Assembly: GCA_044221725.1 (NCBI GenBank)
Contig: JBGAON010000001.1
Location: 224,001-288,000, forward strand
From: Elusimicrobiota bacterium
Lineage (GTDB): Bacteria; Elusimicrobiota; Elusimicrobia; F11
Length of the DNA: 64,000 nucleotides
Direction: 5' to 3'
Positions 1-64,000 of this stretch are shown piece by piece. How positions within the stretch are numbered: the first letter of the stretch is position 1; each line of letters begins with the position of its first letter. Position numbers and translations under genes: made by a program. The notes beneath the pieces were generated by a model, which worked only from the letters and a program-made list of their open reading frames with translations, ran no database searches and had not been told where the DNA came from.

Positions 1-1
1 G

Positions 2-3000
2 TTTGGGAGGTCAGGAATCGCAAGTGTTGAAATTGCGATCCAGCGAAATAACGGGACGGACACCAACTGGTACCGGTTCTCGACCGCTCAATGGGAGCCG
101 GCCTCCATTATCTGGAGCACAGTGTCATACAACGCCGGGACGGGCGTTTGGACCAGATCGACAACAAACGGAAATCTTTGGGACAACTTAGTGACCTATG
201 ACCTTTATGTACGTGCGATCGATAATGCAGGAAACGTGCAAAGCACGCTTCTTTATCCGAGCACGTATTCGTTTGTGTTTCAGCCCCCGCCGTCTGTCAT
301 CGCCTTCACGAAGCCGACCAATAACAAATTCTATCGGGAGAACTTGCAAGACATTAGCGGAACCAACAATGCCGCAACCAACCGCGTGGATGTACAGATT
401 GAGCGGTTATCCGACGGGAAATTCTGGAGTGGTTACACCTTGGCCTGGGTTGGTTCATCGACGTACACGGTGGCGAATGCGTTAACGGCAACCAACTGGA
501 GTTGGAACTCTGGCATTCCGACGTCCGGAGATTGGTTCGTTTCCGGAGCGACCTACACAATTCGTGCGCGCGGTGTAAACACGGCGGGAATTTCCGGCGC
601 GCAAGTTTCTTTGACGATCGGTTTCGATAATCAGGCTCCGACCTCGGTTCTCACGAATCCGCTAACGGCGTTCACTAGCAGTTTTGCGTTGATCAGCGGA
701 ACCGCCAGCGATCAACTCGGGATGGCTGGAATTAACAACATCAAATTGGATATTCAGCGTGTCAACAAAGATGATACGACCGCAGCGGATGGATATTATT
801 GGAATGGTTCAACGTGGACGAATGTTCGTCCGAGTTTGCAAATCACGCCGGTATTGGTGTCGCCGAATCTATGGAATTGGAGTTACACCATCGCCTATTC
901 GACACATCTCGCCAACGGTTACAAATACAAAATCTATCTGATCGCGGAAGATGAATCATTCGTTGACTTAAATTCGTTTGACGGTAACGACGAAGCCGAA
1001 CACAGTTCTAACGTCGTTTACGATATCACAATGCCCACGGCGACAATAACGTCCGTCATGGCAACGGAATTTCGCTCCTCCGTTGTTTTGGCTTCTGGTG
1101 CCGTAAGCGATCCATTGGGAGCGCTGCAGGATAACGCGCTGCCCGGTTACAACCAGGTAAACCAGGTGCAAGTGTCGTTGCGTCGGAATTCCAATAGCTC
1201 GTATTGGAATGGAACAAGCTTCCCTGGAACCACATTGGTTTACTCAACCGCCTCGTTATTCGTAAGTTCGTGGGTGTTCACAAGCATGCCTGATTTCTCG
1301 CTTTCAAATTACAACACGGAGAATTTCACGTTGCGCACGAAAACGGATGACAAGGCAGGAAACGTGAATGCGTTGTTTGTTCCCGGCACGTCGGAGATTA
1401 CGTTTACGGTTGATAATCATGCCCCGACATCCGCGCTTACACTTCCTACATCGAACGCCAAAAGATCGCAGCTCACTGCGTTATCCGGAACCGTCGACGA
1501 CAACACCGCGTCGGATTTCCCAAACAATGCGGGAGTAAGCGGAGTGTCAAATGTGGATGCGCTTGTTTATAACGTCCAAGGCAACACGACGTATTATTGG
1601 AACGGAACTATTTTTTCAAGTAATACAACGGAGGCCGCTTCGTGGCAATCCGTCGATGTGCTTACATCGCTCGGCACCTCGTCCGCAACATGGACATACA
1701 ACGCACTCGATAGCTTGAAAATGACGCCGGGTGTGCAAGCGGGCTGGATTTCCGATCGGGCCTATGTCGTGAAAGTGCGTGCCCGCGACAACGCGTTTCC
1801 CATTGGCAACGTCGGTTCCGAAAACGTCGCGACCAGCGTGATTATCGATACGACCTCGCCAACGTCGGCCGTGACATATCCGAACACGACTCCCGTTCGA
1901 TTGTTGGCCACCATAAGCGGAACGTGCAGCGCTGATTTGGCTGGATTTGGAAATATTAAATTCTCGATGCAGGATCATAATGGCAATTACTTCAACGGGA
2001 GCGGCTTTTCTTCGGCCGGAGAAGTTTTCCTTGATACTCGAACGTTGACCAATCAAAGCGGGACCCAAGTTTATACGTCCACCTTTGTGACGTCGGCGAA
2101 TTTGACCAGTGGATCAACTTACACCATCCGTATTTACGGAACCGATGCGGCGTTGCCGACCGCGAACACGCAAGTCGGCGGAACACCTGGTTCGTTCACA
2201 TTCTATTTCGACAACACGCCACCCGAAACATTGAGCATCAGCGCACCGATCAACAATGGCGCTTACGGCCCGTCGAACACACTGAGCAATATAACCGGAG
2301 GAGCCATTGACAATCATTCGGGTGTCGTGCGTGTGGAATTGGAAATCTTTAATCAAACGGATGCGCTTTATTTCGGTGGTTCCTCGTTTAATCAGGTGAG
2401 CTCGAGCTGGGTCAATGTCGGCGGTTCGCTCTCGTCTTGGTCGTTTGCGTCTCCGGCATGGATTGCGAATAAGAATTATCAAGTTCGCGCGCGCGCGTTT
2501 GATTCGGCCGGAAATGTGTCAACAACCTCGGCGGTCGCGTTCATTTACGATTCCACAAATCCTGTCGTGAGTTCGATTCTCGTGCCATCGCAAGCGTATC
2601 AGGCGGCCAACACCTTGAATGTACTTTCTGGTACGGCGCACGACGGACTGATAAATCCCCGATCCGGTTTGCAAAATATCGAAGTGGCAATCCACGATAT
2701 CGACGACGGTGATTCTGACAAGTGGTATTCCGGTGTAAACGCGAGTGGTTTCAATCAGTCGAACGCTTCATGGCGTTTAACAAGCAGCACAATATCGGTG
2801 GCCAGTGCCACAGCCCCTTGGAGTTATCCGTTTGGGGCAGACGAGATCCCGACGTGGCAGGACGGCCATCAATACGATTTGTACGTGAGGGCCACGGACC
2901 TTGCACAGAACGTGAGCACGATATTCGTGTCGACGTTTATTTATGACCCGGTCAATCCGGCCGGCTATATCACCAAGCCCGATGGCGCTGTGACGCCCCA

Positions 3001-6000
3001 TTACGAAAGCAGCTTGTCAACGATTTCAGGAACCGCCGCGGACACAATCGACACCGTTAAAGCGGGGGCGATCAGCACCGTCGATATTCGCATTCGCCAT
3101 ATTGGCGGTAGCATTTGGTGGAATCCCGCGAAGGCCGGTGGCGCAAATTGGGACAACGCGCTCACCGACAACACGGCGTGGTTCGCAACGAGTTCCACGG
3201 ACAGTTGGGCCCACTGGCAATACAATACCGCCGTGCCGAGCTGGACCCCCGGACAGTCCTACGCAATTTCGATGCGCGTTCGCGATCAAGCGGGGAATTA
3301 CTCGTCGATTACGTACTCCACATTTACGTTCGACACAAATCTGCCCAGCTCGCGCGTGACCTTGCCGCTCAATGGTGCGACCGTAAATTCGCTCGGTCTC
3401 ACCGGCGTCTCCGGAACGGCGGCCGATTCCGGTTCACCGGTAACCCAAGTGCGTGTCGCAATTAAAAATTTAAACAACGGTTTGTGGTACGACTCGTTGG
3501 ATGATCTCTTTGAAATCTCATCGGTCGGCCCGAACTTCCTTACGGGAGTTACGGGCACTTCAAATTGGAATTATGCCACGACCGCTCTCGGCGATGGAGA
3601 TTTGTTGTCGGGTACTTCCTATTACGCTACGAGCGAAGCCACGGACTCCGCTGGAAATGTCCAGGCGGATTTCTCGACGGGGGGTTCGACATTTACGTTT
3701 GATAACACAAGCCCACTTACCGGCGTAACGCGGCCGCCGGCGGCCGGTGTTATTTTCTCAAACGAAGCTTACTACCGTTCGCTCTCGACTGTTTCCGGCA
3801 CGGCCGACGATTTCACTATGTTGCCGGCCGGTCGGAATCTGAACGCGGGGATCGGCAGCGCAAATGTAAAAGTTTCTATTAAAGATCTTAATACCACGTC
3901 TTATTGGAAGCAATCCAACACCGACTTTAGCGAATCCGATGAAGGCAATTCGTGGGTGAGCGCAACCTTTGTGGGCACCTCATCCGGAACATGGTCATAC
4001 AGTGGAACAAACTTCAATGCCGCGTTGACGAACGGTCACACGTACGTGGTCAAGTCGTCCGCCACCGATTTAATTTCAAACGTTCAGACATCGGTTTCAT
4101 CCAATGTGTTTGTGTTTGATTCTTCGGCGCCGATGGCAGGAATCGTTGTTCCTTCAGCGGTGTCACTGAACAGCTTGACTCAAATCACTGGAACCGCACG
4201 TGATTATCCATTCGCGGGTGCGCTGAAGCGCGTGGGGATGGATCACGTGGAGATCCAAATAATAGATCTTGGCGATGATCAGGCGATTGGTGGGGCCGGT
4301 GGCAACGCCGATACGTATTGGGATACGTCGTCTTTCGCGGCTCCGTCGGCCACCGTTACCGTCAATATTTCAGGTCAGGGACTTGTGACCTGGACCTACG
4401 ACAACCCGGACAGTATTTGGCAGGAAGGCCATACGTACCGAGTTCACGTGACGCCGTTCGATGGCGTCGCGAATTCGGCCGCCACGCCGGCATCTGCGCA
4501 ATTTGTGTTTGACTCATCGGCGCCGACAACAACGTCCATCCGTCCAGCCGAGGGCATCGGCTACAACGGAACGTCGAACCAATTGATCAATCTTTCGGCC
4601 ACTGCTATAGACATGCCCGTCGCACCCAAAGCGAGTGTTGGCGTGAATACATCGAAGGTGTATTTCACGTTGCGGCGCGATGATAACAACAACAACGCCT
4701 CCGACGGAGGCGACCAATATTGGGACGGACTTTATCCAGGAACGTTCGATCAGTCCGGAGAAGTTGTGATGCGCATGCATTCGGATGGCGGAGTCAATTT
4801 TTCGACCGCCGCCCCGACGTGGGATTCGGGGTATCGCTATTTCTTAGAGACGTGGACCGAAGACGCATTGGGTAACGTCGAACAGCGTCACACTCGTCGC
4901 TTCACGGTGGACATTATTCCACCGGATTCTGCGATTACATTCCCTTCGGACAATTCATCATTTCAAAATTTGACATCGGTGGCCGGAACCGCTGCGGATG
5001 TCACAAGCGGTATTGCGGCCGTGAATCTGAAAATTTGGGATTTGGGCTCTGATTTCAGTGCGAACACCGCCGATGATTTGTACTGGAGTGAATTTAATGG
5101 CTGGGTGACGGCGTCGACGCAAGTCGTGTCGAATCTCACTTCGGTGTATGTAACGTCGGCAACATGGAGCGTTACGCCGGCCGGAAACAAATTGCCCAGC
5201 GGGTGGACATCGGGTCGCATATACAAATTAATATCGTACGCCACGGATACGGCGGACAACGTACAGGGCGTGGTCTCAACAATTACGTTCCGCGTCGACA
5301 ACACCGCGCCCGTAGCTGGAATTACCTTGCCTGCCCACAACAGCGGTTTCAATTCTCTGAGCACCTTAAGTGGAACCGCGGGCGGCACCGAGGTATCTGG
5401 CGGTCGCGACTTTAGTCAGATCGCCGCCGTGAATTTGCAGATTATTGATATCAGCACATCACCGGTCCAATATTGGAACGGAGGATTGTTTACAACGGCG
5501 GTATCAACAAAGTCGGCTGCGTTCGTTGGATATTCCTCTGGAACGTGGACCTACAATAACGGCAGTCTCGATTCGCAGTTTATCTCGGGCCACAACTATC
5601 GCGTGTTAGCGTGGGCACAAGACAGTGCCAACAATACCCAAACGAGCTTCACTGTGGGCGTCTCTTCAAACGTGTTTTACTACGACAACGTGGCGTCCAC
5701 CTCCGCGATTACGGTGCCCGCTGATCAAGGTGCGTATCGCACGTTCACAAGTTTCTCGGGAACCGCTGGCGATGACTTTTCGGGGGTGAACGCTGTCAGT
5801 CTTACGATCAGCTACGTGCTCGCCGGAAGTACCTACTATTGGGATGGCGTTGCGTTCGATTCCAACACCTACTCGACAGTGGGTTCCTCGGTTGTGCACA
5901 TGAATCAGGCGTCAGTGAACTGGAGTTACAACACGAGCACGTTGTTATCGAATCTCGTTCCCGGTCGGCAATACACGGTATTCTCTCGGTCGGTGGATCG

Positions 6001-9000
6001 TTCGTCGAATTTCGAGGTTGCGGGAGCCACGGCAACGTTTCTTTACGATACGTATTTTGGTACCGCCACATTTACGAACCCAACCGGGAACGGTGTGTTC
6101 CGCTCGCCAGCCAATCCGCTTTTGACTGTTCAGGGTACGTCTGTCGATTTCCCTTCCCATCGTTTGGCGGGAATTGCGCGCAACGAAATCCGCATTCGTC
6201 GCACACCACCAGGCAATGAATATTGGGATGGGAGCGGATGGGCGCTCAATAGCTCGACGTGGATGGTGACGGTCGGATCGACGTCGTGGTCGTTCGCAGA
6301 ACCGTCGGCTCATTGGCAGGATAACACCGACTACACAATGAACGTGCGTACCATCGATTTGGCGAGCAACTTGTCTTTGTCCGCCACGCAGACGTTCACG
6401 TTTGATTCTGGACTGCCGATTGCTGTCATTCAAGATCCTGACGCCATCTTCGAGAAATCCCTCGGCACAATTCTTGGAACGGCGGGAGATTATTCGACGG
6501 CAAAAATGTCGGGCCTTTACACGGCGAAGGTGGCTATCGAGCGTAACCCAACCGGTGGTGGAAATTGGTGGGACGGGTCTGGTTTCAACGTGTTGAATGG
6601 TGACTTTGATGATTCCGGAGATACGCCGAGTCTTGGTTGGATTGTGGTGTCAACCACATCCGACGGAGGAGCATGGACGTTAACCGGGAGCTCGTTGCCG
6701 GTGTGGTCAAACGATCAGGCGTATCTCGTGAAAATTCGAGCGCAGGACAACGCGCAAAACTTTTCATCGCCTATTTCTTCATACACCTTCACGTACGACA
6801 ATGTTGCGCCGGTCACTGTTATTCAAAAGCCTGTTGGAGCTCCGTCGGTGCCACGAACATCTGGTCTTCCCATCATTTCGGGAACATCATCCGATACAAC
6901 CAACTCAAATATCAACTACGTGCAACTTCGTATTCGGCGAAACGATCTTCAGCAGTTCTACGACCCGGCAACATCCCGCACGAGCCCGAACTTCAGCATC
7001 GCCGAGCCGGGCAACTCGGCGTGGTTCACCGCGGATACGAGCAACGGCTACGTGAACTGGAGCGCGACGTTCACGTGGACCACGGGCATCAGCTACGCGG
7101 TGCAAGCGCGCACGGTGGATAAAGCGGGAAATATTTCGAACGTTGTGTATTCAACGTTCACGTACGACACCGATGCGCCGCAATCGTTTGTGAGCGTGCC
7201 GTCGAGTTCGGTTATCCGTGGACTCGTGACAGTGTCCGGAACCGCGTCGGATGGAGGAACGGTGGTGAACGTGGAAGTTGCGGTGCAGAATCTTGCGACC
7301 GGACTGTGGTTTGATGGAGCGGGCTTCACGGGCGGATCGGTGTTGTGGCAAGCGAAGTCGTCGCTGTTGGGATCCGCGCCGTTCACGTGGACATACACGG
7401 TGCTGAACGATTCGCATCTGACGACCGGCACAAGCTACTACATCATCACGCGTTCATCGGATGATGCGGGGAATCTTGAAACCGATTACGTGAGCGGATC
7501 GGAAACATTTACGTACGACATCAACGTGCCGACGGCGATCGTGCAGGTTCCTGCGAACAACGCGTATTACCGAGCGGGCCAGATCACGACACTTTCCGGA
7601 ACAGCGGCGGACACGACAAGCACGGTGCGCGAGTTGGCCCTCTACATCCAGCGTGCCGATGGACAATTCTGGACGGATACGGAAAGCCCCGCGGACGGAT
7701 CCGGAGTATGGGGAACAACGATGACGGCGATCGTGGTCTCAACAGCGAGCATGCCGAGCTGGTCGTACACGTTGGCGAACGAGTCGCAGATCTGGGCCCA
7801 CAACCAACCGTATCGAGCGTGGATTGCGGCGACGGACTTGCCGGGGAATGTGCAGACATCGTTTGTGGTGGGAACCTCGTCGAACGCGTTCACCTATGAT
7901 ACGGCGTACGGAACGTCGGTGGTTGTTGTGCCTGTGGCGAACGACTACTACAACGCGTCAACGAAACCGTTGCCGGTAATTTCTGGAACCGCCATCGATG
8001 AAACGCTTGGGAGTCGTGTGCAGAGCGTTTCGTACTCAATTAAAGAAAGCGGGAGCGGATTGTACTGGAACGCCAATGTCTCAACCTTCAGTTCCGCAGG
8101 CGAATTGTTCAACGCGATGGCGTTTACGGGTCCGAACGTGTGGACGTCAACGCATCCGACGCTGCAAGACGGTCTCGCGTATCAGGTGCGTATGCGCGCG
8201 ACCGACAAAGCCGGCAACGTCGAACCGCTGCGTGCCACCACCGCCTTCACATTCGATGTGTCGTCGCCAACAACGAGAATCACACGGCCCGTAGCGGGAT
8301 CGGAAGTTTCATCGCTTCCTTATATATCCGGTACAGTATCTGACAACACGGGAACAGCCGGGGTTCAAACGGTTGAATTGGCGGTGGCCGTTGATACGGG
8401 CGGATGGTACAACGATTCGAACAACACGTTTGATCAAACGAGCGAGTACTTCTTTACAGCGGTGACGACAAACGCGTTCTCCACCTGGTTCTCGTCGAAC
8501 ATTCCGTTCCAAGACGGACACGTGTACGGCATCAAAGCGCGCGCGACCGACAAAGCAACGAACGTTCAGACAATATTCACATCGAACGTGAGCACGCTGA
8601 CATTCACATTCGATAACGTTGCGCCGGTCACGTACATACAGAAACCGGTGGGAGCTCCGTCGGTGCCGCGCACATCGAGTCTTCCGATTATTTCAGGTAC
8701 CGCATCGGACACGCTGAATTCGAGCATCAACTACGTACAACTTCGTATCCGACGAAACGATCTCCAACAGTTCTACGACCCGGCAACGTCCCGCACGAGC
8801 CCGAACTTCAGCATCGCCGAGCCGGGCAACTCGGCGTGGTTCACCGCGGATACGAGCAACGGCTACGTGAACTGGAGCGCGACGTTCACGTGGACCACGG
8901 GCATCAGCTACGCGGTGCAAGCGCGCACGGTGGATAAAGCGGGAAATATTTCGAACGTTGTGTATTCAACGTTCACGTACGACACCGATGCGCCGCAATC

Positions 9001-9301
9001 GTTTGTGAGCGTGCCGTCGAGTTCGGTTATCCGTGGACTCGTGACAGTGTCCGGAACCGCGTCGGATGGAGGAACGGTGGTGAACGTGGAAGTTGCGGTG
9101 CAGAATCTTGCGACTGACTGTGGTTTGATGGAGCGGGCTCACGGGCGGATCGGTGTTGTGGCAAGCGAAGTCGTCGCTGTTGGGATCCGCGCCGTTCACG
9201 TGGACATACACGGTGCTGAACGATTCGCATCTGACGACCGGCACGGTTACCACATCATCAGCGTTCATCGGATGGCGGGAATCTTGAAACCGATTACGTG
9301 A
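2..9301 (+). CDS. Giant secreted Ig-like repeat surface protein, 5' segment (partial; frame is open from the window edge; the 3' end from about 9115 is frameshifted)
   Basis: Frame 2 reads FGRSGIASVEIAIQRNNGTDTNWY... with no stop from position 2 into the 3059-aa ORF. It consists of tandem ~120-aa Thr/Ser-rich beta repeats (D-x-x-A-P...ISGTAxD...YWNG...W-S/T-Y...RAxDxAGN). Translation turns to non-repeat junk after about 9115. Confidence 0.85.
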   Translation, partial: FGRSGIASVEIAIQRNNGTDTNWYRFSTAQWEPASIIWSTVSYNAGTGVWTRSTTNGNLWDNLVTYDLYVRAIDNAGNVQSTLLYPSTYSFVFQPPPSVIAFTKPTNNKFYRENLQDISGTNNAATNRVDVQIERLSDGKFWSGYTLAWVGSSTYTVANALTATNWSWNSGIPTSGDWFVSGATYTIRARGVNTAGISGAQVSLTIGFDNQAPTSVLTNPLTAFTSSFALISGTASDQLGMAGINNIKLDIQRVNKDDTTAADGYYWNGSTWTNVRPSLQITPVLVSPNLWNWSYTIAYSTHLANGYKYKIYLIAEDESFVDLNSFDGNDEAEHSSNVVYDITMPTATITSVMATEFRSSVVLASGAVSDPLGALQDNALPGYNQVNQVQVSLRRNSNSSYWNGTSFPGTTLVYSTASLFVSSWVFTSMPDFSLSNYNTENFTLRTKTDDKAGNVNALFVPGTSEITFTVDNHAPTSALTLPTSNAKRSQLTALSGTVDDNTASDFPNNAGVSGVSNVDALVYNVQGNTTYYWNGTIFSSNTTEAASWQSVDVLTSLGTSSATWTYNALDSLKMTPGVQAGWISDRAYVVKVRARDNAFPIGNVGSENVATSVIIDTTSPTSAVTYPNTTPVRLLATISGTCSADLAGFGNIKFSMQDHNGNYFNGSGFSSAGEVFLDTRTLTNQSGTQVYTSTFVTSANLTSGSTYTIRIYGTDAALPTANTQVGGTPGSFTFYFDNTPPETLSISAPINNGAYGPSNTLSNITGGAIDNHSGVVRVELEIFNQTDALYFGGSSFNQVSSSWVNVGGSLSSWSFASPAWIANKNYQVRARAFDSAGNVSTTSAVAFIYDSTNPVVSSILVPSQAYQAANTLNVLSGTAHDGLINPRSGLQNIEVAIHDIDDGDSDKWYSGVNASGFNQSNASWRLTSSTISVASATAPWSYPFGADEIPTWQDGHQYDLYVRATDLAQNVSTIFVSTFIYDPVNPAGYITKPDGAVTPHYESSLSTISGTAADTIDTVKAGAISTVDIRIRHIGGSIWWNPAKAGGANWDNALTDNTAWFATSSTDSWAHWQYNTAVPSWTPGQSYAISMRVRDQAGNYSSITYSTFTFDTNLPSSRVTLPLNGATVNSLGLTGVSGTAADSGSPVTQVRVAIKNLNNGLWYDSLDDLFEISSVGPNFLTGVTGTSNWNYATTALGDGDLLSGTSYYATSEATDSAGNVQADFSTGGSTFTFDNTSPLTGVTRPPAAGVIFSNEAYYRSLSTVSGTADDFTMLPAGRNLNAGIGSANVKVSIKDLNTTSYWKQSNTDFSESDEGNSWVSATFVGTSSGTWSYSGTNFNAALTNGHTYVVKSSATDLISNVQTSVSSNVFVFDSSAPMAGIVVPSAVSLNSLTQITGTARDYPFAGALKRVGMDHVEIQIIDLGDDQAIGGAGGNADTYWDTSSFAAPSATVTVNISGQGLVTWTYDNPDSIWQEGHTYRVHVTPFDGVANSAATPASAQFVFDSSAPTTTSIRPAEGIGYNGTSNQLINLSATAIDMPVAPKASVGVNTSKVYFTLRRDDNNNNASDGGDQYWDGLYPGTFDQSGEVVMRMHSDGGVNFSTAAPTWDSGYRYFLETWTEDALGNVEQRHTRRFTVDIIPPDSAITFPSDNSSFQNLTSVAGTAADVTSGIAAVNLKIWDLGSDFSANTADDLYWSEFNGWVTASTQVVSNLTSVYVTSATWSVTPAGNKLPSGWTSGRIYKLISYATDTADNVQGVVSTITFRVDNTAPVAGITLPAHNSGFNSLSTLSGTAGGTEVSGGRDFSQIAAVNLQIIDISTSPVQYWNGGLFTTAVSTKSAAFVGYSSGTWTYNNGSLDSQFISGHNYRVLAWAQDSANNTQTSFTVGVSSNVFYYDNVASTSAITVPADQGAYRTFTSFSGTAGDDFSGVNAVSLTISYVLAGSTYYWDGVAFDSNTYSTVGSSVVHMNQASVNWSYNTSTLLSNLVPGRQYTVFSRSVDRSSNFEVAGATATFLYDTYFGTATFTNPTGNGVFRSPANPLLTVQGTSVDFPSHRLAGIARNEIRIRRTPPGNEYWDGSGWALNSSTWMVTVGSTSWSFAEPSAHWQDNTDYTMNVRTIDLASNLSLSATQTFTFDSGLPIAVIQDPDAIFEKSLGTILGTAGDYSTAKMSGLYTAKVAIERNPTGGGNWWDGSGFNVLNGDFDDSGDTPSLGWIVVSTTSDGGAWTLTGSSLPVWSNDQAYLVKIRAQDNAQNFSSPISSYTFTYDNVAPVTVIQKPVGAPSVPRTSGLPIISGTSSDTTNSNINYVQLRIRRNDLQQFYDPATSRTSPNFSIAEPGNSAWFTADTSNGYVNWSATFTWTTGISYAVQARTVDKAGNISNVVYSTFTYDTDAPQSFVSVPSSSVIRGLVTVSGTASDGGTVVNVEVAVQNLATGLWFDGAGFTGGSVLWQAKSSLLGSAPFTWTYTVLNDSHLTTGTSYYIITRSSDDAGNLETDYVSGSETFTYDINVPTAIVQVPANNAYYRAGQITTLSGTAADTTSTVRELALYIQRADGQFWTDTESPADGSGVWGTTMTAIVVSTASMPSWSYTLANESQIWAHNQPYRAWIAATDLPGNVQTSFVVGTSSNAFTYDTAYGTSVVVVPVANDYYNASTKPLPVISGTAIDETLGSRVQSVSYSIKESGSGLYWNANVSTFSSAGELFNAMAFTGPNVWTSTHPTLQDGLAYQVRMRATDKAGNVEPLRATTAFTFDVSSPTTRITRPVAGSEVSSLPYISGTVSDNTGTAGVQTVELAVAVDTGGWYNDSNNTFDQTSEYFFTAVTTNAFSTWFSSNIPFQDGHVYGIKARATDKATNVQTIFTSNVSTLTFTFDNVAPVTYIQKPVGAPSVPRTSSLPIISGTASDTLNSSINYVQLRIRRNDLQQFYDPATSRTSPNFSIAEPGNSAWFTADTSNGYVNWSATFTWTTGISYAVQARTVDKAGNISNVVYSTFTYDTDAPQSFVSVPSSSVIRGLVTVSGTASDGGTVVNVEVAVQNLATDCGLMERAHGRIGVVASEVVAVGIRAVHVDIHGAERFASDDRHGYHIISVHRMAGILKPIT
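6797..8611 (+). repeat. Internal tandem duplication, copy 1 (1815 bp = 605 codons, about 5 Ig-like domains)
   Basis: DNVAP codons at 6797 recur at 8612. 6961 cgacccggca recurs at 8776 (offset 1815). 8111-8268 recurs at 9906-10063. Confidence 0.95.
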
Positions 9302-10406
9302 GCGGATCGAAACATTTACGTATCGACATCAACGTGCCGACGGCGATCGTGCAAGGTTCCTGCGAACAACGCGTATTACCGAGCGGGCCAGATCACGACA
9401 CTTTCCGGAACAGCGGCGGACACGACAAGCACGGTGCGCGAGTGGCCCTCTACATCCAGCGCGTGCCGATGGACAATTCTGGACGGATACGGAAAGCCCC
9501 GCGGACGGATCCGGAGTATGGGAACAACGATGACGGCGATCGTGGTCTCAACAGCGAGCATGCCGAGCTGGTCGTATGCCAGAACGAGTCGCAGGATCTG
9601 GGCCACAACCAACCGTAGTATCGAGCGTGATTATGGCGACGACCTGCCGGGAACAAAATATCGTTTGTGGTGGAACCTCGTCGAACGCGCCCTACCTATG
9701 ATGCGTGCCGGTCGCCGGTGGTTACGCCTGTGGCGAACGATTTCGCGTAACGTGCCAACGAAACCGTTGCCGGTAATTTCTGAACCGCTACCGATGAAAC
9801 GTTTGGGAGTCGCAGCAGCGTTTCGTACTAATTAAAGAAAGCGGGGATGGATTGTACTGGAACGCTGTACCAACTCCTTCAGTTCCGTTAAGGGTGAATC
9901 GGTCCAACGCGATGGCGTTTACGGGTCCGAACGTGTGGACGTCAACGCATCCGACGCTGCAAGACGGTCTCGCGTATCAGGTGCGTATGCGCGCGACCGA
10001 CAAAGCCGGCAACGTCGAACCGCTGCGTGCCACCACCGCCTTCACATTCGATGTGTCGTCGCCGACGGCCGGAATTGTATTGCCCGTCAACAATTCAAAT
10101 ATTTCGAGCCTGCCGACGATTTCAGGAACGGTGACCGATAACACAGGACTTTCTGGAGTCCAGCAAGTGGAATTGGCAATCTATGTTGACACCGGTGGAT
10201 GGTACAACGAAGCAAACAATACTTTTGATCAATCGTCGGAACATTATTTTGTAACCAGTTCGACGAACGGATTTGCCACTTGGTTCTCCACCGGCATTCC
10301 TTTTGTGAGTGGTCACATTTATGCGTTGCGTTCGCGTGCGACGGATAAAGCGAACAATGTTCAGACAATTTTTGCGACAGCCGTGAGCACATTATCGTTC
10401 ACGTTC
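8612..10406 (+). repeat. Internal tandem duplication, copy 2 (1795 bp, middle corrupted by indels)
   Basis: Near-identical to copy 1 at about 8766-9113 and 9906-10063. Diverged but homologous at both ends. Net loss of 20 bp across about 9115-9905. Confidence 0.95.
9115..9905 (+). other. Frameshift-rich patch, probable long-read consensus error, interrupting the giant gene
   Basis: Aligns colinearly to about 7300-8110 but with many 1-3 nt insertions and deletions (gcgaccggactg vs gcgactgactg; gggcttcacg vs gggctcacg). It is flanked by essentially identical sequence. Confidence 0.8.
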
Positions 10407-13400
10407 GATAACACGGCGCCGGCCAGCCAAGTGACTTTCCCTGATGGAACGCAGGTTCGCTCGACGATTCCACAAATCCTTGGTACAGCAAGCGATAACA
10501 AGTCCGGGGTTGCGTACGTTTACGCGTCCGTGGGCCAGATTTCCGGGGCCACGACAAATTATTTTGATGGCACGGGCTTCACCGCAGCTACCGAATATTT
10601 CAATTTGGCGACGGGAACAACAAGCTGGTCCTACAATGCATCGATCCCCTACACGTCGGGCTTGCGATATTTGTTCCGGAGTTTTGCGATTGACCAGTCA
10701 GGCAACATCGAGACGGCGCTTGTTCCGCAAATTGCCGCCTGGTACGACGTAACGAAGCCGACCACATCACTAACGTCACCACTGTCATCGACGTACCGTT
10801 CGGAACTGGATTCAATTCAAGGAAACGCGTTTGATGCGACAGCGGGATTGGCTGCGCTGGCTTCGAACGGTGTGCAAGTGAGAATTCTCGAACTGGGCGG
10901 CAATTGGTGGGGTGGTTCGTCGTTCAATCAGCCGGATCCGAACGCCGCCTGGAGCAACGCCACTGGTGGCACACCAACGTCATGGACCTATGTGAACGGC
11001 AGTCTTACCAGCGCGTTACAAAGTGGAACCACTTACTTGATTCAAGTGCGCGCGAAAGATACGGCTGTTCCGGCCAATCAGGGTCCGAGTTCGAATGGTA
11101 CGAATTCGAATTTCACGCTGGGCGTCGATTCGAACACGGTTGTCATCGATAAAGTGGCGCCTGTTTCCGGAATATTCCTGCCAGCGTCTGGCGGAACGAC
11201 GTGGTACTACAATTCCCTGCCGACAATTTCCGGTACGAGCACGGACGCAATTTCACGAATCACCTCAGCGGCCCAGGTGACGGTCAGTATCAAAGAAGCG
11301 TTGCCTGCGGGTGCTTGGTGGTCGGGCGCATCCACATTCACGGCGTCTTCCGAACAGTTCTTCGGCGCCACGACGCTGGCGGCCGCAAATTCCACATGGA
11401 CACTGACAATGCCGACGTTGCGCCATGGAATGGCGTATTTAATTCGTGTGAAAGCATCCGACAACGTCGTGCCAACGCCCAATTCCGAAACCGCACTCTC
11501 GAGTACCACGTTTGTTTACGACGTTCAATATCCGACCGCTACCGTTTATTCGCCGGCCAATGGCGCCATCATTTCCGCGTTAACGGATATCTCCGGAACA
11601 ACGCAAGAAGAATTCGTGACGTCAGCGGTGTATATCACTGTTCGTGACGACACAATGAACCTGTGGTGGGACAACACCAACAGTACGTTCACGTTGCTTA
11701 ACGGCGCAAAGGTGTTTTATCTGGCGTCGCAAGTTGCAGGAAGCTGGAACAATTGGACTTGGTCATTCCCCTCGTCCAAATTTGTTACGGGCCGCGACTA
11801 CACGATCAACGTGTACGCCACAGACGCCGCTGGAAATACTCAGCCCGTGGCGATCAGCGGCTTTACCTGGGATAAAACCGATCCTCTCTCCGAAGTCACC
11901 GTGCCAACGAACGGTTCGTTCCTTCGAGTGGGAGCTTTCACCACGGTGTCTGGTACCGCGGACGACGCGAACGACATTCAAACGGTCGAAGTTTCAATCC
12001 AACGTTTGTCCGACAGCAACTGGTGGAACTCCGGCAGCAACAGTTGGAGCGGATCGGGACCGTTGTACATCTCGCAGACAGCGACGTTGGATGGGGCGGC
12101 CGGCAGTCACCCGCGCGGTTGGCACTTAACGAGCGGCTTACCGGCGGACGCCAAACTCAGTGCCGACGGTCTGTATCGCGTTCGCGTGCGCGCTACTGAC
12201 GCGCCGGGCAATATTCAGCAAACGATTTCGAATGGTATCACGTTCCGATACGATGTCGATGCGCCTTCGTTGGCAATTCAATATCCAGTCGATTCCACAA
12301 TTTATCCGAGCATCACTTCGATTTATGGTACAGCCCAAGATAATTTCAACACCAAGCGCGTTGAGCTGCGTTTGAAAAATGGCAACAACGAATATTGGGA
12401 CGGTGGAAGCTGGGTGGCCCCGGTGAACACGTGGGTTGTTGCGACGGGAACGTCGGCTTCGTTCAACACCGTCAACTGGACTTACACGACGGTGCCGACG
12501 TGGGCCGCACAGACATATCAGCTCAATGTGCGTGCGGTCGATGAAGCCGGCAACTACACGCAAAACTATTCTTCGATCACATTTACGTTTGACAATATTC
12601 CGCCAGTGACAATCACGACCTATCCTGTCTCCGGCTCGACGTACCGATCGGTAGCGTTTATAAATGGAACCGTTCAAGATGGTTTGTCGCCACGGGACAT
12701 TTTGGAAACACGTGTAAAGATTTATCGCAGTACCGGTGTTGGCGGCGTCGAACACTGGAATGGTGGTTCCGATGCTTGGGAAGGTCCGGAAGTTTGGAAT
12801 CTCGTTAACCGCACAAGCCACGGGGGTAGTCTTTATTATTGGGATTATTCGGATACGAACTTTACCGATCCAAATCCCGCGCTCACATGGACATCCGGTA
12901 CCACGTATTACATCGTGTCGCGAGCGATTGACACAGCTGGGAATGTGGCTGTTGAATCGTCGACCAAAACTTTCGTGTTTGATAACACGCCGCCCGCATC
13001 AGCGCCGACCAATCCTCTCGATGCACGCGCTTACAAGGCCAGTGACCTTGCAATCATATCGGGTACCGCAATCGATGCAACCAGCGCGATTGCGAGTGTT
13101 CAACTGTCGATCAAAGATGAAGATACGGCTGGCGGCGCGAAATACTTTAACGGATCCACCTTCTCCGCGACAACGGAAACCTTCTTGGACGTAGCCCAAC
13201 TATTCTCGGCCAGTTGGACGTACACGTCGGGAGGTCTCAGCTTTAATAATGGACATCACTATGTCTTCAAATCATCTGCCGCTGACATTATCGGCAACGT
13301 GGAAACCCCTGGAAGTGGTAACCGCATTTTGTTGGATGGACAAAACCCAGTGTCCGGTGTCGTGAGCCCAACGAACGACTTTACCGGTACCCCCTCTCAA

Positions 13401-16400
13401 ACGGTTTTTGGAACCGCTAGCGATCCGGGATTCACCTCTGGAATCAGCGGAACGGGATCGGGAGTCAAATCGACGCTTTCTTGGCATCAAGGCAAGGCCC
13501 AACTTTTAATCCTTCGTGATGAAGGCGTTTCGATCGGGGCGGGACCCGTTACATACGGTTCATGGAACATCGCTGAAGATTTCGTTTGGAATGGTTCGAC
13601 CTGGGTCGCCGCCAGTAACACGCCGACATGGGTGGATGCGGACAGCATGGACGGACTGGGCAACTGGACTTACCTTGGCCTCGTAAACAATTGGGTGAAA
13701 GGTAAATTTTATGTGGCGTGGGTGCGAGCCATTGACAACGCTGGCAATGTCCAAAACGCGATAACGCCCGGCCCGAAATTCCAAATAGCGGCGCCAGCCG
13801 CGAGTTTTGTCGTAACCGGTCTCACGGACAGTCAAGCCGCTGGTTTCGATCACACGATTACCGTTGAAGCGAGAGACGCGCAAGGATTCCGAGCGACGGG
13901 TTACCAAGGGACCGTGGTGTTCAGCGCGCCCGGTGGACCCGAGACATCCGATACGGATGATACTCTCGACGATATTTACGGTTTACCGAAATCTTATACG
14001 TTCGTTTCTGGGGATGCCGGCATTCACACGTTCACCACGTCGGTGCGATTCCGTCAATCGGGCACACGGCAGATTCGAGCCGAAGATTCCGTCGACGCGT
14101 CTATCTTTGGCGTTCAATCTGGCATAACCGTCAATCCGGCATCAGCGATCGGATTGCTTGTCGTTGCTGCGGGTCAAACGTACGCACCCGGAGAAAGCCC
14201 GACTCCCGATGGTGACGGAAAGACCGGTTCAATCACACCGGTTACCGCCGGTAACACGATTGTTTCTCAGATTAAAGTGGTTGATAAATATTGGAACACT
14301 GTCACATCATCGAGTCCTGTTATATCGGTAGTAACTTCTGACCCATACGATACCGATCCGGGCTCTGTTTCCATTACCGCGGGAACGGCCACCGTGAATG
14401 TCACGATGACGACAGCCGGCAATCAGACCATCACGGCGTCTGGCGCGGGCACCGACGGAATTTCAAATACCGTTGTGATAAACCCGAAATCGGCGGATCG
14501 GTTGGTTGCGGTGTTGCCGGGTCAGACGCGGACGCAAGGAAAATACAATGTTATCCCGTTTGGAAAAACAGGATCTGTTTCCAATATTTATGCAGGTCAG
14601 GCGATGACCGTCAGCGTGTACGGCGTTGACCAGTACTACAACCTCGACCCGGCTGCGAGTGTGGTTGTCTACACGGATCTCCCCAACGATAGCTACGATA
14701 CGACGCCGTTCTCGCGTACGCTCGTCAGCGGAACGACGGCGTTCACGTTAACGCCGGTGACCTCCGGTTCTCAAGTTGTGCGGTCCACTGCAAACGTAAC
14801 GAACAACACGTACACGTCGGAATCATTTACTGTGCTGGCCGATACGGACTCAACACAAATCCGTATTCAGCTTGTTTTTTCTGGCGAAACACCGGTGCCA
14901 GGACTTCCTCCGTACGCGCAACAGAACGGTGGAAAAAACGGGACGCCGAACGCGCAGTATGCGGGGCTCGGTTCAACGGTTACCGTGCGACTGGTGGACC
15001 GTTTCTACAATTTGATTACCGGCGGAGCCGTTATGCCAACAGTGACGCTCACCACGAGTGATCCAAACGACGATGGTTTTGGATTTGCTCCGGTCGCTGT
15101 CTCGCTCGTGAACGGTGTGAAGCAAGCGACAATTACATTCGTCACTTCCAATAACGCCTACTCGAGTTCCGCGAACCCCGCGCGCAACAACAAAGGTTGG
15201 CAGGTCACCACGAACGGCGGAGGTTTGTACACCGCCGATGTTTCGACGTGGGTCGTCACGTATCCCAATGATATTGTGAAGTTACGATTGCTCGCATCGA
15301 ACCAAGTTATTCAGGAAGGTTCATCGCCAAGCGGCTCGGGCAAAACAAATTCTGGTTCTCCCGTTTCAGGTACAGCCGGAACAGCGTATCCACTAACCGT
15401 GCAAGCGGTTGACCAATATTGGAACCAAAATCTCGGTCTTGGTCCGTTGCATAACACAGGAGCCGGTCAAAATGTGGATATCGAAAGCAACGATCCTTAC
15501 TCGCTATTTCATTCCACGGGCCCGCTTACGCAGGGCGAAAAAGTATTTTCAACATTTGAACCGCGCACCGCTCAAACGTTGACCGTGTATGCGTATAGCG
15601 TCGACGATCCGTTGATTTCAAGCCAGACGATCACCGGTATAACGATCACCCCGGCGGCGGCTGCGCATTATCAAACCCTGCTGCCGGGCGAGACGCCGTT
15701 GCCCGGATCAAATGTTTATCCGACGGGAGGAAAATCCGGCACGCCAAACACACAAACGGCGGGCACCGCGATTCCGTCGCCCGGCGTTGAAATTCGTTTG
15801 GTGGACGATTATTGGAACCCTATTGTTTCGGGCCCACTGCCGTGGGTGATATTGACGGCGCCCGAAACCGTGGATACCTACGCGGTGCTGCCGTCAAGCC
15901 AGCAGATGGCATTGAGCGGTGGCGTTTATCGAGCGGTTTTCACGAGCACGGTGACGCTCCGAACCGCTGGTGCTGCACTGTCGCACCGCATTTTAGCAAC
16001 CGATCCTGGACTCACAAATTATTCGGCATCCTATTCGTCGTATTTCACGGTGCAGCCAAACACCTTAAATCGCCTTCAAGTTTTGATGCCCGGTGAAACC
16101 GCGGATCCGGGGCGCCCCGCGAACTGGCTTGGAGGAGGCGGGTTGGCTGGAAAAACAGGGTCGCCAGATGAAGATGGCATCAGTGCGAATGGCGTCCAGT
16201 CATTCTATGCCGGGAACAGTTACAACGTGACAGTTAACGGAGTGGACGCGTTTTATAACGTGGTCAGCACGAACTCGACAATAAGTCTCACGTCGAGCGA
16301 CCTGAATGGAACGCCCGACAACGTGACGCCGCTCAGCAACACCTTGGCGGCCGGCACAACCGGATTTTCTGTGATATTTAAAACGGCACAAGATGCGGCC

Positions 16401-19400
16401 GCGGCTCCGGTGACCCAACAACTCACGGCCGCGTCGGGCGCATTGACGCCGGGATTGACGCCGAACCTAAACATCCAAGCGAATTCGTCGACCCATATTC
16501 AAGTTTTGTTAACGGGCGAGACCGCGGCACCCGGAACGTCCGCCGGAAAAACCGGAACACCCACCGCTGCGATTGCGGGCGAAGATTATTCGATCGTCAC
16601 GCGTCTCACCGATGATTATTGGAACGCGATCGGAAACACGTCGTCGGATGTTGGGCTTCGCCTGACAACCACCGATCCCTACGATTCACCGGACCCAGAC
16701 ACAACAGCGACGATCTTGCAAGGGGCCGGCAATTTCTCGACGACGTACACGCACAAATTCCAACGTCAGAATACCACCGGATGGTACGTCACGGCGTCGA
16801 CGCAAACCGGCCCGCTGTATGTTTCCACAATGGTCGGGCCGGTGCCCGTCACGGCGGACAGCAACGCGGCGAACAATCACTATCTGATTGTTGTGTTGCC
16901 CGGCGAACAATTTGAAGCTGGAAAAACGGCGGCACCCGCCGGTCGCACTGGAACGCCAGACTTCACAGCGGTTCTTGGATCCTCTGTTCCGAGGGCCGGC
17001 GATTCGTTCCCCGTCACTGTGGTCGCTGTTGACCGTTTCTACAACAAGGTCGATGATTCGGATAACCCGCTTGTAACGATTTCGGCGAATCCATTCTTGT
17101 TCCCGACGTATGCTCCCGGTGCTTCGTTCACGCTCACGAATGGAAGTGCGACCGTGAACGTGACACTGCGTCGGTCAACGGGTACGGCAACCCTTTCAAT
17201 CAACGAAGCCGCCTACGGGTCTGGAATTGAGTACAGCACCGGGACATCCTCGACGTTCTCGGTTGTTCCGAACTCAGCGACGCGGCTGCAGGTCCTGTTG
17301 CCCGGAGAGACAGCGGTGCCCGGTTCATCCACGGGCAAAACCGGATCTGCCGACTCCGACGGAAACAACAGCGCAAACGGCGACGGCATCGCGGGCAACA
17401 TAGACGACTTCGTTGCGGGCGTTCCGTACCAAGTAAACGTGCGCGCCACGGATGACTATTACAATTTGGTGACCGGCGCAACGCCGAAGGTGACTCTCAC
17501 ATTGACCGATCCGTACGCGCAGCCGGCGTCGCAACAACAAGATTTGATTTCAGGCTCCACCGTTTACGCGGTAACATTCTTTACCGCAAATCCGAGCGGA
17601 TGGAACATTAATGTCGCCACGAGCGCCGGTATTAACTTGATTCCAGCCACGTCGGCGAACGCGATTGTACGCGCGAACTCCGCCACAAAACTTTTGGTGC
17701 TTGTGCCGGGGCAGACGCAGGTGCCCGGTAACGTTTCGGCGAGTGGCAAATCGGGAACAATCACCGGGGCAACCGCCGGTAGTGTATGGATCGCAACGGT
17801 AACTGCCGTCGACAACTGGTACAACACGGTCACGAGTGCGAGCGGCAACGCCTGGTTCGTAACCTCGGATCCGTACGATGTCGAAGCCACAACGCGCACG
17901 CTTGTTAACGGCACCACGTCGTTCTCAATTCAGATGGTGCAAGCGGGCAATCAGACGCTTACCGTTTATCATCTCGAAGGATTCTATTCGACCGGCACGG
18001 TCACCAATATTCCGATCACGGCAGGCACGGCCAACCGCGCATTGGTAATTCTGCCAGGCGAAACCTATCTGCCCGGAAAACCGCCGTACACAATTGGCAG
18101 TGGAACCGGTGGAAAAGCAACACCCGATTCTCCGTCATCGCAGACGGCCGGTACAGCAATCAATCCGGTTACGGTGTACGCCACCGATGCGTATTGGAAC
18201 CAAGCGGTTTCCGTTGCGACCGTTACATTGACCGCGCCCGCGGATGTCAATCCGATGGGTCTTACCGATTTGCATCTGGTGGGCGGTGCCACCTCGTACG
18301 CGCCAATCCTTTACAAAGCCGTTGATTACAATGGTTCGACGCACACTTTCTCAGTTTCGATCGCGGGCCTAACGAACCCTGATTACGACACGCCCCAATT
18401 CATTCTTTATCCTGACACCGTTGGGCCGAGAAAGATCCGCATGCTGTATCCCGGCGAATCCCGCGTTCCGGGAACCGTCGCAGGTAAATCCGGAACTGTC
18501 ACAGGGCCGGCTGCGGACAGTCACTTCACGGCCGGACAATTGGTGGCAATCACGCTCGATGGCACCGACTCTTGGGGAAATATTTTGGATGTTGGTTCGA
18601 CGTTCACGTACACGACCGACGACGCGTACGACACGAACGATCCCCGCAGTGTCACGCTCTTGCACGGTACATCATCGTATATGCATCGATTTATTACCGA
18701 GCGAACAAATGATGCTGGTGAAGTAACCATACCGAACTTCACGTACGCAACCGCTACCGCGAGTGGATACGCGCCTCAGTCGGTGGCTATCAACGTCGAC
18801 GACGATGACACCGTTCGCAATCTCCAGATTCTCGTTCAAGGCGAGACCCCGGTTCCGGGCAGCGGCACGTGGCCGACCGCTGGAAAATCAGGACAACCGG
18901 ATGGCAACACGGGCACCGGTCCAATCGACAATTTTGCGGCGGGTCAGAACATTTCGATTACGGTTCGGGTCGTCGACAATTATTGGAACTTGGTTGAAAA
19001 TCCCCAGAAGGGCCAACCGCTTATCCAGTTAACCGCGACGGATCCCAATGTCAGCGTTCCGTTGTTGTCGGGCGCGCCAATGTCGGGTGGCGCGTTGTCA
19101 ACGACGGTTCAATTGCGGACAAAGAATCTGACCCCAGGCTGGGTCATCACAGCGACGGGCACGGCGAACACGTTTGGGTTTGCGAACAACACATCGGCTG
19201 CCATTCCCGTTGATGCAGGAGCACTGGCGGCGTTGCAAATTCTGGCCCCCGGAGAAACGCCGAGTTCGGGAACCATCACCGGCAAACTCGGCACACCCAG
19301 CACGCAGGTTGCGGGAACCCTATTTAATATTCCGATCGGAAATATTCGTGCGATCGATGCTTTCTATAACACTGTATCGACAAACGGATCGGTGACCGTG

Positions 19401-22400
19401 ACAATGCGCGATCCGTTTGGTTTGCCGCAAAGTCAGACGCTTGCGCTCTCCGCTGGTGCGAATCCGGCGGTTGTCCCGATTACGCTCAAGATTTCAACCG
19501 CTACCTTTAGTCCGCAGGAATTGTACGTGAACGGTCTCGGTGTGGTGGGCAGCACCTCGACGGCGATCCCGGTCAATCCGAACACGGCAACGAAATTGCA
19601 GGTATTGTTGCCCGGTGAAACGGCCGTGCCCGGTTCGGCCTCCGGCAAAATCGGAACGCCCAGCGGCGCCGCTGCCGGAGACAATTATGCGGTCTCCGTG
19701 AATTTGACCGACAATTACTTCAACACGGTTCCGCAGGCCACGCAACCAACGGTTCGTTTATTGACAATGGAGCCGACATCGTTCTTTACCGTTGCTCCGG
19801 CCCAGCAGACGCTCGCGATCAATGGATCGGCGAGTTACACCATGACGTTCCAAGGTGCGAACAGCGCTCCGGGTTGGCGCGTGCTCGCGACCACGGTGCC
19901 GGCATCGGTGTATTCGGCGTTGCCCGATACGTCGCCGGTTGTGGTTGTGGTTGCAACGACAACCGATCGTCTGCAGCTGGTTCTGCCGGGGGAAACGGCG
20001 GTGCCCGGATCGACGGTCGGCAATGCGCGCGGCCTCAGTGGAACGCCGACAGCGGCCACCGCCGGCGTGGACTACATCGTGACGGTGCGACTCACCGACC
20101 GCTTCTACAATTTGAAAACGGATGCGACACCACAAGTGCAAGTGGACACGAACGATCCCTACGACACGCATCCGTCCACGCGAACGATGTTGAACGGGAC
20201 GACCACATACACCATTCAATTCCACACCGCGCCCGGTCCGTATTGGATCCACGCGGCGACGGTGCCAAGTCATGTGACGCCAACGCTCGCGGACTTCACA
20301 TCGGCGAATGTTGCAGTGAATCCCGGATCGCCAACGATGTTGCAAGTTCTTTTGCCTGGTGAGAGCGCGGTTCCCGGGAAGCCGCCCTACGACTTTGGCG
20401 AAAACGGCGGAAAGACCGGAACACCCGACTTCGACGGAAACAATGGAAATGGCATCCAGTCATTCGTTGCCGGAAGTACCTTCGATGTGACCGTGAATTT
20501 GGTGGACCAGTATTTCAATCGCTCGAATACGCAGAACACGTTTGTGGTTCTTTCGGCGAACGATCCTTATGACACGTTGGCCGCGCTTGGCCAAAAACAA
20601 ACAGGCGCTGGCGGATATCAGAACGGCCAGACGGCTTTCCTGGGCGCGAGCCTCGTCACACGGAACACGACACCGGGTTGGCAAATCTTCGCATCAACAA
20701 ACAATGGTGACAATTACTCGATGGGTCGATCCACATGGGTGCCAGTGGCCTCGGGTTCGCTGCAGCAATTGCTCGTGCTCGCGCCGGGTGAAGTGAGCGA
20801 AGAAGGAAACCCCATCGGTAAGTCCAATCCAAATCCGTCCACCGAGGTGGCCGGAACAACATTCACCGTCACGGTTCGTGCCGTTGACTCGAATTACAAC
20901 ATCGTTACCACGACGGATTCTCTCGTGGCTCTCACGTTTATCGGCAATTCGGACGCAACGAAAGACGACGCGTTCAGCGAGCCGACGCGGCCCCTGGCAA
21001 AAAATCTTATCAGTGGAACGACCACGTTCGACCTGTATCTTGTGACCGCCGAAAACAAACAAACAATAATTATTGCGACGGCGCCGGCTCTCACGCCGGG
21101 TTATTCGGGTTCGATTCCAATGACGGCGGATGTAACCGATCGATTCCAAATATTATTGCCCGGCGAAACAGCGGTGCCGGGCTCGTATGCCAGCGGTGCA
21201 CGAGGATTGACCGGTCAACCCGATATCGACGGCAACAATGCCAACGGTATCTCGCCGTTTATCGCGGGAACACCATTCAATGTGCAAATTCGCGCGACCG
21301 ATCGGTTCTGGAACAAGACAACGGCAACGCCGATCAACATGACGCTCACGTCTTCTGACCTAAATGACCTTTCGGATCCGATGACAATTAATTTAACGGC
21401 CGGTGCGACAACGGTGGCGTGGACCTTCAACACATCGAATCAAACGCCGGGTTGGAATCTAACAGTGGATGACGGTGTCGCGGCATTTACCGGATTTACA
21501 TCGACCGATGTCCCAACCGCGCCAGGCACCGCAACGAAGTTGCAAATCTTGTTGCCCGGCGAAACAGCAGCGCCAGGCACCTCCACCGGTAAGACGGGAA
21601 CGCCGTACGCGTGGGTGGCTGGCGTATCGAGCAAGGTGATTGTGAATGTGGTCGATAGCAACTGGAACATTGTGCCGACCGCCAGTTTGTCGGTGCGCCT
21701 AAGCAACAACACCGACGTCTATACATCGACACAAACGCTGCCTCTAACGAATGGCACGACAACATTTAATTTCACGATGTACACGGCGACCGCCGCCACA
21801 ACATTCACCGCGCAACGCACGAGTGGTTTGTCGATTGCAAATCCAACATCAACATCGGCCAGCTTCGCAACAAACGCGAACTCCGCTACGCAGCTCCAAG
21901 TGTTGGTCCCCGGCCAGACCGCGCTGCCTGGCAAACCTCCGTACAACGGAACCGGCGGATATTCCGGTTCTCCGGATTACGATTCGAACTCTGGCAACGG
22001 AGTAACCGCATTCCCTGCTGGCGTTCCGTTCAATGTGACGGTGCGCGCGGTGGACAACTATTACAACCTGGTGCAGCCGAGCGCTAAGGTTCAGTTAATG
22101 ACCGAAGATCCCTTTGATCCAACGATCAATCCGCAGTCGCTGGCGGCGGGCACGACGACGTTCTCTATTTATATGCAGACGGTGAACCAAGCTCCCGGAT
22201 GGACCATCACGGTAGCCACGACATCAGATTCCCCGACGAGCTTAATCGCGAACACGACACCCGCGATTCCGGTCACGGCGGGCGCTGCCGCAAAACTGCA
22301 ATTGTTGCTGCCCGGCGAAACGGCGGTGCCGGGCTCAACCGCGAATAGCACGCTCGGAAAAACGGGCACGCCGACGAACGCAACCGCAGGAACTCGCTAC

Positions 22401-25400
22401 GATGTGGTTGTTCGCCTAACGGACGCCTTCTACAACGTCATTACTGGCGGAGCGATGCCAACGGTTGGTCTCACGACGACGGACCCGTACGACGATGAAA
22501 CCACGTTCTTCGGTGGTAACCCGCAGTCGCTCGATCCATTTACCGGTTCGGCCACAATTGGTGTGTTCTTTAACACGAGCTCAAGCTGGACCGTTACTGC
22601 GACCGACGATCCGTACACGAATCTGTATCAGAACGACACATCAACGACGGTGTTCGTGCAACCGGCCGCGCCGACGCGACTGTTGGTGATTATGCCCGGC
22701 GAAACACACACGCCTGGGAAAGTTACAGCGCCCCAAGGAAAGACCGGTACTCCCATAACGCAAACCGCGGGCGAAAACGTGCCGGCCACCGTTCTTATCG
22801 TTGATAACTACTACAACCTCGTCAGTACCGCGCAGAACCCGATTTCGATTACGACCGACGATCCGTACGATACCGATCCCGGAAATTATTCCGTGACCGG
22901 CGGTTCTCTCACAATTTCAAACTTGAGTTTCCGTGTGGCTTACCGTTCGGCCGTGGTGACCGCCACCGACAGTGATTCGGCCGGTCCGAGCCTCGTTGCC
23001 GGTAATTCAGCGTCGGTGCCGGTGTTGCCTTCCACGGCGACAAGATTGCAGTTGGTGCTGCCAGGCGAAACCGCACAACCCGGAAACACCGCGCTTGTCC
23101 GCGGAGTGACGGGCACACCAACGGCAACACAATCGGGCGTGAACATTCCTGTGCAAGTGCGGTTGACCGACAGCTTCTGGAACCTGACACAATCAACGAG
23201 CGCTGTCCGGCTTACGTCGGCAGACCCGTTTGATGGAACATCGGGCCCATGGCCATCAGCGGGTAAAGATCCGTACGATTTTGTGGTCGTACAAGGATCG
23301 GGAACGTTCAACTTCCCGCTCATCACCATCAGCACAACGGGTTGGGCTTTGACCGCGACCGATACCGACGACAACACATCACCTTATCCTATTCGTTTCA
23401 CAAGTTTTGTGTCATCAACGATCGTCGTTAATCCCGGCCCGCCAGCGAAGTTGATCACGGTGTTACCGGGTGAGTCGGTAGCGTCGGGTAGTTTGACGGG
23501 CAAAACCGGAGTCGCGTCAACGGCAACGGCCGGCGTTGAAATCGACGTGAAAGTGTATGTGGCTGATGCGTTCAATAACGTTGTAACGGTTCCGCCGGCA
23601 ACAGCGGGGACAAACTCCGCCGACGTTCGTATAAAAGTGGCCAACAACACCGATCCAAACGTCATCATCAATACCTCGACCCAAGCAATTTCGCCAGTGA
23701 CCGGACTGACCATATTCCAGATGACGTTGGTGAAGGCCAGCACGCACTCGATCCAAGCGGATGACATAAGTGTCAATCACAGCGCTTGGACAACATCGGT
23801 GTCGTCGACATTCACCGTTGTGCCAAACACGGCGACGCGTTTGTTGACGCTGATGCCCGGGGAAACGGCGCTGCCGGGCACCGGCGCTCCTGGAAAAACC
23901 GGCACGCCCACCGCGCAAGTGGCTGGCGCTAGTTTCCCTGTCATTGTGCAGATTGTGGATGACTACTACAATCAACAACCGAGCCATCCGGCCGAGAATT
24001 TGCGCGTCGACACTTCTGACCTTTACGACACGCATCCGGGAACGGCTACGTACGCCGACGGAACGAGCAGCGATATTTTTGCAGTGACGTTGCGCACGAA
24101 AGGCGCTTCTCACACGCTCGCGGCCTATGACACGAACATGCTCATGCCCGGAACGACTTGGACGTATTCTCAATCGGGCACGTTCACCGTTAACGCTTCA
24201 AGCGCGAGCCGCTTCTTGGTGTTGTTGCCCGGCGAATCGCAAGTCGAAGGTTCATTGACAGGCAAATCCGGTGCGATATCGACGGTCACGGCCGGTGTTT
24301 CGTTTGCATTGACGGTGCTTGTAACGGATGAGCAGTTCAACACGGTCACCAACAGCACGGCACCCCATGTGCTCTTGCATTCAAATGATGTGCTCGAAGA
24401 ATATGTTTCAGCGAATCCCAATGATGTATTAAACGGCTCACGCGGTTACACCATGAAAGCGAAAACCGCGACGACGAATTTCAGTGTTACCGCGTCGACG
24501 ACAACGGGAACGCCCGTTGGTACCGAACGAATTGTCGATGGCACAGCGTCGGGTATGCGTGTTTGGCCGGCCGGCGCGAATCATTTTGAGTTCGCGAATT
24601 TGCCGTCCTCGCCAATCGCAGCCGGTGATCCTTTCAACGGCACGATCCGCGTTCGTGACCAATTCCAAAACATTATTTCAACCGGCCCGAATCTTTATAC
24701 GGGCACCGTTGTGTTCCAAGCGGAGACATCCACGGACCCTGCGCAGGTGGCCGTTCTACCACCGAATTTCACGTTCAGTGCGTCTGATGCGGGAATCAAA
24801 GATTTCATCGGAGGCCCGGAAGGGAACTTCACATTGAAGAAGGCCGGATCGCGTTGGTTGAAGGCCTATGATTTCGGTGATTCGAACATCAGCACGGAAC
24901 GCTCGGGCTATTCATCGCGTCCGTACATCACGGTGTTGCCGGGTGTTGCCAACAAGTTCTTGATCTTGAGCCCGCTTGATATCTCCGACGGTGTGACCGA
25001 CAGCAAAGTGTCTGTGCCCGCCGGAAATATTTCGAACCTCGGAAAAACGCAATTGGTCGGACAACTTTCTGACCAGTTTAATAACTACATTAGCACACCG
25101 AATTTTGGTGTGGATCTCTCCGCGATCAATGTCACGGGTTCAACGGGAACGTTTAAGTATCAAAGCGGCGTTTCGTATACGACCATTACGTCGACATGGA
25201 CGGACGCGAACGGGCAAATCGGTGCGAACCCGGCTTTCTATTATTTTGTGTCTACGAAGGCGGCCGACAAAGCTCAGATTCGCTTGTCCAGCGGCTCAAT
25301 TATCGGGGACTCGTTGCAAATCGTGACGGTTGGTGGTTCGCCATCGAAACTCGTGTTTGTTAACCCGCCCGCTTCTTCTCAGGTTGGTCAGTGGACCGCA

Positions 25401-28400
25401 AATCAGTTTACACTCGAACGGCGCGACGACTTCGATAACGCGACATCGCAATCCGTATCCAACGTGACGCTGGGTCTCGGGACCGGACAAGACACCACGC
25501 ATTCAAACGACAGCAAAACGTTTTACTTCACGCAGCCTCTGGATCAAGCCAGTCACATTAACACGATGGTGTTTAATATCGGCGTCTCGCAACTCAAATT
25601 CTCGTTCTATGACACGATGTCGTCTTTGCCGATAGGTGAAGATGGTCGCCTTGGCACCTGGCAAATTCGAGCGGACGGTCCACCGTTGACAGCGGCTGTC
25701 TATGAATTGCCGGTGAACGCAGGACCGACAGCCACCATTGGCGTCGACAATGCGAAACACTCGGTCGAGGCTGGTAAAACGACTTATCAAGGCGTGGTTC
25801 AAGAATTCCAATTCGAATTGTGGGATTCGTTTGCAAACCCAACGTTGGCGACCGAAACAATAAAGATCATCTTTACCAGCACACGTTCGGCGTCAGCGAC
25901 GAACGACGCGTTCGGATTCGTCACAAGTTCAAGTGTGGTATCGCTGCCGGGGCTCACGGCGCTCACGACCGGTACCATCGATATTGCATCCGGCACGTAT
26001 GTCAGTAACTTCTATTACTTCGATACACGCTCGAGTGAATCGTATGGAATATTGTCTTCCAGTCGTCCGGTGATCGGCGGTTACGCGGCGCAACGAAGCT
26101 GGCAAACAGCGGATCACTTTGTCGATATTCAACCGACGTTCGACTTCCAAAACAAAGTGGTGATCTTGTCGTCGCCAGCCGTGTTTGTCGCGGGTGGAAC
26201 GTCCACGGTTCGTCAAATTCAGTTGCAGGACAAATATTCCAACCCCACACCGGTTATTCTCGGTTCGGAGGACTCGAATGGCAACGGCATCCAATTCAAG
26301 TTGCAATCCGATTCCGCCGGCAATTACGGTTTTGCATCACCATCCACTGCGACATTCTCAACCGGAGACGGTTTGGCTCAGTTGATGTTGGGCCAACACA
26401 CAACCACGTATTACTTGCGCGACACAAAATCCGGGAACCATTTGCACACGGTACGGGAAAATCTGTCGCCGTCGCGTGGTTGGGCTATCGATACACAAAC
26501 ATACACGGTGGTTGCGGCGCCACCGTATAAGATTCTCTTTGTGACACCGGTCCGAAAACTGATCGCTGGCACAACGAATACCTACGCGGTGGGCGTCTCA
26601 ACTCCGAACATTCAGATACAGATGCAAGACGTCTATGACAACGTGGCTATTTCCACGTACTCGCAAGTGATCGACATCTTCTCGAATTCTTCTCTTGGAA
26701 AGGCTTCGGTGTCACCGAACGGAACCTTCGCGTCCATCTTCGGAGCAAACGCCTTGTCACTGACGTTCAGTGCAGGTATTTCGGAACGTGATTTCTTCTA
26801 CGAAGACGACACCACCGGTTTCCCTGTGTTGTCCGCTGTGCATCAACAAAATCTTTTGCGCTCAACAACGCAGCAGGTGATCATCACTCCAAACCGAGCG
26901 ACGAAGCTTTCGCTTGAGCATAACTTTAGTTTCACGTCACCGCTCAGCGTCCGAAACGAGGGAATTATTAATGTGGTAGCGCGTGACCAATTTAACAATG
27001 TCGCCGATGGTGGCGCGTCCATGGGTGAGAACAACGGCTATCTTTATTCCGGCACAATCATGTTATCGCAATCTGCGAGCACAACGTCCGTGACATTGTC
27101 TGGCGATGGTGTTGGAATATCCACCCTCACATTAACCGCATCGGCCACCGGCACCTTTACCGTGAAAGATTTGATTCAAGAGACTCTGCGCTTGTATGCG
27201 ACGGATTACGCCCGTCCCAGTGTTTACGGTCAAACAAACTTAGCTCCGTCGAACAGCGACATCACAACGACGGGTCTCGTTGGCACACCCGTCGATATGG
27301 CTCCCGAGCCCATTGGCGCTCGTTCGCCATTTAAAGACGCAATCTTCGTTCCGATCGCATTGGCACAAGGAGATGGGACCACGGCGGATAAACCAAACCC
27401 GGTTCCGATGTTGCGTATTCGCGCGGAAGTAAAACCAACCGGTATCAACACCTACGCTGTCTGGAAAGCCCTGCGCGTTACGAAACTCGGATCCATACCG
27501 AACCAAGATGTGATCGAAGTTGCCCTATGGAGAGATATGGGCTTTAAAGACGGTGAATTCGATCCGACCGATGATGGCAATGGCGTTACCGTCGGAGTTC
27601 CTCTGGCCACGGGAACATTCCAGAATGTTTCGGGCAACGATATTTGCGATTTGGACTTTACCGCGTCGTCCCAGACGGTTACGACGATTTTCCAGCAATA
27701 CTTCATAACGGTGCGCATAAGCACGACGGCCACCGAAAACACCACTTTGGGTGTGGGGGTGTTGGATTCGAGCGCGTTTACTATTCCGGCAGCCGAATCA
27801 ACGGCCCGGATTGCCGAAAACAACTTCCCCATGCTCTCGTACAAGTCAGACATTATCAAGACGCCAGCGCCTGTGATGATGAAGGTCACCGACATCGCCG
27901 CTTATTACAGCAACCAGAAGAGTTCGAGCGTGCCGCAAGGTTTGCCGGCCGCGGGATATTTGAAAGTCGCGGTTTGGACACGGAACTTCACCGGTGTGCT
28001 GGACAAAATTCGTGTCACGCGTATTGGAACGGCGAGCGATCTCGATGTGACGGACGTGCGGATGTACATGGACGGCTTGGACGGTACCAATGGCGACGGA
28101 TTCTTCCAGCCAGCGGGCGATACGTTGATCAATTCCAGTGTCGTGAGTTTCTCGACGAGCGCCGCGACATTGGATATTCAACCGAATCTGTTGGTTGACG
28201 GGACAACGAAATACATGTTCATTGTGATGGGGGTTGCCGAGTCGGCCCAGATTGGAGCGACGTTGGGCGTGCGTATTCCGTCGCGAACCGACGTGATTTT
28301 GACCGACGGTCTCATGGTTGACTTCAATCAGGATCCCACGATGCAATCGTTCCCAGTCCTTTCCGGAACACCGCCGATTGCCGCCACAAACGATCACTTG

Positions 28401-31400
28401 GTTATTAATCCGGTTCCGATTGCGCCTGCGGCAGCCATCCAGGGCGACAAAGACGTCGGACTCTTACGGCTCGATATGAACGCCAGCGATCACTCTGTCA
28501 TTCTCACGGGCATTCGTATCAACCGCAAGAACGCAAATCTTGTGAACAAGGCTGACGACGTGTCGGATATTCGGATTTACTACGACATTGACGGCGACAG
28601 GGTGTTTAACGCATCCGTCGATAAGATCGTCTCATCGACGAGCAAAGCTGTTAAATTTAACTCGACGACACTAACGTCTCCAATTTCGAATTCGGCGACG
28701 AATATCCCTGTGCAGTCAGTGGAAGATTTCCCAGTGGCTCCAGGACGCCTGGTTATCGAAGACAATTCCGGCAACCGCGAAGTTGTTACCTACGCCGGTA
28801 TCGACGCAGTATTCAACGAATTTACCGGAGTGACGCGGGGCGTTGAAGGCAGCACCCCCATTGCGCATGCTTCCAATGTCCAGCTCGACGGCCAGGCGTC
28901 GATTCCGGTGTTCGGTCCGTTTAACGGCCAAGAAATTCTGGGCAACCTGAAGTTCAAGCCCGAAACATTGTTGGCGGCGGATCTTGACGCGAGCACCGGG
29001 CCGATAACGATTTCCATCGCCGATACAACGGAGTTCCCAGCCAGCGGTGCGTTCCAAATTGGTTCCGAACTTGGCTTGACCTACACCGGTAAGACCGCAA
29101 CAACGTTAACAGGGGTTCGTCGAACCGCCGCTGTTTCGCACATTACCGGTGAATCTGTGTTTGGCGCGGCGCGCAACAAATCATTCTTTGTCGCCTACGA
29201 CATTGCCGATCTCGCGACACCGGGCCGCCTGGCTGGAGCGCAAACAGTTCTTGGCCTTGATATTCCAGCAACCTCCTATATTTCCGTTGGAGCGCCCGAC
29301 GTTGTGGACCCGGTGCCAAGCTTCAATGCGGAAATCGGCGACATATTTGAATACGGTGATTCAATCACGGTAACGTCCACAAACACATCAACCGGCAACA
29401 CGTTGCAACAACAGTCTGTGAATCAACCCATACTCCAAATGATGATGGCCACAAATAAAGCGGAGGCGTACTGGACGAACCTGGTTGTCACGGCGACCGG
29501 CACGGCAAATCCAGCCGATGTGAAACGAGTCTCCGTGTGGAGAGATGCGGACAACAACGGCGTATTCACAACGCAGAACGACGTGTTGATCGGCAGTGGA
29601 ACCTTCGGAAATACGGGCAATCCGAAACTTGCTTCGATTGCGTACGTCGCACAACAAAAACTTGTGACGAACAGTCGGAGCTTGGCTCAAGGTATAACGC
29701 AACGTTATTTCGTTACCGTTGACATGGAATCATTGGCGACGCCCGAAACGACGTTTGGCCTCGTGCTCGCGGGGCCCTCTTCGTTCTCCATGGTGCCGAC
29801 GCCGCCCAATTTGGACACCGTCGCGAATACGAATTTGCCGTTCGCGTCGAAGTTGCGCACGGTCATACCATCGCCACGTGTTGTGACTATTCAGCCAACA
29901 ATGCTTCATAGCAATTCGCTCGGAGTGTCAGCGACTCCGGTGGTGGACGTCGATATTACGGCGAGCGCCACGGCGATTCCAATCCGACCGAACACATTGG
30001 GATTGCCGACCTCGGGTTATGCGGTCATCGATTCCGAAGTTGTGTTTTATGCCACGAAAAGCAACGGTGCCCTTCAAAGTGTATCCCGTGCCCAATTGGG
30101 TACGGTTGCGAATGCTCATCTGGGGGGATCGCAACTTGGTGTGTACTACACGCAAGGCGATCTCAACAACGCGTACATGAAACTGCTTGTTTCGTGTAAC
30201 GGATTCAACGTTCGCTGGTTCTCGCTAAAACTCAACCGCTATTTGCCCGCGGGTTCTATTAAGGGCGATGATCAAGACGTGACGATGATCCATGTTTGGA
30301 AAGATAACGGGAATGGAATCCTCGATCGCGATCCAAGCACCGGTCAAATTCCGCCCGGAACCGAAGTTCTCGTCGGTGAAAAAGCCCTTGGAACGAATGG
30401 GGATGCCGGTGGAACCGCTTCCATCGCTCTAAACGACCCGACCGCTGGAAGTCCGGGTTTCGCGCTTGTCACGTCGCAGCAGACCACGTATTGGATTACG
30501 GTCGATGTGAATCCGACCGCGCTATTTGACGATTTGCTTGGCTTTAAGATTCAAGCCCCAGCGAGTTTCACGATTGGCGCGCTCACCGCCAACGACGGCA
30601 TCCATTCGGTGTCGACGACCAGCATCCCCATCACCTCGGCCGCGAGCGTTATTCGTCCGACCATCGACACGATGAAAATCTTTATTGAAGACCTGGCGCC
30701 GCCGCAGGTTACGCAAAACAAGAAATTTGTGCCGATCGCCCGAATCAATCTTAAAACCGATGCGAACACCGCCGTGTGGCAGAAACTCCGTGTTGACTTG
30801 ACCACCGACAACGGTGCTGTTAGCGGTGACGTATCGGCGATCCGTCTCTTCAAAGACGTCGGAAACGACACGATCTTTAATGTTCAGGAAACGTCCACAG
30901 ACGTTAACGGGAAACTAATAAACATGTTGTCCCAAGGGACCGAAACCTTTAACGATAAGGTCACCACGCTTATTTTAAATCCGCAGGTCATCGAATCGGA
31001 AACCGTGAATCCGGCAGGCCAAAACTATTTCTTGGCCTATGACATTAACGCGTTTGCGCAGGTCGGCGTAAACGTGGGCGCGCAAATTGCGACAACCGAT
31101 TATTTCACAATCGCCTACCCCGACGTTGAGACATTCAACGCGGTGACGCCGCCGTTCCTAAGTTCACGCTCGAATATTGTGGCGGTATCGAACCAAATCA
31201 CGCTGTCGGTAGATGACAACGCGAAACAGGTGGCGAACACCGGCGGAACCTATCAAGCGAGTCAGAACGTCGAAGTCATGCGATTCACTCTGACCACGGA
31301 TATTTCACAGGCCTATTGGAATGCCATTCGAATCGAACGAAACGGATCGTCTCCGACACAAGGATTTCAATACGGTCACAACGAAGATGTGAAGTACGTG

Positions 31401-33815
31401 AAGATTTGGCGTGATGTTAACTTCAACGATCAATTGGATGCGGGGGATGAATTGTTGTCAGCGCCGACGATCCAATTTGATTTGACGGATGAGAACAACC
31501 GCATTGTTCAGATACCGTTAACGAAGCCCGTGTTGTTATCGCCGACGGCAAGAAGCTTCTTCTTGTCATACGATATCGGTGAAGGGGCCGAAGCGGGTGC
31601 CGCCGTTGGTGCAAAAATTGGTGACACGGCTTGGATTTCCGTAAGCCAACCGAATCAAGTCTCTCCCACGATTAAATTTTTGACGGCGAGTGCCACGAAT
31701 CAATCGTATCCGTACGAAACGTCGTTGATCCCGATCAACGCCGTGCTGGTCGATGTGGCCGGCCAAACGTTGTCGCCCGCGCAGATTCCGCAATTGTCGA
31801 CCGGTGTCCCAATGATGATGCTATCGATGAAGACGGATCGAAACTTTGTCACGCTGAAGAAAATCAAGTTCTACCAAACCGGAACAATTGAGACTTCTGT
31901 GGATGGCCAAGGCGACATTAAGCAAATTTCGATCTGGCGCGATAACGGAAACACGATCTTTGAGCCGTACGCCGATACATTGATCGGATCGGTGTTGCAT
32001 GCCGCTTCGACAAACTACGCGAACGGAATTGCTGTTATTGATCTCGATGGCACGGCCGGAGAAGTAATTACCACAGATCCGACAAATTTCTTTGTCACGA
32101 TTGACGTTGGCGATCGCTCGTTATCGGGCAAGTCCACCCGCGGCCATTCGTTTGGCCTTAAGATTAAGACGTTTGGTGATTTCACGTTTGTTCCGCCAAC
32201 GGCCGGTGCGTCTACCGACATTAATTATGTTTCGTTGATCACGAATTTGACCACAATTCTCGATGAAGGGGCGATGATCGTGTCGCCCGTGTTCTTGCTG
32301 CCGAAGATTTGGGCAAACCCGTATGGCGATGGCTATCCGGCGCTCGATGAGAACGGCAGTCCGGAGCCGAGACGTTACGATTCGGATGGCGTGCCAATGG
32401 TTGATGTGGACGATGACGGAGCGAATGACATCATTAAAGATGCCGCGACCGCGCTCCCGGGTGTTGACTTGGACGGCGATGGGCTCATCGAAGTCGATAT
32501 GACGCGCAGCGGATTCTTGTCGGTTGACTTTAACAACGACGGTATTCCCGATGACGTGTTGCCCGATCAAAACGGTGACGGAATTCCCGAAATTGACTTG
32601 GGTAAAGATGGGTTCGCTGATTTTGGATACATTCCTGAAAAGTGGTCCAAAGAAACGTCGCGCCTGTTCTCGCGTTGGGCGAAGATTAAGAGCGGTGCGT
32701 TGGATCGTTACGAGATCGGTCTTGGTGTGAACAATTTAACGAACTCCGTTTCAGAAGCGCAGGGCAACAACGGGTGGGTTACATCGGACAAAGAGAATTC
32801 TCTCGAACTAAACAATCTCACTCTGTTATCGGCGGCTGTTGCGCGGTTGTCTCAAAGTATTCCGTTGGATAAAAATCCTCCGTTTGATCTTCTTGTCGAC
32901 AACACGAGCGACCTCACGAATTTCACCGGGGAAAATGGGCAAATTCAGGTGGACAGCGAAATCATGTCCTATTCGGTGCGGGCGAATAACGTGTTTCATG
33001 TCAACAAGCGCGGTGAATCGTTTGGAACGCCGCGCGTTGAACACCTGTTGGCGGCTCGCGTGACCAACGAAGCCTATGTTGTCCGTGCGCGTGCGGTGTC
33101 CACGTCGGGCGTTGCGGGTGCAGAAACCGCTATTAAAGTTTATCGCGTCGACCTTTCGCCGCCGTCGATTCCAGGCAAGCCTGTTTCCGACCAAGAGTTG
33201 GCCGGTGGTGCGCCCGCGAAGACCGGTGTGTTCACCATTAAATGGAGCGGTTCAAGCGACAGCGAATCCGGTGTTCGTGCCTACGAAATTCAGGAGCGCG
33301 TGGACAACGACCCCGTGTGGGCCACGATTCGGATGGTTCCCTCGGCGCAGCATTCCCTTTTGGTAGGGAACAAAGACAATCCGTCGAATCTCCCGAAACC
33401 ATCGGGTCACTTCTATTCCTATCGTGTTCGTGCGTTGAATCAAGCGGGTGGCGTGAGCGATTGGTCCGCACCGTCCGCGGCGGCCAGCACCGGCTTCCCG
33501 ACGGAAGCGATCACGAAGGTCACGAACTATCCGAACCCGGTCGACATCCGGCAAGGTCCAACCAATATTTCGTACATCTTGAATGAAGATTCCTCTGTCA
33601 AAATCACTCTGTTCGACATCCTCGGTTACCAAATTCGCAGCTGGGAGTTCTCGGCCGGCGGCAACGGCGGTAAAGCGGGACCGAACGTGTTCAAATGGGA
33701 TGGAACGGATGCCGGCGGTTCCAAGGTGGCTGCCGGTGGATATATCATGCGAATCGAGGTCATTGGTACAAAAGGTTCAACCACCGTAATTCGCAAAATC
33801 GGCATTCTAAACTAA
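9852..33815 (+). CDS. Giant multidomain surface protein, 3' segment (7987 aa): Ig-like repeats, 27 LLPGET repeats, 8 WRD/NG modules, DxDxDG loops, FN3-like domain, C-terminal T9SS-type-A/FlgD-Ig domain
   Basis: Single uninterrupted ORF. Genuine in-frame sequence resumes at about 9906 (NAMAFTGPNVW..., identical to copy 1). It has no signal peptide of its own, so it is a continuation of the upstream ORF. C-terminus is NYPNP...ISY.L...VKITLFDILG...WDGTD..G..VAAGGY...KIGILN. Confidence 0.9.
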   Translation: MYWNAVPTPSVPLRVNRSNAMAFTGPNVWTSTHPTLQDGLAYQVRMRATDKAGNVEPLRATTAFTFDVSSPTAGIVLPVNNSNISSLPTISGTVTDNTGLSGVQQVELAIYVDTGGWYNEANNTFDQSSEHYFVTSSTNGFATWFSTGIPFVSGHIYALRSRATDKANNVQTIFATAVSTLSFTFDNTAPASQVTFPDGTQVRSTIPQILGTASDNKSGVAYVYASVGQISGATTNYFDGTGFTAATEYFNLATGTTSWSYNASIPYTSGLRYLFRSFAIDQSGNIETALVPQIAAWYDVTKPTTSLTSPLSSTYRSELDSIQGNAFDATAGLAALASNGVQVRILELGGNWWGGSSFNQPDPNAAWSNATGGTPTSWTYVNGSLTSALQSGTTYLIQVRAKDTAVPANQGPSSNGTNSNFTLGVDSNTVVIDKVAPVSGIFLPASGGTTWYYNSLPTISGTSTDAISRITSAAQVTVSIKEALPAGAWWSGASTFTASSEQFFGATTLAAANSTWTLTMPTLRHGMAYLIRVKASDNVVPTPNSETALSSTTFVYDVQYPTATVYSPANGAIISALTDISGTTQEEFVTSAVYITVRDDTMNLWWDNTNSTFTLLNGAKVFYLASQVAGSWNNWTWSFPSSKFVTGRDYTINVYATDAAGNTQPVAISGFTWDKTDPLSEVTVPTNGSFLRVGAFTTVSGTADDANDIQTVEVSIQRLSDSNWWNSGSNSWSGSGPLYISQTATLDGAAGSHPRGWHLTSGLPADAKLSADGLYRVRVRATDAPGNIQQTISNGITFRYDVDAPSLAIQYPVDSTIYPSITSIYGTAQDNFNTKRVELRLKNGNNEYWDGGSWVAPVNTWVVATGTSASFNTVNWTYTTVPTWAAQTYQLNVRAVDEAGNYTQNYSSITFTFDNIPPVTITTYPVSGSTYRSVAFINGTVQDGLSPRDILETRVKIYRSTGVGGVEHWNGGSDAWEGPEVWNLVNRTSHGGSLYYWDYSDTNFTDPNPALTWTSGTTYYIVSRAIDTAGNVAVESSTKTFVFDNTPPASAPTNPLDARAYKASDLAIISGTAIDATSAIASVQLSIKDEDTAGGAKYFNGSTFSATTETFLDVAQLFSASWTYTSGGLSFNNGHHYVFKSSAADIIGNVETPGSGNRILLDGQNPVSGVVSPTNDFTGTPSQTVFGTASDPGFTSGISGTGSGVKSTLSWHQGKAQLLILRDEGVSIGAGPVTYGSWNIAEDFVWNGSTWVAASNTPTWVDADSMDGLGNWTYLGLVNNWVKGKFYVAWVRAIDNAGNVQNAITPGPKFQIAAPAASFVVTGLTDSQAAGFDHTITVEARDAQGFRATGYQGTVVFSAPGGPETSDTDDTLDDIYGLPKSYTFVSGDAGIHTFTTSVRFRQSGTRQIRAEDSVDASIFGVQSGITVNPASAIGLLVVAAGQTYAPGESPTPDGDGKTGSITPVTAGNTIVSQIKVVDKYWNTVTSSSPVISVVTSDPYDTDPGSVSITAGTATVNVTMTTAGNQTITASGAGTDGISNTVVINPKSADRLVAVLPGQTRTQGKYNVIPFGKTGSVSNIYAGQAMTVSVYGVDQYYNLDPAASVVVYTDLPNDSYDTTPFSRTLVSGTTAFTLTPVTSGSQVVRSTANVTNNTYTSESFTVLADTDSTQIRIQLVFSGETPVPGLPPYAQQNGGKNGTPNAQYAGLGSTVTVRLVDRFYNLITGGAVMPTVTLTTSDPNDDGFGFAPVAVSLVNGVKQATITFVTSNNAYSSSANPARNNKGWQVTTNGGGLYTADVSTWVVTYPNDIVKLRLLASNQVIQEGSSPSGSGKTNSGSPVSGTAGTAYPLTVQAVDQYWNQNLGLGPLHNTGAGQNVDIESNDPYSLFHSTGPLTQGEKVFSTFEPRTAQTLTVYAYSVDDPLISSQTITGITITPAAAAHYQTLLPGETPLPGSNVYPTGGKSGTPNTQTAGTAIPSPGVEIRLVDDYWNPIVSGPLPWVILTAPETVDTYAVLPSSQQMALSGGVYRAVFTSTVTLRTAGAALSHRILATDPGLTNYSASYSSYFTVQPNTLNRLQVLMPGETADPGRPANWLGGGGLAGKTGSPDEDGISANGVQSFYAGNSYNVTVNGVDAFYNVVSTNSTISLTSSDLNGTPDNVTPLSNTLAAGTTGFSVIFKTAQDAAAAPVTQQLTAASGALTPGLTPNLNIQANSSTHIQVLLTGETAAPGTSAGKTGTPTAAIAGEDYSIVTRLTDDYWNAIGNTSSDVGLRLTTTDPYDSPDPDTTATILQGAGNFSTTYTHKFQRQNTTGWYVTASTQTGPLYVSTMVGPVPVTADSNAANNHYLIVVLPGEQFEAGKTAAPAGRTGTPDFTAVLGSSVPRAGDSFPVTVVAVDRFYNKVDDSDNPLVTISANPFLFPTYAPGASFTLTNGSATVNVTLRRSTGTATLSINEAAYGSGIEYSTGTSSTFSVVPNSATRLQVLLPGETAVPGSSTGKTGSADSDGNNSANGDGIAGNIDDFVAGVPYQVNVRATDDYYNLVTGATPKVTLTLTDPYAQPASQQQDLISGSTVYAVTFFTANPSGWNINVATSAGINLIPATSANAIVRANSATKLLVLVPGQTQVPGNVSASGKSGTITGATAGSVWIATVTAVDNWYNTVTSASGNAWFVTSDPYDVEATTRTLVNGTTSFSIQMVQAGNQTLTVYHLEGFYSTGTVTNIPITAGTANRALVILPGETYLPGKPPYTIGSGTGGKATPDSPSSQTAGTAINPVTVYATDAYWNQAVSVATVTLTAPADVNPMGLTDLHLVGGATSYAPILYKAVDYNGSTHTFSVSIAGLTNPDYDTPQFILYPDTVGPRKIRMLYPGESRVPGTVAGKSGTVTGPAADSHFTAGQLVAITLDGTDSWGNILDVGSTFTYTTDDAYDTNDPRSVTLLHGTSSYMHRFITERTNDAGEVTIPNFTYATATASGYAPQSVAINVDDDDTVRNLQILVQGETPVPGSGTWPTAGKSGQPDGNTGTGPIDNFAAGQNISITVRVVDNYWNLVENPQKGQPLIQLTATDPNVSVPLLSGAPMSGGALSTTVQLRTKNLTPGWVITATGTANTFGFANNTSAAIPVDAGALAALQILAPGETPSSGTITGKLGTPSTQVAGTLFNIPIGNIRAIDAFYNTVSTNGSVTVTMRDPFGLPQSQTLALSAGANPAVVPITLKISTATFSPQELYVNGLGVVGSTSTAIPVNPNTATKLQVLLPGETAVPGSASGKIGTPSGAAAGDNYAVSVNLTDNYFNTVPQATQPTVRLLTMEPTSFFTVAPAQQTLAINGSASYTMTFQGANSAPGWRVLATTVPASVYSALPDTSPVVVVVATTTDRLQLVLPGETAVPGSTVGNARGLSGTPTAATAGVDYIVTVRLTDRFYNLKTDATPQVQVDTNDPYDTHPSTRTMLNGTTTYTIQFHTAPGPYWIHAATVPSHVTPTLADFTSANVAVNPGSPTMLQVLLPGESAVPGKPPYDFGENGGKTGTPDFDGNNGNGIQSFVAGSTFDVTVNLVDQYFNRSNTQNTFVVLSANDPYDTLAALGQKQTGAGGYQNGQTAFLGASLVTRNTTPGWQIFASTNNGDNYSMGRSTWVPVASGSLQQLLVLAPGEVSEEGNPIGKSNPNPSTEVAGTTFTVTVRAVDSNYNIVTTTDSLVALTFIGNSDATKDDAFSEPTRPLAKNLISGTTTFDLYLVTAENKQTIIIATAPALTPGYSGSIPMTADVTDRFQILLPGETAVPGSYASGARGLTGQPDIDGNNANGISPFIAGTPFNVQIRATDRFWNKTTATPINMTLTSSDLNDLSDPMTINLTAGATTVAWTFNTSNQTPGWNLTVDDGVAAFTGFTSTDVPTAPGTATKLQILLPGETAAPGTSTGKTGTPYAWVAGVSSKVIVNVVDSNWNIVPTASLSVRLSNNTDVYTSTQTLPLTNGTTTFNFTMYTATAATTFTAQRTSGLSIANPTSTSASFATNANSATQLQVLVPGQTALPGKPPYNGTGGYSGSPDYDSNSGNGVTAFPAGVPFNVTVRAVDNYYNLVQPSAKVQLMTEDPFDPTINPQSLAAGTTTFSIYMQTVNQAPGWTITVATTSDSPTSLIANTTPAIPVTAGAAAKLQLLLPGETAVPGSTANSTLGKTGTPTNATAGTRYDVVVRLTDAFYNVITGGAMPTVGLTTTDPYDDETTFFGGNPQSLDPFTGSATIGVFFNTSSSWTVTATDDPYTNLYQNDTSTTVFVQPAAPTRLLVIMPGETHTPGKVTAPQGKTGTPITQTAGENVPATVLIVDNYYNLVSTAQNPISITTDDPYDTDPGNYSVTGGSLTISNLSFRVAYRSAVVTATDSDSAGPSLVAGNSASVPVLPSTATRLQLVLPGETAQPGNTALVRGVTGTPTATQSGVNIPVQVRLTDSFWNLTQSTSAVRLTSADPFDGTSGPWPSAGKDPYDFVVVQGSGTFNFPLITISTTGWALTATDTDDNTSPYPIRFTSFVSSTIVVNPGPPAKLITVLPGESVASGSLTGKTGVASTATAGVEIDVKVYVADAFNNVVTVPPATAGTNSADVRIKVANNTDPNVIINTSTQAISPVTGLTIFQMTLVKASTHSIQADDISVNHSAWTTSVSSTFTVVPNTATRLLTLMPGETALPGTGAPGKTGTPTAQVAGASFPVIVQIVDDYYNQQPSHPAENLRVDTSDLYDTHPGTATYADGTSSDIFAVTLRTKGASHTLAAYDTNMLMPGTTWTYSQSGTFTVNASSASRFLVLLPGESQVEGSLTGKSGAISTVTAGVSFALTVLVTDEQFNTVTNSTAPHVLLHSNDVLEEYVSANPNDVLNGSRGYTMKAKTATTNFSVTASTTTGTPVGTERIVDGTASGMRVWPAGANHFEFANLPSSPIAAGDPFNGTIRVRDQFQNIISTGPNLYTGTVVFQAETSTDPAQVAVLPPNFTFSASDAGIKDFIGGPEGNFTLKKAGSRWLKAYDFGDSNISTERSGYSSRPYITVLPGVANKFLILSPLDISDGVTDSKVSVPAGNISNLGKTQLVGQLSDQFNNYISTPNFGVDLSAINVTGSTGTFKYQSGVSYTTITSTWTDANGQIGANPAFYYFVSTKAADKAQIRLSSGSIIGDSLQIVTVGGSPSKLVFVNPPASSQVGQWTANQFTLERRDDFDNATSQSVSNVTLGLGTGQDTTHSNDSKTFYFTQPLDQASHINTMVFNIGVSQLKFSFYDTMSSLPIGEDGRLGTWQIRADGPPLTAAVYELPVNAGPTATIGVDNAKHSVEAGKTTYQGVVQEFQFELWDSFANPTLATETIKIIFTSTRSASATNDAFGFVTSSSVVSLPGLTALTTGTIDIASGTYVSNFYYFDTRSSESYGILSSSRPVIGGYAAQRSWQTADHFVDIQPTFDFQNKVVILSSPAVFVAGGTSTVRQIQLQDKYSNPTPVILGSEDSNGNGIQFKLQSDSAGNYGFASPSTATFSTGDGLAQLMLGQHTTTYYLRDTKSGNHLHTVRENLSPSRGWAIDTQTYTVVAAPPYKILFVTPVRKLIAGTTNTYAVGVSTPNIQIQMQDVYDNVAISTYSQVIDIFSNSSLGKASVSPNGTFASIFGANALSLTFSAGISERDFFYEDDTTGFPVLSAVHQQNLLRSTTQQVIITPNRATKLSLEHNFSFTSPLSVRNEGIINVVARDQFNNVADGGASMGENNGYLYSGTIMLSQSASTTSVTLSGDGVGISTLTLTASATGTFTVKDLIQETLRLYATDYARPSVYGQTNLAPSNSDITTTGLVGTPVDMAPEPIGARSPFKDAIFVPIALAQGDGTTADKPNPVPMLRIRAEVKPTGINTYAVWKALRVTKLGSIPNQDVIEVALWRDMGFKDGEFDPTDDGNGVTVGVPLATGTFQNVSGNDICDLDFTASSQTVTTIFQQYFITVRISTTATENTTLGVGVLDSSAFTIPAAESTARIAENNFPMLSYKSDIIKTPAPVMMKVTDIAAYYSNQKSSSVPQGLPAAGYLKVAVWTRNFTGVLDKIRVTRIGTASDLDVTDVRMYMDGLDGTNGDGFFQPAGDTLINSSVVSFSTSAATLDIQPNLLVDGTTKYMFIVMGVAESAQIGATLGVRIPSRTDVILTDGLMVDFNQDPTMQSFPVLSGTPPIAATNDHLVINPVPIAPAAAIQGDKDVGLLRLDMNASDHSVILTGIRINRKNANLVNKADDVSDIRIYYDIDGDRVFNASVDKIVSSTSKAVKFNSTTLTSPISNSATNIPVQSVEDFPVAPGRLVIEDNSGNREVVTYAGIDAVFNEFTGVTRGVEGSTPIAHASNVQLDGQASIPVFGPFNGQEILGNLKFKPETLLAADLDASTGPITISIADTTEFPASGAFQIGSELGLTYTGKTATTLTGVRRTAAVSHITGESVFGAARNKSFFVAYDIADLATPGRLAGAQTVLGLDIPATSYISVGAPDVVDPVPSFNAEIGDIFEYGDSITVTSTNTSTGNTLQQQSVNQPILQMMMATNKAEAYWTNLVVTATGTANPADVKRVSVWRDADNNGVFTTQNDVLIGSGTFGNTGNPKLASIAYVAQQKLVTNSRSLAQGITQRYFVTVDMESLATPETTFGLVLAGPSSFSMVPTPPNLDTVANTNLPFASKLRTVIPSPRVVTIQPTMLHSNSLGVSATPVVDVDITASATAIPIRPNTLGLPTSGYAVIDSEVVFYATKSNGALQSVSRAQLGTVANAHLGGSQLGVYYTQGDLNNAYMKLLVSCNGFNVRWFSLKLNRYLPAGSIKGDDQDVTMIHVWKDNGNGILDRDPSTGQIPPGTEVLVGEKALGTNGDAGGTASIALNDPTAGSPGFALVTSQQTTYWITVDVNPTALFDDLLGFKIQAPASFTIGALTANDGIHSVSTTSIPITSAASVIRPTIDTMKIFIEDLAPPQVTQNKKFVPIARINLKTDANTAVWQKLRVDLTTDNGAVSGDVSAIRLFKDVGNDTIFNVQETSTDVNGKLINMLSQGTETFNDKVTTLILNPQVIESETVNPAGQNYFLAYDINAFAQVGVNVGAQIATTDYFTIAYPDVETFNAVTPPFLSSRSNIVAVSNQITLSVDDNAKQVANTGGTYQASQNVEVMRFTLTTDISQAYWNAIRIERNGSSPTQGFQYGHNEDVKYVKIWRDVNFNDQLDAGDELLSAPTIQFDLTDENNRIVQIPLTKPVLLSPTARSFFLSYDIGEGAEAGAAVGAKIGDTAWISVSQPNQVSPTIKFLTASATNQSYPYETSLIPINAVLVDVAGQTLSPAQIPQLSTGVPMMMLSMKTDRNFVTLKKIKFYQTGTIETSVDGQGDIKQISIWRDNGNTIFEPYADTLIGSVLHAASTNYANGIAVIDLDGTAGEVITTDPTNFFVTIDVGDRSLSGKSTRGHSFGLKIKTFGDFTFVPPTAGASTDINYVSLITNLTTILDEGAMIVSPVFLLPKIWANPYGDGYPALDENGSPEPRRYDSDGVPMVDVDDDGANDIIKDAATALPGVDLDGDGLIEVDMTRSGFLSVDFNNDGIPDDVLPDQNGDGIPEIDLGKDGFADFGYIPEKWSKETSRLFSRWAKIKSGALDRYEIGLGVNNLTNSVSEAQGNNGWVTSDKENSLELNNLTLLSAAVARLSQSIPLDKNPPFDLLVDNTSDLTNFTGENGQIQVDSEIMSYSVRANNVFHVNKRGESFGTPRVEHLLAARVTNEAYVVRARAVSTSGVAGAETAIKVYRVDLSPPSIPGKPVSDQELAGGAPAKTGVFTIKWSGSSDSESGVRAYEIQERVDNDPVWATIRMVPSAQHSLLVGNKDNPSNLPKPSGHFYSYRVRALNQAGGVSDWSAPSAAASTGFPTEAITKVTNYPNPVDIRQGPTNISYILNEDSSVKITLFDILGYQIRSWEFSAGGNGGKAGPNVFKWDGTDAGGSKVAAGGYIMRIEVIGTKGSTTVIRKIGILN
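14140..24570 (+). repeat. Array of 27 ~130-aa protein repeats, consensus LQVLLPGETAVPG-x-GKTGTP-x-AG...V.V..(T/V)D.(Y/F)(W/Y)N...(T/S)DPYD
   Basis: Counted 27 LxxLxPGE/Q-type motifs in the translation between about 14155 and 24215. Repeats are diverged at the DNA level. Confidence 0.85.
33500..33815 (+). other. C-terminal T9SS type-A-like sorting / FlgD-Ig domain of the giant protein
   Basis: YPNP motif, D-x-x-G (FDILG), WDGTD..G, G-x-Y (GGY) and terminal K-I-x-I pattern. Confidence 0.8.
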
Positions 33816-33884
33816 ACCTCAAGCAAGCTTTAGATTGCCTGATTTCTGCCTTCAAATTGTCATCAGCAAATCTCTCCTCCGTCA

Positions 33885-33942
33885 TGACCCGCCCCCTAGA
33901 CTCATGATGTCGAACGAAATGCATTTCGTTTGGCGCGGGTCA
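33885..33942. promoter_or_regulatory. Intergenic inverted-repeat element (perfect 18-bp palindrome nested in an outer stem)
   Basis: aacgaaatgcatttcgtt (33913-33930) is a perfect palindrome. tgacccgc (33885-33892) pairs with gcgggtca (33935-33942). Confidence 0.45.
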
Positions 33943-33960
33943 CAAAAGGGTGAAATAGAA

Positions 33961-35676
33961 ATGAACGAAGTAGCAGAGGGGACATCGTTGCTTTATTTTT
34001 GCAAAGCGCTTTTGGCGCTTTGTTCTTCTATTTTTTCCCGGCCCAATCTCTCCTCGAAAACCTCTGCGAAATCGTTGCTCGATAACTATCCATTGTTTGC
34101 GCATCTCACCCGTGCGTTCATGATGATTATGCTTATCGCGTCCGGTTCGCGTTTGTACGCTGGCGGGGAACCCGCCGGTTTCACGCAGTGGGGCGTCGGT
34201 GCTCGCTCGCTTGGTATGGGGCGCGCGTTTCTCGCGGTTTCAGACGATGCCAGCGCTACGTACTGGAACCCTGCCGCGATGGTTCAATTGGAGCGCAAGG
34301 AGCTTATGGCGATGCAGGCCACGCTCTTCCAGCAGACGACGCTCACTTCTCTGAGCTACGCGAGTCCCGGATCCAAAATGGGAGCCTGGGGCTTTAATAT
34401 GACACGGCTCACATCCGGCGACTTCGAAAAAATGTCGGTGACCGTCGATCCGTCGTCTCCGCCCGACAGCCCAACTTATCTTGAAGTGAAAAAGATGGGT
34501 TCTTTTACCGTTGCGCAGCAAGCGATGACGTTCGCTTATGGAAAACAAGTTACAAACAAACTGGCCATGGGGCTTTCTCTTAAACGCATCAGCACGCAGA
34601 TTGATACCTTCACGCAAGCGTTCGCAGCCGTTGACGCGTCCGTTTTCTCGAAGGTAAATGAGAATTATCGTTTTGGTCTTGCCATTCGAAACGCCGTGAC
34701 ACAAGCGCCGGCAACCTCGAGTGATCGTTTGCCTTTAACGGTTCGCGTGGGCAACGCGTACAGCCTTTTGAACAAACGCCTTATCCTCGCCGCGGATTTA
34801 AATTCGAATAAATATTCCGGAATGGGTTGGAACCTCGGTTCCGAATATTGGGCAACGCGAAAAATGGCACTCCGGCTTGGTATCGAAAGCCGCAAAAGTC
34901 AGATCTCTGAGACCACCTTTGGTTTCGGTTTTGCCGCACGGAGCTTGAATTTGGATTTGGCTGTGGGCCTCACCGAACTCGGCATGTCGCAACGGATGTC
35001 GGTGTCGTGGAAATTTGGTCAGGCCGCGGCCCAAGGACGCGGCGATGAAGCACGCCGCTTAATCAAAGCTGGAGAGTCGGCGTTTGCGAAAGGAAATTAT
35101 GCGCAGGCCGTGGCGCGTTTGGAAGCGGCGCTTTCTGTGGATCCGTCGAACAAAGATCTGCAAGCGATGGTGGCAAAGATGAACGCGATTGCCGGTGCGA
35201 TCCCCGCCGCCACTGGCGACGGCGAAATCGACCGTCTGGTGCGCCAAGGTGTGGCGGCGTACGTGCAGGGCGACATGAACACCGCGTACGACTCGTTGCG
35301 CACCGCGTTCGAGAAGAATCCGTCGAACCAAAACCTCATGAATTTCACAAATCGCGTGGCCCGCCAGGCCGGCTTGCCTCAGGTGGAACCTCCGCGCGAT
35401 ACCGTGTCAGGGGCGCGTTGGACGCTCGTTGATCAGAAGCTGCACGATGCGCTGACCGCGATCTACGAAGGCCGTTACGATGTGTCGATCACAAAATGCG
35501 AACAAGTGCTGCGCATTGATCCGAGCAACGTGACCGCGATCGGCCGCATGGGGGCCGCGTTCTTCCTCATGGGCGAAAAAGAGAAAGCGATTACATTGTG
35601 GAAACGCGCGCTCGAGCTGGAACCGAACAACCAGACCGCGATCGACTACCTGCGGCAACTGGGTGCCTATAAGTAA
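33961..35676 (+). CDS. PorV/PorQ (UPF0164, FadL-like) outer-membrane beta-barrel fused to C-terminal TPR repeats; start codon uncertain (33961-34120)
   Basis: Signature GVGARSLGMGRAFLAVSDDASATYWNPAAM follows a signal-like segment (MMIMLIASGSRLYA). Amphipathic beta strands end SVSWKF. TPR helices follow (GNYAQAVARLEAALSVDP; AITLWKRALELEPNN). Confidence 0.8.
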   Translation: MNEVAEGTSLLYFCKALLALCSSIFSRPNLSSKTSAKSLLDNYPLFAHLTRAFMMIMLIASGSRLYAGGEPAGFTQWGVGARSLGMGRAFLAVSDDASATYWNPAAMVQLERKELMAMQATLFQQTTLTSLSYASPGSKMGAWGFNMTRLTSGDFEKMSVTVDPSSPPDSPTYLEVKKMGSFTVAQQAMTFAYGKQVTNKLAMGLSLKRISTQIDTFTQAFAAVDASVFSKVNENYRFGLAIRNAVTQAPATSSDRLPLTVRVGNAYSLLNKRLILAADLNSNKYSGMGWNLGSEYWATRKMALRLGIESRKSQISETTFGFGFAARSLNLDLAVGLTELGMSQRMSVSWKFGQAAAQGRGDEARRLIKAGESAFAKGNYAQAVARLEAALSVDPSNKDLQAMVAKMNAIAGAIPAATGDGEIDRLVRQGVAAYVQGDMNTAYDSLRTAFEKNPSNQNLMNFTNRVARQAGLPQVEPPRDTVSGARWTLVDQKLHDALTAIYEGRYDVSITKCEQVLRIDPSNVTAIGRMGAAFFLMGEKEKAITLWKRALELEPNNQTAIDYLRQLGAYK

Positions 35677-35697
35677 AAATCCCATTCAATTCAAGCA

Positions 35698-35726
35698 TGG
35701 AAATCACTCCTCGGTGCCTTTATACT
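35698..35726 (+). promoter_or_regulatory. Putative sigma70-type promoter TGGAAA-N17-TATACT of the motor operon
   Basis: TGGAAA at 35698-35703 and TATACT at 35721-35726, then GAGGAG and ATGs at 35739/35745. Confidence 0.4.
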
Positions 35727-35738
35727 TCTTGAGGAGAA

Positions 35739-37631
35739 ATGCGGATGAATGCTGCCCGTCTGAGAAACGCGCTGTTTTTTAGCGTCCTTTTGCTTAGCCA
35801 GTTTGCTCTGGTCTGGGCAGAAACCGATGCTCCCGACCCGGTTGCTCTTGAACAGGAAAGACGACTTAAAGACGACTCCGAAAAACAAGCCCAGAAAATT
35901 TGCGACAGCATTATGGGTGCGGGTCGATCGAATGTGCTTGTGAATGTGGAATTGGGCTTGGAGAGCACACGCAAGGGCGGGTCCGCCCTTAATCAGAAGC
36001 GTGATTCAAAAAATGGCTTGAACGACGACAATTTTATTTTGCCATGGGTTCCGGCACCGAAATCTGTCACGAAAGAAGAAACTCCCAAAGACATGAGCGT
36101 TGAGAATCAAGCGGCGCAGCAGGCGACGCTCGACGTGAAAACAGTCTTAAAGCGCTTCGATATTACCGTCGTTCACGATGAGAAGGTTCCGGTCGAACGC
36201 GTCGAGATGGCCAAAGGTGCGCTCCAGTCGGCGTTTGACCGCTACGCGTCAATCCTAAAACTGGTCTTCAAGGCGACGACGTTCCAACACGACGTTGAGA
36301 ACTATGACCCGAAAGAATCCATTAAGAAAAATTTCATTCAGTCGCTCGATTTAAAGAGCTTGCTTTACCTGTTCTTGCTCATGCTGGCTTTTATGGTGTT
36401 GCGATTTTTCTTTGGACCGCTCGCCGACTTCATGAAGAACTATATCGAAGGGATGCGCGAGCAATCGAAATCAAAGGTTGAAATGGAAAATCGCAGTGAA
36501 AGTGAAAACGAAACCGATGCCGAGAGCGAAGAGGAAGGAAACGTGGACGGCGAAGGATTGACGCCGGATGAGCAAGCCGCTTTGGAAGCGCAGTTGGCGG
36601 AGGAGGAAGCTATGAAGAAGTTTGAGCCCTTCAAATATGTGACGGACGATAACATTAAGCAGCTTGCGTACTTGCTGCATCACGAGGAACCCTGGATCGT
36701 GGCGCTCGTGATTTCTTATCTGTCGGCCGAACATTCGTTTAAAGTGATGGAGGCGCTGCCGGCCGATCTCCAGGCGAAAGTGGCGCTTGAAACCGCGATG
36801 TACCGCCAAACCTCGCTTGAACAAGTGCAAACCATCGATGAAGACATCAAACAGAAGATCGATTTTGTTGTTGGTGGCCTCGAAAAGCTCGTGGTGATTC
36901 TCGAGAGCTCGGACCGAATGTCGCGCGACAATATTCTCGAATATCTAAAAAATGAAAAGCCGGGCGTGTACGAGCGCGTGCGCGAAAGAATCTTGTTGTT
37001 TGACGACATCGTGAATTTCCCGAAAGTCGCAATGCAGGTGGTTGTGCGGGAGCTTAAGACCGAACAATTGGGGAAAGCATTGCGTGGCGCGAGTCCCGAA
37101 CTTCAAGCAAAGTTCTACGAGAATATGTCGCAAGGCGCCGTGACGTTGCTCAAAGAAGAAATGGAATACGGCCGGCCGGTGACCGACGACCAAATTGAAG
37201 AAGAGCGCCGCAAAATCATCGACATGGTGAAGGTTATGGAAACCGAAGGAAAAATTTCTTTCCGGCAGAAGGGAAAGAGCGGCGCGAATGCGCTTGATCT
37301 CGGCAGCGAAATGCCTGGCATGAGCATGAGTTCGTTGCTGAACAAAAGCAAGCCGAGCGATCCGGAAGGTGCCGCGCAAGCGTACGCTGCGGGCGCCGCC
37401 GCACAGGAGCAAGGAAACATGGAAGAGGCATTGCGACAGTACGAAATGAGCGTGAATATGGATCCAACGGTGGCCGCTGTGCAAATGGCCCTGGCCGGAG
37501 CTTATTACGCTGTTGGACGATACCAAGAATCGTTGGCCGCGTACGATGCGGCGCTACAGATCGAACCGAATCCGGATTTTCAAAAGTGGGTCGATGACTT
37601 TCGTGCAACTCTGGCGACGCCGGCGGCCTAA
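35739..37631 (+). CDS. fliG: FliF-like ring-building domain / TM / FliG middle+C-terminal domain / TPR fusion protein
   Basis: Signal peptide; ICDSIMGAGRSNVLVNVEL...KRFDITVV resembles FliF RBM3; TM at about 36360-36420; acidic linker; EEPWIVALVISYL (FliG EHPQ motif); ILLFDDI (MFxF motif); ALRGASPELQAKFYENMS...LKEEMEYGRPV...EERRKII (FliG-C); C-terminal TPRs. Confidence 0.8.
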   Translation: MRMNAARLRNALFFSVLLLSQFALVWAETDAPDPVALEQERRLKDDSEKQAQKICDSIMGAGRSNVLVNVELGLESTRKGGSALNQKRDSKNGLNDDNFILPWVPAPKSVTKEETPKDMSVENQAAQQATLDVKTVLKRFDITVVHDEKVPVERVEMAKGALQSAFDRYASILKLVFKATTFQHDVENYDPKESIKKNFIQSLDLKSLLYLFLLMLAFMVLRFFFGPLADFMKNYIEGMREQSKSKVEMENRSESENETDAESEEEGNVDGEGLTPDEQAALEAQLAEEEAMKKFEPFKYVTDDNIKQLAYLLHHEEPWIVALVISYLSAEHSFKVMEALPADLQAKVALETAMYRQTSLEQVQTIDEDIKQKIDFVVGGLEKLVVILESSDRMSRDNILEYLKNEKPGVYERVRERILLFDDIVNFPKVAMQVVVRELKTEQLGKALRGASPELQAKFYENMSQGAVTLLKEEMEYGRPVTDDQIEEERRKIIDMVKVMETEGKISFRQKGKSGANALDLGSEMPGMSMSSLLNKSKPSDPEGAAQAYAAGAAAQEQGNMEEALRQYEMSVNMDPTVAAVQMALAGAYYAVGRYQESLAAYDAALQIEPNPDFQKWVDDFRATLATPAA

Positions 37632-37633
37632 GA

Positions 37634-39385
37634 ATGAAACCATCCACGGAACTCGACAATCGTCTCACACGACTTCAAAAATGGTCCGAACGCTACGATC
37701 GCCTGCTTGAGCGCGAGGCGCGGTCGATTGAAGCGCTTTTTATACACGCGGTCGCGGACTGGGAAGCGGAAAAAAAGCAGAAGATGGAAGAATATTCTGC
37801 GCAAGAGGCGCAGATCAAGTCTCAGCTGGATCACGCAGGGAAAGAATACGCTCAGTCGAAATATCGGCTCGAGCGAGACACGACCAGCAACAAAACCGAA
37901 ATTAAAAAAAATGAAGACGAATACCGAGATCTCGAAAAGAAATACGAATTGGAGTTGACGCGTTTGGGAGACGAAAAGACCAACGCGCGGGTGTCGCTTG
38001 AACGCCAGAAAAGCGCGCTTACCGAACTTTACCAGGAAAAAATGCGCAATCTTACTGTCACGCGTGCGGGGCTTCTGCGCGAGTGGCAGACCATGGAGAT
38101 CAAAATCCGGGAGACCAAAAATCGCAACGAAGAGGAAATGAAGAAGTTATCGGAAGAGAGCGAAAAAAATATTTCTGCTCTGAGAATCAGTGCCGAAGCG
38201 AAAAAAGAGGGTTGGTCCATCGCGCTGGACACGATTAAGAAAGAGCTGGCGTCGCTCGCAACCGAGCGTGAGCATATTGAAAAGCGTCTTGTCGATATTC
38301 GAGGCGAAAAAGAGAAAGAGCTCAACGAGGCCCGCCTTGCAATGAAGTTGGCTCGGGAGCAGCTCGAGGTGGACAAAGCAACGCTTATCGAAAAAGCCGA
38401 AGAAGATCAGCGCAAATGCGAAGCTGAGGTCGCCGATCTTAGAAACAAGATCCTTGTTGGAGAACGCGAGCTGCAGGATTTTGTTACACGACATGAGTTG
38501 GTCAAGAAGGAAACGGAAGAAGGGTTTTTGAAAGAAGAAAACATGTTGCGGGAGTCGGTTAAAGCTGAAACCGAACGACGTGATTACGAACAAAAGCTTT
38601 ACGAGCAAGAGAAGACGGGCAAGGAAAAAGAACTAAACCGGCTAAAAGAGGAATACGAGAAAAAGAAATGGCAATGGGACAATCAAGTGCGCACGTTAAT
38701 GATGCAGAAGTCCGTGAACGATTCCGAGTACGAGGCAGAGAGGCTGCGCGTGGATCGCGAGGCGCGCACCGCGCTGCGGAGCCTTGAGGCAAAACGCGAT
38801 GAGTTGAAACAGCGACTTGCCGATATTAAAAACCGTCACTCGGGATTAAGTGTCAACGCGGAGAAAGAGATTCAACTGATAAATCAACGTTGGCATTGGA
38901 GACGCGATCGTTTGTGGTCGTTGTGGCAGAGTCGCTTGGACGTGCTGCGGAAAGAGCGGCTGGCGCTGCACGAACAGATCGAAGCGCTCCAGCAAACATT
39001 TGAAAAGAGCAAAGCGCAAATGAACGATTCGGAGCAGCGCGAATCAAAGCGGCTCGATGACATGCAGGGGTTCTTGTTGCAAATGGGCGAGAAGAACAAA
39101 GGGCAACGCAAACAGCACGAAATCCAATTTGAGCTTGAAAAAACGCGACTTTTCGCTCAGATTAAAGAATTGGAGACGTCCATTCTTGATTGGGCGGATC
39201 GATTGAAGCAGGTTCAGTTGGATGTCTCGAAGGAAACAACGGGTGCCGCCGCGCAGGTAAGCTATTTGGACCGTTGGTATCGCGATGAAGAACAGGAAAC
39301 GCAAGCGTTCGTGAAAGAAATTCAGGACGCGATGTCTATCGTTCAAACCGTTTTTGAACAGTTGGGATTTAAAAAGGCAGCGTAA
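37634..39385 (+). CDS. Cytoplasmic long coiled-coil protein (583 aa), unknown function
   Basis: E/K/R/L-rich heptad-type sequence, essentially Pro-free after the N-terminus, no signal or TM. Starts 2 nt after the previous stop. Confidence 0.8.
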   Translation: MKPSTELDNRLTRLQKWSERYDRLLEREARSIEALFIHAVADWEAEKKQKMEEYSAQEAQIKSQLDHAGKEYAQSKYRLERDTTSNKTEIKKNEDEYRDLEKKYELELTRLGDEKTNARVSLERQKSALTELYQEKMRNLTVTRAGLLREWQTMEIKIRETKNRNEEEMKKLSEESEKNISALRISAEAKKEGWSIALDTIKKELASLATEREHIEKRLVDIRGEKEKELNEARLAMKLAREQLEVDKATLIEKAEEDQRKCEAEVADLRNKILVGERELQDFVTRHELVKKETEEGFLKEENMLRESVKAETERRDYEQKLYEQEKTGKEKELNRLKEEYEKKKWQWDNQVRTLMMQKSVNDSEYEAERLRVDREARTALRSLEAKRDELKQRLADIKNRHSGLSVNAEKEIQLINQRWHWRRDRLWSLWQSRLDVLRKERLALHEQIEALQQTFEKSKAQMNDSEQRESKRLDDMQGFLLQMGEKNKGQRKQHEIQFELEKTRLFAQIKELETSILDWADRLKQVQLDVSKETTGAAAQVSYLDRWYRDEEQETQAFVKEIQDAMSIVQTVFEQLGFKKAA

Positions 39386-42087
39386 TGGATAAACCAGAGG
39401 AAAAATCGGGGCCGCTCAAACCGCCGCATCCGCCACCAGGCAAAAAACCTGGTACGCCTTTGCCGAAAGGTCCGGTTCCACCGCGCGGTGGAATGCAGTT
39501 GCCCGGCGTCAAGCCGGTCGCCAAGCCGGCCGTGCCACCAGCGTCGCCGGCCATTCCGCCTTTGCCCCCGCAAGCGAAGCCACCCGCGGGTCCCCCATCA
39601 ATGCCACCGCGACCACCGACACCCCCGGGCATGAGTGCGCCGCCGAGCGTGCCACCGGCTCCACCGCCGTCCGGCGCCGCTGGTCCCTTCACGCCAGCGC
39701 TTTCAAACAAAATTTCAGAAGCCAACGCCGCGACCTCTGAACTGGAGCAACGTATTGCGGATCTTGAGAAGAAGCTGCTCGAAGAACGCGAGAAAGTTTT
39801 GCTGGCGTCGTTGCGAACAAAAGAAGAAGAAGCGGTTTCCGCCAAAGTAGAAACGTCAATCAAGGATATTCAGGAAAAACTGCGTCGCGAAAAACGCGAA
39901 CAAGAATTGGATGAGTCTCGCCGAAAATCGGAAGCGCGTGCGAACGAATTGGAACGTCGCATGGCCGAAGAACGCGAAGCGTGGGTTTCAACGTTGAAAG
40001 GTCAGCTTGGTCAGCGCGATCAGATTACGCAAGAAATGGAGACTCATTTCTCGTCGCGCTTGAAAGACCTGGAATACCGATGGTCACAAGAAAAATCCGG
40101 ATTGGAAAGCGCGCTGCGTGAACGCGAAGCAGAACTCACGCGGGTTCGTCACGAATACCAGATTAAAGGAGAACAAGAGAAAGCGTTTTGGGAAGACCGT
40201 TTGAAATCGGTGGCCGCCGAGCGGGACAAGCTTGAACGTGAACTCGAACGAACGAAAGACAAATTTGCACAAGAAAAAGACCATTTGCTCATTGAACGAC
40301 AATCGCTGCGGGACCAAGTCAGCAAAGCCGACAGCCTTCTTAAGTTCGTTGAAGAACAAACACGCACAGAAAAAGCCGCGATGCAGCGCGAAGCCGAGGC
40401 CCACGCGAATCTTATTCGGCAGCAGGGATCTATTGAGCGCGAAAGTTTCGAAAAGCAAATCGCCAATTTGAACAGTCAGATTCAGACGCAGGTGCGGGAT
40501 CTTTCCGAGAAAACGACCAGTTTGGCGGCGGTAAACCAGCAATTGACAAATGTTCGCGGTCAAATTAATCAATTGGAGTTCCGCCTTTCGGAGCGGGAAA
40601 AGGTGATCGAGGAATATCGACGGAAATCGACCGAGATTGACGGGCTTTCCGATGCGCAACGCAAAAAATATGAGGTCGAGATAGAGCAATTGCAAAACGA
40701 TTTGAGTCGAGCGAAACGAGCGGTCAAGGAGGAGGCCGAACGGGTCATGACCGAATCCGAATCGCGGATCAAAACGTTGCAATCGCGGTTGGATTGGTAC
40801 GACACAAATATAAAACGCGAATACGACAACGCGCGCATGGAAGTTAGCTCGGAACTAACGCAGCTGGAAGTGAAGTACAAAGAAGCACAAAATCAAATTC
40901 GCGAGTTGCAAAAACAGACGGAAAGCAGCGCGAATGTTCAACAAGAGCTGGATCAGGTTAAAGCCGAATGGAAGCAGGCACAGTGGGATTTGGAAGCGCA
41001 GTTAAAAGAAGCGAACGATCAGTTGAAGCTGACGCAAGGAAAACTCGAACAAGCCGAAGACGCTCGCATAAGCCTGGAACAAGAGTTGCGTCAGCGCAGC
41101 GCGAATGCCGATTTTTCTCAGTCGCAAATGGAGCAGCGCGAATTGGAAATTAAAAAACTTCTCGATCGTTCCGATTCTCTCGAGAAGGAGCTCGCTTTAA
41201 AGAAAGAGAAAGAAGCAACGATGGGGGCGCAGTTTGAAGAATACAAGCGGTTGCTGCACGGCAAGGGTCTGCCGGATGTCGAAGAATTACAGAACCAGAT
41301 ACGCGATAAATCCACTGCGCTTGACCGCGCGAAAGAGACAATTCACAAGCTGAACAACGAAATTCAAGACGCCGAAAAGAGGGAACAAATTCTCCGGGAG
41401 AAAGAAAGGTCCGTGAAAGATACGGTCAGTGAAAAAGACGAAATCCTCGCCGAATTCAAAAATCGTGTGGCGACGCTCGATCGAAAATTGAAGCAAGCGC
41501 AGGACGAATTCGCCGCCATGCACGCACAGTCTGCGGAGGAGAAAGAGCGAATTTTGAATCAGGCCGCGCAAGAAAAGGAAAGACTGATCAATCAGAAACA
41601 GATTGAAATTGAACAAGCACGTCGCGCGGCCGCTGAGGAAATGGCTGAGAAGATTCGAGCAGAGTTGCCGCCGCCGGGGCCTGCCCCCGAGACCGTGGCC
41701 GCACAAATTCGCCAAGATTTGGAAGCCGAATACATGGACCGCCTGCGCGACAAGGAATCGGAAGTCGATAGTAAAGTGGCCCAAGCGCGGGAAGAAACGA
41801 AAAAAGAAATGGACCGCCTTAAATGGGAAGCAGAAAGCATGAAAGAGGAGCTCAAACGCGCGCGTGAAGCGCGATCACAAATCGAACGGGAAGCGCAAGA
41901 GCTTTTGCAGCAGGCGGAAGCGCATTATCAACGTGAACTCGCGAAGCATTCACAGGAGATCGATACAACGGTAAAAGAGCAGCCGAAAGGCTTTTTCACG
42001 CGCATCGGACGCATTTTGGATACACCGATTATCGATACTGGCAAGAAAAAGAAAAACGAAGACGATGATTTTACTGCGGCGGCTTAA
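39385..42087 (+). CDS. Long coiled-coil protein (900 aa) with Pro-rich N-terminus and C-terminal amphipathic helix
   Basis: TAATG overlap with the previous gene. About 95-aa Pro-rich head, about 750-aa coiled coil, KGFFTRIGRILD near the end. Confidence 0.8.
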   Translation: MDKPEEKSGPLKPPHPPPGKKPGTPLPKGPVPPRGGMQLPGVKPVAKPAVPPASPAIPPLPPQAKPPAGPPSMPPRPPTPPGMSAPPSVPPAPPPSGAAGPFTPALSNKISEANAATSELEQRIADLEKKLLEEREKVLLASLRTKEEEAVSAKVETSIKDIQEKLRREKREQELDESRRKSEARANELERRMAEEREAWVSTLKGQLGQRDQITQEMETHFSSRLKDLEYRWSQEKSGLESALREREAELTRVRHEYQIKGEQEKAFWEDRLKSVAAERDKLERELERTKDKFAQEKDHLLIERQSLRDQVSKADSLLKFVEEQTRTEKAAMQREAEAHANLIRQQGSIERESFEKQIANLNSQIQTQVRDLSEKTTSLAAVNQQLTNVRGQINQLEFRLSEREKVIEEYRRKSTEIDGLSDAQRKKYEVEIEQLQNDLSRAKRAVKEEAERVMTESESRIKTLQSRLDWYDTNIKREYDNARMEVSSELTQLEVKYKEAQNQIRELQKQTESSANVQQELDQVKAEWKQAQWDLEAQLKEANDQLKLTQGKLEQAEDARISLEQELRQRSANADFSQSQMEQRELEIKKLLDRSDSLEKELALKKEKEATMGAQFEEYKRLLHGKGLPDVEELQNQIRDKSTALDRAKETIHKLNNEIQDAEKREQILREKERSVKDTVSEKDEILAEFKNRVATLDRKLKQAQDEFAAMHAQSAEEKERILNQAAQEKERLINQKQIEIEQARRAAAEEMAEKIRAELPPPGPAPETVAAQIRQDLEAEYMDRLRDKESEVDSKVAQAREETKKEMDRLKWEAESMKEELKRAREARSQIEREAQELLQQAEAHYQRELAKHSQEIDTTVKEQPKGFFTRIGRILDTPIIDTGKKKKNEDDDFTAAA

Positions 42088-42268
42088 CGGCACCGAGTTT
42101 TGGCTGAACGCCGAGCTCATTGAGCAAGTGGAGAGCACGCCGGACACCGTGATAACACTCACGACCGGCAACAATATTTTGGTTTTGGATAAGCGAGATG
42201 CTGTGATCGAAAAGATTGTCGCGTACCAGCGTCAAACGAAACTGAAAAAGGAAGAGTCATGGACATAG
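42065..42268 (+). CDS. flbD: Flagellar FlbD/SwrD family protein
   Basis: MILLRRLNGTEFWLNAELIEQVESTPDTVITLTTG matches the FlbD family pattern. It sits in the canonical position upstream of motA. Confidence 0.9.
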   Translation: MILLRRLNGTEFWLNAELIEQVESTPDTVITLTTGNNILVLDKRDAVIEKIVAYQRQTKLKKEESWT

Positions 42269-43047
42269 CAACAATTGGCGGAATATTGATTGGCGGTTTC
42301 ATGGTGTTCTTTACGGTGTTTCATTCCGAAGGGATAAAAGGTTTTGCCCCGTTTATGAACGCCGAAGCGTTTTTGATCGTGTTGGGCGGGACCTTCTGCG
42401 CGTTGCTCGTCAATTACCCAATTTCCCAAGTGTTTGGAATGTTCAAAGTGTTGAAAAAAGTGATGAGCAACTACACGGTCGATACGCAAGAAATCGTTAC
42501 GACATTTGTGAAGTTCGCGAAAAAGGCGCGCACCGATGGATTCCTCGCGCTACAGGAAGAAGTTAAAAGTACGAAAGACGATTTTTTGAAACGGGGTGTG
42601 CAGCTTGTGATCGACGGAGCCGATAAAGAATTCATTCAGAACATGATGGAGACGGAACTGGGATTTATTCGAGAGCGGCACAAGGTCGGTCAGGAAATTT
42701 TTAATTCGCTGGGCACCTACGGCCCCGCGTTCGGCATTATCGGCACGATTCTCGGAATGATCATGATGATGAGCACGCTGGACGATGTGGCGCAGGTGCC
42801 GCGCCGAATGGCTCTTTGCTTGTCGGCGGCGTTCATGGGGTTGGGCTCCGGTTATTTGATCTTCTTGCCGATGGCCGGGAAACTTCGTCGCCGATCCGAA
42901 GAAGAGCTTTTAATTAAAGAAATTATTATCCGTGGTGTGCTGCTTCTACAGACTGGGGCGGCGCCCAGCTTGCTCGAGTCCAATCTCAAAGCGTATCTTG
43001 ATCCTGCCACGCGCAGCCTTATCCGGACGACGGCCGGGAACGAGTAA
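42259..43047 (+). CDS. motA: Stator subunit MotA/PomA
   Basis: MDIATIGG start, IVLGGT, ARTDGFLAL, FLKRGVQLVIDG, PAFGIIGTILG, FLPMAGKL; four TM segments. Confidence 0.93.
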   Translation: MDIATIGGILIGGFMVFFTVFHSEGIKGFAPFMNAEAFLIVLGGTFCALLVNYPISQVFGMFKVLKKVMSNYTVDTQEIVTTFVKFAKKARTDGFLALQEEVKSTKDDFLKRGVQLVIDGADKEFIQNMMETELGFIRERHKVGQEIFNSLGTYGPAFGIIGTILGMIMMMSTLDDVAQVPRRMALCLSAAFMGLGSGYLIFLPMAGKLRRRSEEELLIKEIIIRGVLLLQTGAAPSLLESNLKAYLDPATRSLIRTTAGNE

Positions 43048-43724
43048 TGTCTCTCAAGCCCCAAAAGGGATTTATTGACGAAACCGATCCGCGCGTCACA
43101 TTGATCGGTCATCCCGCGCCCGCGTGGATGGTGAACTATGCGGATCTTATGACCGAACTTGTCTGTTTTTATTTGATCCTTTACGCATTGTCAGCGGCTC
43201 TTTCGAAACCGGTGCAGGAAGCGAAGAAAGAAGTGGAAGAAAAAATGAAGCAGGAAGAGGTGGCGGGCGACGTTAAAATCACGAAAGACGGCCTTGTTAT
43301 CTCGTTGCAGGAACAGGGATACAAGGTGTTTTTTCAAAGTGGTTCGTCGGAGATGACCGATGAAATGAAAGGGATTTTGAATCAGTTGGCTCCGACGTTT
43401 AAGAAGCTTGCGGAGAAAAAACACGACATCATCGTGGAGGGCCACACCGATGATATTCCGATCCACACAACGAAGTTTGATTCAAACTGGGAATTGTCAA
43501 CGGCGCGCGCGACAACGGTCGTCCAATATCTCATTCATGAACACAAATATCCCCCGGAGCATATTGCGGCGATTGGTTACGGTGAAAACAAGGGATTGCC
43601 CCGTGGCCCCGACGAGGATTTGACCGCGTGGCGCTCCAAAAATCGCCGTGTGGTGTTCCTCATTAAAAATCCCGATTCGCCGGCGAAAACCTCGGAAGTG
43701 GCTGAAGTTTCAGAAGGCCACTAA
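43047..43724 (+). CDS. motB: Stator subunit MotB with OmpA-like peptidoglycan-binding domain
   Basis: WMVNYADLMT TM with the conserved Asp; VEGHTDD, NWELSTARA, GYGE, NRRV. Confidence 0.93.
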   Translation: MSLKPQKGFIDETDPRVTLIGHPAPAWMVNYADLMTELVCFYLILYALSAALSKPVQEAKKEVEEKMKQEEVAGDVKITKDGLVISLQEQGYKVFFQSGSSEMTDEMKGILNQLAPTFKKLAEKKHDIIVEGHTDDIPIHTTKFDSNWELSTARATTVVQYLIHEHKYPPEHIAAIGYGENKGLPRGPDEDLTAWRSKNRRVVFLIKNPDSPAKTSEVAEVSEGH

Positions 43725-43744
43725 TAAAAAAGTAACCTCCGACT

Positions 43745-44548
43745 ATGAAATTTCCCTCCTCTCGAAAACGGCTCTCAATAATTTTGGTTTCTTTTTTAAT
43801 TGCCCCTATTGGCTGTGTGTCCAAAACACGGTTGCGCAAGACTCTTGTTGAGAACCCTGACATTCTGTCGGACGTCATTCAAAAGAATCCCGATGAATTT
43901 ATAAACGCTTATAAAGTAGCCGCCTCGGCGGTGAGGCAGAAAGAAGCAGCCGAAAAAGCCAAAGAAGAAAAGCTGCGCCGCTACGCCGAATTCGCGGACC
44001 CGAAAAAACCGGTTGTCGAAAAGGACCGCGCCATTCGGGGAAACATAAGTGCGCCGATTCTCATTGTTTGCTACTCCGATTTCCAGTGCCAGTATTGCAA
44101 GCACGGGTTTCAAAATATTGCGGAAGTTCGGGCAAAATACGAAGACAAAGTTTGTTACGTGCACAAAAATTTTCCTTTGCCGTTTCATCCCATGGCCATG
44201 CCCGCCGCGTTGCGTTTTGAAGCGATCGCCCTTCAAAGCGCTGACAAGGCCTACCAATTCCACGATGCCATTTTTATCGACCAGCAACGGCTGGCTGCTG
44301 ATGGGGAAAAATTTTTGGATGAAATAGCAAAGGGTCTTGGTGTCGATATGAAGCGCATGAAAAAGGATCTCACGTCGGATGTTGTGAAGAAGCGCATCGC
44401 TGACGACACAGCCGAAGCAAAAGGATTTGACTTCGATGGCACGCCGGGTTTTATTGTGAGCGGGGTGCGATTTTTTGGCGCTGTTGCGCCGGCCGAGTTT
44501 GAGGATATTATCGACCGGCGGCTTAACGAACTCGAGCCCAAAAAATAA
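43745..44548 (+). CDS. DsbA/BdbD-family thiol-disulfide oxidoreductase, probable lipoprotein
   Basis: YSDFQCQYC (CxxC), HKNFPL, GTPGF cis-Pro loop; N-terminal hydrophobic stretch ending PIGC. Confidence 0.85.
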   Translation: MKFPSSRKRLSIILVSFLIAPIGCVSKTRLRKTLVENPDILSDVIQKNPDEFINAYKVAASAVRQKEAAEKAKEEKLRRYAEFADPKKPVVEKDRAIRGNISAPILIVCYSDFQCQYCKHGFQNIAEVRAKYEDKVCYVHKNFPLPFHPMAMPAALRFEAIALQSADKAYQFHDAIFIDQQRLAADGEKFLDEIAKGLGVDMKRMKKDLTSDVVKKRIADDTAEAKGFDFDGTPGFIVSGVRFFGAVAPAEFEDIIDRRLNELEPKK

Positions 44549-46693
44549 TTACGTCTTCGAGAATCGAAACTCGCCCGTTTTTTCGCTGACGCCCACCATA
44601 ATTTTGTCGCCGTCTTTTACGGCGCCTTTCAGTAGCTCGAGCGCAAGCTTGTCCTGAATTTCGCGCTGCAACAAGCGGCGCAGAGGCCGCGCTCCAAACT
44701 CCGAATCAAATCCTTCGTCAGCCAATTTTGTTTTGGCGCTTTTATCGATCGTCAGCGTGATTCCGCGGCGCTCGAGTTTTTCGGATAGGTCGCGCAACTG
44801 CAAATCGACAATCTTGCCGATATCGGATTTGCTGAGTTTGTTGAACACGATGATCTCGTCAATGCGATTGATGAGTTCTGGTCGGAAATTTCGTTTCAAC
44901 TCTTCGGTCACCTTTTTCTCGAGCGTCTGCTTCGGCAGATTTTCTTGAAACAAAGGACTGCCGATGTTTGACGTCATGATGATCACCGAGTTCTTGAAGT
45001 TGACCACGCGCCCTTGGCCGTCGGTCAGCCGACCGTCCTCCAAGATTTGCAGGAGCACGTTAAATACTTCGGGATGTGCTTTTTCAATTTCGTCAAACAG
45101 AATGACGGCGTAAGGACGCCGACGTATCTTCTCTGTCAGTTGTCCGCCTTCTTCGTAACCCACGTAGCCCGGGGGCGCGCCGATGAGCCGGCTCACCGAA
45201 TGTTTTTCCATGTATTCAGACATGTCGATGCGCACAAGCGCGGTCTCATCATCAAACAAAAACCAAGCAAGCGTTTTTGCGAGGTAGGTTTTTCCCACGC
45301 CGGTGGGTCCCATGAAAATAAAGGATCCCTGCGGACGGTTCGGATCCGCCAAACCGGAACGCGAGCGGCGAATGGCGTTTGAAATGAGTTCCACCGCTTC
45401 GTCTTGACCCACGATCCGTTCTTTAAGTTTTTCGTCCATGTGGACGAGTTTGTCGAGTTCGCCTTCCATGAGTTTCGAAAGCGGAATGCCGGTCCATTTC
45501 GCCACCACCTCAGCAATGTCCTCTTCGTCCACTTCTTCCTTCAACATTTTTTGACTTTTTTGAAGCTCGGAAAGTTTGGCCTGTTCCTTTGCAAGCGTCG
45601 CCTCCAAGTCGCGCAAGGTTCCGTAACGAATCTCTGCCACTTTTTCGAGGCGCCCTTCTTTCTCGAAGCGTTCGCTTTCGATTTTTGCGCGTTCCATGGC
45701 TTCCTTCGTTTTACGGATGCGGTCGATAACTTCCTTTTCGCCGGCCCAGTGCTTTTTCATCTCAGACGATTTGTTTTTGAGTTCCGTCAGTTCTTCACCC
45801 AATTTCTTCAATCGCTCGGCGGACGCCGGATCCTTTTCTTTCTTAAGCGCTTGGTTTTCAATTTCGAGCTGCGTGATCTTCCGGTCCAGCTCGTCGATTT
45901 CCGTCGGCAAGCTGTCGATTTCGATGCGCAACTTGGACGTCGCTTCATCGATCAAGTCGATAGCTTTGTCGGGCAAAAAGCGATCGGAAATATAACGATC
46001 CGATAAAGTCGCTGCGGCCACGAGCGCCGTGTCTTTGATGCGAACGCCGTGGTAAACCTCGTAGCGTTCTTTGAGACCGCGCAAAATAGCAATCGTGTCT
46101 TCAACGGTTGGTTCTCCGATGAAGATTGGTTGAAAGCGCCGTTCAAGCGCCTTGTCTTTTTCGATGTATTTCCGGTATTCGTCGAGAGTGGTAGCACCAA
46201 CGCAGCGAAGTTGGCCGCGTGCCAGCGCGGGTTTCAGCATGTTCGACGCGTCGACCGAGCCCTCGGCCCCTCCGGCGCTAACGATCGTGTGAAGCTCATC
46301 AATAAAAAGAATGACTTCGCCGCCCTTGTCTTCAATTTCTTTTAAGACGGCTTTAAGGCGTTCTTCGAACTCTCCGCGGTATTTTGCACCCGCCACAAGC
46401 GAGCCAATGTCGAGCGCGACAATGCGTCGATTTTTCAGCGTGGTAGGAACATCGCCTTGCGCGATGCGCCGTGCGAGCCCTTCCGCAATCGCCGTTTTGC
46501 CCGTCCCAGGATCGCCAATCAGCACCGGATTGTTTTTGGTACGGCGCGACAAAACCTGGATCGCTCGCCGAATTTCGGCGTCGCGCCCGATAACCGGATC
46601 GAGCTTGCCTTGCTTGGCCAGCTCGGTTAAATCTTTTCCAAAACGCTCCAATGCCGGGCGCTGGTCTTCTTGTTGGCTGGGAGAAATCTGCAT
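44549..46693 (-). CDS. clpB: ClpB disaggregase lacking the N-terminal Clp repeat domain
   Basis: [15 protein letters not shown], Walker A motifs GDPGTGKT and GPTGVGKT, coiled-coil M domain, GARPLRR. AAGGAGG lies just upstream of the ATG at 46693. Confidence 0.92.
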
Positions 46694-46837
46694 TCGGCCT
46701 CCTTTTGGCACTCGAATATTTGGAGCGCTAATTTTGACAAAAAGTTCCGCCCGTTTGAAGAGTGTGTGGGAATTTTCTAAAGAGAAGTCGGTTGAAAATG
46801 GCGGTCCTTATAATAATCAGGAGGAAGTGCAACTCTC

Positions 46838-47734
46838 ATGAAAATACTTATTTCAGGCGCAACAGGAATGGTTGGCCAAAATCTTTACCTGAACTTGGTC
46901 CGAGAAGGACATGACGTTTTCCGGTTAATGCGGTCGGTCAGCAGTGCGGCCGGAACCGATTTGGTGTGGGATCCTCTCACCGGCAAGGCCGAGAGCGCCC
47001 GTTTTGAAGGATTCGATGCTGTTGTGCATTTGGCGGGGGAAAGTATTGCTTCCGGTCGTTGGACCGAAAAACGCAAAAAACGGATTCGCGAAAGCCGTGT
47101 CATCGGCACAAAGAATCTCACAAATATTTTATCGACGCTGAAACACCCTCCTAAAGTTTACGTCGTTGCATCGGCGGTCGGTTTCTACGGAAGTCGGGAT
47201 GCCGAAGTGCTGGACGAACAAAGCAAACCCGGCACGGGCTTTCTAGCGGAGGTTTGTCAGGAATGGGAAGCCGCAACGCAGGATGCTGCTCAAAAAGGAA
47301 TTCGCACGGTGAATCTCCGGTTCGGAATCATTCTGAGTCCAAAAGGAGGCGCGTTGAAAGTAATGTTGTGTCCTTTCAAAGCCGGTGCCGCTGGAATTAT
47401 CGGAGATGGGAAACAGGTGATGAGTTGGATAGCGCTTCCCGACGCTGTTGCAATTATTGAGTCCGCGTTAACAGACACAAAACTGCAAGGCGCCGTTAAT
47501 GTCGTTTCGCCCGATCCCGTTACAAATGCTGTGTTCACTCAGACGTTGGGCGATGTGCTTAAGCGTCCGACCCTCATCCCAATGCCGGCCTTCGCAGCAC
47601 GGATGGCGTTTGGCGAAATGGCCGACGCGCTGCTGTTGTCCAGCGCGCGCGTGTTGCCGAAAAAACTTCAAGCGGCCGGCTACCAATTTAAATTGCCGAC
47701 ATTAAAAATGGCGCTGCAGACGTTACTGCCTTAG
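46838..47734 (+). CDS. TIGR01777 / YfcH-like NAD-dependent epimerase family protein
   Basis: [56 protein letters not shown]. Confidence 0.9.
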
Positions 47735-48256
47735 TTACTTTCCGGTCAGAACAATGGGGCCGCAACCAATGCGGCTTCCGGCGTTACCGACGGGTTGCCC
47801 AAAATCGTCTCTCTTCTCATGGAGCACGACCGCGCGGCCGGCGACGTTAAAGTGCGTTCCGGTGAGGCTGACCCCCGGTATCGTCAGGTTGATCGTGGCG
47901 GATCCTTTTTCATCGGCCGTGATGTTTCCGAGGTCGCCGGGATGAACCTTCGATGCGCCGTCCTTTGTAACGAGTCCGTGCGCGTGTTGATCGGGATTAT
48001 AATGACTGCCGGCGTTTTTGCCTTCGTCGCCGCAATCGCCAAATTCGTGAATATGAAATGCGTGTTCGCCGGACGGAATATTTTCCAATGTGCCGCTGAT
48101 TTTTAGGCCTTGAGCGGTGTCTTCAAATTTCAGTTCTCCCGAGATGTCGGACTCTTCTTTTGTTCCTTCAATGGACGCCATGCCGATCGCGCTCCAGGAG
48201 CGAACGGAAAACGAAGTGAGGAGTGTCGCGAAAAGCATCAATTGTTGTGTCTTCAT
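47735..48256 (-). CDS. sodC: Periplasmic Cu/Zn superoxide dismutase
   Basis: Signal peptide; HAFHIHEFGDC, AGSHYNP, H.GDLGNI, GRAVVLHEKRDD, GNAGSRIGCG. Confidence 0.92.
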   Translation of the reverse strand: MKTQQLMLFATLLTSFSVRSWSAIGMASIEGTKEESDISGELKFEDTAQGLKISGTLENIPSGEHAFHIHEFGDCGDEGKNAGSHYNPDQHAHGLVTKDGASKVHPGDLGNITADEKGSATINLTIPGVSLTGTHFNVAGRAVVLHEKRDDFGQPVGNAGSRIGCGPIVLTGK

Positions 48257-48288
48257 AGTTACCTCGATTTTGTAACGATTGAATAATC

Positions 48289-48810
48289 ATGAAAAAAAGC
48301 AAAAATATTATAGAGAAATCGGACTACTTTTGTCGCAGTTTTGATCCGTTTGTTCATCGTACGTCGAGGGTCTTGATCCTCGGTTCGATGCCGGGCCCCG
48401 AAGCGTTGCGCAAACAAGAATTTTATGGATTTACCGGAAATCACTTCTGGACCATCCTGCCGGCGATTCTCGACGAACCGAAATCCAATATATACAAGAA
48501 GAAGCTGTCGATGATGAAAAGAAATCGAATTGCTCTGTGGGATGTCCTTGAGTCCTGCACACGTCCAGGCGCACTGGATAGCTCGATCACCAATGTAGTG
48601 CCAAACCAGATTCCTCGTTTGCTTAAGGAATTTCCAAATATACGAGCGGTGTTTATCAACGGACAGTTCGCGTACAAAACATTTCTCAAATATTTCGCTG
48701 AGCAAATAAAGATTCCGGTCTATGTTTTGCCCTCGACAAGTCCGGCCAACGCGGCGATGCCGCTACAAGAAAAAATTCGTCGGTGGGGTGTCATCCGAGA
48801 ATTTTTGTAG
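48289..48810 (+). CDS. Uracil-DNA glycosylase superfamily (hypoxanthine/deoxyinosine DNA glycosylase-like)
   Basis: LILGSMPG, Y...GNHFW, IALWDV, GALDSSI, NG, LPSTSPANA. Confidence 0.85.
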   Translation: MKKSKNIIEKSDYFCRSFDPFVHRTSRVLILGSMPGPEALRKQEFYGFTGNHFWTILPAILDEPKSNIYKKKLSMMKRNRIALWDVLESCTRPGALDSSITNVVPNQIPRLLKEFPNIRAVFINGQFAYKTFLKYFAEQIKIPVYVLPSTSPANAAMPLQEKIRRWGVIREFL

Positions 48811-48820
48811 GATCTCGCCC

Positions 48821-49339
48821 ATGTTTAAAACTCGTTCTCTCACGGTATCGGCAATGATTCTCATCGCGGCTGTAAGTCGTCTGATCCCACACCCATGGAA
48901 TTTGACACCGGTTGCGGCCATAGCACTTTTTGGCGGTGCGCAATTTTTGGATCGTCGTTCGGCGTTTGTGGTTCCGTTTGCGGCGCTTCTTTTGACAGAT
49001 CTGGTGTTGGGTTTTTATCCGATGATGTTTCTGACGTATGTATGTTTTGGCGCAACGGTTCTCATTGGCCGAACGCTGCGCCAAAATCGCACGGTGTCGA
49101 AAATTATTTTTGCGTCGGTGGCCGCATCGTGGTTGTTCTTTCTTGTTACGAATTTCGGCTGCTGGTTGACGATGGCCGAATATTCGAAAGATCTCACCGG
49201 CCTCGCCGCGTGTTATTCGATGGCCATCCCATTTTTCCGCAACACGCTGATTGGTGACATGTTTTTCTCAGGCGTTTTGTTCGGCAGTTTTGCTCTCTCC
49301 GAAAAGTTTTTCCCTGCTTTGCGCGCACGTTATTCTTAA
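48821..49339 (+). CDS. DUF6580-like small integral membrane putative transporter
   Basis: SRLIPHPWNLTPVAAIALFGGA, FFLVTNFGCW, CYSMAIPFFRNTL. The ATG at 48821 follows the upstream stop. Confidence 0.7.
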   Translation: MFKTRSLTVSAMILIAAVSRLIPHPWNLTPVAAIALFGGAQFLDRRSAFVVPFAALLLTDLVLGFYPMMFLTYVCFGATVLIGRTLRQNRTVSKIIFASVAASWLFFLVTNFGCWLTMAEYSKDLTGLAACYSMAIPFFRNTLIGDMFFSGVLFGSFALSEKFFPALRARYS

Positions 49340-49363
49340 TTGCTTTTCATCCGCCCGAAAGCC

Positions 49364-49392
49364 TTGATTTAAGAGGTCTCTCCCTTTAAATT
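49364..49392 (+). promoter_or_regulatory. Putative sigma70 promoter TTGATT-N17-TAAATT, possibly giving a leaderless pit mRNA
   Basis: -35 at 49364-49369 and -10 at 49387-49392; the ATG at 49399 is 6 nt downstream with no SD. Confidence 0.4.
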
Positions 49393-49398
49393 GGGTTG

Positions 49399-50415
49399 AT
49401 GAATCAACTCAATTTCGTTCACGGAGCGCCGCTCCTTCTGCTTATCCTCGGCTTCCTGTTCGCCTTCAGTAACGGTTTCCGAGACTCGTCCTCAATTGTT
49501 GCCACCGTGGTTTCCACGCGCACGCTTGCGCCGAACGCTGCGTTTTCGTTGTGTGCCGCCTTTGAATTCGTGGGTGCTTTGCTTATTGGCTCGGCGGTCG
49601 CATCGACGGTTCGCAATCGAATCTTTTCAATGGCGATGCCACCAACCCAGCAGGAGGTGGTGCTGACTTCCATTGCGGCGCTTTGCGCCGCTGGTGTTTG
49701 GGGATTCATTAGCTGGTGGCGTGCGTGGCCAACGTCGAACGGGCATGCGTTGCTTGGCGGTTTGACCGGGGCGGGCTCGGCGGCGTGGGGTGTGCAGCAC
49801 ATCCAAAACAAAACTGTTTTTTTTATCGGCTTTATCTTGCTCGCAAGCCCGGTCATTGGTTTTCTGGTTTCTTACGGCGTTACCTCCGTGCTGCGCTGGC
49901 TGGGCGGCTGGTTTACCAAAAAAGCGAAACCGATTACCGACGGCATGCATATACTTTCCTGCATGGCCGTTTCGTGCGCGCATGGCTCCAACGACGGTCA
50001 ATTGGTGATCGGCGTTCTGCTGCCCGTCTTGGGCGGTGTGGCGGGTGCGGCGATTCCTTTTTCGTTGCGTTTTGCGGTGGCCTTGGCCCTTTCTCTCGGC
50101 GTGCTTTTCGGTGGGAGGAGAATTCTGAAAAAGCTTGGCATGAAGTTTTACCGCATCCAGGACACCCAGGGACTGAGCGTCGATATGACCACCGCCGGCA
50201 CCGTGATGGCCTGCGCGGTGGCAGGATTTCCCGCCTCAACGACCCAGGTGATCGCGGGTTCACTGATGGGGGCCGCCGTCGCAAAAAACGCGCGGCGGGC
50301 TCGCTGGCAAGTGGCACAGGAAGTCGCAACATCGTGGCTTGTTACATTCCCAATGGCCGCGCTTTTGGCGTACGTTGCATACGATGTCATTTGTTGGACG
50401 GTGGGCGTGCCATGA
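49399..50415 (+). CDS. pit: PiT-family inorganic phosphate transporter
   Basis: NGFRDSSSIVATVVSTR and HGSNDGQ signature repeats; PASTTQ...GSLMG; W.VT.P; many TMs. Confidence 0.85.
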   Translation: MNQLNFVHGAPLLLLILGFLFAFSNGFRDSSSIVATVVSTRTLAPNAAFSLCAAFEFVGALLIGSAVASTVRNRIFSMAMPPTQQEVVLTSIAALCAAGVWGFISWWRAWPTSNGHALLGGLTGAGSAAWGVQHIQNKTVFFIGFILLASPVIGFLVSYGVTSVLRWLGGWFTKKAKPITDGMHILSCMAVSCAHGSNDGQLVIGVLLPVLGGVAGAAIPFSLRFAVALALSLGVLFGGRRILKKLGMKFYRIQDTQGLSVDMTTAGTVMACAVAGFPASTTQVIAGSLMGAAVAKNARRARWQVAQEVATSWLVTFPMAALLAYVAYDVICWTVGVP

Positions 50416-51014
50416 TGTTTTTTCGGCGGAAAGTGAATTTTTATCGGTTGTTATCGGAGCAGGCACACAAAGTGGAGGAAGGGATGAACGCGCTGCTTAT
50501 TTTTATGCGCGAACCAACGATCCTAAATGGCCGAACTGTGCAACGTCTCGAAGAAGAAGCGGACGAAATTCGAGCAAACATTGCCGAAGAACTGAACAAT
50601 GCGTTCGTAACTCCGATAGACCGCGAAGATATTCACGCGTTGTCCCGATCGGTCGATGACATTATTGATTACGGAAAAACAACGGTTGAAGAGATGATGG
50701 CGTTCGGTGTGAAACCCAACGGTCATTTGTTGTTGATGGCCGAAGCGCTGTGCGAAGCGGCCTCGGCGATCACGAAAGCCATTGGATGCTTGGCACAGAA
50801 CCAAGAAAAAGCAACCGAGTTGGTGCGATTTGCTAAGAAGCGCGAGAACTATGTAGAGCACTGTTACCGCGAAGCGCTCGTGGAACTTTTTAAGACGAAA
50901 AATGTGGTGACGATTCTAAAGGTGCGTGAAATTTATCGCCACATGTCGAACGCGGCCGATCGTGAAGACGAGGCGGCCAATATCGTGAGCAATATTCTTG
51001 TAAAGGCGGCTTGA
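50412..51014 (+). CDS. DUF47 (PhoU-like) phosphate transport regulator
   Basis: LEEEADEI, FVTPIDREDI..LSRSVDDIID, IY..MSNAADR.EDAAN-like tail; ATGA overlap with pit. Confidence 0.88.
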   Translation: MMFFRRKVNFYRLLSEQAHKVEEGMNALLIFMREPTILNGRTVQRLEEEADEIRANIAEELNNAFVTPIDREDIHALSRSVDDIIDYGKTTVEEMMAFGVKPNGHLLLMAEALCEAASAITKAIGCLAQNQEKATELVRFAKKRENYVEHCYREALVELFKTKNVVTILKVREIYRHMSNAADREDEAANIVSNILVKAA

Positions 51015-51392
51015 ATGACGAAACGCGTGTTGATTGTGGACGATGAGGAGTGGATTCGCTCGGTGTTGCAGGATTACCTGGAAGAGTCCGGTTATGACGT
51101 TCGAACGGCCGCGACGTTGTCATTGGCGCGAAGCGAGATGGCGCAACAGCAGTTGCCCGATGTAATGGTCGTGGACATGACGTTGCCCGATGGAACCGGA
51201 ATGAACCTTCTAAGCGAAGTACGAAGCGAGCCCCGTACAAAAGAAATTCCGTTTATTCTTATCACGGCCCATACGCCAACAAAGCAGCAGATTAATGAGA
51301 AACAAAACGGCCCGGATGATCTCATCGTGAAACCGTTTAACTTGAAGGAATTCAAAGCACGCCTCGATAAGCAACTTTCCCTCCGCAGTTAG
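51015..51392 (+). CDS. Single-domain response regulator (CheY-like receiver)
   Basis: VLIVDDE, D-M-T-L-P-D (phospho-Asp), ITA, KPF. Confidence 0.9.
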   Translation: MTKRVLIVDDEEWIRSVLQDYLEESGYDVRTAATLSLARSEMAQQQLPDVMVVDMTLPDGTGMNLLSEVRSEPRTKEIPFILITAHTPTKQQINEKQNGPDDLIVKPFNLKEFKARLDKQLSLRS

Positions 51393-51411
51393 TCGCTGAA
51401 AATACTCGGTT

Positions 51412-51457
51412 TTCTGTAACGAAACCGTAACACCATCGACGGTTCTTTGTTACAGAA
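51412..51457. promoter_or_regulatory. Pho-box-like direct repeat within an imperfect inverted repeat
   Basis: CTGTAAC-gaaa-CCGTAAC (51414-51431, 11-bp period); ttctgtaac (51412-51420) is inverted as gttacagaa (51449-51457). Confidence 0.45.
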
Positions 51458-51542
51458 GATTTACGAGAATTTCATGTGATCTTAAGGTGCACCCGAGTAT
51501 TATTTGAACATGAAAAACAAAACTTCTCTTCGAGGACGAACT

Positions 51543-54188
51543 ATGAACCGTATTGCTGTTACACTCGCTGCCCTTTTGATGTACAACTCTTTTGCAATGC
51601 CGCTCGCGCAAGCTTCCGCGATTGCGCAACCGCCGATTGGAAATATCTCAAGTCAACACAATGGGTTTATTGCGCAGCCTCAAAAAGTAAAGAAATCGAG
51701 CGACATTCCCGCGTTTCGTGTGCCCGCGTCGGTCGGTTCAATCGTCGAAACCTACGCACCAACGAAAGCCAGCCGTCTCGTTTATCATTTGCAAGACGTC
51801 CACAAGCATGTGCCGGCTCAAATCAATCTGTCCGAAATTGTTTCGCTTCTCGAAGCTCATGCCGCAACCCAGGGAAAGAGATTGGTTGTTGCTGTTGAAG
51901 GTGTCACGGGTTTGGTTGATTCCGATTCCATCGCCAAAATCCAAAATCAAAAGGCCAAGGAAGATGTTGCCGCGGGGCTTCTGAAATCCGGTTACCTGTT
52001 GGGCGAAGAATACGCGGCCATAACCCATGCTCCGGGCCGGATTCAATTAATAGGTATCGAAGAACCAACGCTTTATAAGAAAAACGGCCAAGCTCGCGAT
52101 TTGTCCATCGAATCCCGGGCCGCCGTGCTCAATATTTTGCGCGAGACGCACGCTCAACTCGAAAAGCTTGTTCCGCACAACTTCAATCAAATTTTGACGC
52201 GCCTTGAGACCATGCGTTCGCAGGTGGAACAGGGAACGCTGCCGCTCACCGATTACGTGACGTTCCTCAAAGCGACGAATCCGGCGATCATTGCGCAGCA
52301 TCCGAATTTGGCGCGGATGGCGGCACTCACGGCTGCTGAAGCCGGAATTGATTTTGCGAAAGTTGAAGAGCAAGGCCGCTCACTGGTCCAAGACGTGATG
52401 GTGAACAAATCCGAAACAGAAGTGGATCAAATGCTCACGGATGCCCAGGCGCTCAAAGAGGGTCGGCTTTCGGCTCTCTCCTACTATTCATTGTTGTTGG
52501 GCCAAGCCAAAAAGGACTATCCGATTGTCCGCAAATACGTTGACTACCTTCGCACATCCGATTCGATCAACAGCGACCAGCTGTTCGACGAAGTTCTCGA
52601 GGCTGAAAACCAAATTGCGAAATCGCTCGTAAAGCATCCGGTTGCTATGGAGCTGTACGAATACATTCGTTGGGTGGAACGTCAGGAATGGTTTTTTTCT
52701 CTTTCGATGATTCCGCAGGATTGGGCTGAGCAAAAAAATGTAGAAGCCAAAACGATTATTTCGAAACACTCCGCCATCCGTAGTTTCGTCGCCGAACAGG
52801 TCGGCGATCTCGGTTATGCGTTCAATACCCCGGAGCTTTCGATGGAAACGCTGCTTCCCGCCTACAGCGGTGCGCACACCTTTTATGAAGCGGCGTCCGA
52901 ACGCAATGAGACAATGGTTTCGAATCTGAACAAAATCATTCGCAATCCAGCGAACGACGATGCGGTAATTGCATTCGTGGCCGGTGGCTTCCATACGCCG
53001 GGTATGACAAAGCTTTTAAAAGATGAAGGGTACGCTTACCAAGTGATTCGCCCACAGCTTGAAACTGACGTGGAATTGAGCGAGGAAATTAAATTTCCGC
53101 AGAAAAACGTCAGCTATTACCGCGCGCCTGAAACAATTGCGACCGAGGGCGGAGCAGAAGCGGTCAAAGGTGCAATCGGCAACGCGCCAGCCGTGAATGT
53201 CGAGGATGTGGCGAGACAGATTGAAAAAGGGGCAAGTCCTGAAGAAGGATCCGACCGGGGACCGAACGACGGCGGTCGTAAAGGATTCAGCGTCGTTGAG
53301 GTGTTGGTGGCCATTGTGGGCGTAGCGAGTGTTACTGCCATATCGCTTTATCTTTTCCAAGATTTTCGAGCCGGCACGCTCACCGGTGCAAAAATTGGTT
53401 ATTCCGTCCTCGGATTGTTTGGCGCGCTGGTGTTTGCCGCGATCATGCAGGGCGTAACGGGTAACACGGGTAGTGATTTGGGTGGCGGCAAATCAATCGA
53501 GGCGCAGGCCAGCAACGAAGCAAAAGTCACTACGAATACGTTGCAAGATGAAGCGACGCGGAAGAAAGCCTTTGCGATCGAACTGAAAGCGTTCTTCGAA
53601 AAGTATCGTTCACGGCAGAGCAGCGATCCCCGCCTGATTGTTGCCGATGTCTATGATCAAGACTCGACCAGCGAAACGCAAGCAATAGACGGCGAAGGGT
53701 TTGTAAAAGTGGTACAGGCATTGAGCGTTGTCGCTTCTGGAAGTCCGCTTAACGCAGCAATCGTTGTGAGTGCAAGCGAGGGTGATGTTTCGGTAGTGGA
53801 TGCCTATTCGAATCAAATGCGCGCCTATCAGAATAGTCAAAATGCGCAGGCAGCCGGACTTAGCTTTTTCGGTACCGCCACACAGGGCACAAATGTTCTC
53901 GATACGTTGAAAAGCATTCCGAGTTTGCGCGACAACGCGAATGAGGGAACTGCCTATGTCGTTGGAGGCCAGGCGAGTTACACCGGTGTCGGTGTGGAAC
54001 ACCACTACGTGTCGCGCGGCGCAGTTCAACGCGCGGTGAAAGCCTTTGTTGTGGGGCGATATGGAGCGGGTCATGCAGAAGAGTTGTCACAAGAACTCCT
54101 TAATATTCTTGGTCGCCGCTGGGGCAATATTGAAGGCCACTTCACCGATGCAATGATTACGCAAATGTTCACGGAAATCATGGCATAA
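51543..54188 (+). CDS. Large hypothetical membrane protein: signal peptide, QDxH/VEG/GGFH domain (EreA/ChaN/TraB-like by inference), internal prepilin-like TM, C-terminal domain
   Basis: GAGGA RBS before the ATG at 51543; motifs LQDVH, VAVEG, GIEE..LY, RN..M, VAGGFH..G, YQVIRP; two TMs at about 53290-53450. Confidence 0.7.
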   Translation: MNRIAVTLAALLMYNSFAMPLAQASAIAQPPIGNISSQHNGFIAQPQKVKKSSDIPAFRVPASVGSIVETYAPTKASRLVYHLQDVHKHVPAQINLSEIVSLLEAHAATQGKRLVVAVEGVTGLVDSDSIAKIQNQKAKEDVAAGLLKSGYLLGEEYAAITHAPGRIQLIGIEEPTLYKKNGQARDLSIESRAAVLNILRETHAQLEKLVPHNFNQILTRLETMRSQVEQGTLPLTDYVTFLKATNPAIIAQHPNLARMAALTAAEAGIDFAKVEEQGRSLVQDVMVNKSETEVDQMLTDAQALKEGRLSALSYYSLLLGQAKKDYPIVRKYVDYLRTSDSINSDQLFDEVLEAENQIAKSLVKHPVAMELYEYIRWVERQEWFFSLSMIPQDWAEQKNVEAKTIISKHSAIRSFVAEQVGDLGYAFNTPELSMETLLPAYSGAHTFYEAASERNETMVSNLNKIIRNPANDDAVIAFVAGGFHTPGMTKLLKDEGYAYQVIRPQLETDVELSEEIKFPQKNVSYYRAPETIATEGGAEAVKGAIGNAPAVNVEDVARQIEKGASPEEGSDRGPNDGGRKGFSVVEVLVAIVGVASVTAISLYLFQDFRAGTLTGAKIGYSVLGLFGALVFAAIMQGVTGNTGSDLGGGKSIEAQASNEAKVTTNTLQDEATRKKAFAIELKAFFEKYRSRQSSDPRLIVADVYDQDSTSETQAIDGEGFVKVVQALSVVASGSPLNAAIVVSASEGDVSVVDAYSNQMRAYQNSQNAQAAGLSFFGTATQGTNVLDTLKSIPSLRDNANEGTAYVVGGQASYTGVGVEHHYVSRGAVQRAVKAFVVGRYGAGHAEELSQELLNILGRRWGNIEGHFTDAMITQMFTEIMA

Positions 54189-54200
54189 CAAGTTTCTATC

Positions 54201-54241
54201 AAAGCCCCCCTTCGCGAATGCGGAGGGGGGCTTTTTTATTT
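54201..54241 (+). terminator. Rho-independent terminator
   Basis: aaagccccccttcgc-gaat-gcggagggggg-cttttttattt, 12 nt after the stop. Confidence 0.88.
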
Positions 54242-54258
54242 GGTGTAATGATTCGGTT

Positions 54259-55923
54259 ATGTGGAGCTCTCCTATCCCAGAAAAACGTTGGTTCGGTTTT
54301 CGGCGGAAATTTCGCGGTACGTCAGCGTTCGAATCGCTCGGAAATTTTGAAGAGGCCGCGTTAAATGAACTTGGTTCGTCGCTCGAAGAGCACGAAGCAG
54401 CCACTTTGGGTCGCCTGTTGGCGCGTGGGAAAAAAGTCGAAATAGAAATGTTTATTCGCACGCACGGAGCCAACCCGCTTTTCGAGCCGCAGGGCGATTT
54501 GGACGTGCCCGTGGGAATAGCGAAAGCCGATGTGGTCGATTTGCACAACCTCCCAAGCGCGTCGGCCAACCGCGCCATCTTGGATGGGGAAATTCTCCAT
54601 GTGCTTTTTCAAGCTGGCGAGGCCACGCGGTTTGCGGCAGGTCCGCTTTACCGTGTGAATGTTTTGCAAATAGCGCAGTCACTGACCGCGGATCCTGAAA
54701 TCGCTTTTTACCTGAAAAGCATTCAGCAGGCCCGCTCGGAGATTTCAAAGTCCGTGGGCGATTTGCTGGCGGACGGTTTTCTTGGACCCAAACAGCCACT
54801 GCTCCTGCGGGCGGCGTTGCGCCGGGTTGTTCAGGACGAAATCGATGCCGGAAGATTATCGCCGAGCGAGGCTTGCGAGCGCTATCGTCACGCGCTTTCC
54901 AAGCAGAAAATTCTTTTTTTCGTAAGCCGGCGCGGCAACGTGAATCAGACGCATAATGAAATGTTGCGTGGGACATTTTCGTTTTACGGGTTCGAGCCTG
55001 CGAATATTGTCACGATTGAGCAAGAACTGCTGAGAGGAATTACCGCCGACGAAAATGGGTCACTGTCGCTTCTGAACGGCGAAGAAAATATGGATGCCGG
55101 TGGCCATCTTGCGGCGCTCGTGCAGGCGGTGCGACCCGGAGATTTCACAACGTACACCGAATCAGGTCGCCCCATTAAGCCTATGGAAGTGGACGCTCTT
55201 TCCTACTTTGTGAACCGTGGCGCGAAGGTTATGAATGTGATTCGCATCAACGACATGGACCGGCATTCCACCGAAATCATTAATGGCAAGGCGCTAACGG
55301 TCGCTCAGCGGTTCTTTGAAAATGGTTACGTGAACGTCATTGAGACCGTGGCCAATCCGAAAGGCCAAAAAGGCGGGACCGGAACAACGTTTGGAAATCC
55401 GGACGTCCACGTTTTGACCGAGACGCACGAGAACTCGTTCCCGGCGCTGTCCCGCGCGTTTGAGGCGAGCATGCAGACGTACTTGAAAGAAAGCAAGGGC
55501 GTGCATCCTGCGTATAACGCGATGCGGCAGTTGGCAGATTTGCAAGCGACACGCCACGTTCTCAAGGAATTTGGTGGGCGAATTGTGTTTGTGCCGCGGC
55601 AGAGAGGGGGGCCTGAGGGAGAACCGGAAGGCTCACCTTACGTCGGTGTCGATATGCCGATGGGCGACCTGTCTTTGTTGTACGGTAACTACAAGTCTTA
55701 CATGTTTCAATTTGCTGGCCCCGAAGGCAGCGAGTTGTTAATTCACGATATGAAACAGAAAGAAAATTTGGGTATTGGATTACGCACGTTGCTTCATCAA
55801 CTCGAAGATTCGTTTGTGCTGGCGGCGGCCGAAGAATTGTCCGAAAAAAAGATTATGCCGTTCACCCAGCCGCCCAAACCGCGGTCGTTGTACGGGGCGC
55901 CCTGCCCAGAATTCGATATTTAA
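54259..55923 (+). CDS. Divergent UDPGP/AGX-type nucleotide-sugar pyrophosphorylase-like protein
   Basis: Ordered motifs QAGEATRF, GPK, EQ, AGGH, IND.D and QKGG parallel GGxGTR, GPK, Q, PxGHG, NxDN and KGG of the UDPGP family. Confidence 0.5.
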   Translation: MWSSPIPEKRWFGFRRKFRGTSAFESLGNFEEAALNELGSSLEEHEAATLGRLLARGKKVEIEMFIRTHGANPLFEPQGDLDVPVGIAKADVVDLHNLPSASANRAILDGEILHVLFQAGEATRFAAGPLYRVNVLQIAQSLTADPEIAFYLKSIQQARSEISKSVGDLLADGFLGPKQPLLLRAALRRVVQDEIDAGRLSPSEACERYRHALSKQKILFFVSRRGNVNQTHNEMLRGTFSFYGFEPANIVTIEQELLRGITADENGSLSLLNGEENMDAGGHLAALVQAVRPGDFTTYTESGRPIKPMEVDALSYFVNRGAKVMNVIRINDMDRHSTEIINGKALTVAQRFFENGYVNVIETVANPKGQKGGTGTTFGNPDVHVLTETHENSFPALSRAFEASMQTYLKESKGVHPAYNAMRQLADLQATRHVLKEFGGRIVFVPRQRGGPEGEPEGSPYVGVDMPMGDLSLLYGNYKSYMFQFAGPEGSELLIHDMKQKENLGIGLRTLLHQLEDSFVLAAAEELSEKKIMPFTQPPKPRSLYGAPCPEFDI

Positions 55924-55966
55924 AAAACCCCATTGATTTTTCAGAGGGTTCAGAAAAAAATTATGT

Positions 55967-56596
55967 ATGCGAATCACGGTTGGGGGAGTTCTATTTATTG
56001 GGGGGAGTGCTGCTTTTGTTGCGCTTGGCCCACTGAATTCGTTAGCCCCGATCGATGAAATAAAACACTCTCTGAATTTCATCACGGGGTATTTTCATTC
56101 TGAGCCCGTTGAGACAGCGCCGGTATCGGTCGAAAAGCCTGTTGATTCCAATCCGACACGAAAAGAATCAGCTTCTGTTGATACATCCACGCTGGAATCG
56201 TCGCAACCAAAACCGCCGACCGTGCCAGAAAAACCAGCAACGGCCGAAAATGCAGCTGCGCCTGCGCCAACACCGCTCTCCGTGGCAAATCCTGTCGCTT
56301 CCCCGACGCTTAAAAAAGCAAGGGGGCATCGCCGGGTTCCAAAATTGGGAGAGCAGCCGGTGCAGCTTGCTCTCACAAAAAGGCCGCCGCATTCAAAAGA
56401 ACTTCGACGGAAGAAAAGCGTGGGCTCCGAAGATAAGTTGCTGGGAAGCTACGTTTCGTTGAAGCTGAATTCAGGTCGAGACGTAAAAGGAATCCTGAAA
56501 TCCCGCGACGAACACGAGTACATCATTGAGCTGCCGGGAATGGGACCGTTCAAGTACCCGGCTTCCAACGTAACGGCTGTTACGCCGGTTGAGTAA
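55967..56596 (+). CDS. Hypothetical membrane-anchored protein with Pro-rich linker and small C-terminal beta domain
   Basis: N-terminal hydrophobic segment, P/S/T/E-rich spacer, VSLKLNSGRDVKGIL (Sm-like pattern). Confidence 0.6.
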   Translation: MRITVGGVLFIGGSAAFVALGPLNSLAPIDEIKHSLNFITGYFHSEPVETAPVSVEKPVDSNPTRKESASVDTSTLESSQPKPPTVPEKPATAENAAAPAPTPLSVANPVASPTLKKARGHRRVPKLGEQPVQLALTKRPPHSKELRRKKSVGSEDKLLGSYVSLKLNSGRDVKGILKSRDEHEYIIELPGMGPFKYPASNVTAVTPVE

Positions 56597-57191
56597 TTTT
56601 CCGAACCAAGTTGCCTTTCGTGTCCGTTTCATAAAACAACGGTACGCCCGTTTCAAGATTGAGTTCAAGCACTTGTTCTTTGGTTAGTTTCTCGATCTCC
56701 ATCACAATCGATCGCAAACTGTTGCCGTGCGCAGCGACGATAATATTCTTGCCGGATTTCACGGCGGGCAATATTCTCGATTCAAAATACGGAAGTGTTC
56801 GGGCGGCGGTGTCTTTTAAACTTTCTCCGTTCGGTGGAGCAATATCGTAGCTGCGTCGCCAAATATGGACTTGCTTGTCGCCGTATTTCTTCGCCGTTTC
56901 CGCTTTGTCCAACCCTTGCAAATCTCCGTAGTGACGTTCGTTGAGCGCCTTGTCTTTTTCCACCGGGATGTCGGTTTGGCCCGTTTCTTGGAGAATTATT
57001 TGTAGCGTTCGTTGCGCGCGCTTGAGGTCCGACGTGAACGCTTTATCGAATTTGATTCCTTTTAGGCGCTGACCCGCTGCTTTCGCTTCTTGTTCGCCTT
57101 TCGGTGTCAGCTCGACATCCACCCACCCGGTAAATTTGTTTTCAAGATTCCACTGCGATTGTCCGTGACGGACCAAGACGAGGACTGACAT
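56580..57191 (-). CDS. gpmA: 2,3-bisphosphoglycerate-dependent phosphoglycerate mutase
   Basis: LVRHGQSQWNLENKFTGW, LNERHYGDLQG, WRRSYD, AHGNSLR. Confidence 0.95.
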   Translation of the reverse strand: MSVLVLVRHGQSQWNLENKFTGWVDVELTPKGEQEAKAAGQRLKGIKFDKAFTSDLKRAQRTLQIILQETGQTDIPVEKDKALNERHYGDLQGLDKAETAKKYGDKQVHIWRRSYDIAPPNGESLKDTAARTLPYFESRILPAVKSGKNIIVAAHGNSLRSIVMEIEKLTKEQVLELNLETGVPLFYETDTKGNLVRKITQPA

Positions 57192-57202
57192 TTGAGTCTC
57201 CT

Positions 57203-58156
57203 TTAGTTGTTTGTTAACGCCACCGGCCGAAAGCTGGTTGTATGATCCGCCGGTTCAAAGTGTGTAAATTTTTTAAATCTGTTGTACCGCTCGACGATTT
57301 CCTGTTGTTTCAATTGCGTAAGCCGATCCAGACTGAACGATTCAACGTTAAACGACGCCATGACCGTGCCAAAAATAATGGATTGCCGTAGCGACGTTTC
57401 ATCCCAGTAATTGCCGTTTGTTGCCAACGATGAGAAGAAGCCGCCCGCGAAACAGTCGCCGGCGCCCGTCGGATCAAACACGTCCTCCACCGGATAGGCT
57501 GGTACAACAAAAAAGAATTCGCGCGTTACCAGAATCGCGCCGTGTTCTCCCTTTTTAATGATGACCACACGTGGACCCCGTCTCAGCAGGTCGTACCCTG
57601 CTTTGATGAGATTGGTAATGCCAGTAAATTGGCGAGCTTCACCATCGTTGAGAAGAAAGACATCGACTTTCTTAAGCAACCTGTTCAGGCTGTCGGATTT
57701 GATGCCGATCCATAGATTCATTGTGTCGCAGCCCGTTAGTTGTGGAGATCGCACCTGTTCGAGCACTTCAAGTTGGAGATCGGGATCTATGTTTGCCAAA
57801 AAAACGTGGGGTGTGGTGGCATACGATGCCGGAATTTTTGGTTTAAACGATTGAAACACATTGAGTTCGGTGGCCAGCGTTCTCGCCGCGTTCATGTCGG
57901 TCTCGTAAAGTCCGGTCCACCGAAATGTTTTGCCCGTCGTTGTTTCCAACCCTTCTATCGAAATGCCGCGGGAAGTGAGCAGCTGAATATGCTCTTTTGG
58001 AAAGTCGCTGCCGACGACCGCGACCAATCGAACCGGTGCAAAGAAACTCGCCGCGTAGGAAAAATATGTCGCCGATCCGCCGAGCGCTTCTTTTACTTCC
58101 CCAAACGGTGTTTTTATGGAATCCAACGCGACCGAGCCCACCACCAAAATTGACAT
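57203..58156 (-). CDS. PfkB-family sugar/nucleoside kinase
   Basis: VVGSVALD, GGSATY, ND.EA, KKGEHG, DPTGAGDCFAGG. AGGAGG lies upstream of the ATG at 58156. Confidence 0.9.
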   Translation of the reverse strand: MSILVVGSVALDSIKTPFGEVKEALGGSATYFSYAASFFAPVRLVAVVGSDFPKEHIQLLTSRGISIEGLETTTGKTFRWTGLYETDMNAARTLATELNVFQSFKPKIPASYATTPHVFLANIDPDLQLEVLEQVRSPQLTGCDTMNLWIGIKSDSLNRLLKKVDVFLLNDGEARQFTGITNLIKAGYDLLRRGPRVVIIKKGEHGAILVTREFFFVVPAYPVEDVFDPTGAGDCFAGGFFSSLATNGNYWDETSLRQSIIFGTVMASFNVESFSLDRLTQLKQQEIVERYNRFKKFTHFEPADHTTSFRPVALTNN

Positions 58157-58235
58157 TCTTGCCGCCTCCTGGAACCGAAATTTTCCGAGGACGTTTACCA
58201 TAATCAAGTGCCCGGCAGAAACTATTTCGTGGTCC

Positions 58236-58265
58236 TGGAAAATTTCCGGGGGCTTCTGTTATACT
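58236..58265 (+). promoter_or_regulatory. Putative promoter TGGAAA-N18-TATACT with extended -10 (TGn)
   Basis: TG-T-TATACT at 58257-58265 and TGGAAA at 58236-58241, upstream of the TPR gene. Confidence 0.4.
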
Positions 58266-58290
58266 GGCGAGACGGACACATGCACAAAAA

Positions 58291-61200
58291 ATGACACGTC
58301 ATCGTAGATCAAATTCACATTTTGAAAATTTTCCCCGACGGAGAAATTTAGCCTCGCGTTGGGGAATTTTTTGTTTATTGCTGCTTTTCTTTTCGGTTTC
58401 GACGCCTTTGTTCGCAAAACGTTTTGTTCCTACCCGAAAATCCGAAAAACACGAAATAACGTTCCGTTCGCAGGATCCAAAAACATTTTACCGTGCGCTG
58501 TCGTTGTTGCTTGAATCGCAGCCGGCGGACCAGATCAACACCATTAACGCGCGCGCGAGCGTCGCCGAACTTCTTTTTGAGACGGAAAATTATCGCGAAG
58601 CGGCCCAAATTTATTTGCAATTGACCGAGGCTCCGCTCGCTGACGTTTATAAGTTATCGAGTTTTCAATATCGCTTGGCCGAGTGTTATTTTTACATGGG
58701 GCTTTACGGTGAATCCTACGATCAATTTTCGCGCGTGAGAAAAGATGGGCATGTATCCTTGCAAGCGGAGGCCACGCTCGGTATGGCGATGGCGGCTCTT
58801 GCGCAGGGAAATCGGTCCAGCGCGCAGGCGCATCTCGATATCCTGTTGCTTGAGAATGAGTACTACAAAACCTACCCGCGAGCGCTTTACCCGTCGGGAA
58901 TAATGCTTTTTCAAAATGAGCAGTATCAGCGCAGCTTGGCTTTTTTCGAAAAGGACACCAGCGATCCAAAAAATCTTTATTTCGCCGGTATCGCGTATCG
59001 CCGACTGGGCCAATCGCCAAAAGGACTTCAGTATTTTCAAAAGCTGACACAAAAATTCCCCGGCACTGTGTGGGCGCAACGCGGTGCATTTGAAGTCGCC
59101 GAGACCTACTACCAACAACAAGACTACCCGCTGGCGTTTCAGAGTTTTGACCGTTGGCTCAGCGAATTCCCCAATGGAACGCTGCAGGTCGAAGCGCAAT
59201 TCCGCATGGCGTGCGCCGACATGCGCCGCGAACAATATCAACAAGTCGTTAACCGGTTGGAACCGCTGCTGAAACTGGATTTGCGGCCGTCGATGCAAGA
59301 CCGGATTCGTCATTTGGTGACCGAATCCTGGGTGCAGATGGACAAGGTGCCCGAACTTGTGGCGAGTATCAAAAAGAAAGGTCGCGCGCGGGACCGTACG
59401 CCGGACGAGAACTATCAGCTTATGTGGGCGTTGGCTGCGCTCGGTAAATATCAGGAAGCGCTTACCGCGTCAGAGGAGGGGCTCGGCAACTTCTATGACG
59501 CTGAGCTCACTCCAAAGATTTTGCTCGTGGAAGGTTTTTGCTACGACAAGGTGGGGCGACCGGCCGAAGCGCTGGCCGCGTATCAGACGGTTGTTGACCG
59601 TTTTCCGAAATCGGCTTACGCGGCGCGCGCGCTGCATTTGATGTCTCTCGGGTATGTGAAAGCCCAGCGTTGGCAGGAATTGGTCACGCATGTCTATCAC
59701 CACTGGGCGAATTTGCCCGAAGACGTACGAGCGAAATATCCGGAAGTTGAATTTTGGGTGACCGAAGGGCAATTGACGCTCGGAAATTATGAGCTTGCGC
59801 AAAAACGTTACCAACAATATCTTTCCGCGGCGCCCGATTCGCCGCTCACGCCGTACGCCTACCTGGGGTTGGCGGTCGCTCAAGCACAAAACAATCAACT
59901 CGATGCCGGATTTCAGACGCTGCAGCAGTTTGCGGCCATTGCGAAGCAAAAAAACCGAAACGATTGGCTAGCTCTAGCGACTCTTCAGTCGGGAAACATT
60001 TACTACAACCAGAAAAAATACGAACAGGCGATAGGTTTTTTCCGCTCGTTCCAAAAGGATTATCCAGCCGACCCCCGCATTCCCCAGGCGATGTTCCAAG
60101 AAGCCCAAGCTCTTTATCGTCTCGAGTATTACACGGACGCGGTGAATGTGTGGAACAACCTCGCGGACAAATATCCGGACAGCGGATTGACCGAGCGCTC
60201 GCGTTTCCAAGCGGCCCGCACGCTGTTCGACTTGGGCGAGAGCACCGCAGCGGTTAAGGCATTCAATACATTTATTGTGAAGCATCCAACGAGCGATCGG
60301 TTGAAAGAAGCTCGCCTGCAGCTCGCTCACGCGTATTACAACGCCGGGAATTACAAGGAGGCGATCCCGCGCTACCAAGAGTTTTTGCTGCTTTATCCGA
60401 ACGCCGAAGAAGTGGCCAGCGTGCAGGATTTCTTGCAAATGTCGTATGTGCAGGCGGGAAAGTCTGACCAGGAAATTGAACAGCTGACGAAAGGTCAGGC
60501 CAAGTCACAAGTGTTGGCGGACTTGTATTGGGAGAAAGGCGCGAAAGCCTACAATGACAAGGATTACAAAACCGCGCTCGGCTATTTCGAAAAGATTTTG
60601 ATTGAATTCCCGGCGTCGAGCTTGGCGGCGCAAGCCTCGTTCTACCGCGCCGAATCGTTTTTCTTGGAGCAGAAATACGATGAGTCGTCTTCCGCTTACA
60701 AAAATTTCTTAACGCAGTTTCCGAACGATCAGCAAGCTCCAACGGCGCTTTTCCGGTTGGGTGTGGGTCTGTTTAATTTGAACCGCTTTGACGAGTCGGC
60801 CATGACGTTTGAGAGCTTGGTCAAAAAATATCCCGATGACCCCATGGCCGCCACGGCCGCCGAAAATATTCCATTGGCTTACGCCAAAATAGGCAAGAGT
60901 GCAGAATCCGAAAACGCGCTCGAGGCATTGATTAATCGCACATCCGACCCGGCGAAAAAGGCGCAATTAAATTTGCAGCTCGCCCAGATAAAGGAAAAGA
61001 ACGGATTGGCCGCGGACGCTATTGCCTTCTATCAGAAGGTGGATCCTTCGCAAAAGGAATACGCACAAGCAATTTACGGAATGGGCAATCTCTACAGCCA
61101 GGCGGGTCAGTCGGATCAAGAAATGGCGAGCTACGAAAAGTTGCTTAATTCGCAGCCAAAGGATGATCCGTACCGAATCGCGGCGATAAGCCGATTGGCC

Positions 61201-61338
61201 GAACTGTATATTGGCCAAGGCCAGGCACAGAAAGCGCTTTCGACGTACAAAGATGTTGCCGCCAACGCAAAGGACGAAACCGCGTTGGCGAACGCAAAGT
61301 CGCGAATTGAAGAGCTTCAAAAAGTGCTCGCAAACTAG
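58291..61338 (+). CDS. Large exported TPR protein (BamD/CpoB-like repeats)
   Basis: Signal peptide ending PLFA; about 20 or more TPR-like units with Y/F-P-x-S turns (KFPGT, RFPKS, KYPDS, EFPAS). Confidence 0.88.
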   Translation: MTRHRRSNSHFENFPRRRNLASRWGIFCLLLLFFSVSTPLFAKRFVPTRKSEKHEITFRSQDPKTFYRALSLLLESQPADQINTINARASVAELLFETENYREAAQIYLQLTEAPLADVYKLSSFQYRLAECYFYMGLYGESYDQFSRVRKDGHVSLQAEATLGMAMAALAQGNRSSAQAHLDILLLENEYYKTYPRALYPSGIMLFQNEQYQRSLAFFEKDTSDPKNLYFAGIAYRRLGQSPKGLQYFQKLTQKFPGTVWAQRGAFEVAETYYQQQDYPLAFQSFDRWLSEFPNGTLQVEAQFRMACADMRREQYQQVVNRLEPLLKLDLRPSMQDRIRHLVTESWVQMDKVPELVASIKKKGRARDRTPDENYQLMWALAALGKYQEALTASEEGLGNFYDAELTPKILLVEGFCYDKVGRPAEALAAYQTVVDRFPKSAYAARALHLMSLGYVKAQRWQELVTHVYHHWANLPEDVRAKYPEVEFWVTEGQLTLGNYELAQKRYQQYLSAAPDSPLTPYAYLGLAVAQAQNNQLDAGFQTLQQFAAIAKQKNRNDWLALATLQSGNIYYNQKKYEQAIGFFRSFQKDYPADPRIPQAMFQEAQALYRLEYYTDAVNVWNNLADKYPDSGLTERSRFQAARTLFDLGESTAAVKAFNTFIVKHPTSDRLKEARLQLAHAYYNAGNYKEAIPRYQEFLLLYPNAEEVASVQDFLQMSYVQAGKSDQEIEQLTKGQAKSQVLADLYWEKGAKAYNDKDYKTALGYFEKILIEFPASSLAAQASFYRAESFFLEQKYDESSSAYKNFLTQFPNDQQAPTALFRLGVGLFNLNRFDESAMTFESLVKKYPDDPMAATAAENIPLAYAKIGKSAESENALEALINRTSDPAKKAQLNLQLAQIKEKNGLAADAIAFYQKVDPSQKEYAQAIYGMGNLYSQAGQSDQEMASYEKLLNSQPKDDPYRIAAISRLAELYIGQGQAQKALSTYKDVAANAKDETALANAKSRIEELQKVLAN

Positions 61339-61392
61339 GACCGTGTTACGGAACGGTCCATCAATAATTAAATTGAAGAAATGGGAGGAAAG

Positions 61393-62010
61393 ATGCTTCA
61401 CGGTATCACACTAAAAGAATTGCTGCACGTCAGTATCATGATCCCGGTGTTGTTGGTTCTCTCGGTGATTTGCATGTCCGTTATGTTGGAGCGAATGTTT
61501 TATTACTTCCGCCATGCGCGCGTGAACGCTCGGTTCCTGGATCGGGTGCGCACCTACGTAAAAGCCGGGAAATATAACGAAGCGAAGCACGAAGCGGCGC
61601 GCCATCGGACTTTGATTTCCGAAGCGGTGGCCGCGCAAATTGATGCGGTACACCTTCCTCGCAACGAGCGCGAAAGCTTGGTTCTTTTCTATCACCAGCG
61701 GCTTCAATCTCTGCTGGGGAAAAGGCTTTGGATATTCGGAACGCTCAGTTTTATTTGCCCATTGTTGGGGCTCTTGGGAACGGTGCTCGGTGTTATTCGA
61801 TCGTTCGGGGATTTGGCTATTTCCGGCTCGGGCGGTCCGACGATCGTTGCAGCCGGTATTTCCGAAGCGTTGTACGCAACGGCGGCCGGTATTGCGGTGG
61901 CCATCACGGCGGCCGTGATCTACAACTGGTTCAATATTTGGATGAAAAATACGCTGTCGAGCAGTGACATTTTTGGGCAGGAATTAATTTTCCTGACGTC
62001 CGGAAAATAA
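61393..62010 (+). CDS. exbB: MotA/TolQ/ExbB proton-channel protein
   Basis: PLLGLLGTVLGVIRSF, GISEALYATAAGIAVA; GGAGG before the ATG at 61393. Confidence 0.9.
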   Translation: MLHGITLKELLHVSIMIPVLLVLSVICMSVMLERMFYYFRHARVNARFLDRVRTYVKAGKYNEAKHEAARHRTLISEAVAAQIDAVHLPRNERESLVLFYHQRLQSLLGKRLWIFGTLSFICPLLGLLGTVLGVIRSFGDLAISGSGGPTIVAAGISEALYATAAGIAVAITAAVIYNWFNIWMKNTLSSSDIFGQELIFLTSGK

Positions 62011-62015
62011 CGAAT

Positions 62016-62050
62016 TTGTCGCCCCGGCCAAAAACGTGCCGGGATGACGA
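62016..62050. repeat. REP-like intergenic stem-loop
   Basis: ttgtcgccccggc-N9-gccgggatgacga pairs with two G-U wobbles and one mismatch. Confidence 0.35.
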
Positions 62051-62064
62051 CTTGGGAGAAAATA

Positions 62065-62505
62065 ATGTCAGAGATGTTGTCCGAAGAGGGAACTGAGGAG
62101 ACCGACAAAATCAATGTCGTCCCATTGGCCGATCTTTCTCTCGTGCTGCTCATCATTCTCATGGTGTTGTCGCCCATGGTGATGTCATCGATGATTCGCG
62201 TTCAAACGCCGCGCTTGGACAAGGTCAAGGCCACAAAGGTTAAAAAAGAGGAAAAGAAAATTCCTGATCCTTTGTTGATCAAAATTACGTCCAAGGGGCT
62301 GTTTCTCAACAATAACCCGATCGATTCAGAATTGTTCTTGGCCGAGCAGATTGCGATCAAAATAGGCGATGAGCCGGAGCGGCCGGTGATTGTTTCCGCG
62401 GACGAGGGAATCCAGGTGGGAGATGTGGTGCACATATTGGATTTGGCGAAACAACATGGCGCGAGCAAGGTTTCGTTGCTCAAAGCCGGGGGCGACGAAT
62501 CATGA
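62065..62505 (+). CDS. exbD: ExbD/TolR family protein 1
   Basis: INVVPLADLSLVLLIILMV with the conserved Asp; V.AD; GASKVSL. Confidence 0.9.
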   Translation: MSEMLSEEGTEETDKINVVPLADLSLVLLIILMVLSPMVMSSMIRVQTPRLDKVKATKVKKEEKKIPDPLLIKITSKGLFLNNNPIDSELFLAEQIAIKIGDEPERPVIVSADEGIQVGDVVHILDLAKQHGASKVSLLKAGGDES

Positions 62506-62918
62506 AAATGAATGGACTTCTTACCGAAGAGCCCACGATCGCGGGCGTTAACATTGTGCCTGTCATCGACCTGTGTCTGGTGCTCCTTATTATATTGATG
62601 GTGACGTCTCCGATGTTGGACCAGGCGGATTTGCCGGTGAAGTTGCCGCAGGCCTCCACCATCGAAAGCAAGGAACGGAACATCTCGGTCACGATTTCAC
62701 CGGACGGGCGCATGGCGGTCAACAGTGAAATTATCGACGCGGCCAACTTTGGCGCGACGCTGCAGAAACATTTGAAAGAAGATCCGGACATTATGGTGAT
62801 TTTGCGCGTCGACAAAAGCGCCACCTATGGTTCGCTCACGAATTTGATTGCGGAATGCAAAAAAGCGGGTGCCACAAATATTTCTATCGGAACGGAGCAA
62901 ACGAAACCCAATGGCTAA
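62502..62918 (+). CDS. exbD: ExbD/TolR family protein 2
   Basis: VNIVPVIDLCLVLLIILMVTSP, VKLPQA, LRVDKSATYG, AGATNISI. Confidence 0.9.
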   Translation: MKMNGLLTEEPTIAGVNIVPVIDLCLVLLIILMVTSPMLDQADLPVKLPQASTIESKERNISVTISPDGRMAVNSEIIDAANFGATLQKHLKEDPDIMVILRVDKSATYGSLTNLIAECKKAGATNISIGTEQTKPNG

Positions 62919-64000
62919 AGCTGCCTCCATCGATCTTGGATCAAACTGGAACGAACAGGGCCCGTCTTTTGGTCTTGATACGCTCAGCTTTGTGTTTGCA
63001 ATCGGATTGCACATTCCGCTGTTTTTCATTCAGTTGAACATGCCGAAAAAAGCCATCGACACGCACAAAGAGAAATTGGTTTCCGTGGATTTGATTGAGC
63101 AAATAAAACCCAAAGAACCGGAAGTTGCTCCCACCCCAGTGGTCGCCGCGCCGAAAGGTCCAAGTTTGATGGAAAAGTTGAAAGCATTGGTAAAAAAAGA
63201 ACCTCCGCCGCCAGCGCCGCCACAGATAAAGCCAGTCGAGCCTCCAAAATTGGTGGATGTCCCCAAGCCTTTGGCGCTTCAACCGAAACTCGACATGCCG
63301 GAAAAAATTCAGCCAAAGCTTGAGTCCAAATCGGGTTTCCAAACTCAGGCTGATCCGAAGCTCGTGAACGAACAAAAATTGGCGATGAACGCGCCAATTC
63401 CTGGTATCGCGCCGATGTCAGCAAAGAAACTGGGAGTGGTGGATGATCGCAACGCGGTTAAAAACAACAAAGGAAATTTTCAAGTAAAGAGCGATTCGTT
63501 GAAAAGTATTGGTGGCGATGGGCCGGGGCTTTCGGGTGGGGGCGCGCCCGTTATTGCCATTCAAACGGGAAGCAAAGCCACGACGGAAAAATTTTCAGCG
63601 CCCGTCACACAAAAAACGGACAAAGGACGTCTCGGTGCCGTGCCCACAGGAAATCTTAATTCTGGGCCACAACTCGGATTGAGGGATTCGATTATCGCAC
63701 GTGACGCTGCGCCCACGCAGATCAATACGGGGGGGCGTGCGGGCGGTGCCGCTGGCGGTATTCCGGGCGGAACCGGCATGAAAAAAGACGCGGGGCGCTC
63801 GTTTCAGGCCGCGGTGCCGCAAGGCGTGAGCGGAGGGGCGGTGGGCGGGCTTGGCAACGCGGGCGTGGGTTCCGCTCCCGCAATTTCCGCGGTACCCGTG
63901 AAGAAAAAAGAGAAACAGTCGATGTTCTCTATTACGGGCCCGCTCAAGGACCGGAAAATTTTGAAACAGGTGCCGCCGGAATATCCGGCGTGGGCACAAG
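62911..64000 (+). CDS. TonB/TolA-like energy transducer (partial, runs off the window; absent from the ORF track)
   Basis: ATG at 62911 gives MAKAAS...LSFVFAIGLHIPLFF (single TM with His), a Pro/Lys-rich then Gly-rich linker, and ...KQVPPEYPAWAQ (start of a TonB C-domain). No stop before the window end. Confidence 0.8.
   Translation, partial: MAKAASIDLGSNWNEQGPSFGLDTLSFVFAIGLHIPLFFIQLNMPKKAIDTHKEKLVSVDLIEQIKPKEPEVAPTPVVAAPKGPSLMEKLKALVKKEPPPPAPPQIKPVEPPKLVDVPKPLALQPKLDMPEKIQPKLESKSGFQTQADPKLVNEQKLAMNAPIPGIAPMSAKKLGVVDDRNAVKNNKGNFQVKSDSLKSIGGDGPGLSGGGAPVIAIQTGSKATTEKFSAPVTQKTDKGRLGAVPTGNLNSGPQLGLRDSIIARDAAPTQINTGGRAGGAAGGIPGGTGMKKDAGRSFQAAVPQGVSGGAVGGLGNAGVGSAPAISAVPVKKKEKQSMFSITGPLKDRKILKQVPPEYPAWAQ

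Follow-up and report, generated by a model that had tools for sequence, protein, structure and literature searches.

Organisation of the gene run

Could the torque-making part of a flagellar motor persist without a flagellum, and what would it drive? These questions were raised by a gene run within a 64,000-nucleotide window of an Elusimicrobiota MAG (2.82 Mb, 93.9% complete). The run encodes, in order, a giant CTD protein, a PorV-TPR protein, a rotor fusion, two coiled-coil proteins, FlbD/SwrD, MotA, MotB and a DsbA-like protein. Its co-orientation, as claimed in the original prediction, was confirmed: all ORFs were found at the predicted coordinates, and all features described below lie on the + strand. 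The near-abutting or overlapping junctions claimed for 37631-43745 were likewise found, with gaps of 2 and 20 bases and overlaps of 1, 23, 10 and 1 bases.

Rotor, stator and coiled-coil proteins

The rotor fusion (35739..37631) consists of a signal/TM1 segment, a periplasmic FliF-type RBM3 domain, TM2, an acidic/Gly linker, FliG_M (50.8 bits), FliG_C (98.3 bits) and a cytoplasmic TPR tail. The FliF portion had zero Pfam match, and profile and fold comparisons suggest the FliF-type identity of its RBM3 domain. Of the predicted FliF/FliG/TPR fusion, the FliG middle and C-terminal domains and the TPR stand, whereas FliF is represented not as a whole but just by the RBM3 ring domain and TM2.

The MotA-type stator subunit (42259..43047; MotA_ExbB, 87.5 bits) matched the MotP, MotA and PomA models with E values of 1e-56 to 1e-64 and retains R90, E150, P173 and P222. 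The MotB-type subunit (43047..43724) has a plug (MotB_plug, 37.8 bits), the conserved Asp (equivalent to D32) and an OmpA-like peptidoglycan-binding domain (OmpA, 56 bits). These genes are preceded by that of a 67-aa FlbD/SwrD family protein (42065..42268; PF06289, 92 bits, E = 1.7e-26) and followed by that of a DsbA-like thioredoxin-fold protein (43745..44548; Thioredoxin_4, 77.8 bits).

Between rotor and FlbD/SwrD genes, coiled-coil protein 1 (37634..39385; 583 aa) showed no signal peptide, TM helix or family, and E, K, R, Q and L make up a fraction of 0.54 of its residues. Coiled-coil protein 2 (39385..42087; 900 aa) has a Pro-rich N-terminus and matched only SMC-type coiled coils in a profile search.

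Giant surface protein and PorV-TPR barrel

Upstream lie two giant ORFs. The first, with Ig-like repeats (Big_3_2, 46.5 bits), occupies 2..9301 and enters across the 5′ window edge, its start being at G000:C3:209236; it is 8021 aa long and its N-terminus resembles a signal peptide. The second (9852..33815; 7987 aa) has no signal peptide at its N-terminus. The junction (9100..9851) is probably frameshifted coding sequence, where tblastn matches in three frames are collinear with a single repeat unit of the first piece (residues 2296-2834). From the sequence, the two ORFs are probably a single gene of ~16,190 aa broken by frameshifts. The second piece ends in a T9SS-CTD-like/FlgD_ig domain of ~100 aa (33396-33815); FlgD_ig matched the last 139 aa at 29.1 bits (cut-off 27), and Por_Secre_tail scored below its cut-off.

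The next gene encodes a PorV-family barrel of the outer membrane whose C-terminal part is a periplasmic TPR domain (34120..35676; NF033709, 114.1 bits, cut-off 90). Although the ORF is listed from 33835, the true start is likely near 34120, at the onset of a signal-peptide-like stretch. Its predicted model (pLDDT 84.5) has 14 strands and helices at 303-513, and its fold best matched chain F in two entries for the T9SS translocon (8gl6 and 6h3i), with FadL ranking next.

The label "T9SS-like" is weak. SprA (SprA_N) and GldM were unmatched in a profile search of the source genome, while both models matched in a Flavobacteriaceae control. PorV-family barrels occur at 25 places in this genome, most of them paired with CTD proteins, and two families without the motor also carry them (58/58 and 45/63 genomes).

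A motor core without flagellum genes

Among the 29 window ORFs, a profile scan found no flagellar family beyond the FliG_M/FliG_C, MotA, MotB and FlbD matches. In the whole MAG (93.9% complete), profile searches for FlhA (FHIPEP), rod/hook (Flg_bb_rod), the FliF N-terminal domain (YscJ_FliF), flagellin (Flagellin_N), FliP and FliM/N (FliMN_C) gave 0 matches each, while each profile matched in 4 of 14 control genomes. The expectation, set beforehand, that no flagellar gene set lies elsewhere in the genome was thus borne out. By these profiles, the source genome appears to retain only the torque-making core of a flagellar motor. Such a core without flagellum genes, encoded next to a giant surface protein and a barrel of the outer membrane, suggests a so far undescribed envelope machine driven by ions; literature searches found no published description of this module. 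The original reading, a repurposed rotary machine beside a giant protein, is partly supported. We infer that the module rotates and delivers an output, and the motor may act on the giant protein.

Conservation across the phylum

In a 201-genome sample of Elusimicrobiota, a full-length fusion orthologue was found in 52 genomes. PorV-TPR orthologues occur in 51 of these 52 and lie directly upstream of the fusion in 50, bearing out the predicted linkage to the motor genes. Linkage to CTD cargo was also seen, the C-terminal domain of the giant having a homologue upstream in 16 of 20 fetched loci related to this one. Coiled-coil protein 2 homologues lie downstream of the fusion in 19 of the 20. DsbA, in contrast, is co-oriented with the run but not a conserved member, being found in 0/20 related loci and absent from the same-genus locus L089. 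Orthologous MotA is present in 48/52 fusion genomes; flbD-motAB was not adjacent in 9 of the 20 loci, those genomes having orthologous MotA elsewhere. FlhA occurs in only 1/52 fusion genomes, and two flagellated relatives both carry the module together with a separate canonical FliG.

Gene organization

The co-oriented run of genes that the original prediction had described on the forward strand was confirmed, with ORF order and family assignments in agreement. According to the ORF listing, a giant surface-protein ORF enters the window from upstream and ends at 9301 (piece 1), and a second one of 7987 aa spans 9852-33815 (piece 2). They are followed by a PorV-like ORF (listed at 33835-35676; NCBIfam NF033709), by a fusion gene (35739-37631) matching FliG_M (50.8 bits), FliG_C (98.3 bits) and TPR repeats in Pfam, and by two coiled-coil ORFs (37634-39385 and 39385-42087), which matched no family and in which E, K, R, Q and L make up 0.54 and 0.50 of the residues, respectively. 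Downstream are genes for a 67-aa FlbD (42065-42268; PF06289, 92 bits against a cut-off of 24.7), MotA (42259-43047; MotA_ExbB, 87.5 bits), MotB (43047-43724; MotB_plug and OmpA) and a DsbA-like protein (43745-44548; Thioredoxin_4/DSBA), all on the forward strand. A ClpB-like gene is listed next on the opposite strand (44549-46711). From 37631 to 43745 neighbouring genes abut or overlap, as had been claimed. The FlbD gene overlaps the start of motA by 10 bases. The DsbA-like gene had also been counted as a member; it was absent from all 20 related loci and from the same-genus locus, and was rejected. The PorV-family barrel with a TPR domain (PorV-TPR), the fusion, the coiled-coil proteins and FlbD/MotA/MotB are hereafter called the module. 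The analysis shows which domains the module is made of, that the genomes have neither a flagellum nor a T9SS core, and that the genes of the module occur together in a conserved order. On balance, the module is probably a stand-alone, flagellum-independent rotor-stator machine from the flagellar torque core, which would move, tension or deploy a giant adhesin.

Near-identical contigs were found in four RNA libraries, all from one study, and in DNA sequencing runs from several studies. For window 28001-47000, contigs from three of the RNA runs and from an independent DNA run were compared, and those of the RNA libraries showed at least 99% identity in 88 of the 90 pieces compared. These contigs span 22-24 of 30 bins of this interval, every gene of the run included, which does not in itself prove transcription; the opposite-strand ClpB gene is likewise spanned, and the uncovered parts carry no meaning. 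One RNA-library contig (run X8, depth 9.9) has an extra A after position 37903, inside coiled-coil gene 1, which the other covering runs do not show.

A ten-pair GC-rich hairpin with a T-rich tail was found at 34001-34023, between the stop of the giant gene and the likely start of the PorV-like gene. This terminator-like structure may separate the giant gene from the operon, giving two transcription units. For c-di-GMP riboswitches, no match reached the Rfam gathering score, whether within the window, in the preceding 40 kb or in a paralogous locus described below, nor was there one at E ≤ 1 ahead of the giant gene or around 33700-35800. A promoter scan was uninformative (5 sites against 7.6 expected).

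Absence of flagellar genes and distribution of the module

The source genome (G000), in which the window occupies C3:224001-288000, comprises 2.82 Mb in five contigs and is 93.9% complete; its closest public relatives are titled Elusimicrobia. In a six-frame search of this whole genome, FHIPEP/FlhA, Flg_bb_rod, YscJ_FliF, Flagellin_N, FliP and FliMN_C each gave no match, and all six models were matched in 4 of 14 control genomes. The motor without a flagellum that had been proposed from the window thus held up in an inventory of the whole genome for these marker families. Flagellin, FliP and FliM/N were also not found in a genome of the same genus that is 100% complete (G204).

The distribution of the module was surveyed in 201 genomes sampled evenly from the phylum, the counts of 52, 51, 50 and 48 below being made by hand from search tables. 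The fusion was matched at E ≤ 1e-5 in 82 genomes and had an orthologue (best E ≤ 1e-60, near full-length cover) in 52, compared with five genomes encoding FlhA, of which one alone (G064) is among the 52. Flagellar-type MotA was found at E ≤ 1e-15 in 74 of the 201 genomes; within the 52 fusion genomes it was matched at E ≤ 1e-60 in 48 and at E ≤ 1e-15 in all. Two large families of small genomes, f2 and f12, are without the module. Their fusion matches (6/58 and 4/63 genomes, respectively) had E-values of about 1e-6 save in one genome (G123; 1.7e-24), and MotA was found in 0/58 and 0/63.

The genes of the module are closely linked. Of 20 loci fetched from many families, all but that of G064 have a PorV-like orthologue immediately upstream of the fusion (19 loci), and 16 have a homologue of the C-terminal part of the giant protein upstream of PorV. 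PorV-TPR was matched at E ≤ 1e-50 in 54 of the 201 genomes and at E ≤ 1e-90 in 51 of the 52 fusion genomes, in 50 of which its gene shares a contig with the fusion and lies no more than about 450 bases upstream. G064 has it on a different contig from the fusion; in G029 (89% complete), where it was not found, the fusion match begins 34 bases from a contig end. The proposed linkage between the motor and porV/CTD genes is therefore conserved across relatives. FlbD-MotA-MotB follows the fusion in 10 of the 20 loci within the first 20 kb and in one more within the next 10 kb, and the other nine have an orthologous MotA (48-70% identical) on another contig.

Two flagellated genomes carry the module beside a flagellar system. 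In G064, the fusion and FlbD-MotA-MotB share one contig, and FlhA, a canonical 335-aa FliG and another MotA are on another. In G206, which belongs to the same family as the source genome, flagellin, FliP, FliM/N and a canonical FliG are on contig C58, and a complete module (PorV-fusion-CC1-CC2-FlbD-MotA) is on contig C81. The FliG middle/C-terminal region of 32 sequences was also used for a maximum-likelihood tree. In this tree, 23 fusions formed one group (support 89/80), five of six paralogue fusions formed another (89/77) with one long-branched paralogue unplaced, and the three canonical FliGs stood apart (93/81); with only three canonical sequences and no outgroup, the tree shows separateness and not direction.

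The coexistence of the module with a separate canonical FliG and flagellar genes argues against a functionless relic, or dispersed part, of a lost or unassembled flagellum. Such an origin is suggested by the fact that every recognisable part belongs to a flagellar family, by the possibility that some genes are unassembled in a genome of this completeness, and by the small number of flagellated members in the phylum. It is at odds with the missing markers in G000 and in G204, with a fusion that is intact and 29-71% identical over the 20 loci, with the number of genomes that have the fusion relative to FlhA (52/201 against 5/201), and with the separate grouping of the fusions in the FliG tree. 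We thus regard a relic as hardly credible, and a dispersed flagellar locus was rejected on the same grounds.

The rotor fusion

The predicted fusion protein consists of a signal/first membrane helix, a periplasmic stretch of about 175 residues, a second membrane helix, an acidic Gly-rich linker, FliG_M, FliG_C and a cytoplasmic TPR tail, the last of which is kept in the 21 aligned orthologues. A profile of these orthologues matched Thermotoga FliG (1lkv) with an E-value of 1.5e-61. FliG_N was not matched in the fusion, in which the second membrane helix and the acidic/Gly linker precede FliG_M.

Residues 1-300, the FliF part included, had no Pfam match. When a profile of the front part (from 21 orthologues) was compared with all PDB sequences, the best match was Salmonella FliF (6scn; E = 3.2e-4), in two collinear stretches (FliF 223-288 and 381-470), and the second was SpoIIIAG, a ring protein with the same type of motif. 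The AlphaFold model of the front part is of middling confidence (mean pLDDT 71.6); its top 18 Foldseek matches were all FliF RBM3/collar/S-ring structures (E = 1.5e-4 to 2e-3), with modest TM-scores (0.28-0.49) and rmsd of at least 9.3 Å. Among 1.84 billion representatives, the profile matched 1310 proteins at E ≤ 1e-3, 203 at E ≤ 1e-10 and 33 at E ≤ 1e-30, and 30 proteins from the best 150 were scanned with Pfam. Eleven proteins of 500-570 aa, picked for a match position of about 230-450 and not drawn blindly, all carried YscJ_FliF and YscJ_FliF_C and are true FliFs. FliG_C was present in 17 of the 30, seven of which also matched YscJ_FliF_C (PF08345) above cut-off, and two had no family. The profile match to 6scn, the fold matches and the search of representatives together indicate that the front half of the fusion is homologous to the FliF RBM3 domain and second membrane helix. 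RBM1/RBM2 (YscJ_FliF, PF01514) had no match across the whole G000 genome. Therefore, the FliF/FliG fusion of the original prediction stands for FliG_M and FliG_C (by Pfam) and for RBM3 with the second membrane helix (by profile and fold), and does not extend to RBM1/RBM2.

Two of the representatives, P0087 and P0136 (about 840 aa), combine HisKA and HATPase_c with YscJ_FliF_C, FliG_M and FliG_C in one chain.

Stator and rotor-stator interface

The stator protein scored with MotA/MotP/PomA models (E = 1e-56 to 1e-64) and not with TolQ/ExbB, its NCBIfam scores being under the equivalog cut-offs (216.5 against 394 for MotP). MotB has the plug, the conserved Asp and the OmpA-like peptidoglycan-binding domain. 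Residue positions were assigned by alignment with FliG, MotA and MotB of E. coli K-12. The position of MotA R90 is R or K in 11 of 11 sequences, E150, P173 and P222 are invariant in the alignment, and MotB D32 is retained in 11 of 12. The E98 position of MotA is occupied by Q in seven sequences, E in three and D in one (n = 11). In FliG, the K264 position is basic in 17 of 22 sequences, the D288 position is E in 21 of 22 and the D289 position is E in 16 of 22, and the R281 and R297 positions are basic in 0 of 22.

These five charged FliG residues (K264, R281, D288, D289 and R297) act in the torque helix. Zhou, Lloyd and Blair are said to have reported in 1998 that MotA R90 pairs with FliG D288/D289, and MotA E98 with FliG R281. 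The aligned sequences suggest that the R90-288/289 pair is kept by both partners and the E98-R281 pair is lost by both. One pair kept and the other lost, on both sides, is the pattern expected of a co-adapted interface, and we take it as suggestive, not as proof.

The 67-aa protein belongs to the FlbD/SwrD family. In B. subtilis, loss of this protein impairs swarming, and MotA was predicted as a partner of SwrD, an interaction that was not confirmed (PMC13740483).

Giant surface protein, PorV-type barrel and CTD

Piece 1 of the giant protein (8021 aa) starts at position 209236 of the source contig (C3) with a signal peptide and ends in non-protein-like sequence. Piece 2 is without a signal peptide, begins mid-repeat and carries the C-terminal domain (CTD). 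At window 9100-9850, tblastn gave matches in all three frames (E = 2e-105, 1e-22 and 5e-96), collinear with one repeat unit of piece 1. With the signal peptide on one piece, the CTD on the other and collinear matches in three frames between them, the two pieces probably constitute a single gene of about 16,190 aa that two or more frameshifts interrupt in this assembly. A Pfam search over the giant protein detected Ig-like domains and nothing else. The CTD matched FlgD_ig (29.1 bits, cut-off 27), and Por_Secre_tail was under its cut-offs (17.3 and 16.5 bits against 27 and 23), with CHU_C also sub-threshold. G000 encodes 37 ORFs of at least 1,500 aa in 2.8 Mb, including ORFs of 18,006 and 13,689 aa. 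The CTD-like domain recurs at the C-terminus of most of 27 ORFs of this genome.

PorV-TPR passed the PorV/PorQ family model NF033709 (114.1 bits against a cut-off of 90) and was far below the cut-off of the PorV equivalog NF033710 (40.2 against 250); it is therefore a member of the PorV family and not an orthologue of PorV. The first 95 listed codons of the ORF are unlike protein, and we took about 34120 as the likely start because a signal-peptide-like stretch begins there, in keeping with the 524-614 aa of the orthologues. The structural model (pLDDT 84.5) has a 14-strand barrel followed by about 11 TPR helices. Its best fold matches were chain F of the T9SS translocon entries 8gl6 (E = 1e-13) and 6h3i (E = 6e-12), which we take to be PorV; FadL and TodX came next.

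PorV_fam was found at 25 places in G000, 20 of them above cut-off. By a strict scripted rule, a CTD-bearing ORF lies just upstream of 13 of the 25; three more upstream CTD ORFs were recognized by eye (C5:518993, C5:507580 and C3:641875), and at three further places the CTD ORF is just downstream (C5:38907, C3:846708 and C5:344560). Only one of the 25 places adjoins the motor. Across the phylum, PorV-family barrels are encoded in at least 183 of the 201 genomes, with at most 10 candidates scored per genome, including 58/58 in f2 and at least 45/63 in f12. Since these two families have PorV barrels and neither a fusion orthologue nor MotA, CTD/PorV pairs generally need no motor. The CTD protein with a PorV-type barrel is thus a general cassette of the phylum that works without a motor, and the motor is linked to one particular PorV-family protein, the one that bears TPRs. 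In eight loci (L044, L045, L047, L048, L050, L051, L052 and L055), a CTD-like domain forms a stand-alone protein of 129-161 aa that has its own signal peptide and is encoded immediately before PorV-TPR. From this arrangement, the domain may be not only a cargo tag but also a fixed partner of the barrel.

The module shares with the T9SS/gliding systems of Bacteroidota a PorV-family barrel, a giant surface protein with a CTD-like Ig domain and an ion-driven motor alongside. In those systems, the motor is reported to power secretion and adhesin movement (PMC8986121; PMC9127263). In contrast, the motor of the module is of the FliG/MotAB type and not GldLM, its CTD is under the Por_Secre_tail cut-off, and PorV-family genes occupy the 25 places of G000. 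The built-in controls first used for SprA_N and GldM gave no match, and a Flavobacteriaceae genome (G201) was then used as the control. SprA_N was not found in G000 and had three matches in G201; GldM (TIGR03517) was not found in G000 and had one match in G201 (E = 6e-134). On the absence of SprA_N and GldM, a true T9SS was rejected.

These results raise the question of how a Sec-targeted protein of about 16,000 aa crosses the outer membrane, as it somehow must, in an organism that has CTD proteins and PorV barrels yet neither SprA nor GldM. The core could energise outer-membrane export or insertion of the giant CTD protein at the PorV barrel, as GldLM/PorLM do for T9SS, with no movement after export. 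The adjacency of PorV-TPR and the fusion in 50 of 52 genomes would fit such a role. So would the complex prediction, in which the ring domain (fusion residues 8-182) and the TPR domain of PorV-TPR (residues 305-518) scored 0.41, the best of three controls scoring 0.00. Of 157 solved complexes, 116 reach this mark, as do 2 of 215 mismatched pairs, and scores of 0.60 or below comprise just 18 of the 157 solved complexes plus both passing mismatches; at least 35% of contacts agreed between runs, with partner pLDDT of at least 76. The multimer prediction suggested originally thus yielded a weak pass for this pair, and it raises the odds of a direct contact between the ring domain and the PorV TPR domain only a little. 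However, the f2 and f12 families have their PorV barrels with no fusion orthologue and no MotA, and the motor adjoins a single PorV-family place in G000. Export as the sole task of the motor is accordingly an unlikely reading in our judgement.

Coiled-coil proteins

Coiled-coil proteins 1 and 2 matched nothing specific in Pfam or NCBIfam, and neither a signal peptide nor a membrane helix was found in them. For coiled-coil protein 1, a protein atlas returned generic coiled-coil clusters alone, all below 0.9. Judged by composition, one to three large coiled-coil-like ORFs come immediately after the fusion in 19 of the 20 loci. Homologues of coiled-coil 2 were likewise found downstream in 19 of 20, whereas the sequence of coiled-coil 1 can be recognised in the closest relatives alone.

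The regular position of these ORFs, the lack of a signal peptide or membrane helix in their products and the cytoplasmic TPR tail kept in the fusion orthologues could point to intracellular work, with the ring turning or pulling the coiled coils in a cytoskeletal or tethering role and PorV-TPR serving as an envelope anchor only. Such work would not explain why genes for an outer-membrane barrel and a giant surface protein are almost always adjacent, and it also fits poorly with the narrow range of coiled-coil 1, for which no known family or partner was found. We consider it improbable.

Comparison with known rotary systems

The module has in common with the flagellar motor core the FliG middle and C-terminal domains, a FliF RBM3-type domain with the second membrane helix, MotA residues R90, E150, P173 and P222, the plug, D32 and OmpA-like domain of MotB, and a FlbD/SwrD gene directly before motA. 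It differs from the flagellum in being without export apparatus, rod, hook, filament, FliM/FliN, FliG_N and FliF RBM1/2. In addition, its FliF and FliG parts are joined in one polypeptide that ends in a TPR tail, it has not retained FliG R281 and R297, and it is partnered by a PorV-type barrel, coiled-coil proteins and a giant CTD protein.

A precedent for the fusion is found in engineered proteins. Salmonella and Vibrio FliF-FliG fusions are reported to join the MS-ring protein 1:1 to FliG, and the Vibrio fusions to form rings, of which the S-ring structure was solved (PMC11481574; 10.1101/2023.02.06.527414). PDB entries 8z4d and 8z4g are among the profile and fold matches of the window fusion. 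The engineered fusions are laboratory constructs of full-length FliF and full-length FliG inside a flagellum, whereas the window fusion is natural, contains RBM3 with the second membrane helix and FliG_MC only, and occurs with no flagellum.

Non-flagellar envelope processes are energised by ion-driven stators of the 5:2 type in Tol-Pal, TonB-ExbBD, AglRQS-Glt of Myxococcus and ZorAB. Unlike the module, none of these is known to use a FliG rotor or a FliF-type ring.

Proposed mechanism and significance

We infer ring formation, rotation and coupling to the giant protein as follows for the proposed stand-alone rotor-stator machine. By homology, the fusion would form an inner-membrane ring through its FliF-type RBM3 domain, and each subunit of the ring would present one FliG middle/C-terminal unit to the cytoplasm. 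Peptidoglycan-anchored MotA/MotB, aided by FlbD/SwrD, would convert ion flow into a push on the FliG C-terminal domain and so turn the ring, as the conserved channel and interface residues suggest. The periplasmic side of the ring may engage the TPR domain of the dedicated PorV-type barrel, which in turn would hold the CTD of the giant surface protein; the adjacency of PorV-TPR to the fusion and the weak pass of the complex prediction also count in favour of this machine. The least certain step is the output, in which the work of the motor would move, tension or deploy this adhesin on the cell surface. The missing FliM/FliN switch might be replaced by the coiled-coil proteins together with the cytoplasmic TPR tail, perhaps as a scaffold or tether. 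The computed evidence fits a moving adhesin, outer-membrane export and cytoplasmic work on coiled coils alike, and cannot tell them apart.

A bolder proposal, which we put forward tentatively and with more doubt than the machine itself, is that this is a further proton- or sodium-driven rotary envelope machine, besides the flagellum and the T9SS/gliding motor, in which the rotation of a MotAB-turned RBM3/FliG ring is transmitted through the periplasm to a PorV barrel and drives an adhesin of about 16,000 aa over or out of the cell surface, giving the largely non-flagellated Elusimicrobiota an unrecognised form of surface motility or active adhesion. Its motor architecture may then predate the complete flagellum or have arisen in parallel with it. 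To our knowledge, no cultured organism carries the module. Our literature searches returned engineered FliF-FliG fusions and unrelated papers, with no account of a FliG rotor with MotAB outside a flagellum, and a term search of the main text of a 2026 ancestral-flagellum preprint found no mention of Elusimicrobia or fusions. The parts of the module all come from well-studied families.

If a FliG rotor with MotAB does work outside a flagellum here, the module would represent a new class of ion-driven envelope machine. It would also give studies of torque generation a naturally occurring minimal rotor, in which FliF RBM3 is fused 1:1 to FliG and a switch is lacking. It could further shed light on the assembly of the flagellar motor from simpler modules, or on its giving rise to them. 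The module is also relevant to the handling of very large CTD-bearing surface proteins by organisms that lack a T9SS translocon.

Related gene sets

FliG_C was found at two places in the G000 genome. The second belongs to a paralogous module at G000:C5:182557-188354 (positions 10558-16355 of the fetched locus L003), which encodes a TPR protein, a 576-aa FliF-like/FliG fusion, MotA, two MotB-like proteins and a response regulator with GGDEF. This 576-aa fusion has a faint match to the fliF model TIGR00206 (E = 1.7e-4). The GGDEF response regulator hints at c-di-GMP control of this sister system. Modules like it were found in many genomes of the phylum.

The window also encodes, at 58291-62918, a 1015-aa TPR/BamD-like protein followed by ExbB and two ExbD proteins. 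The ExbB-ExbD-ExbD set (61381-62918) is a separate energiser of the MotAB family inside the same window.
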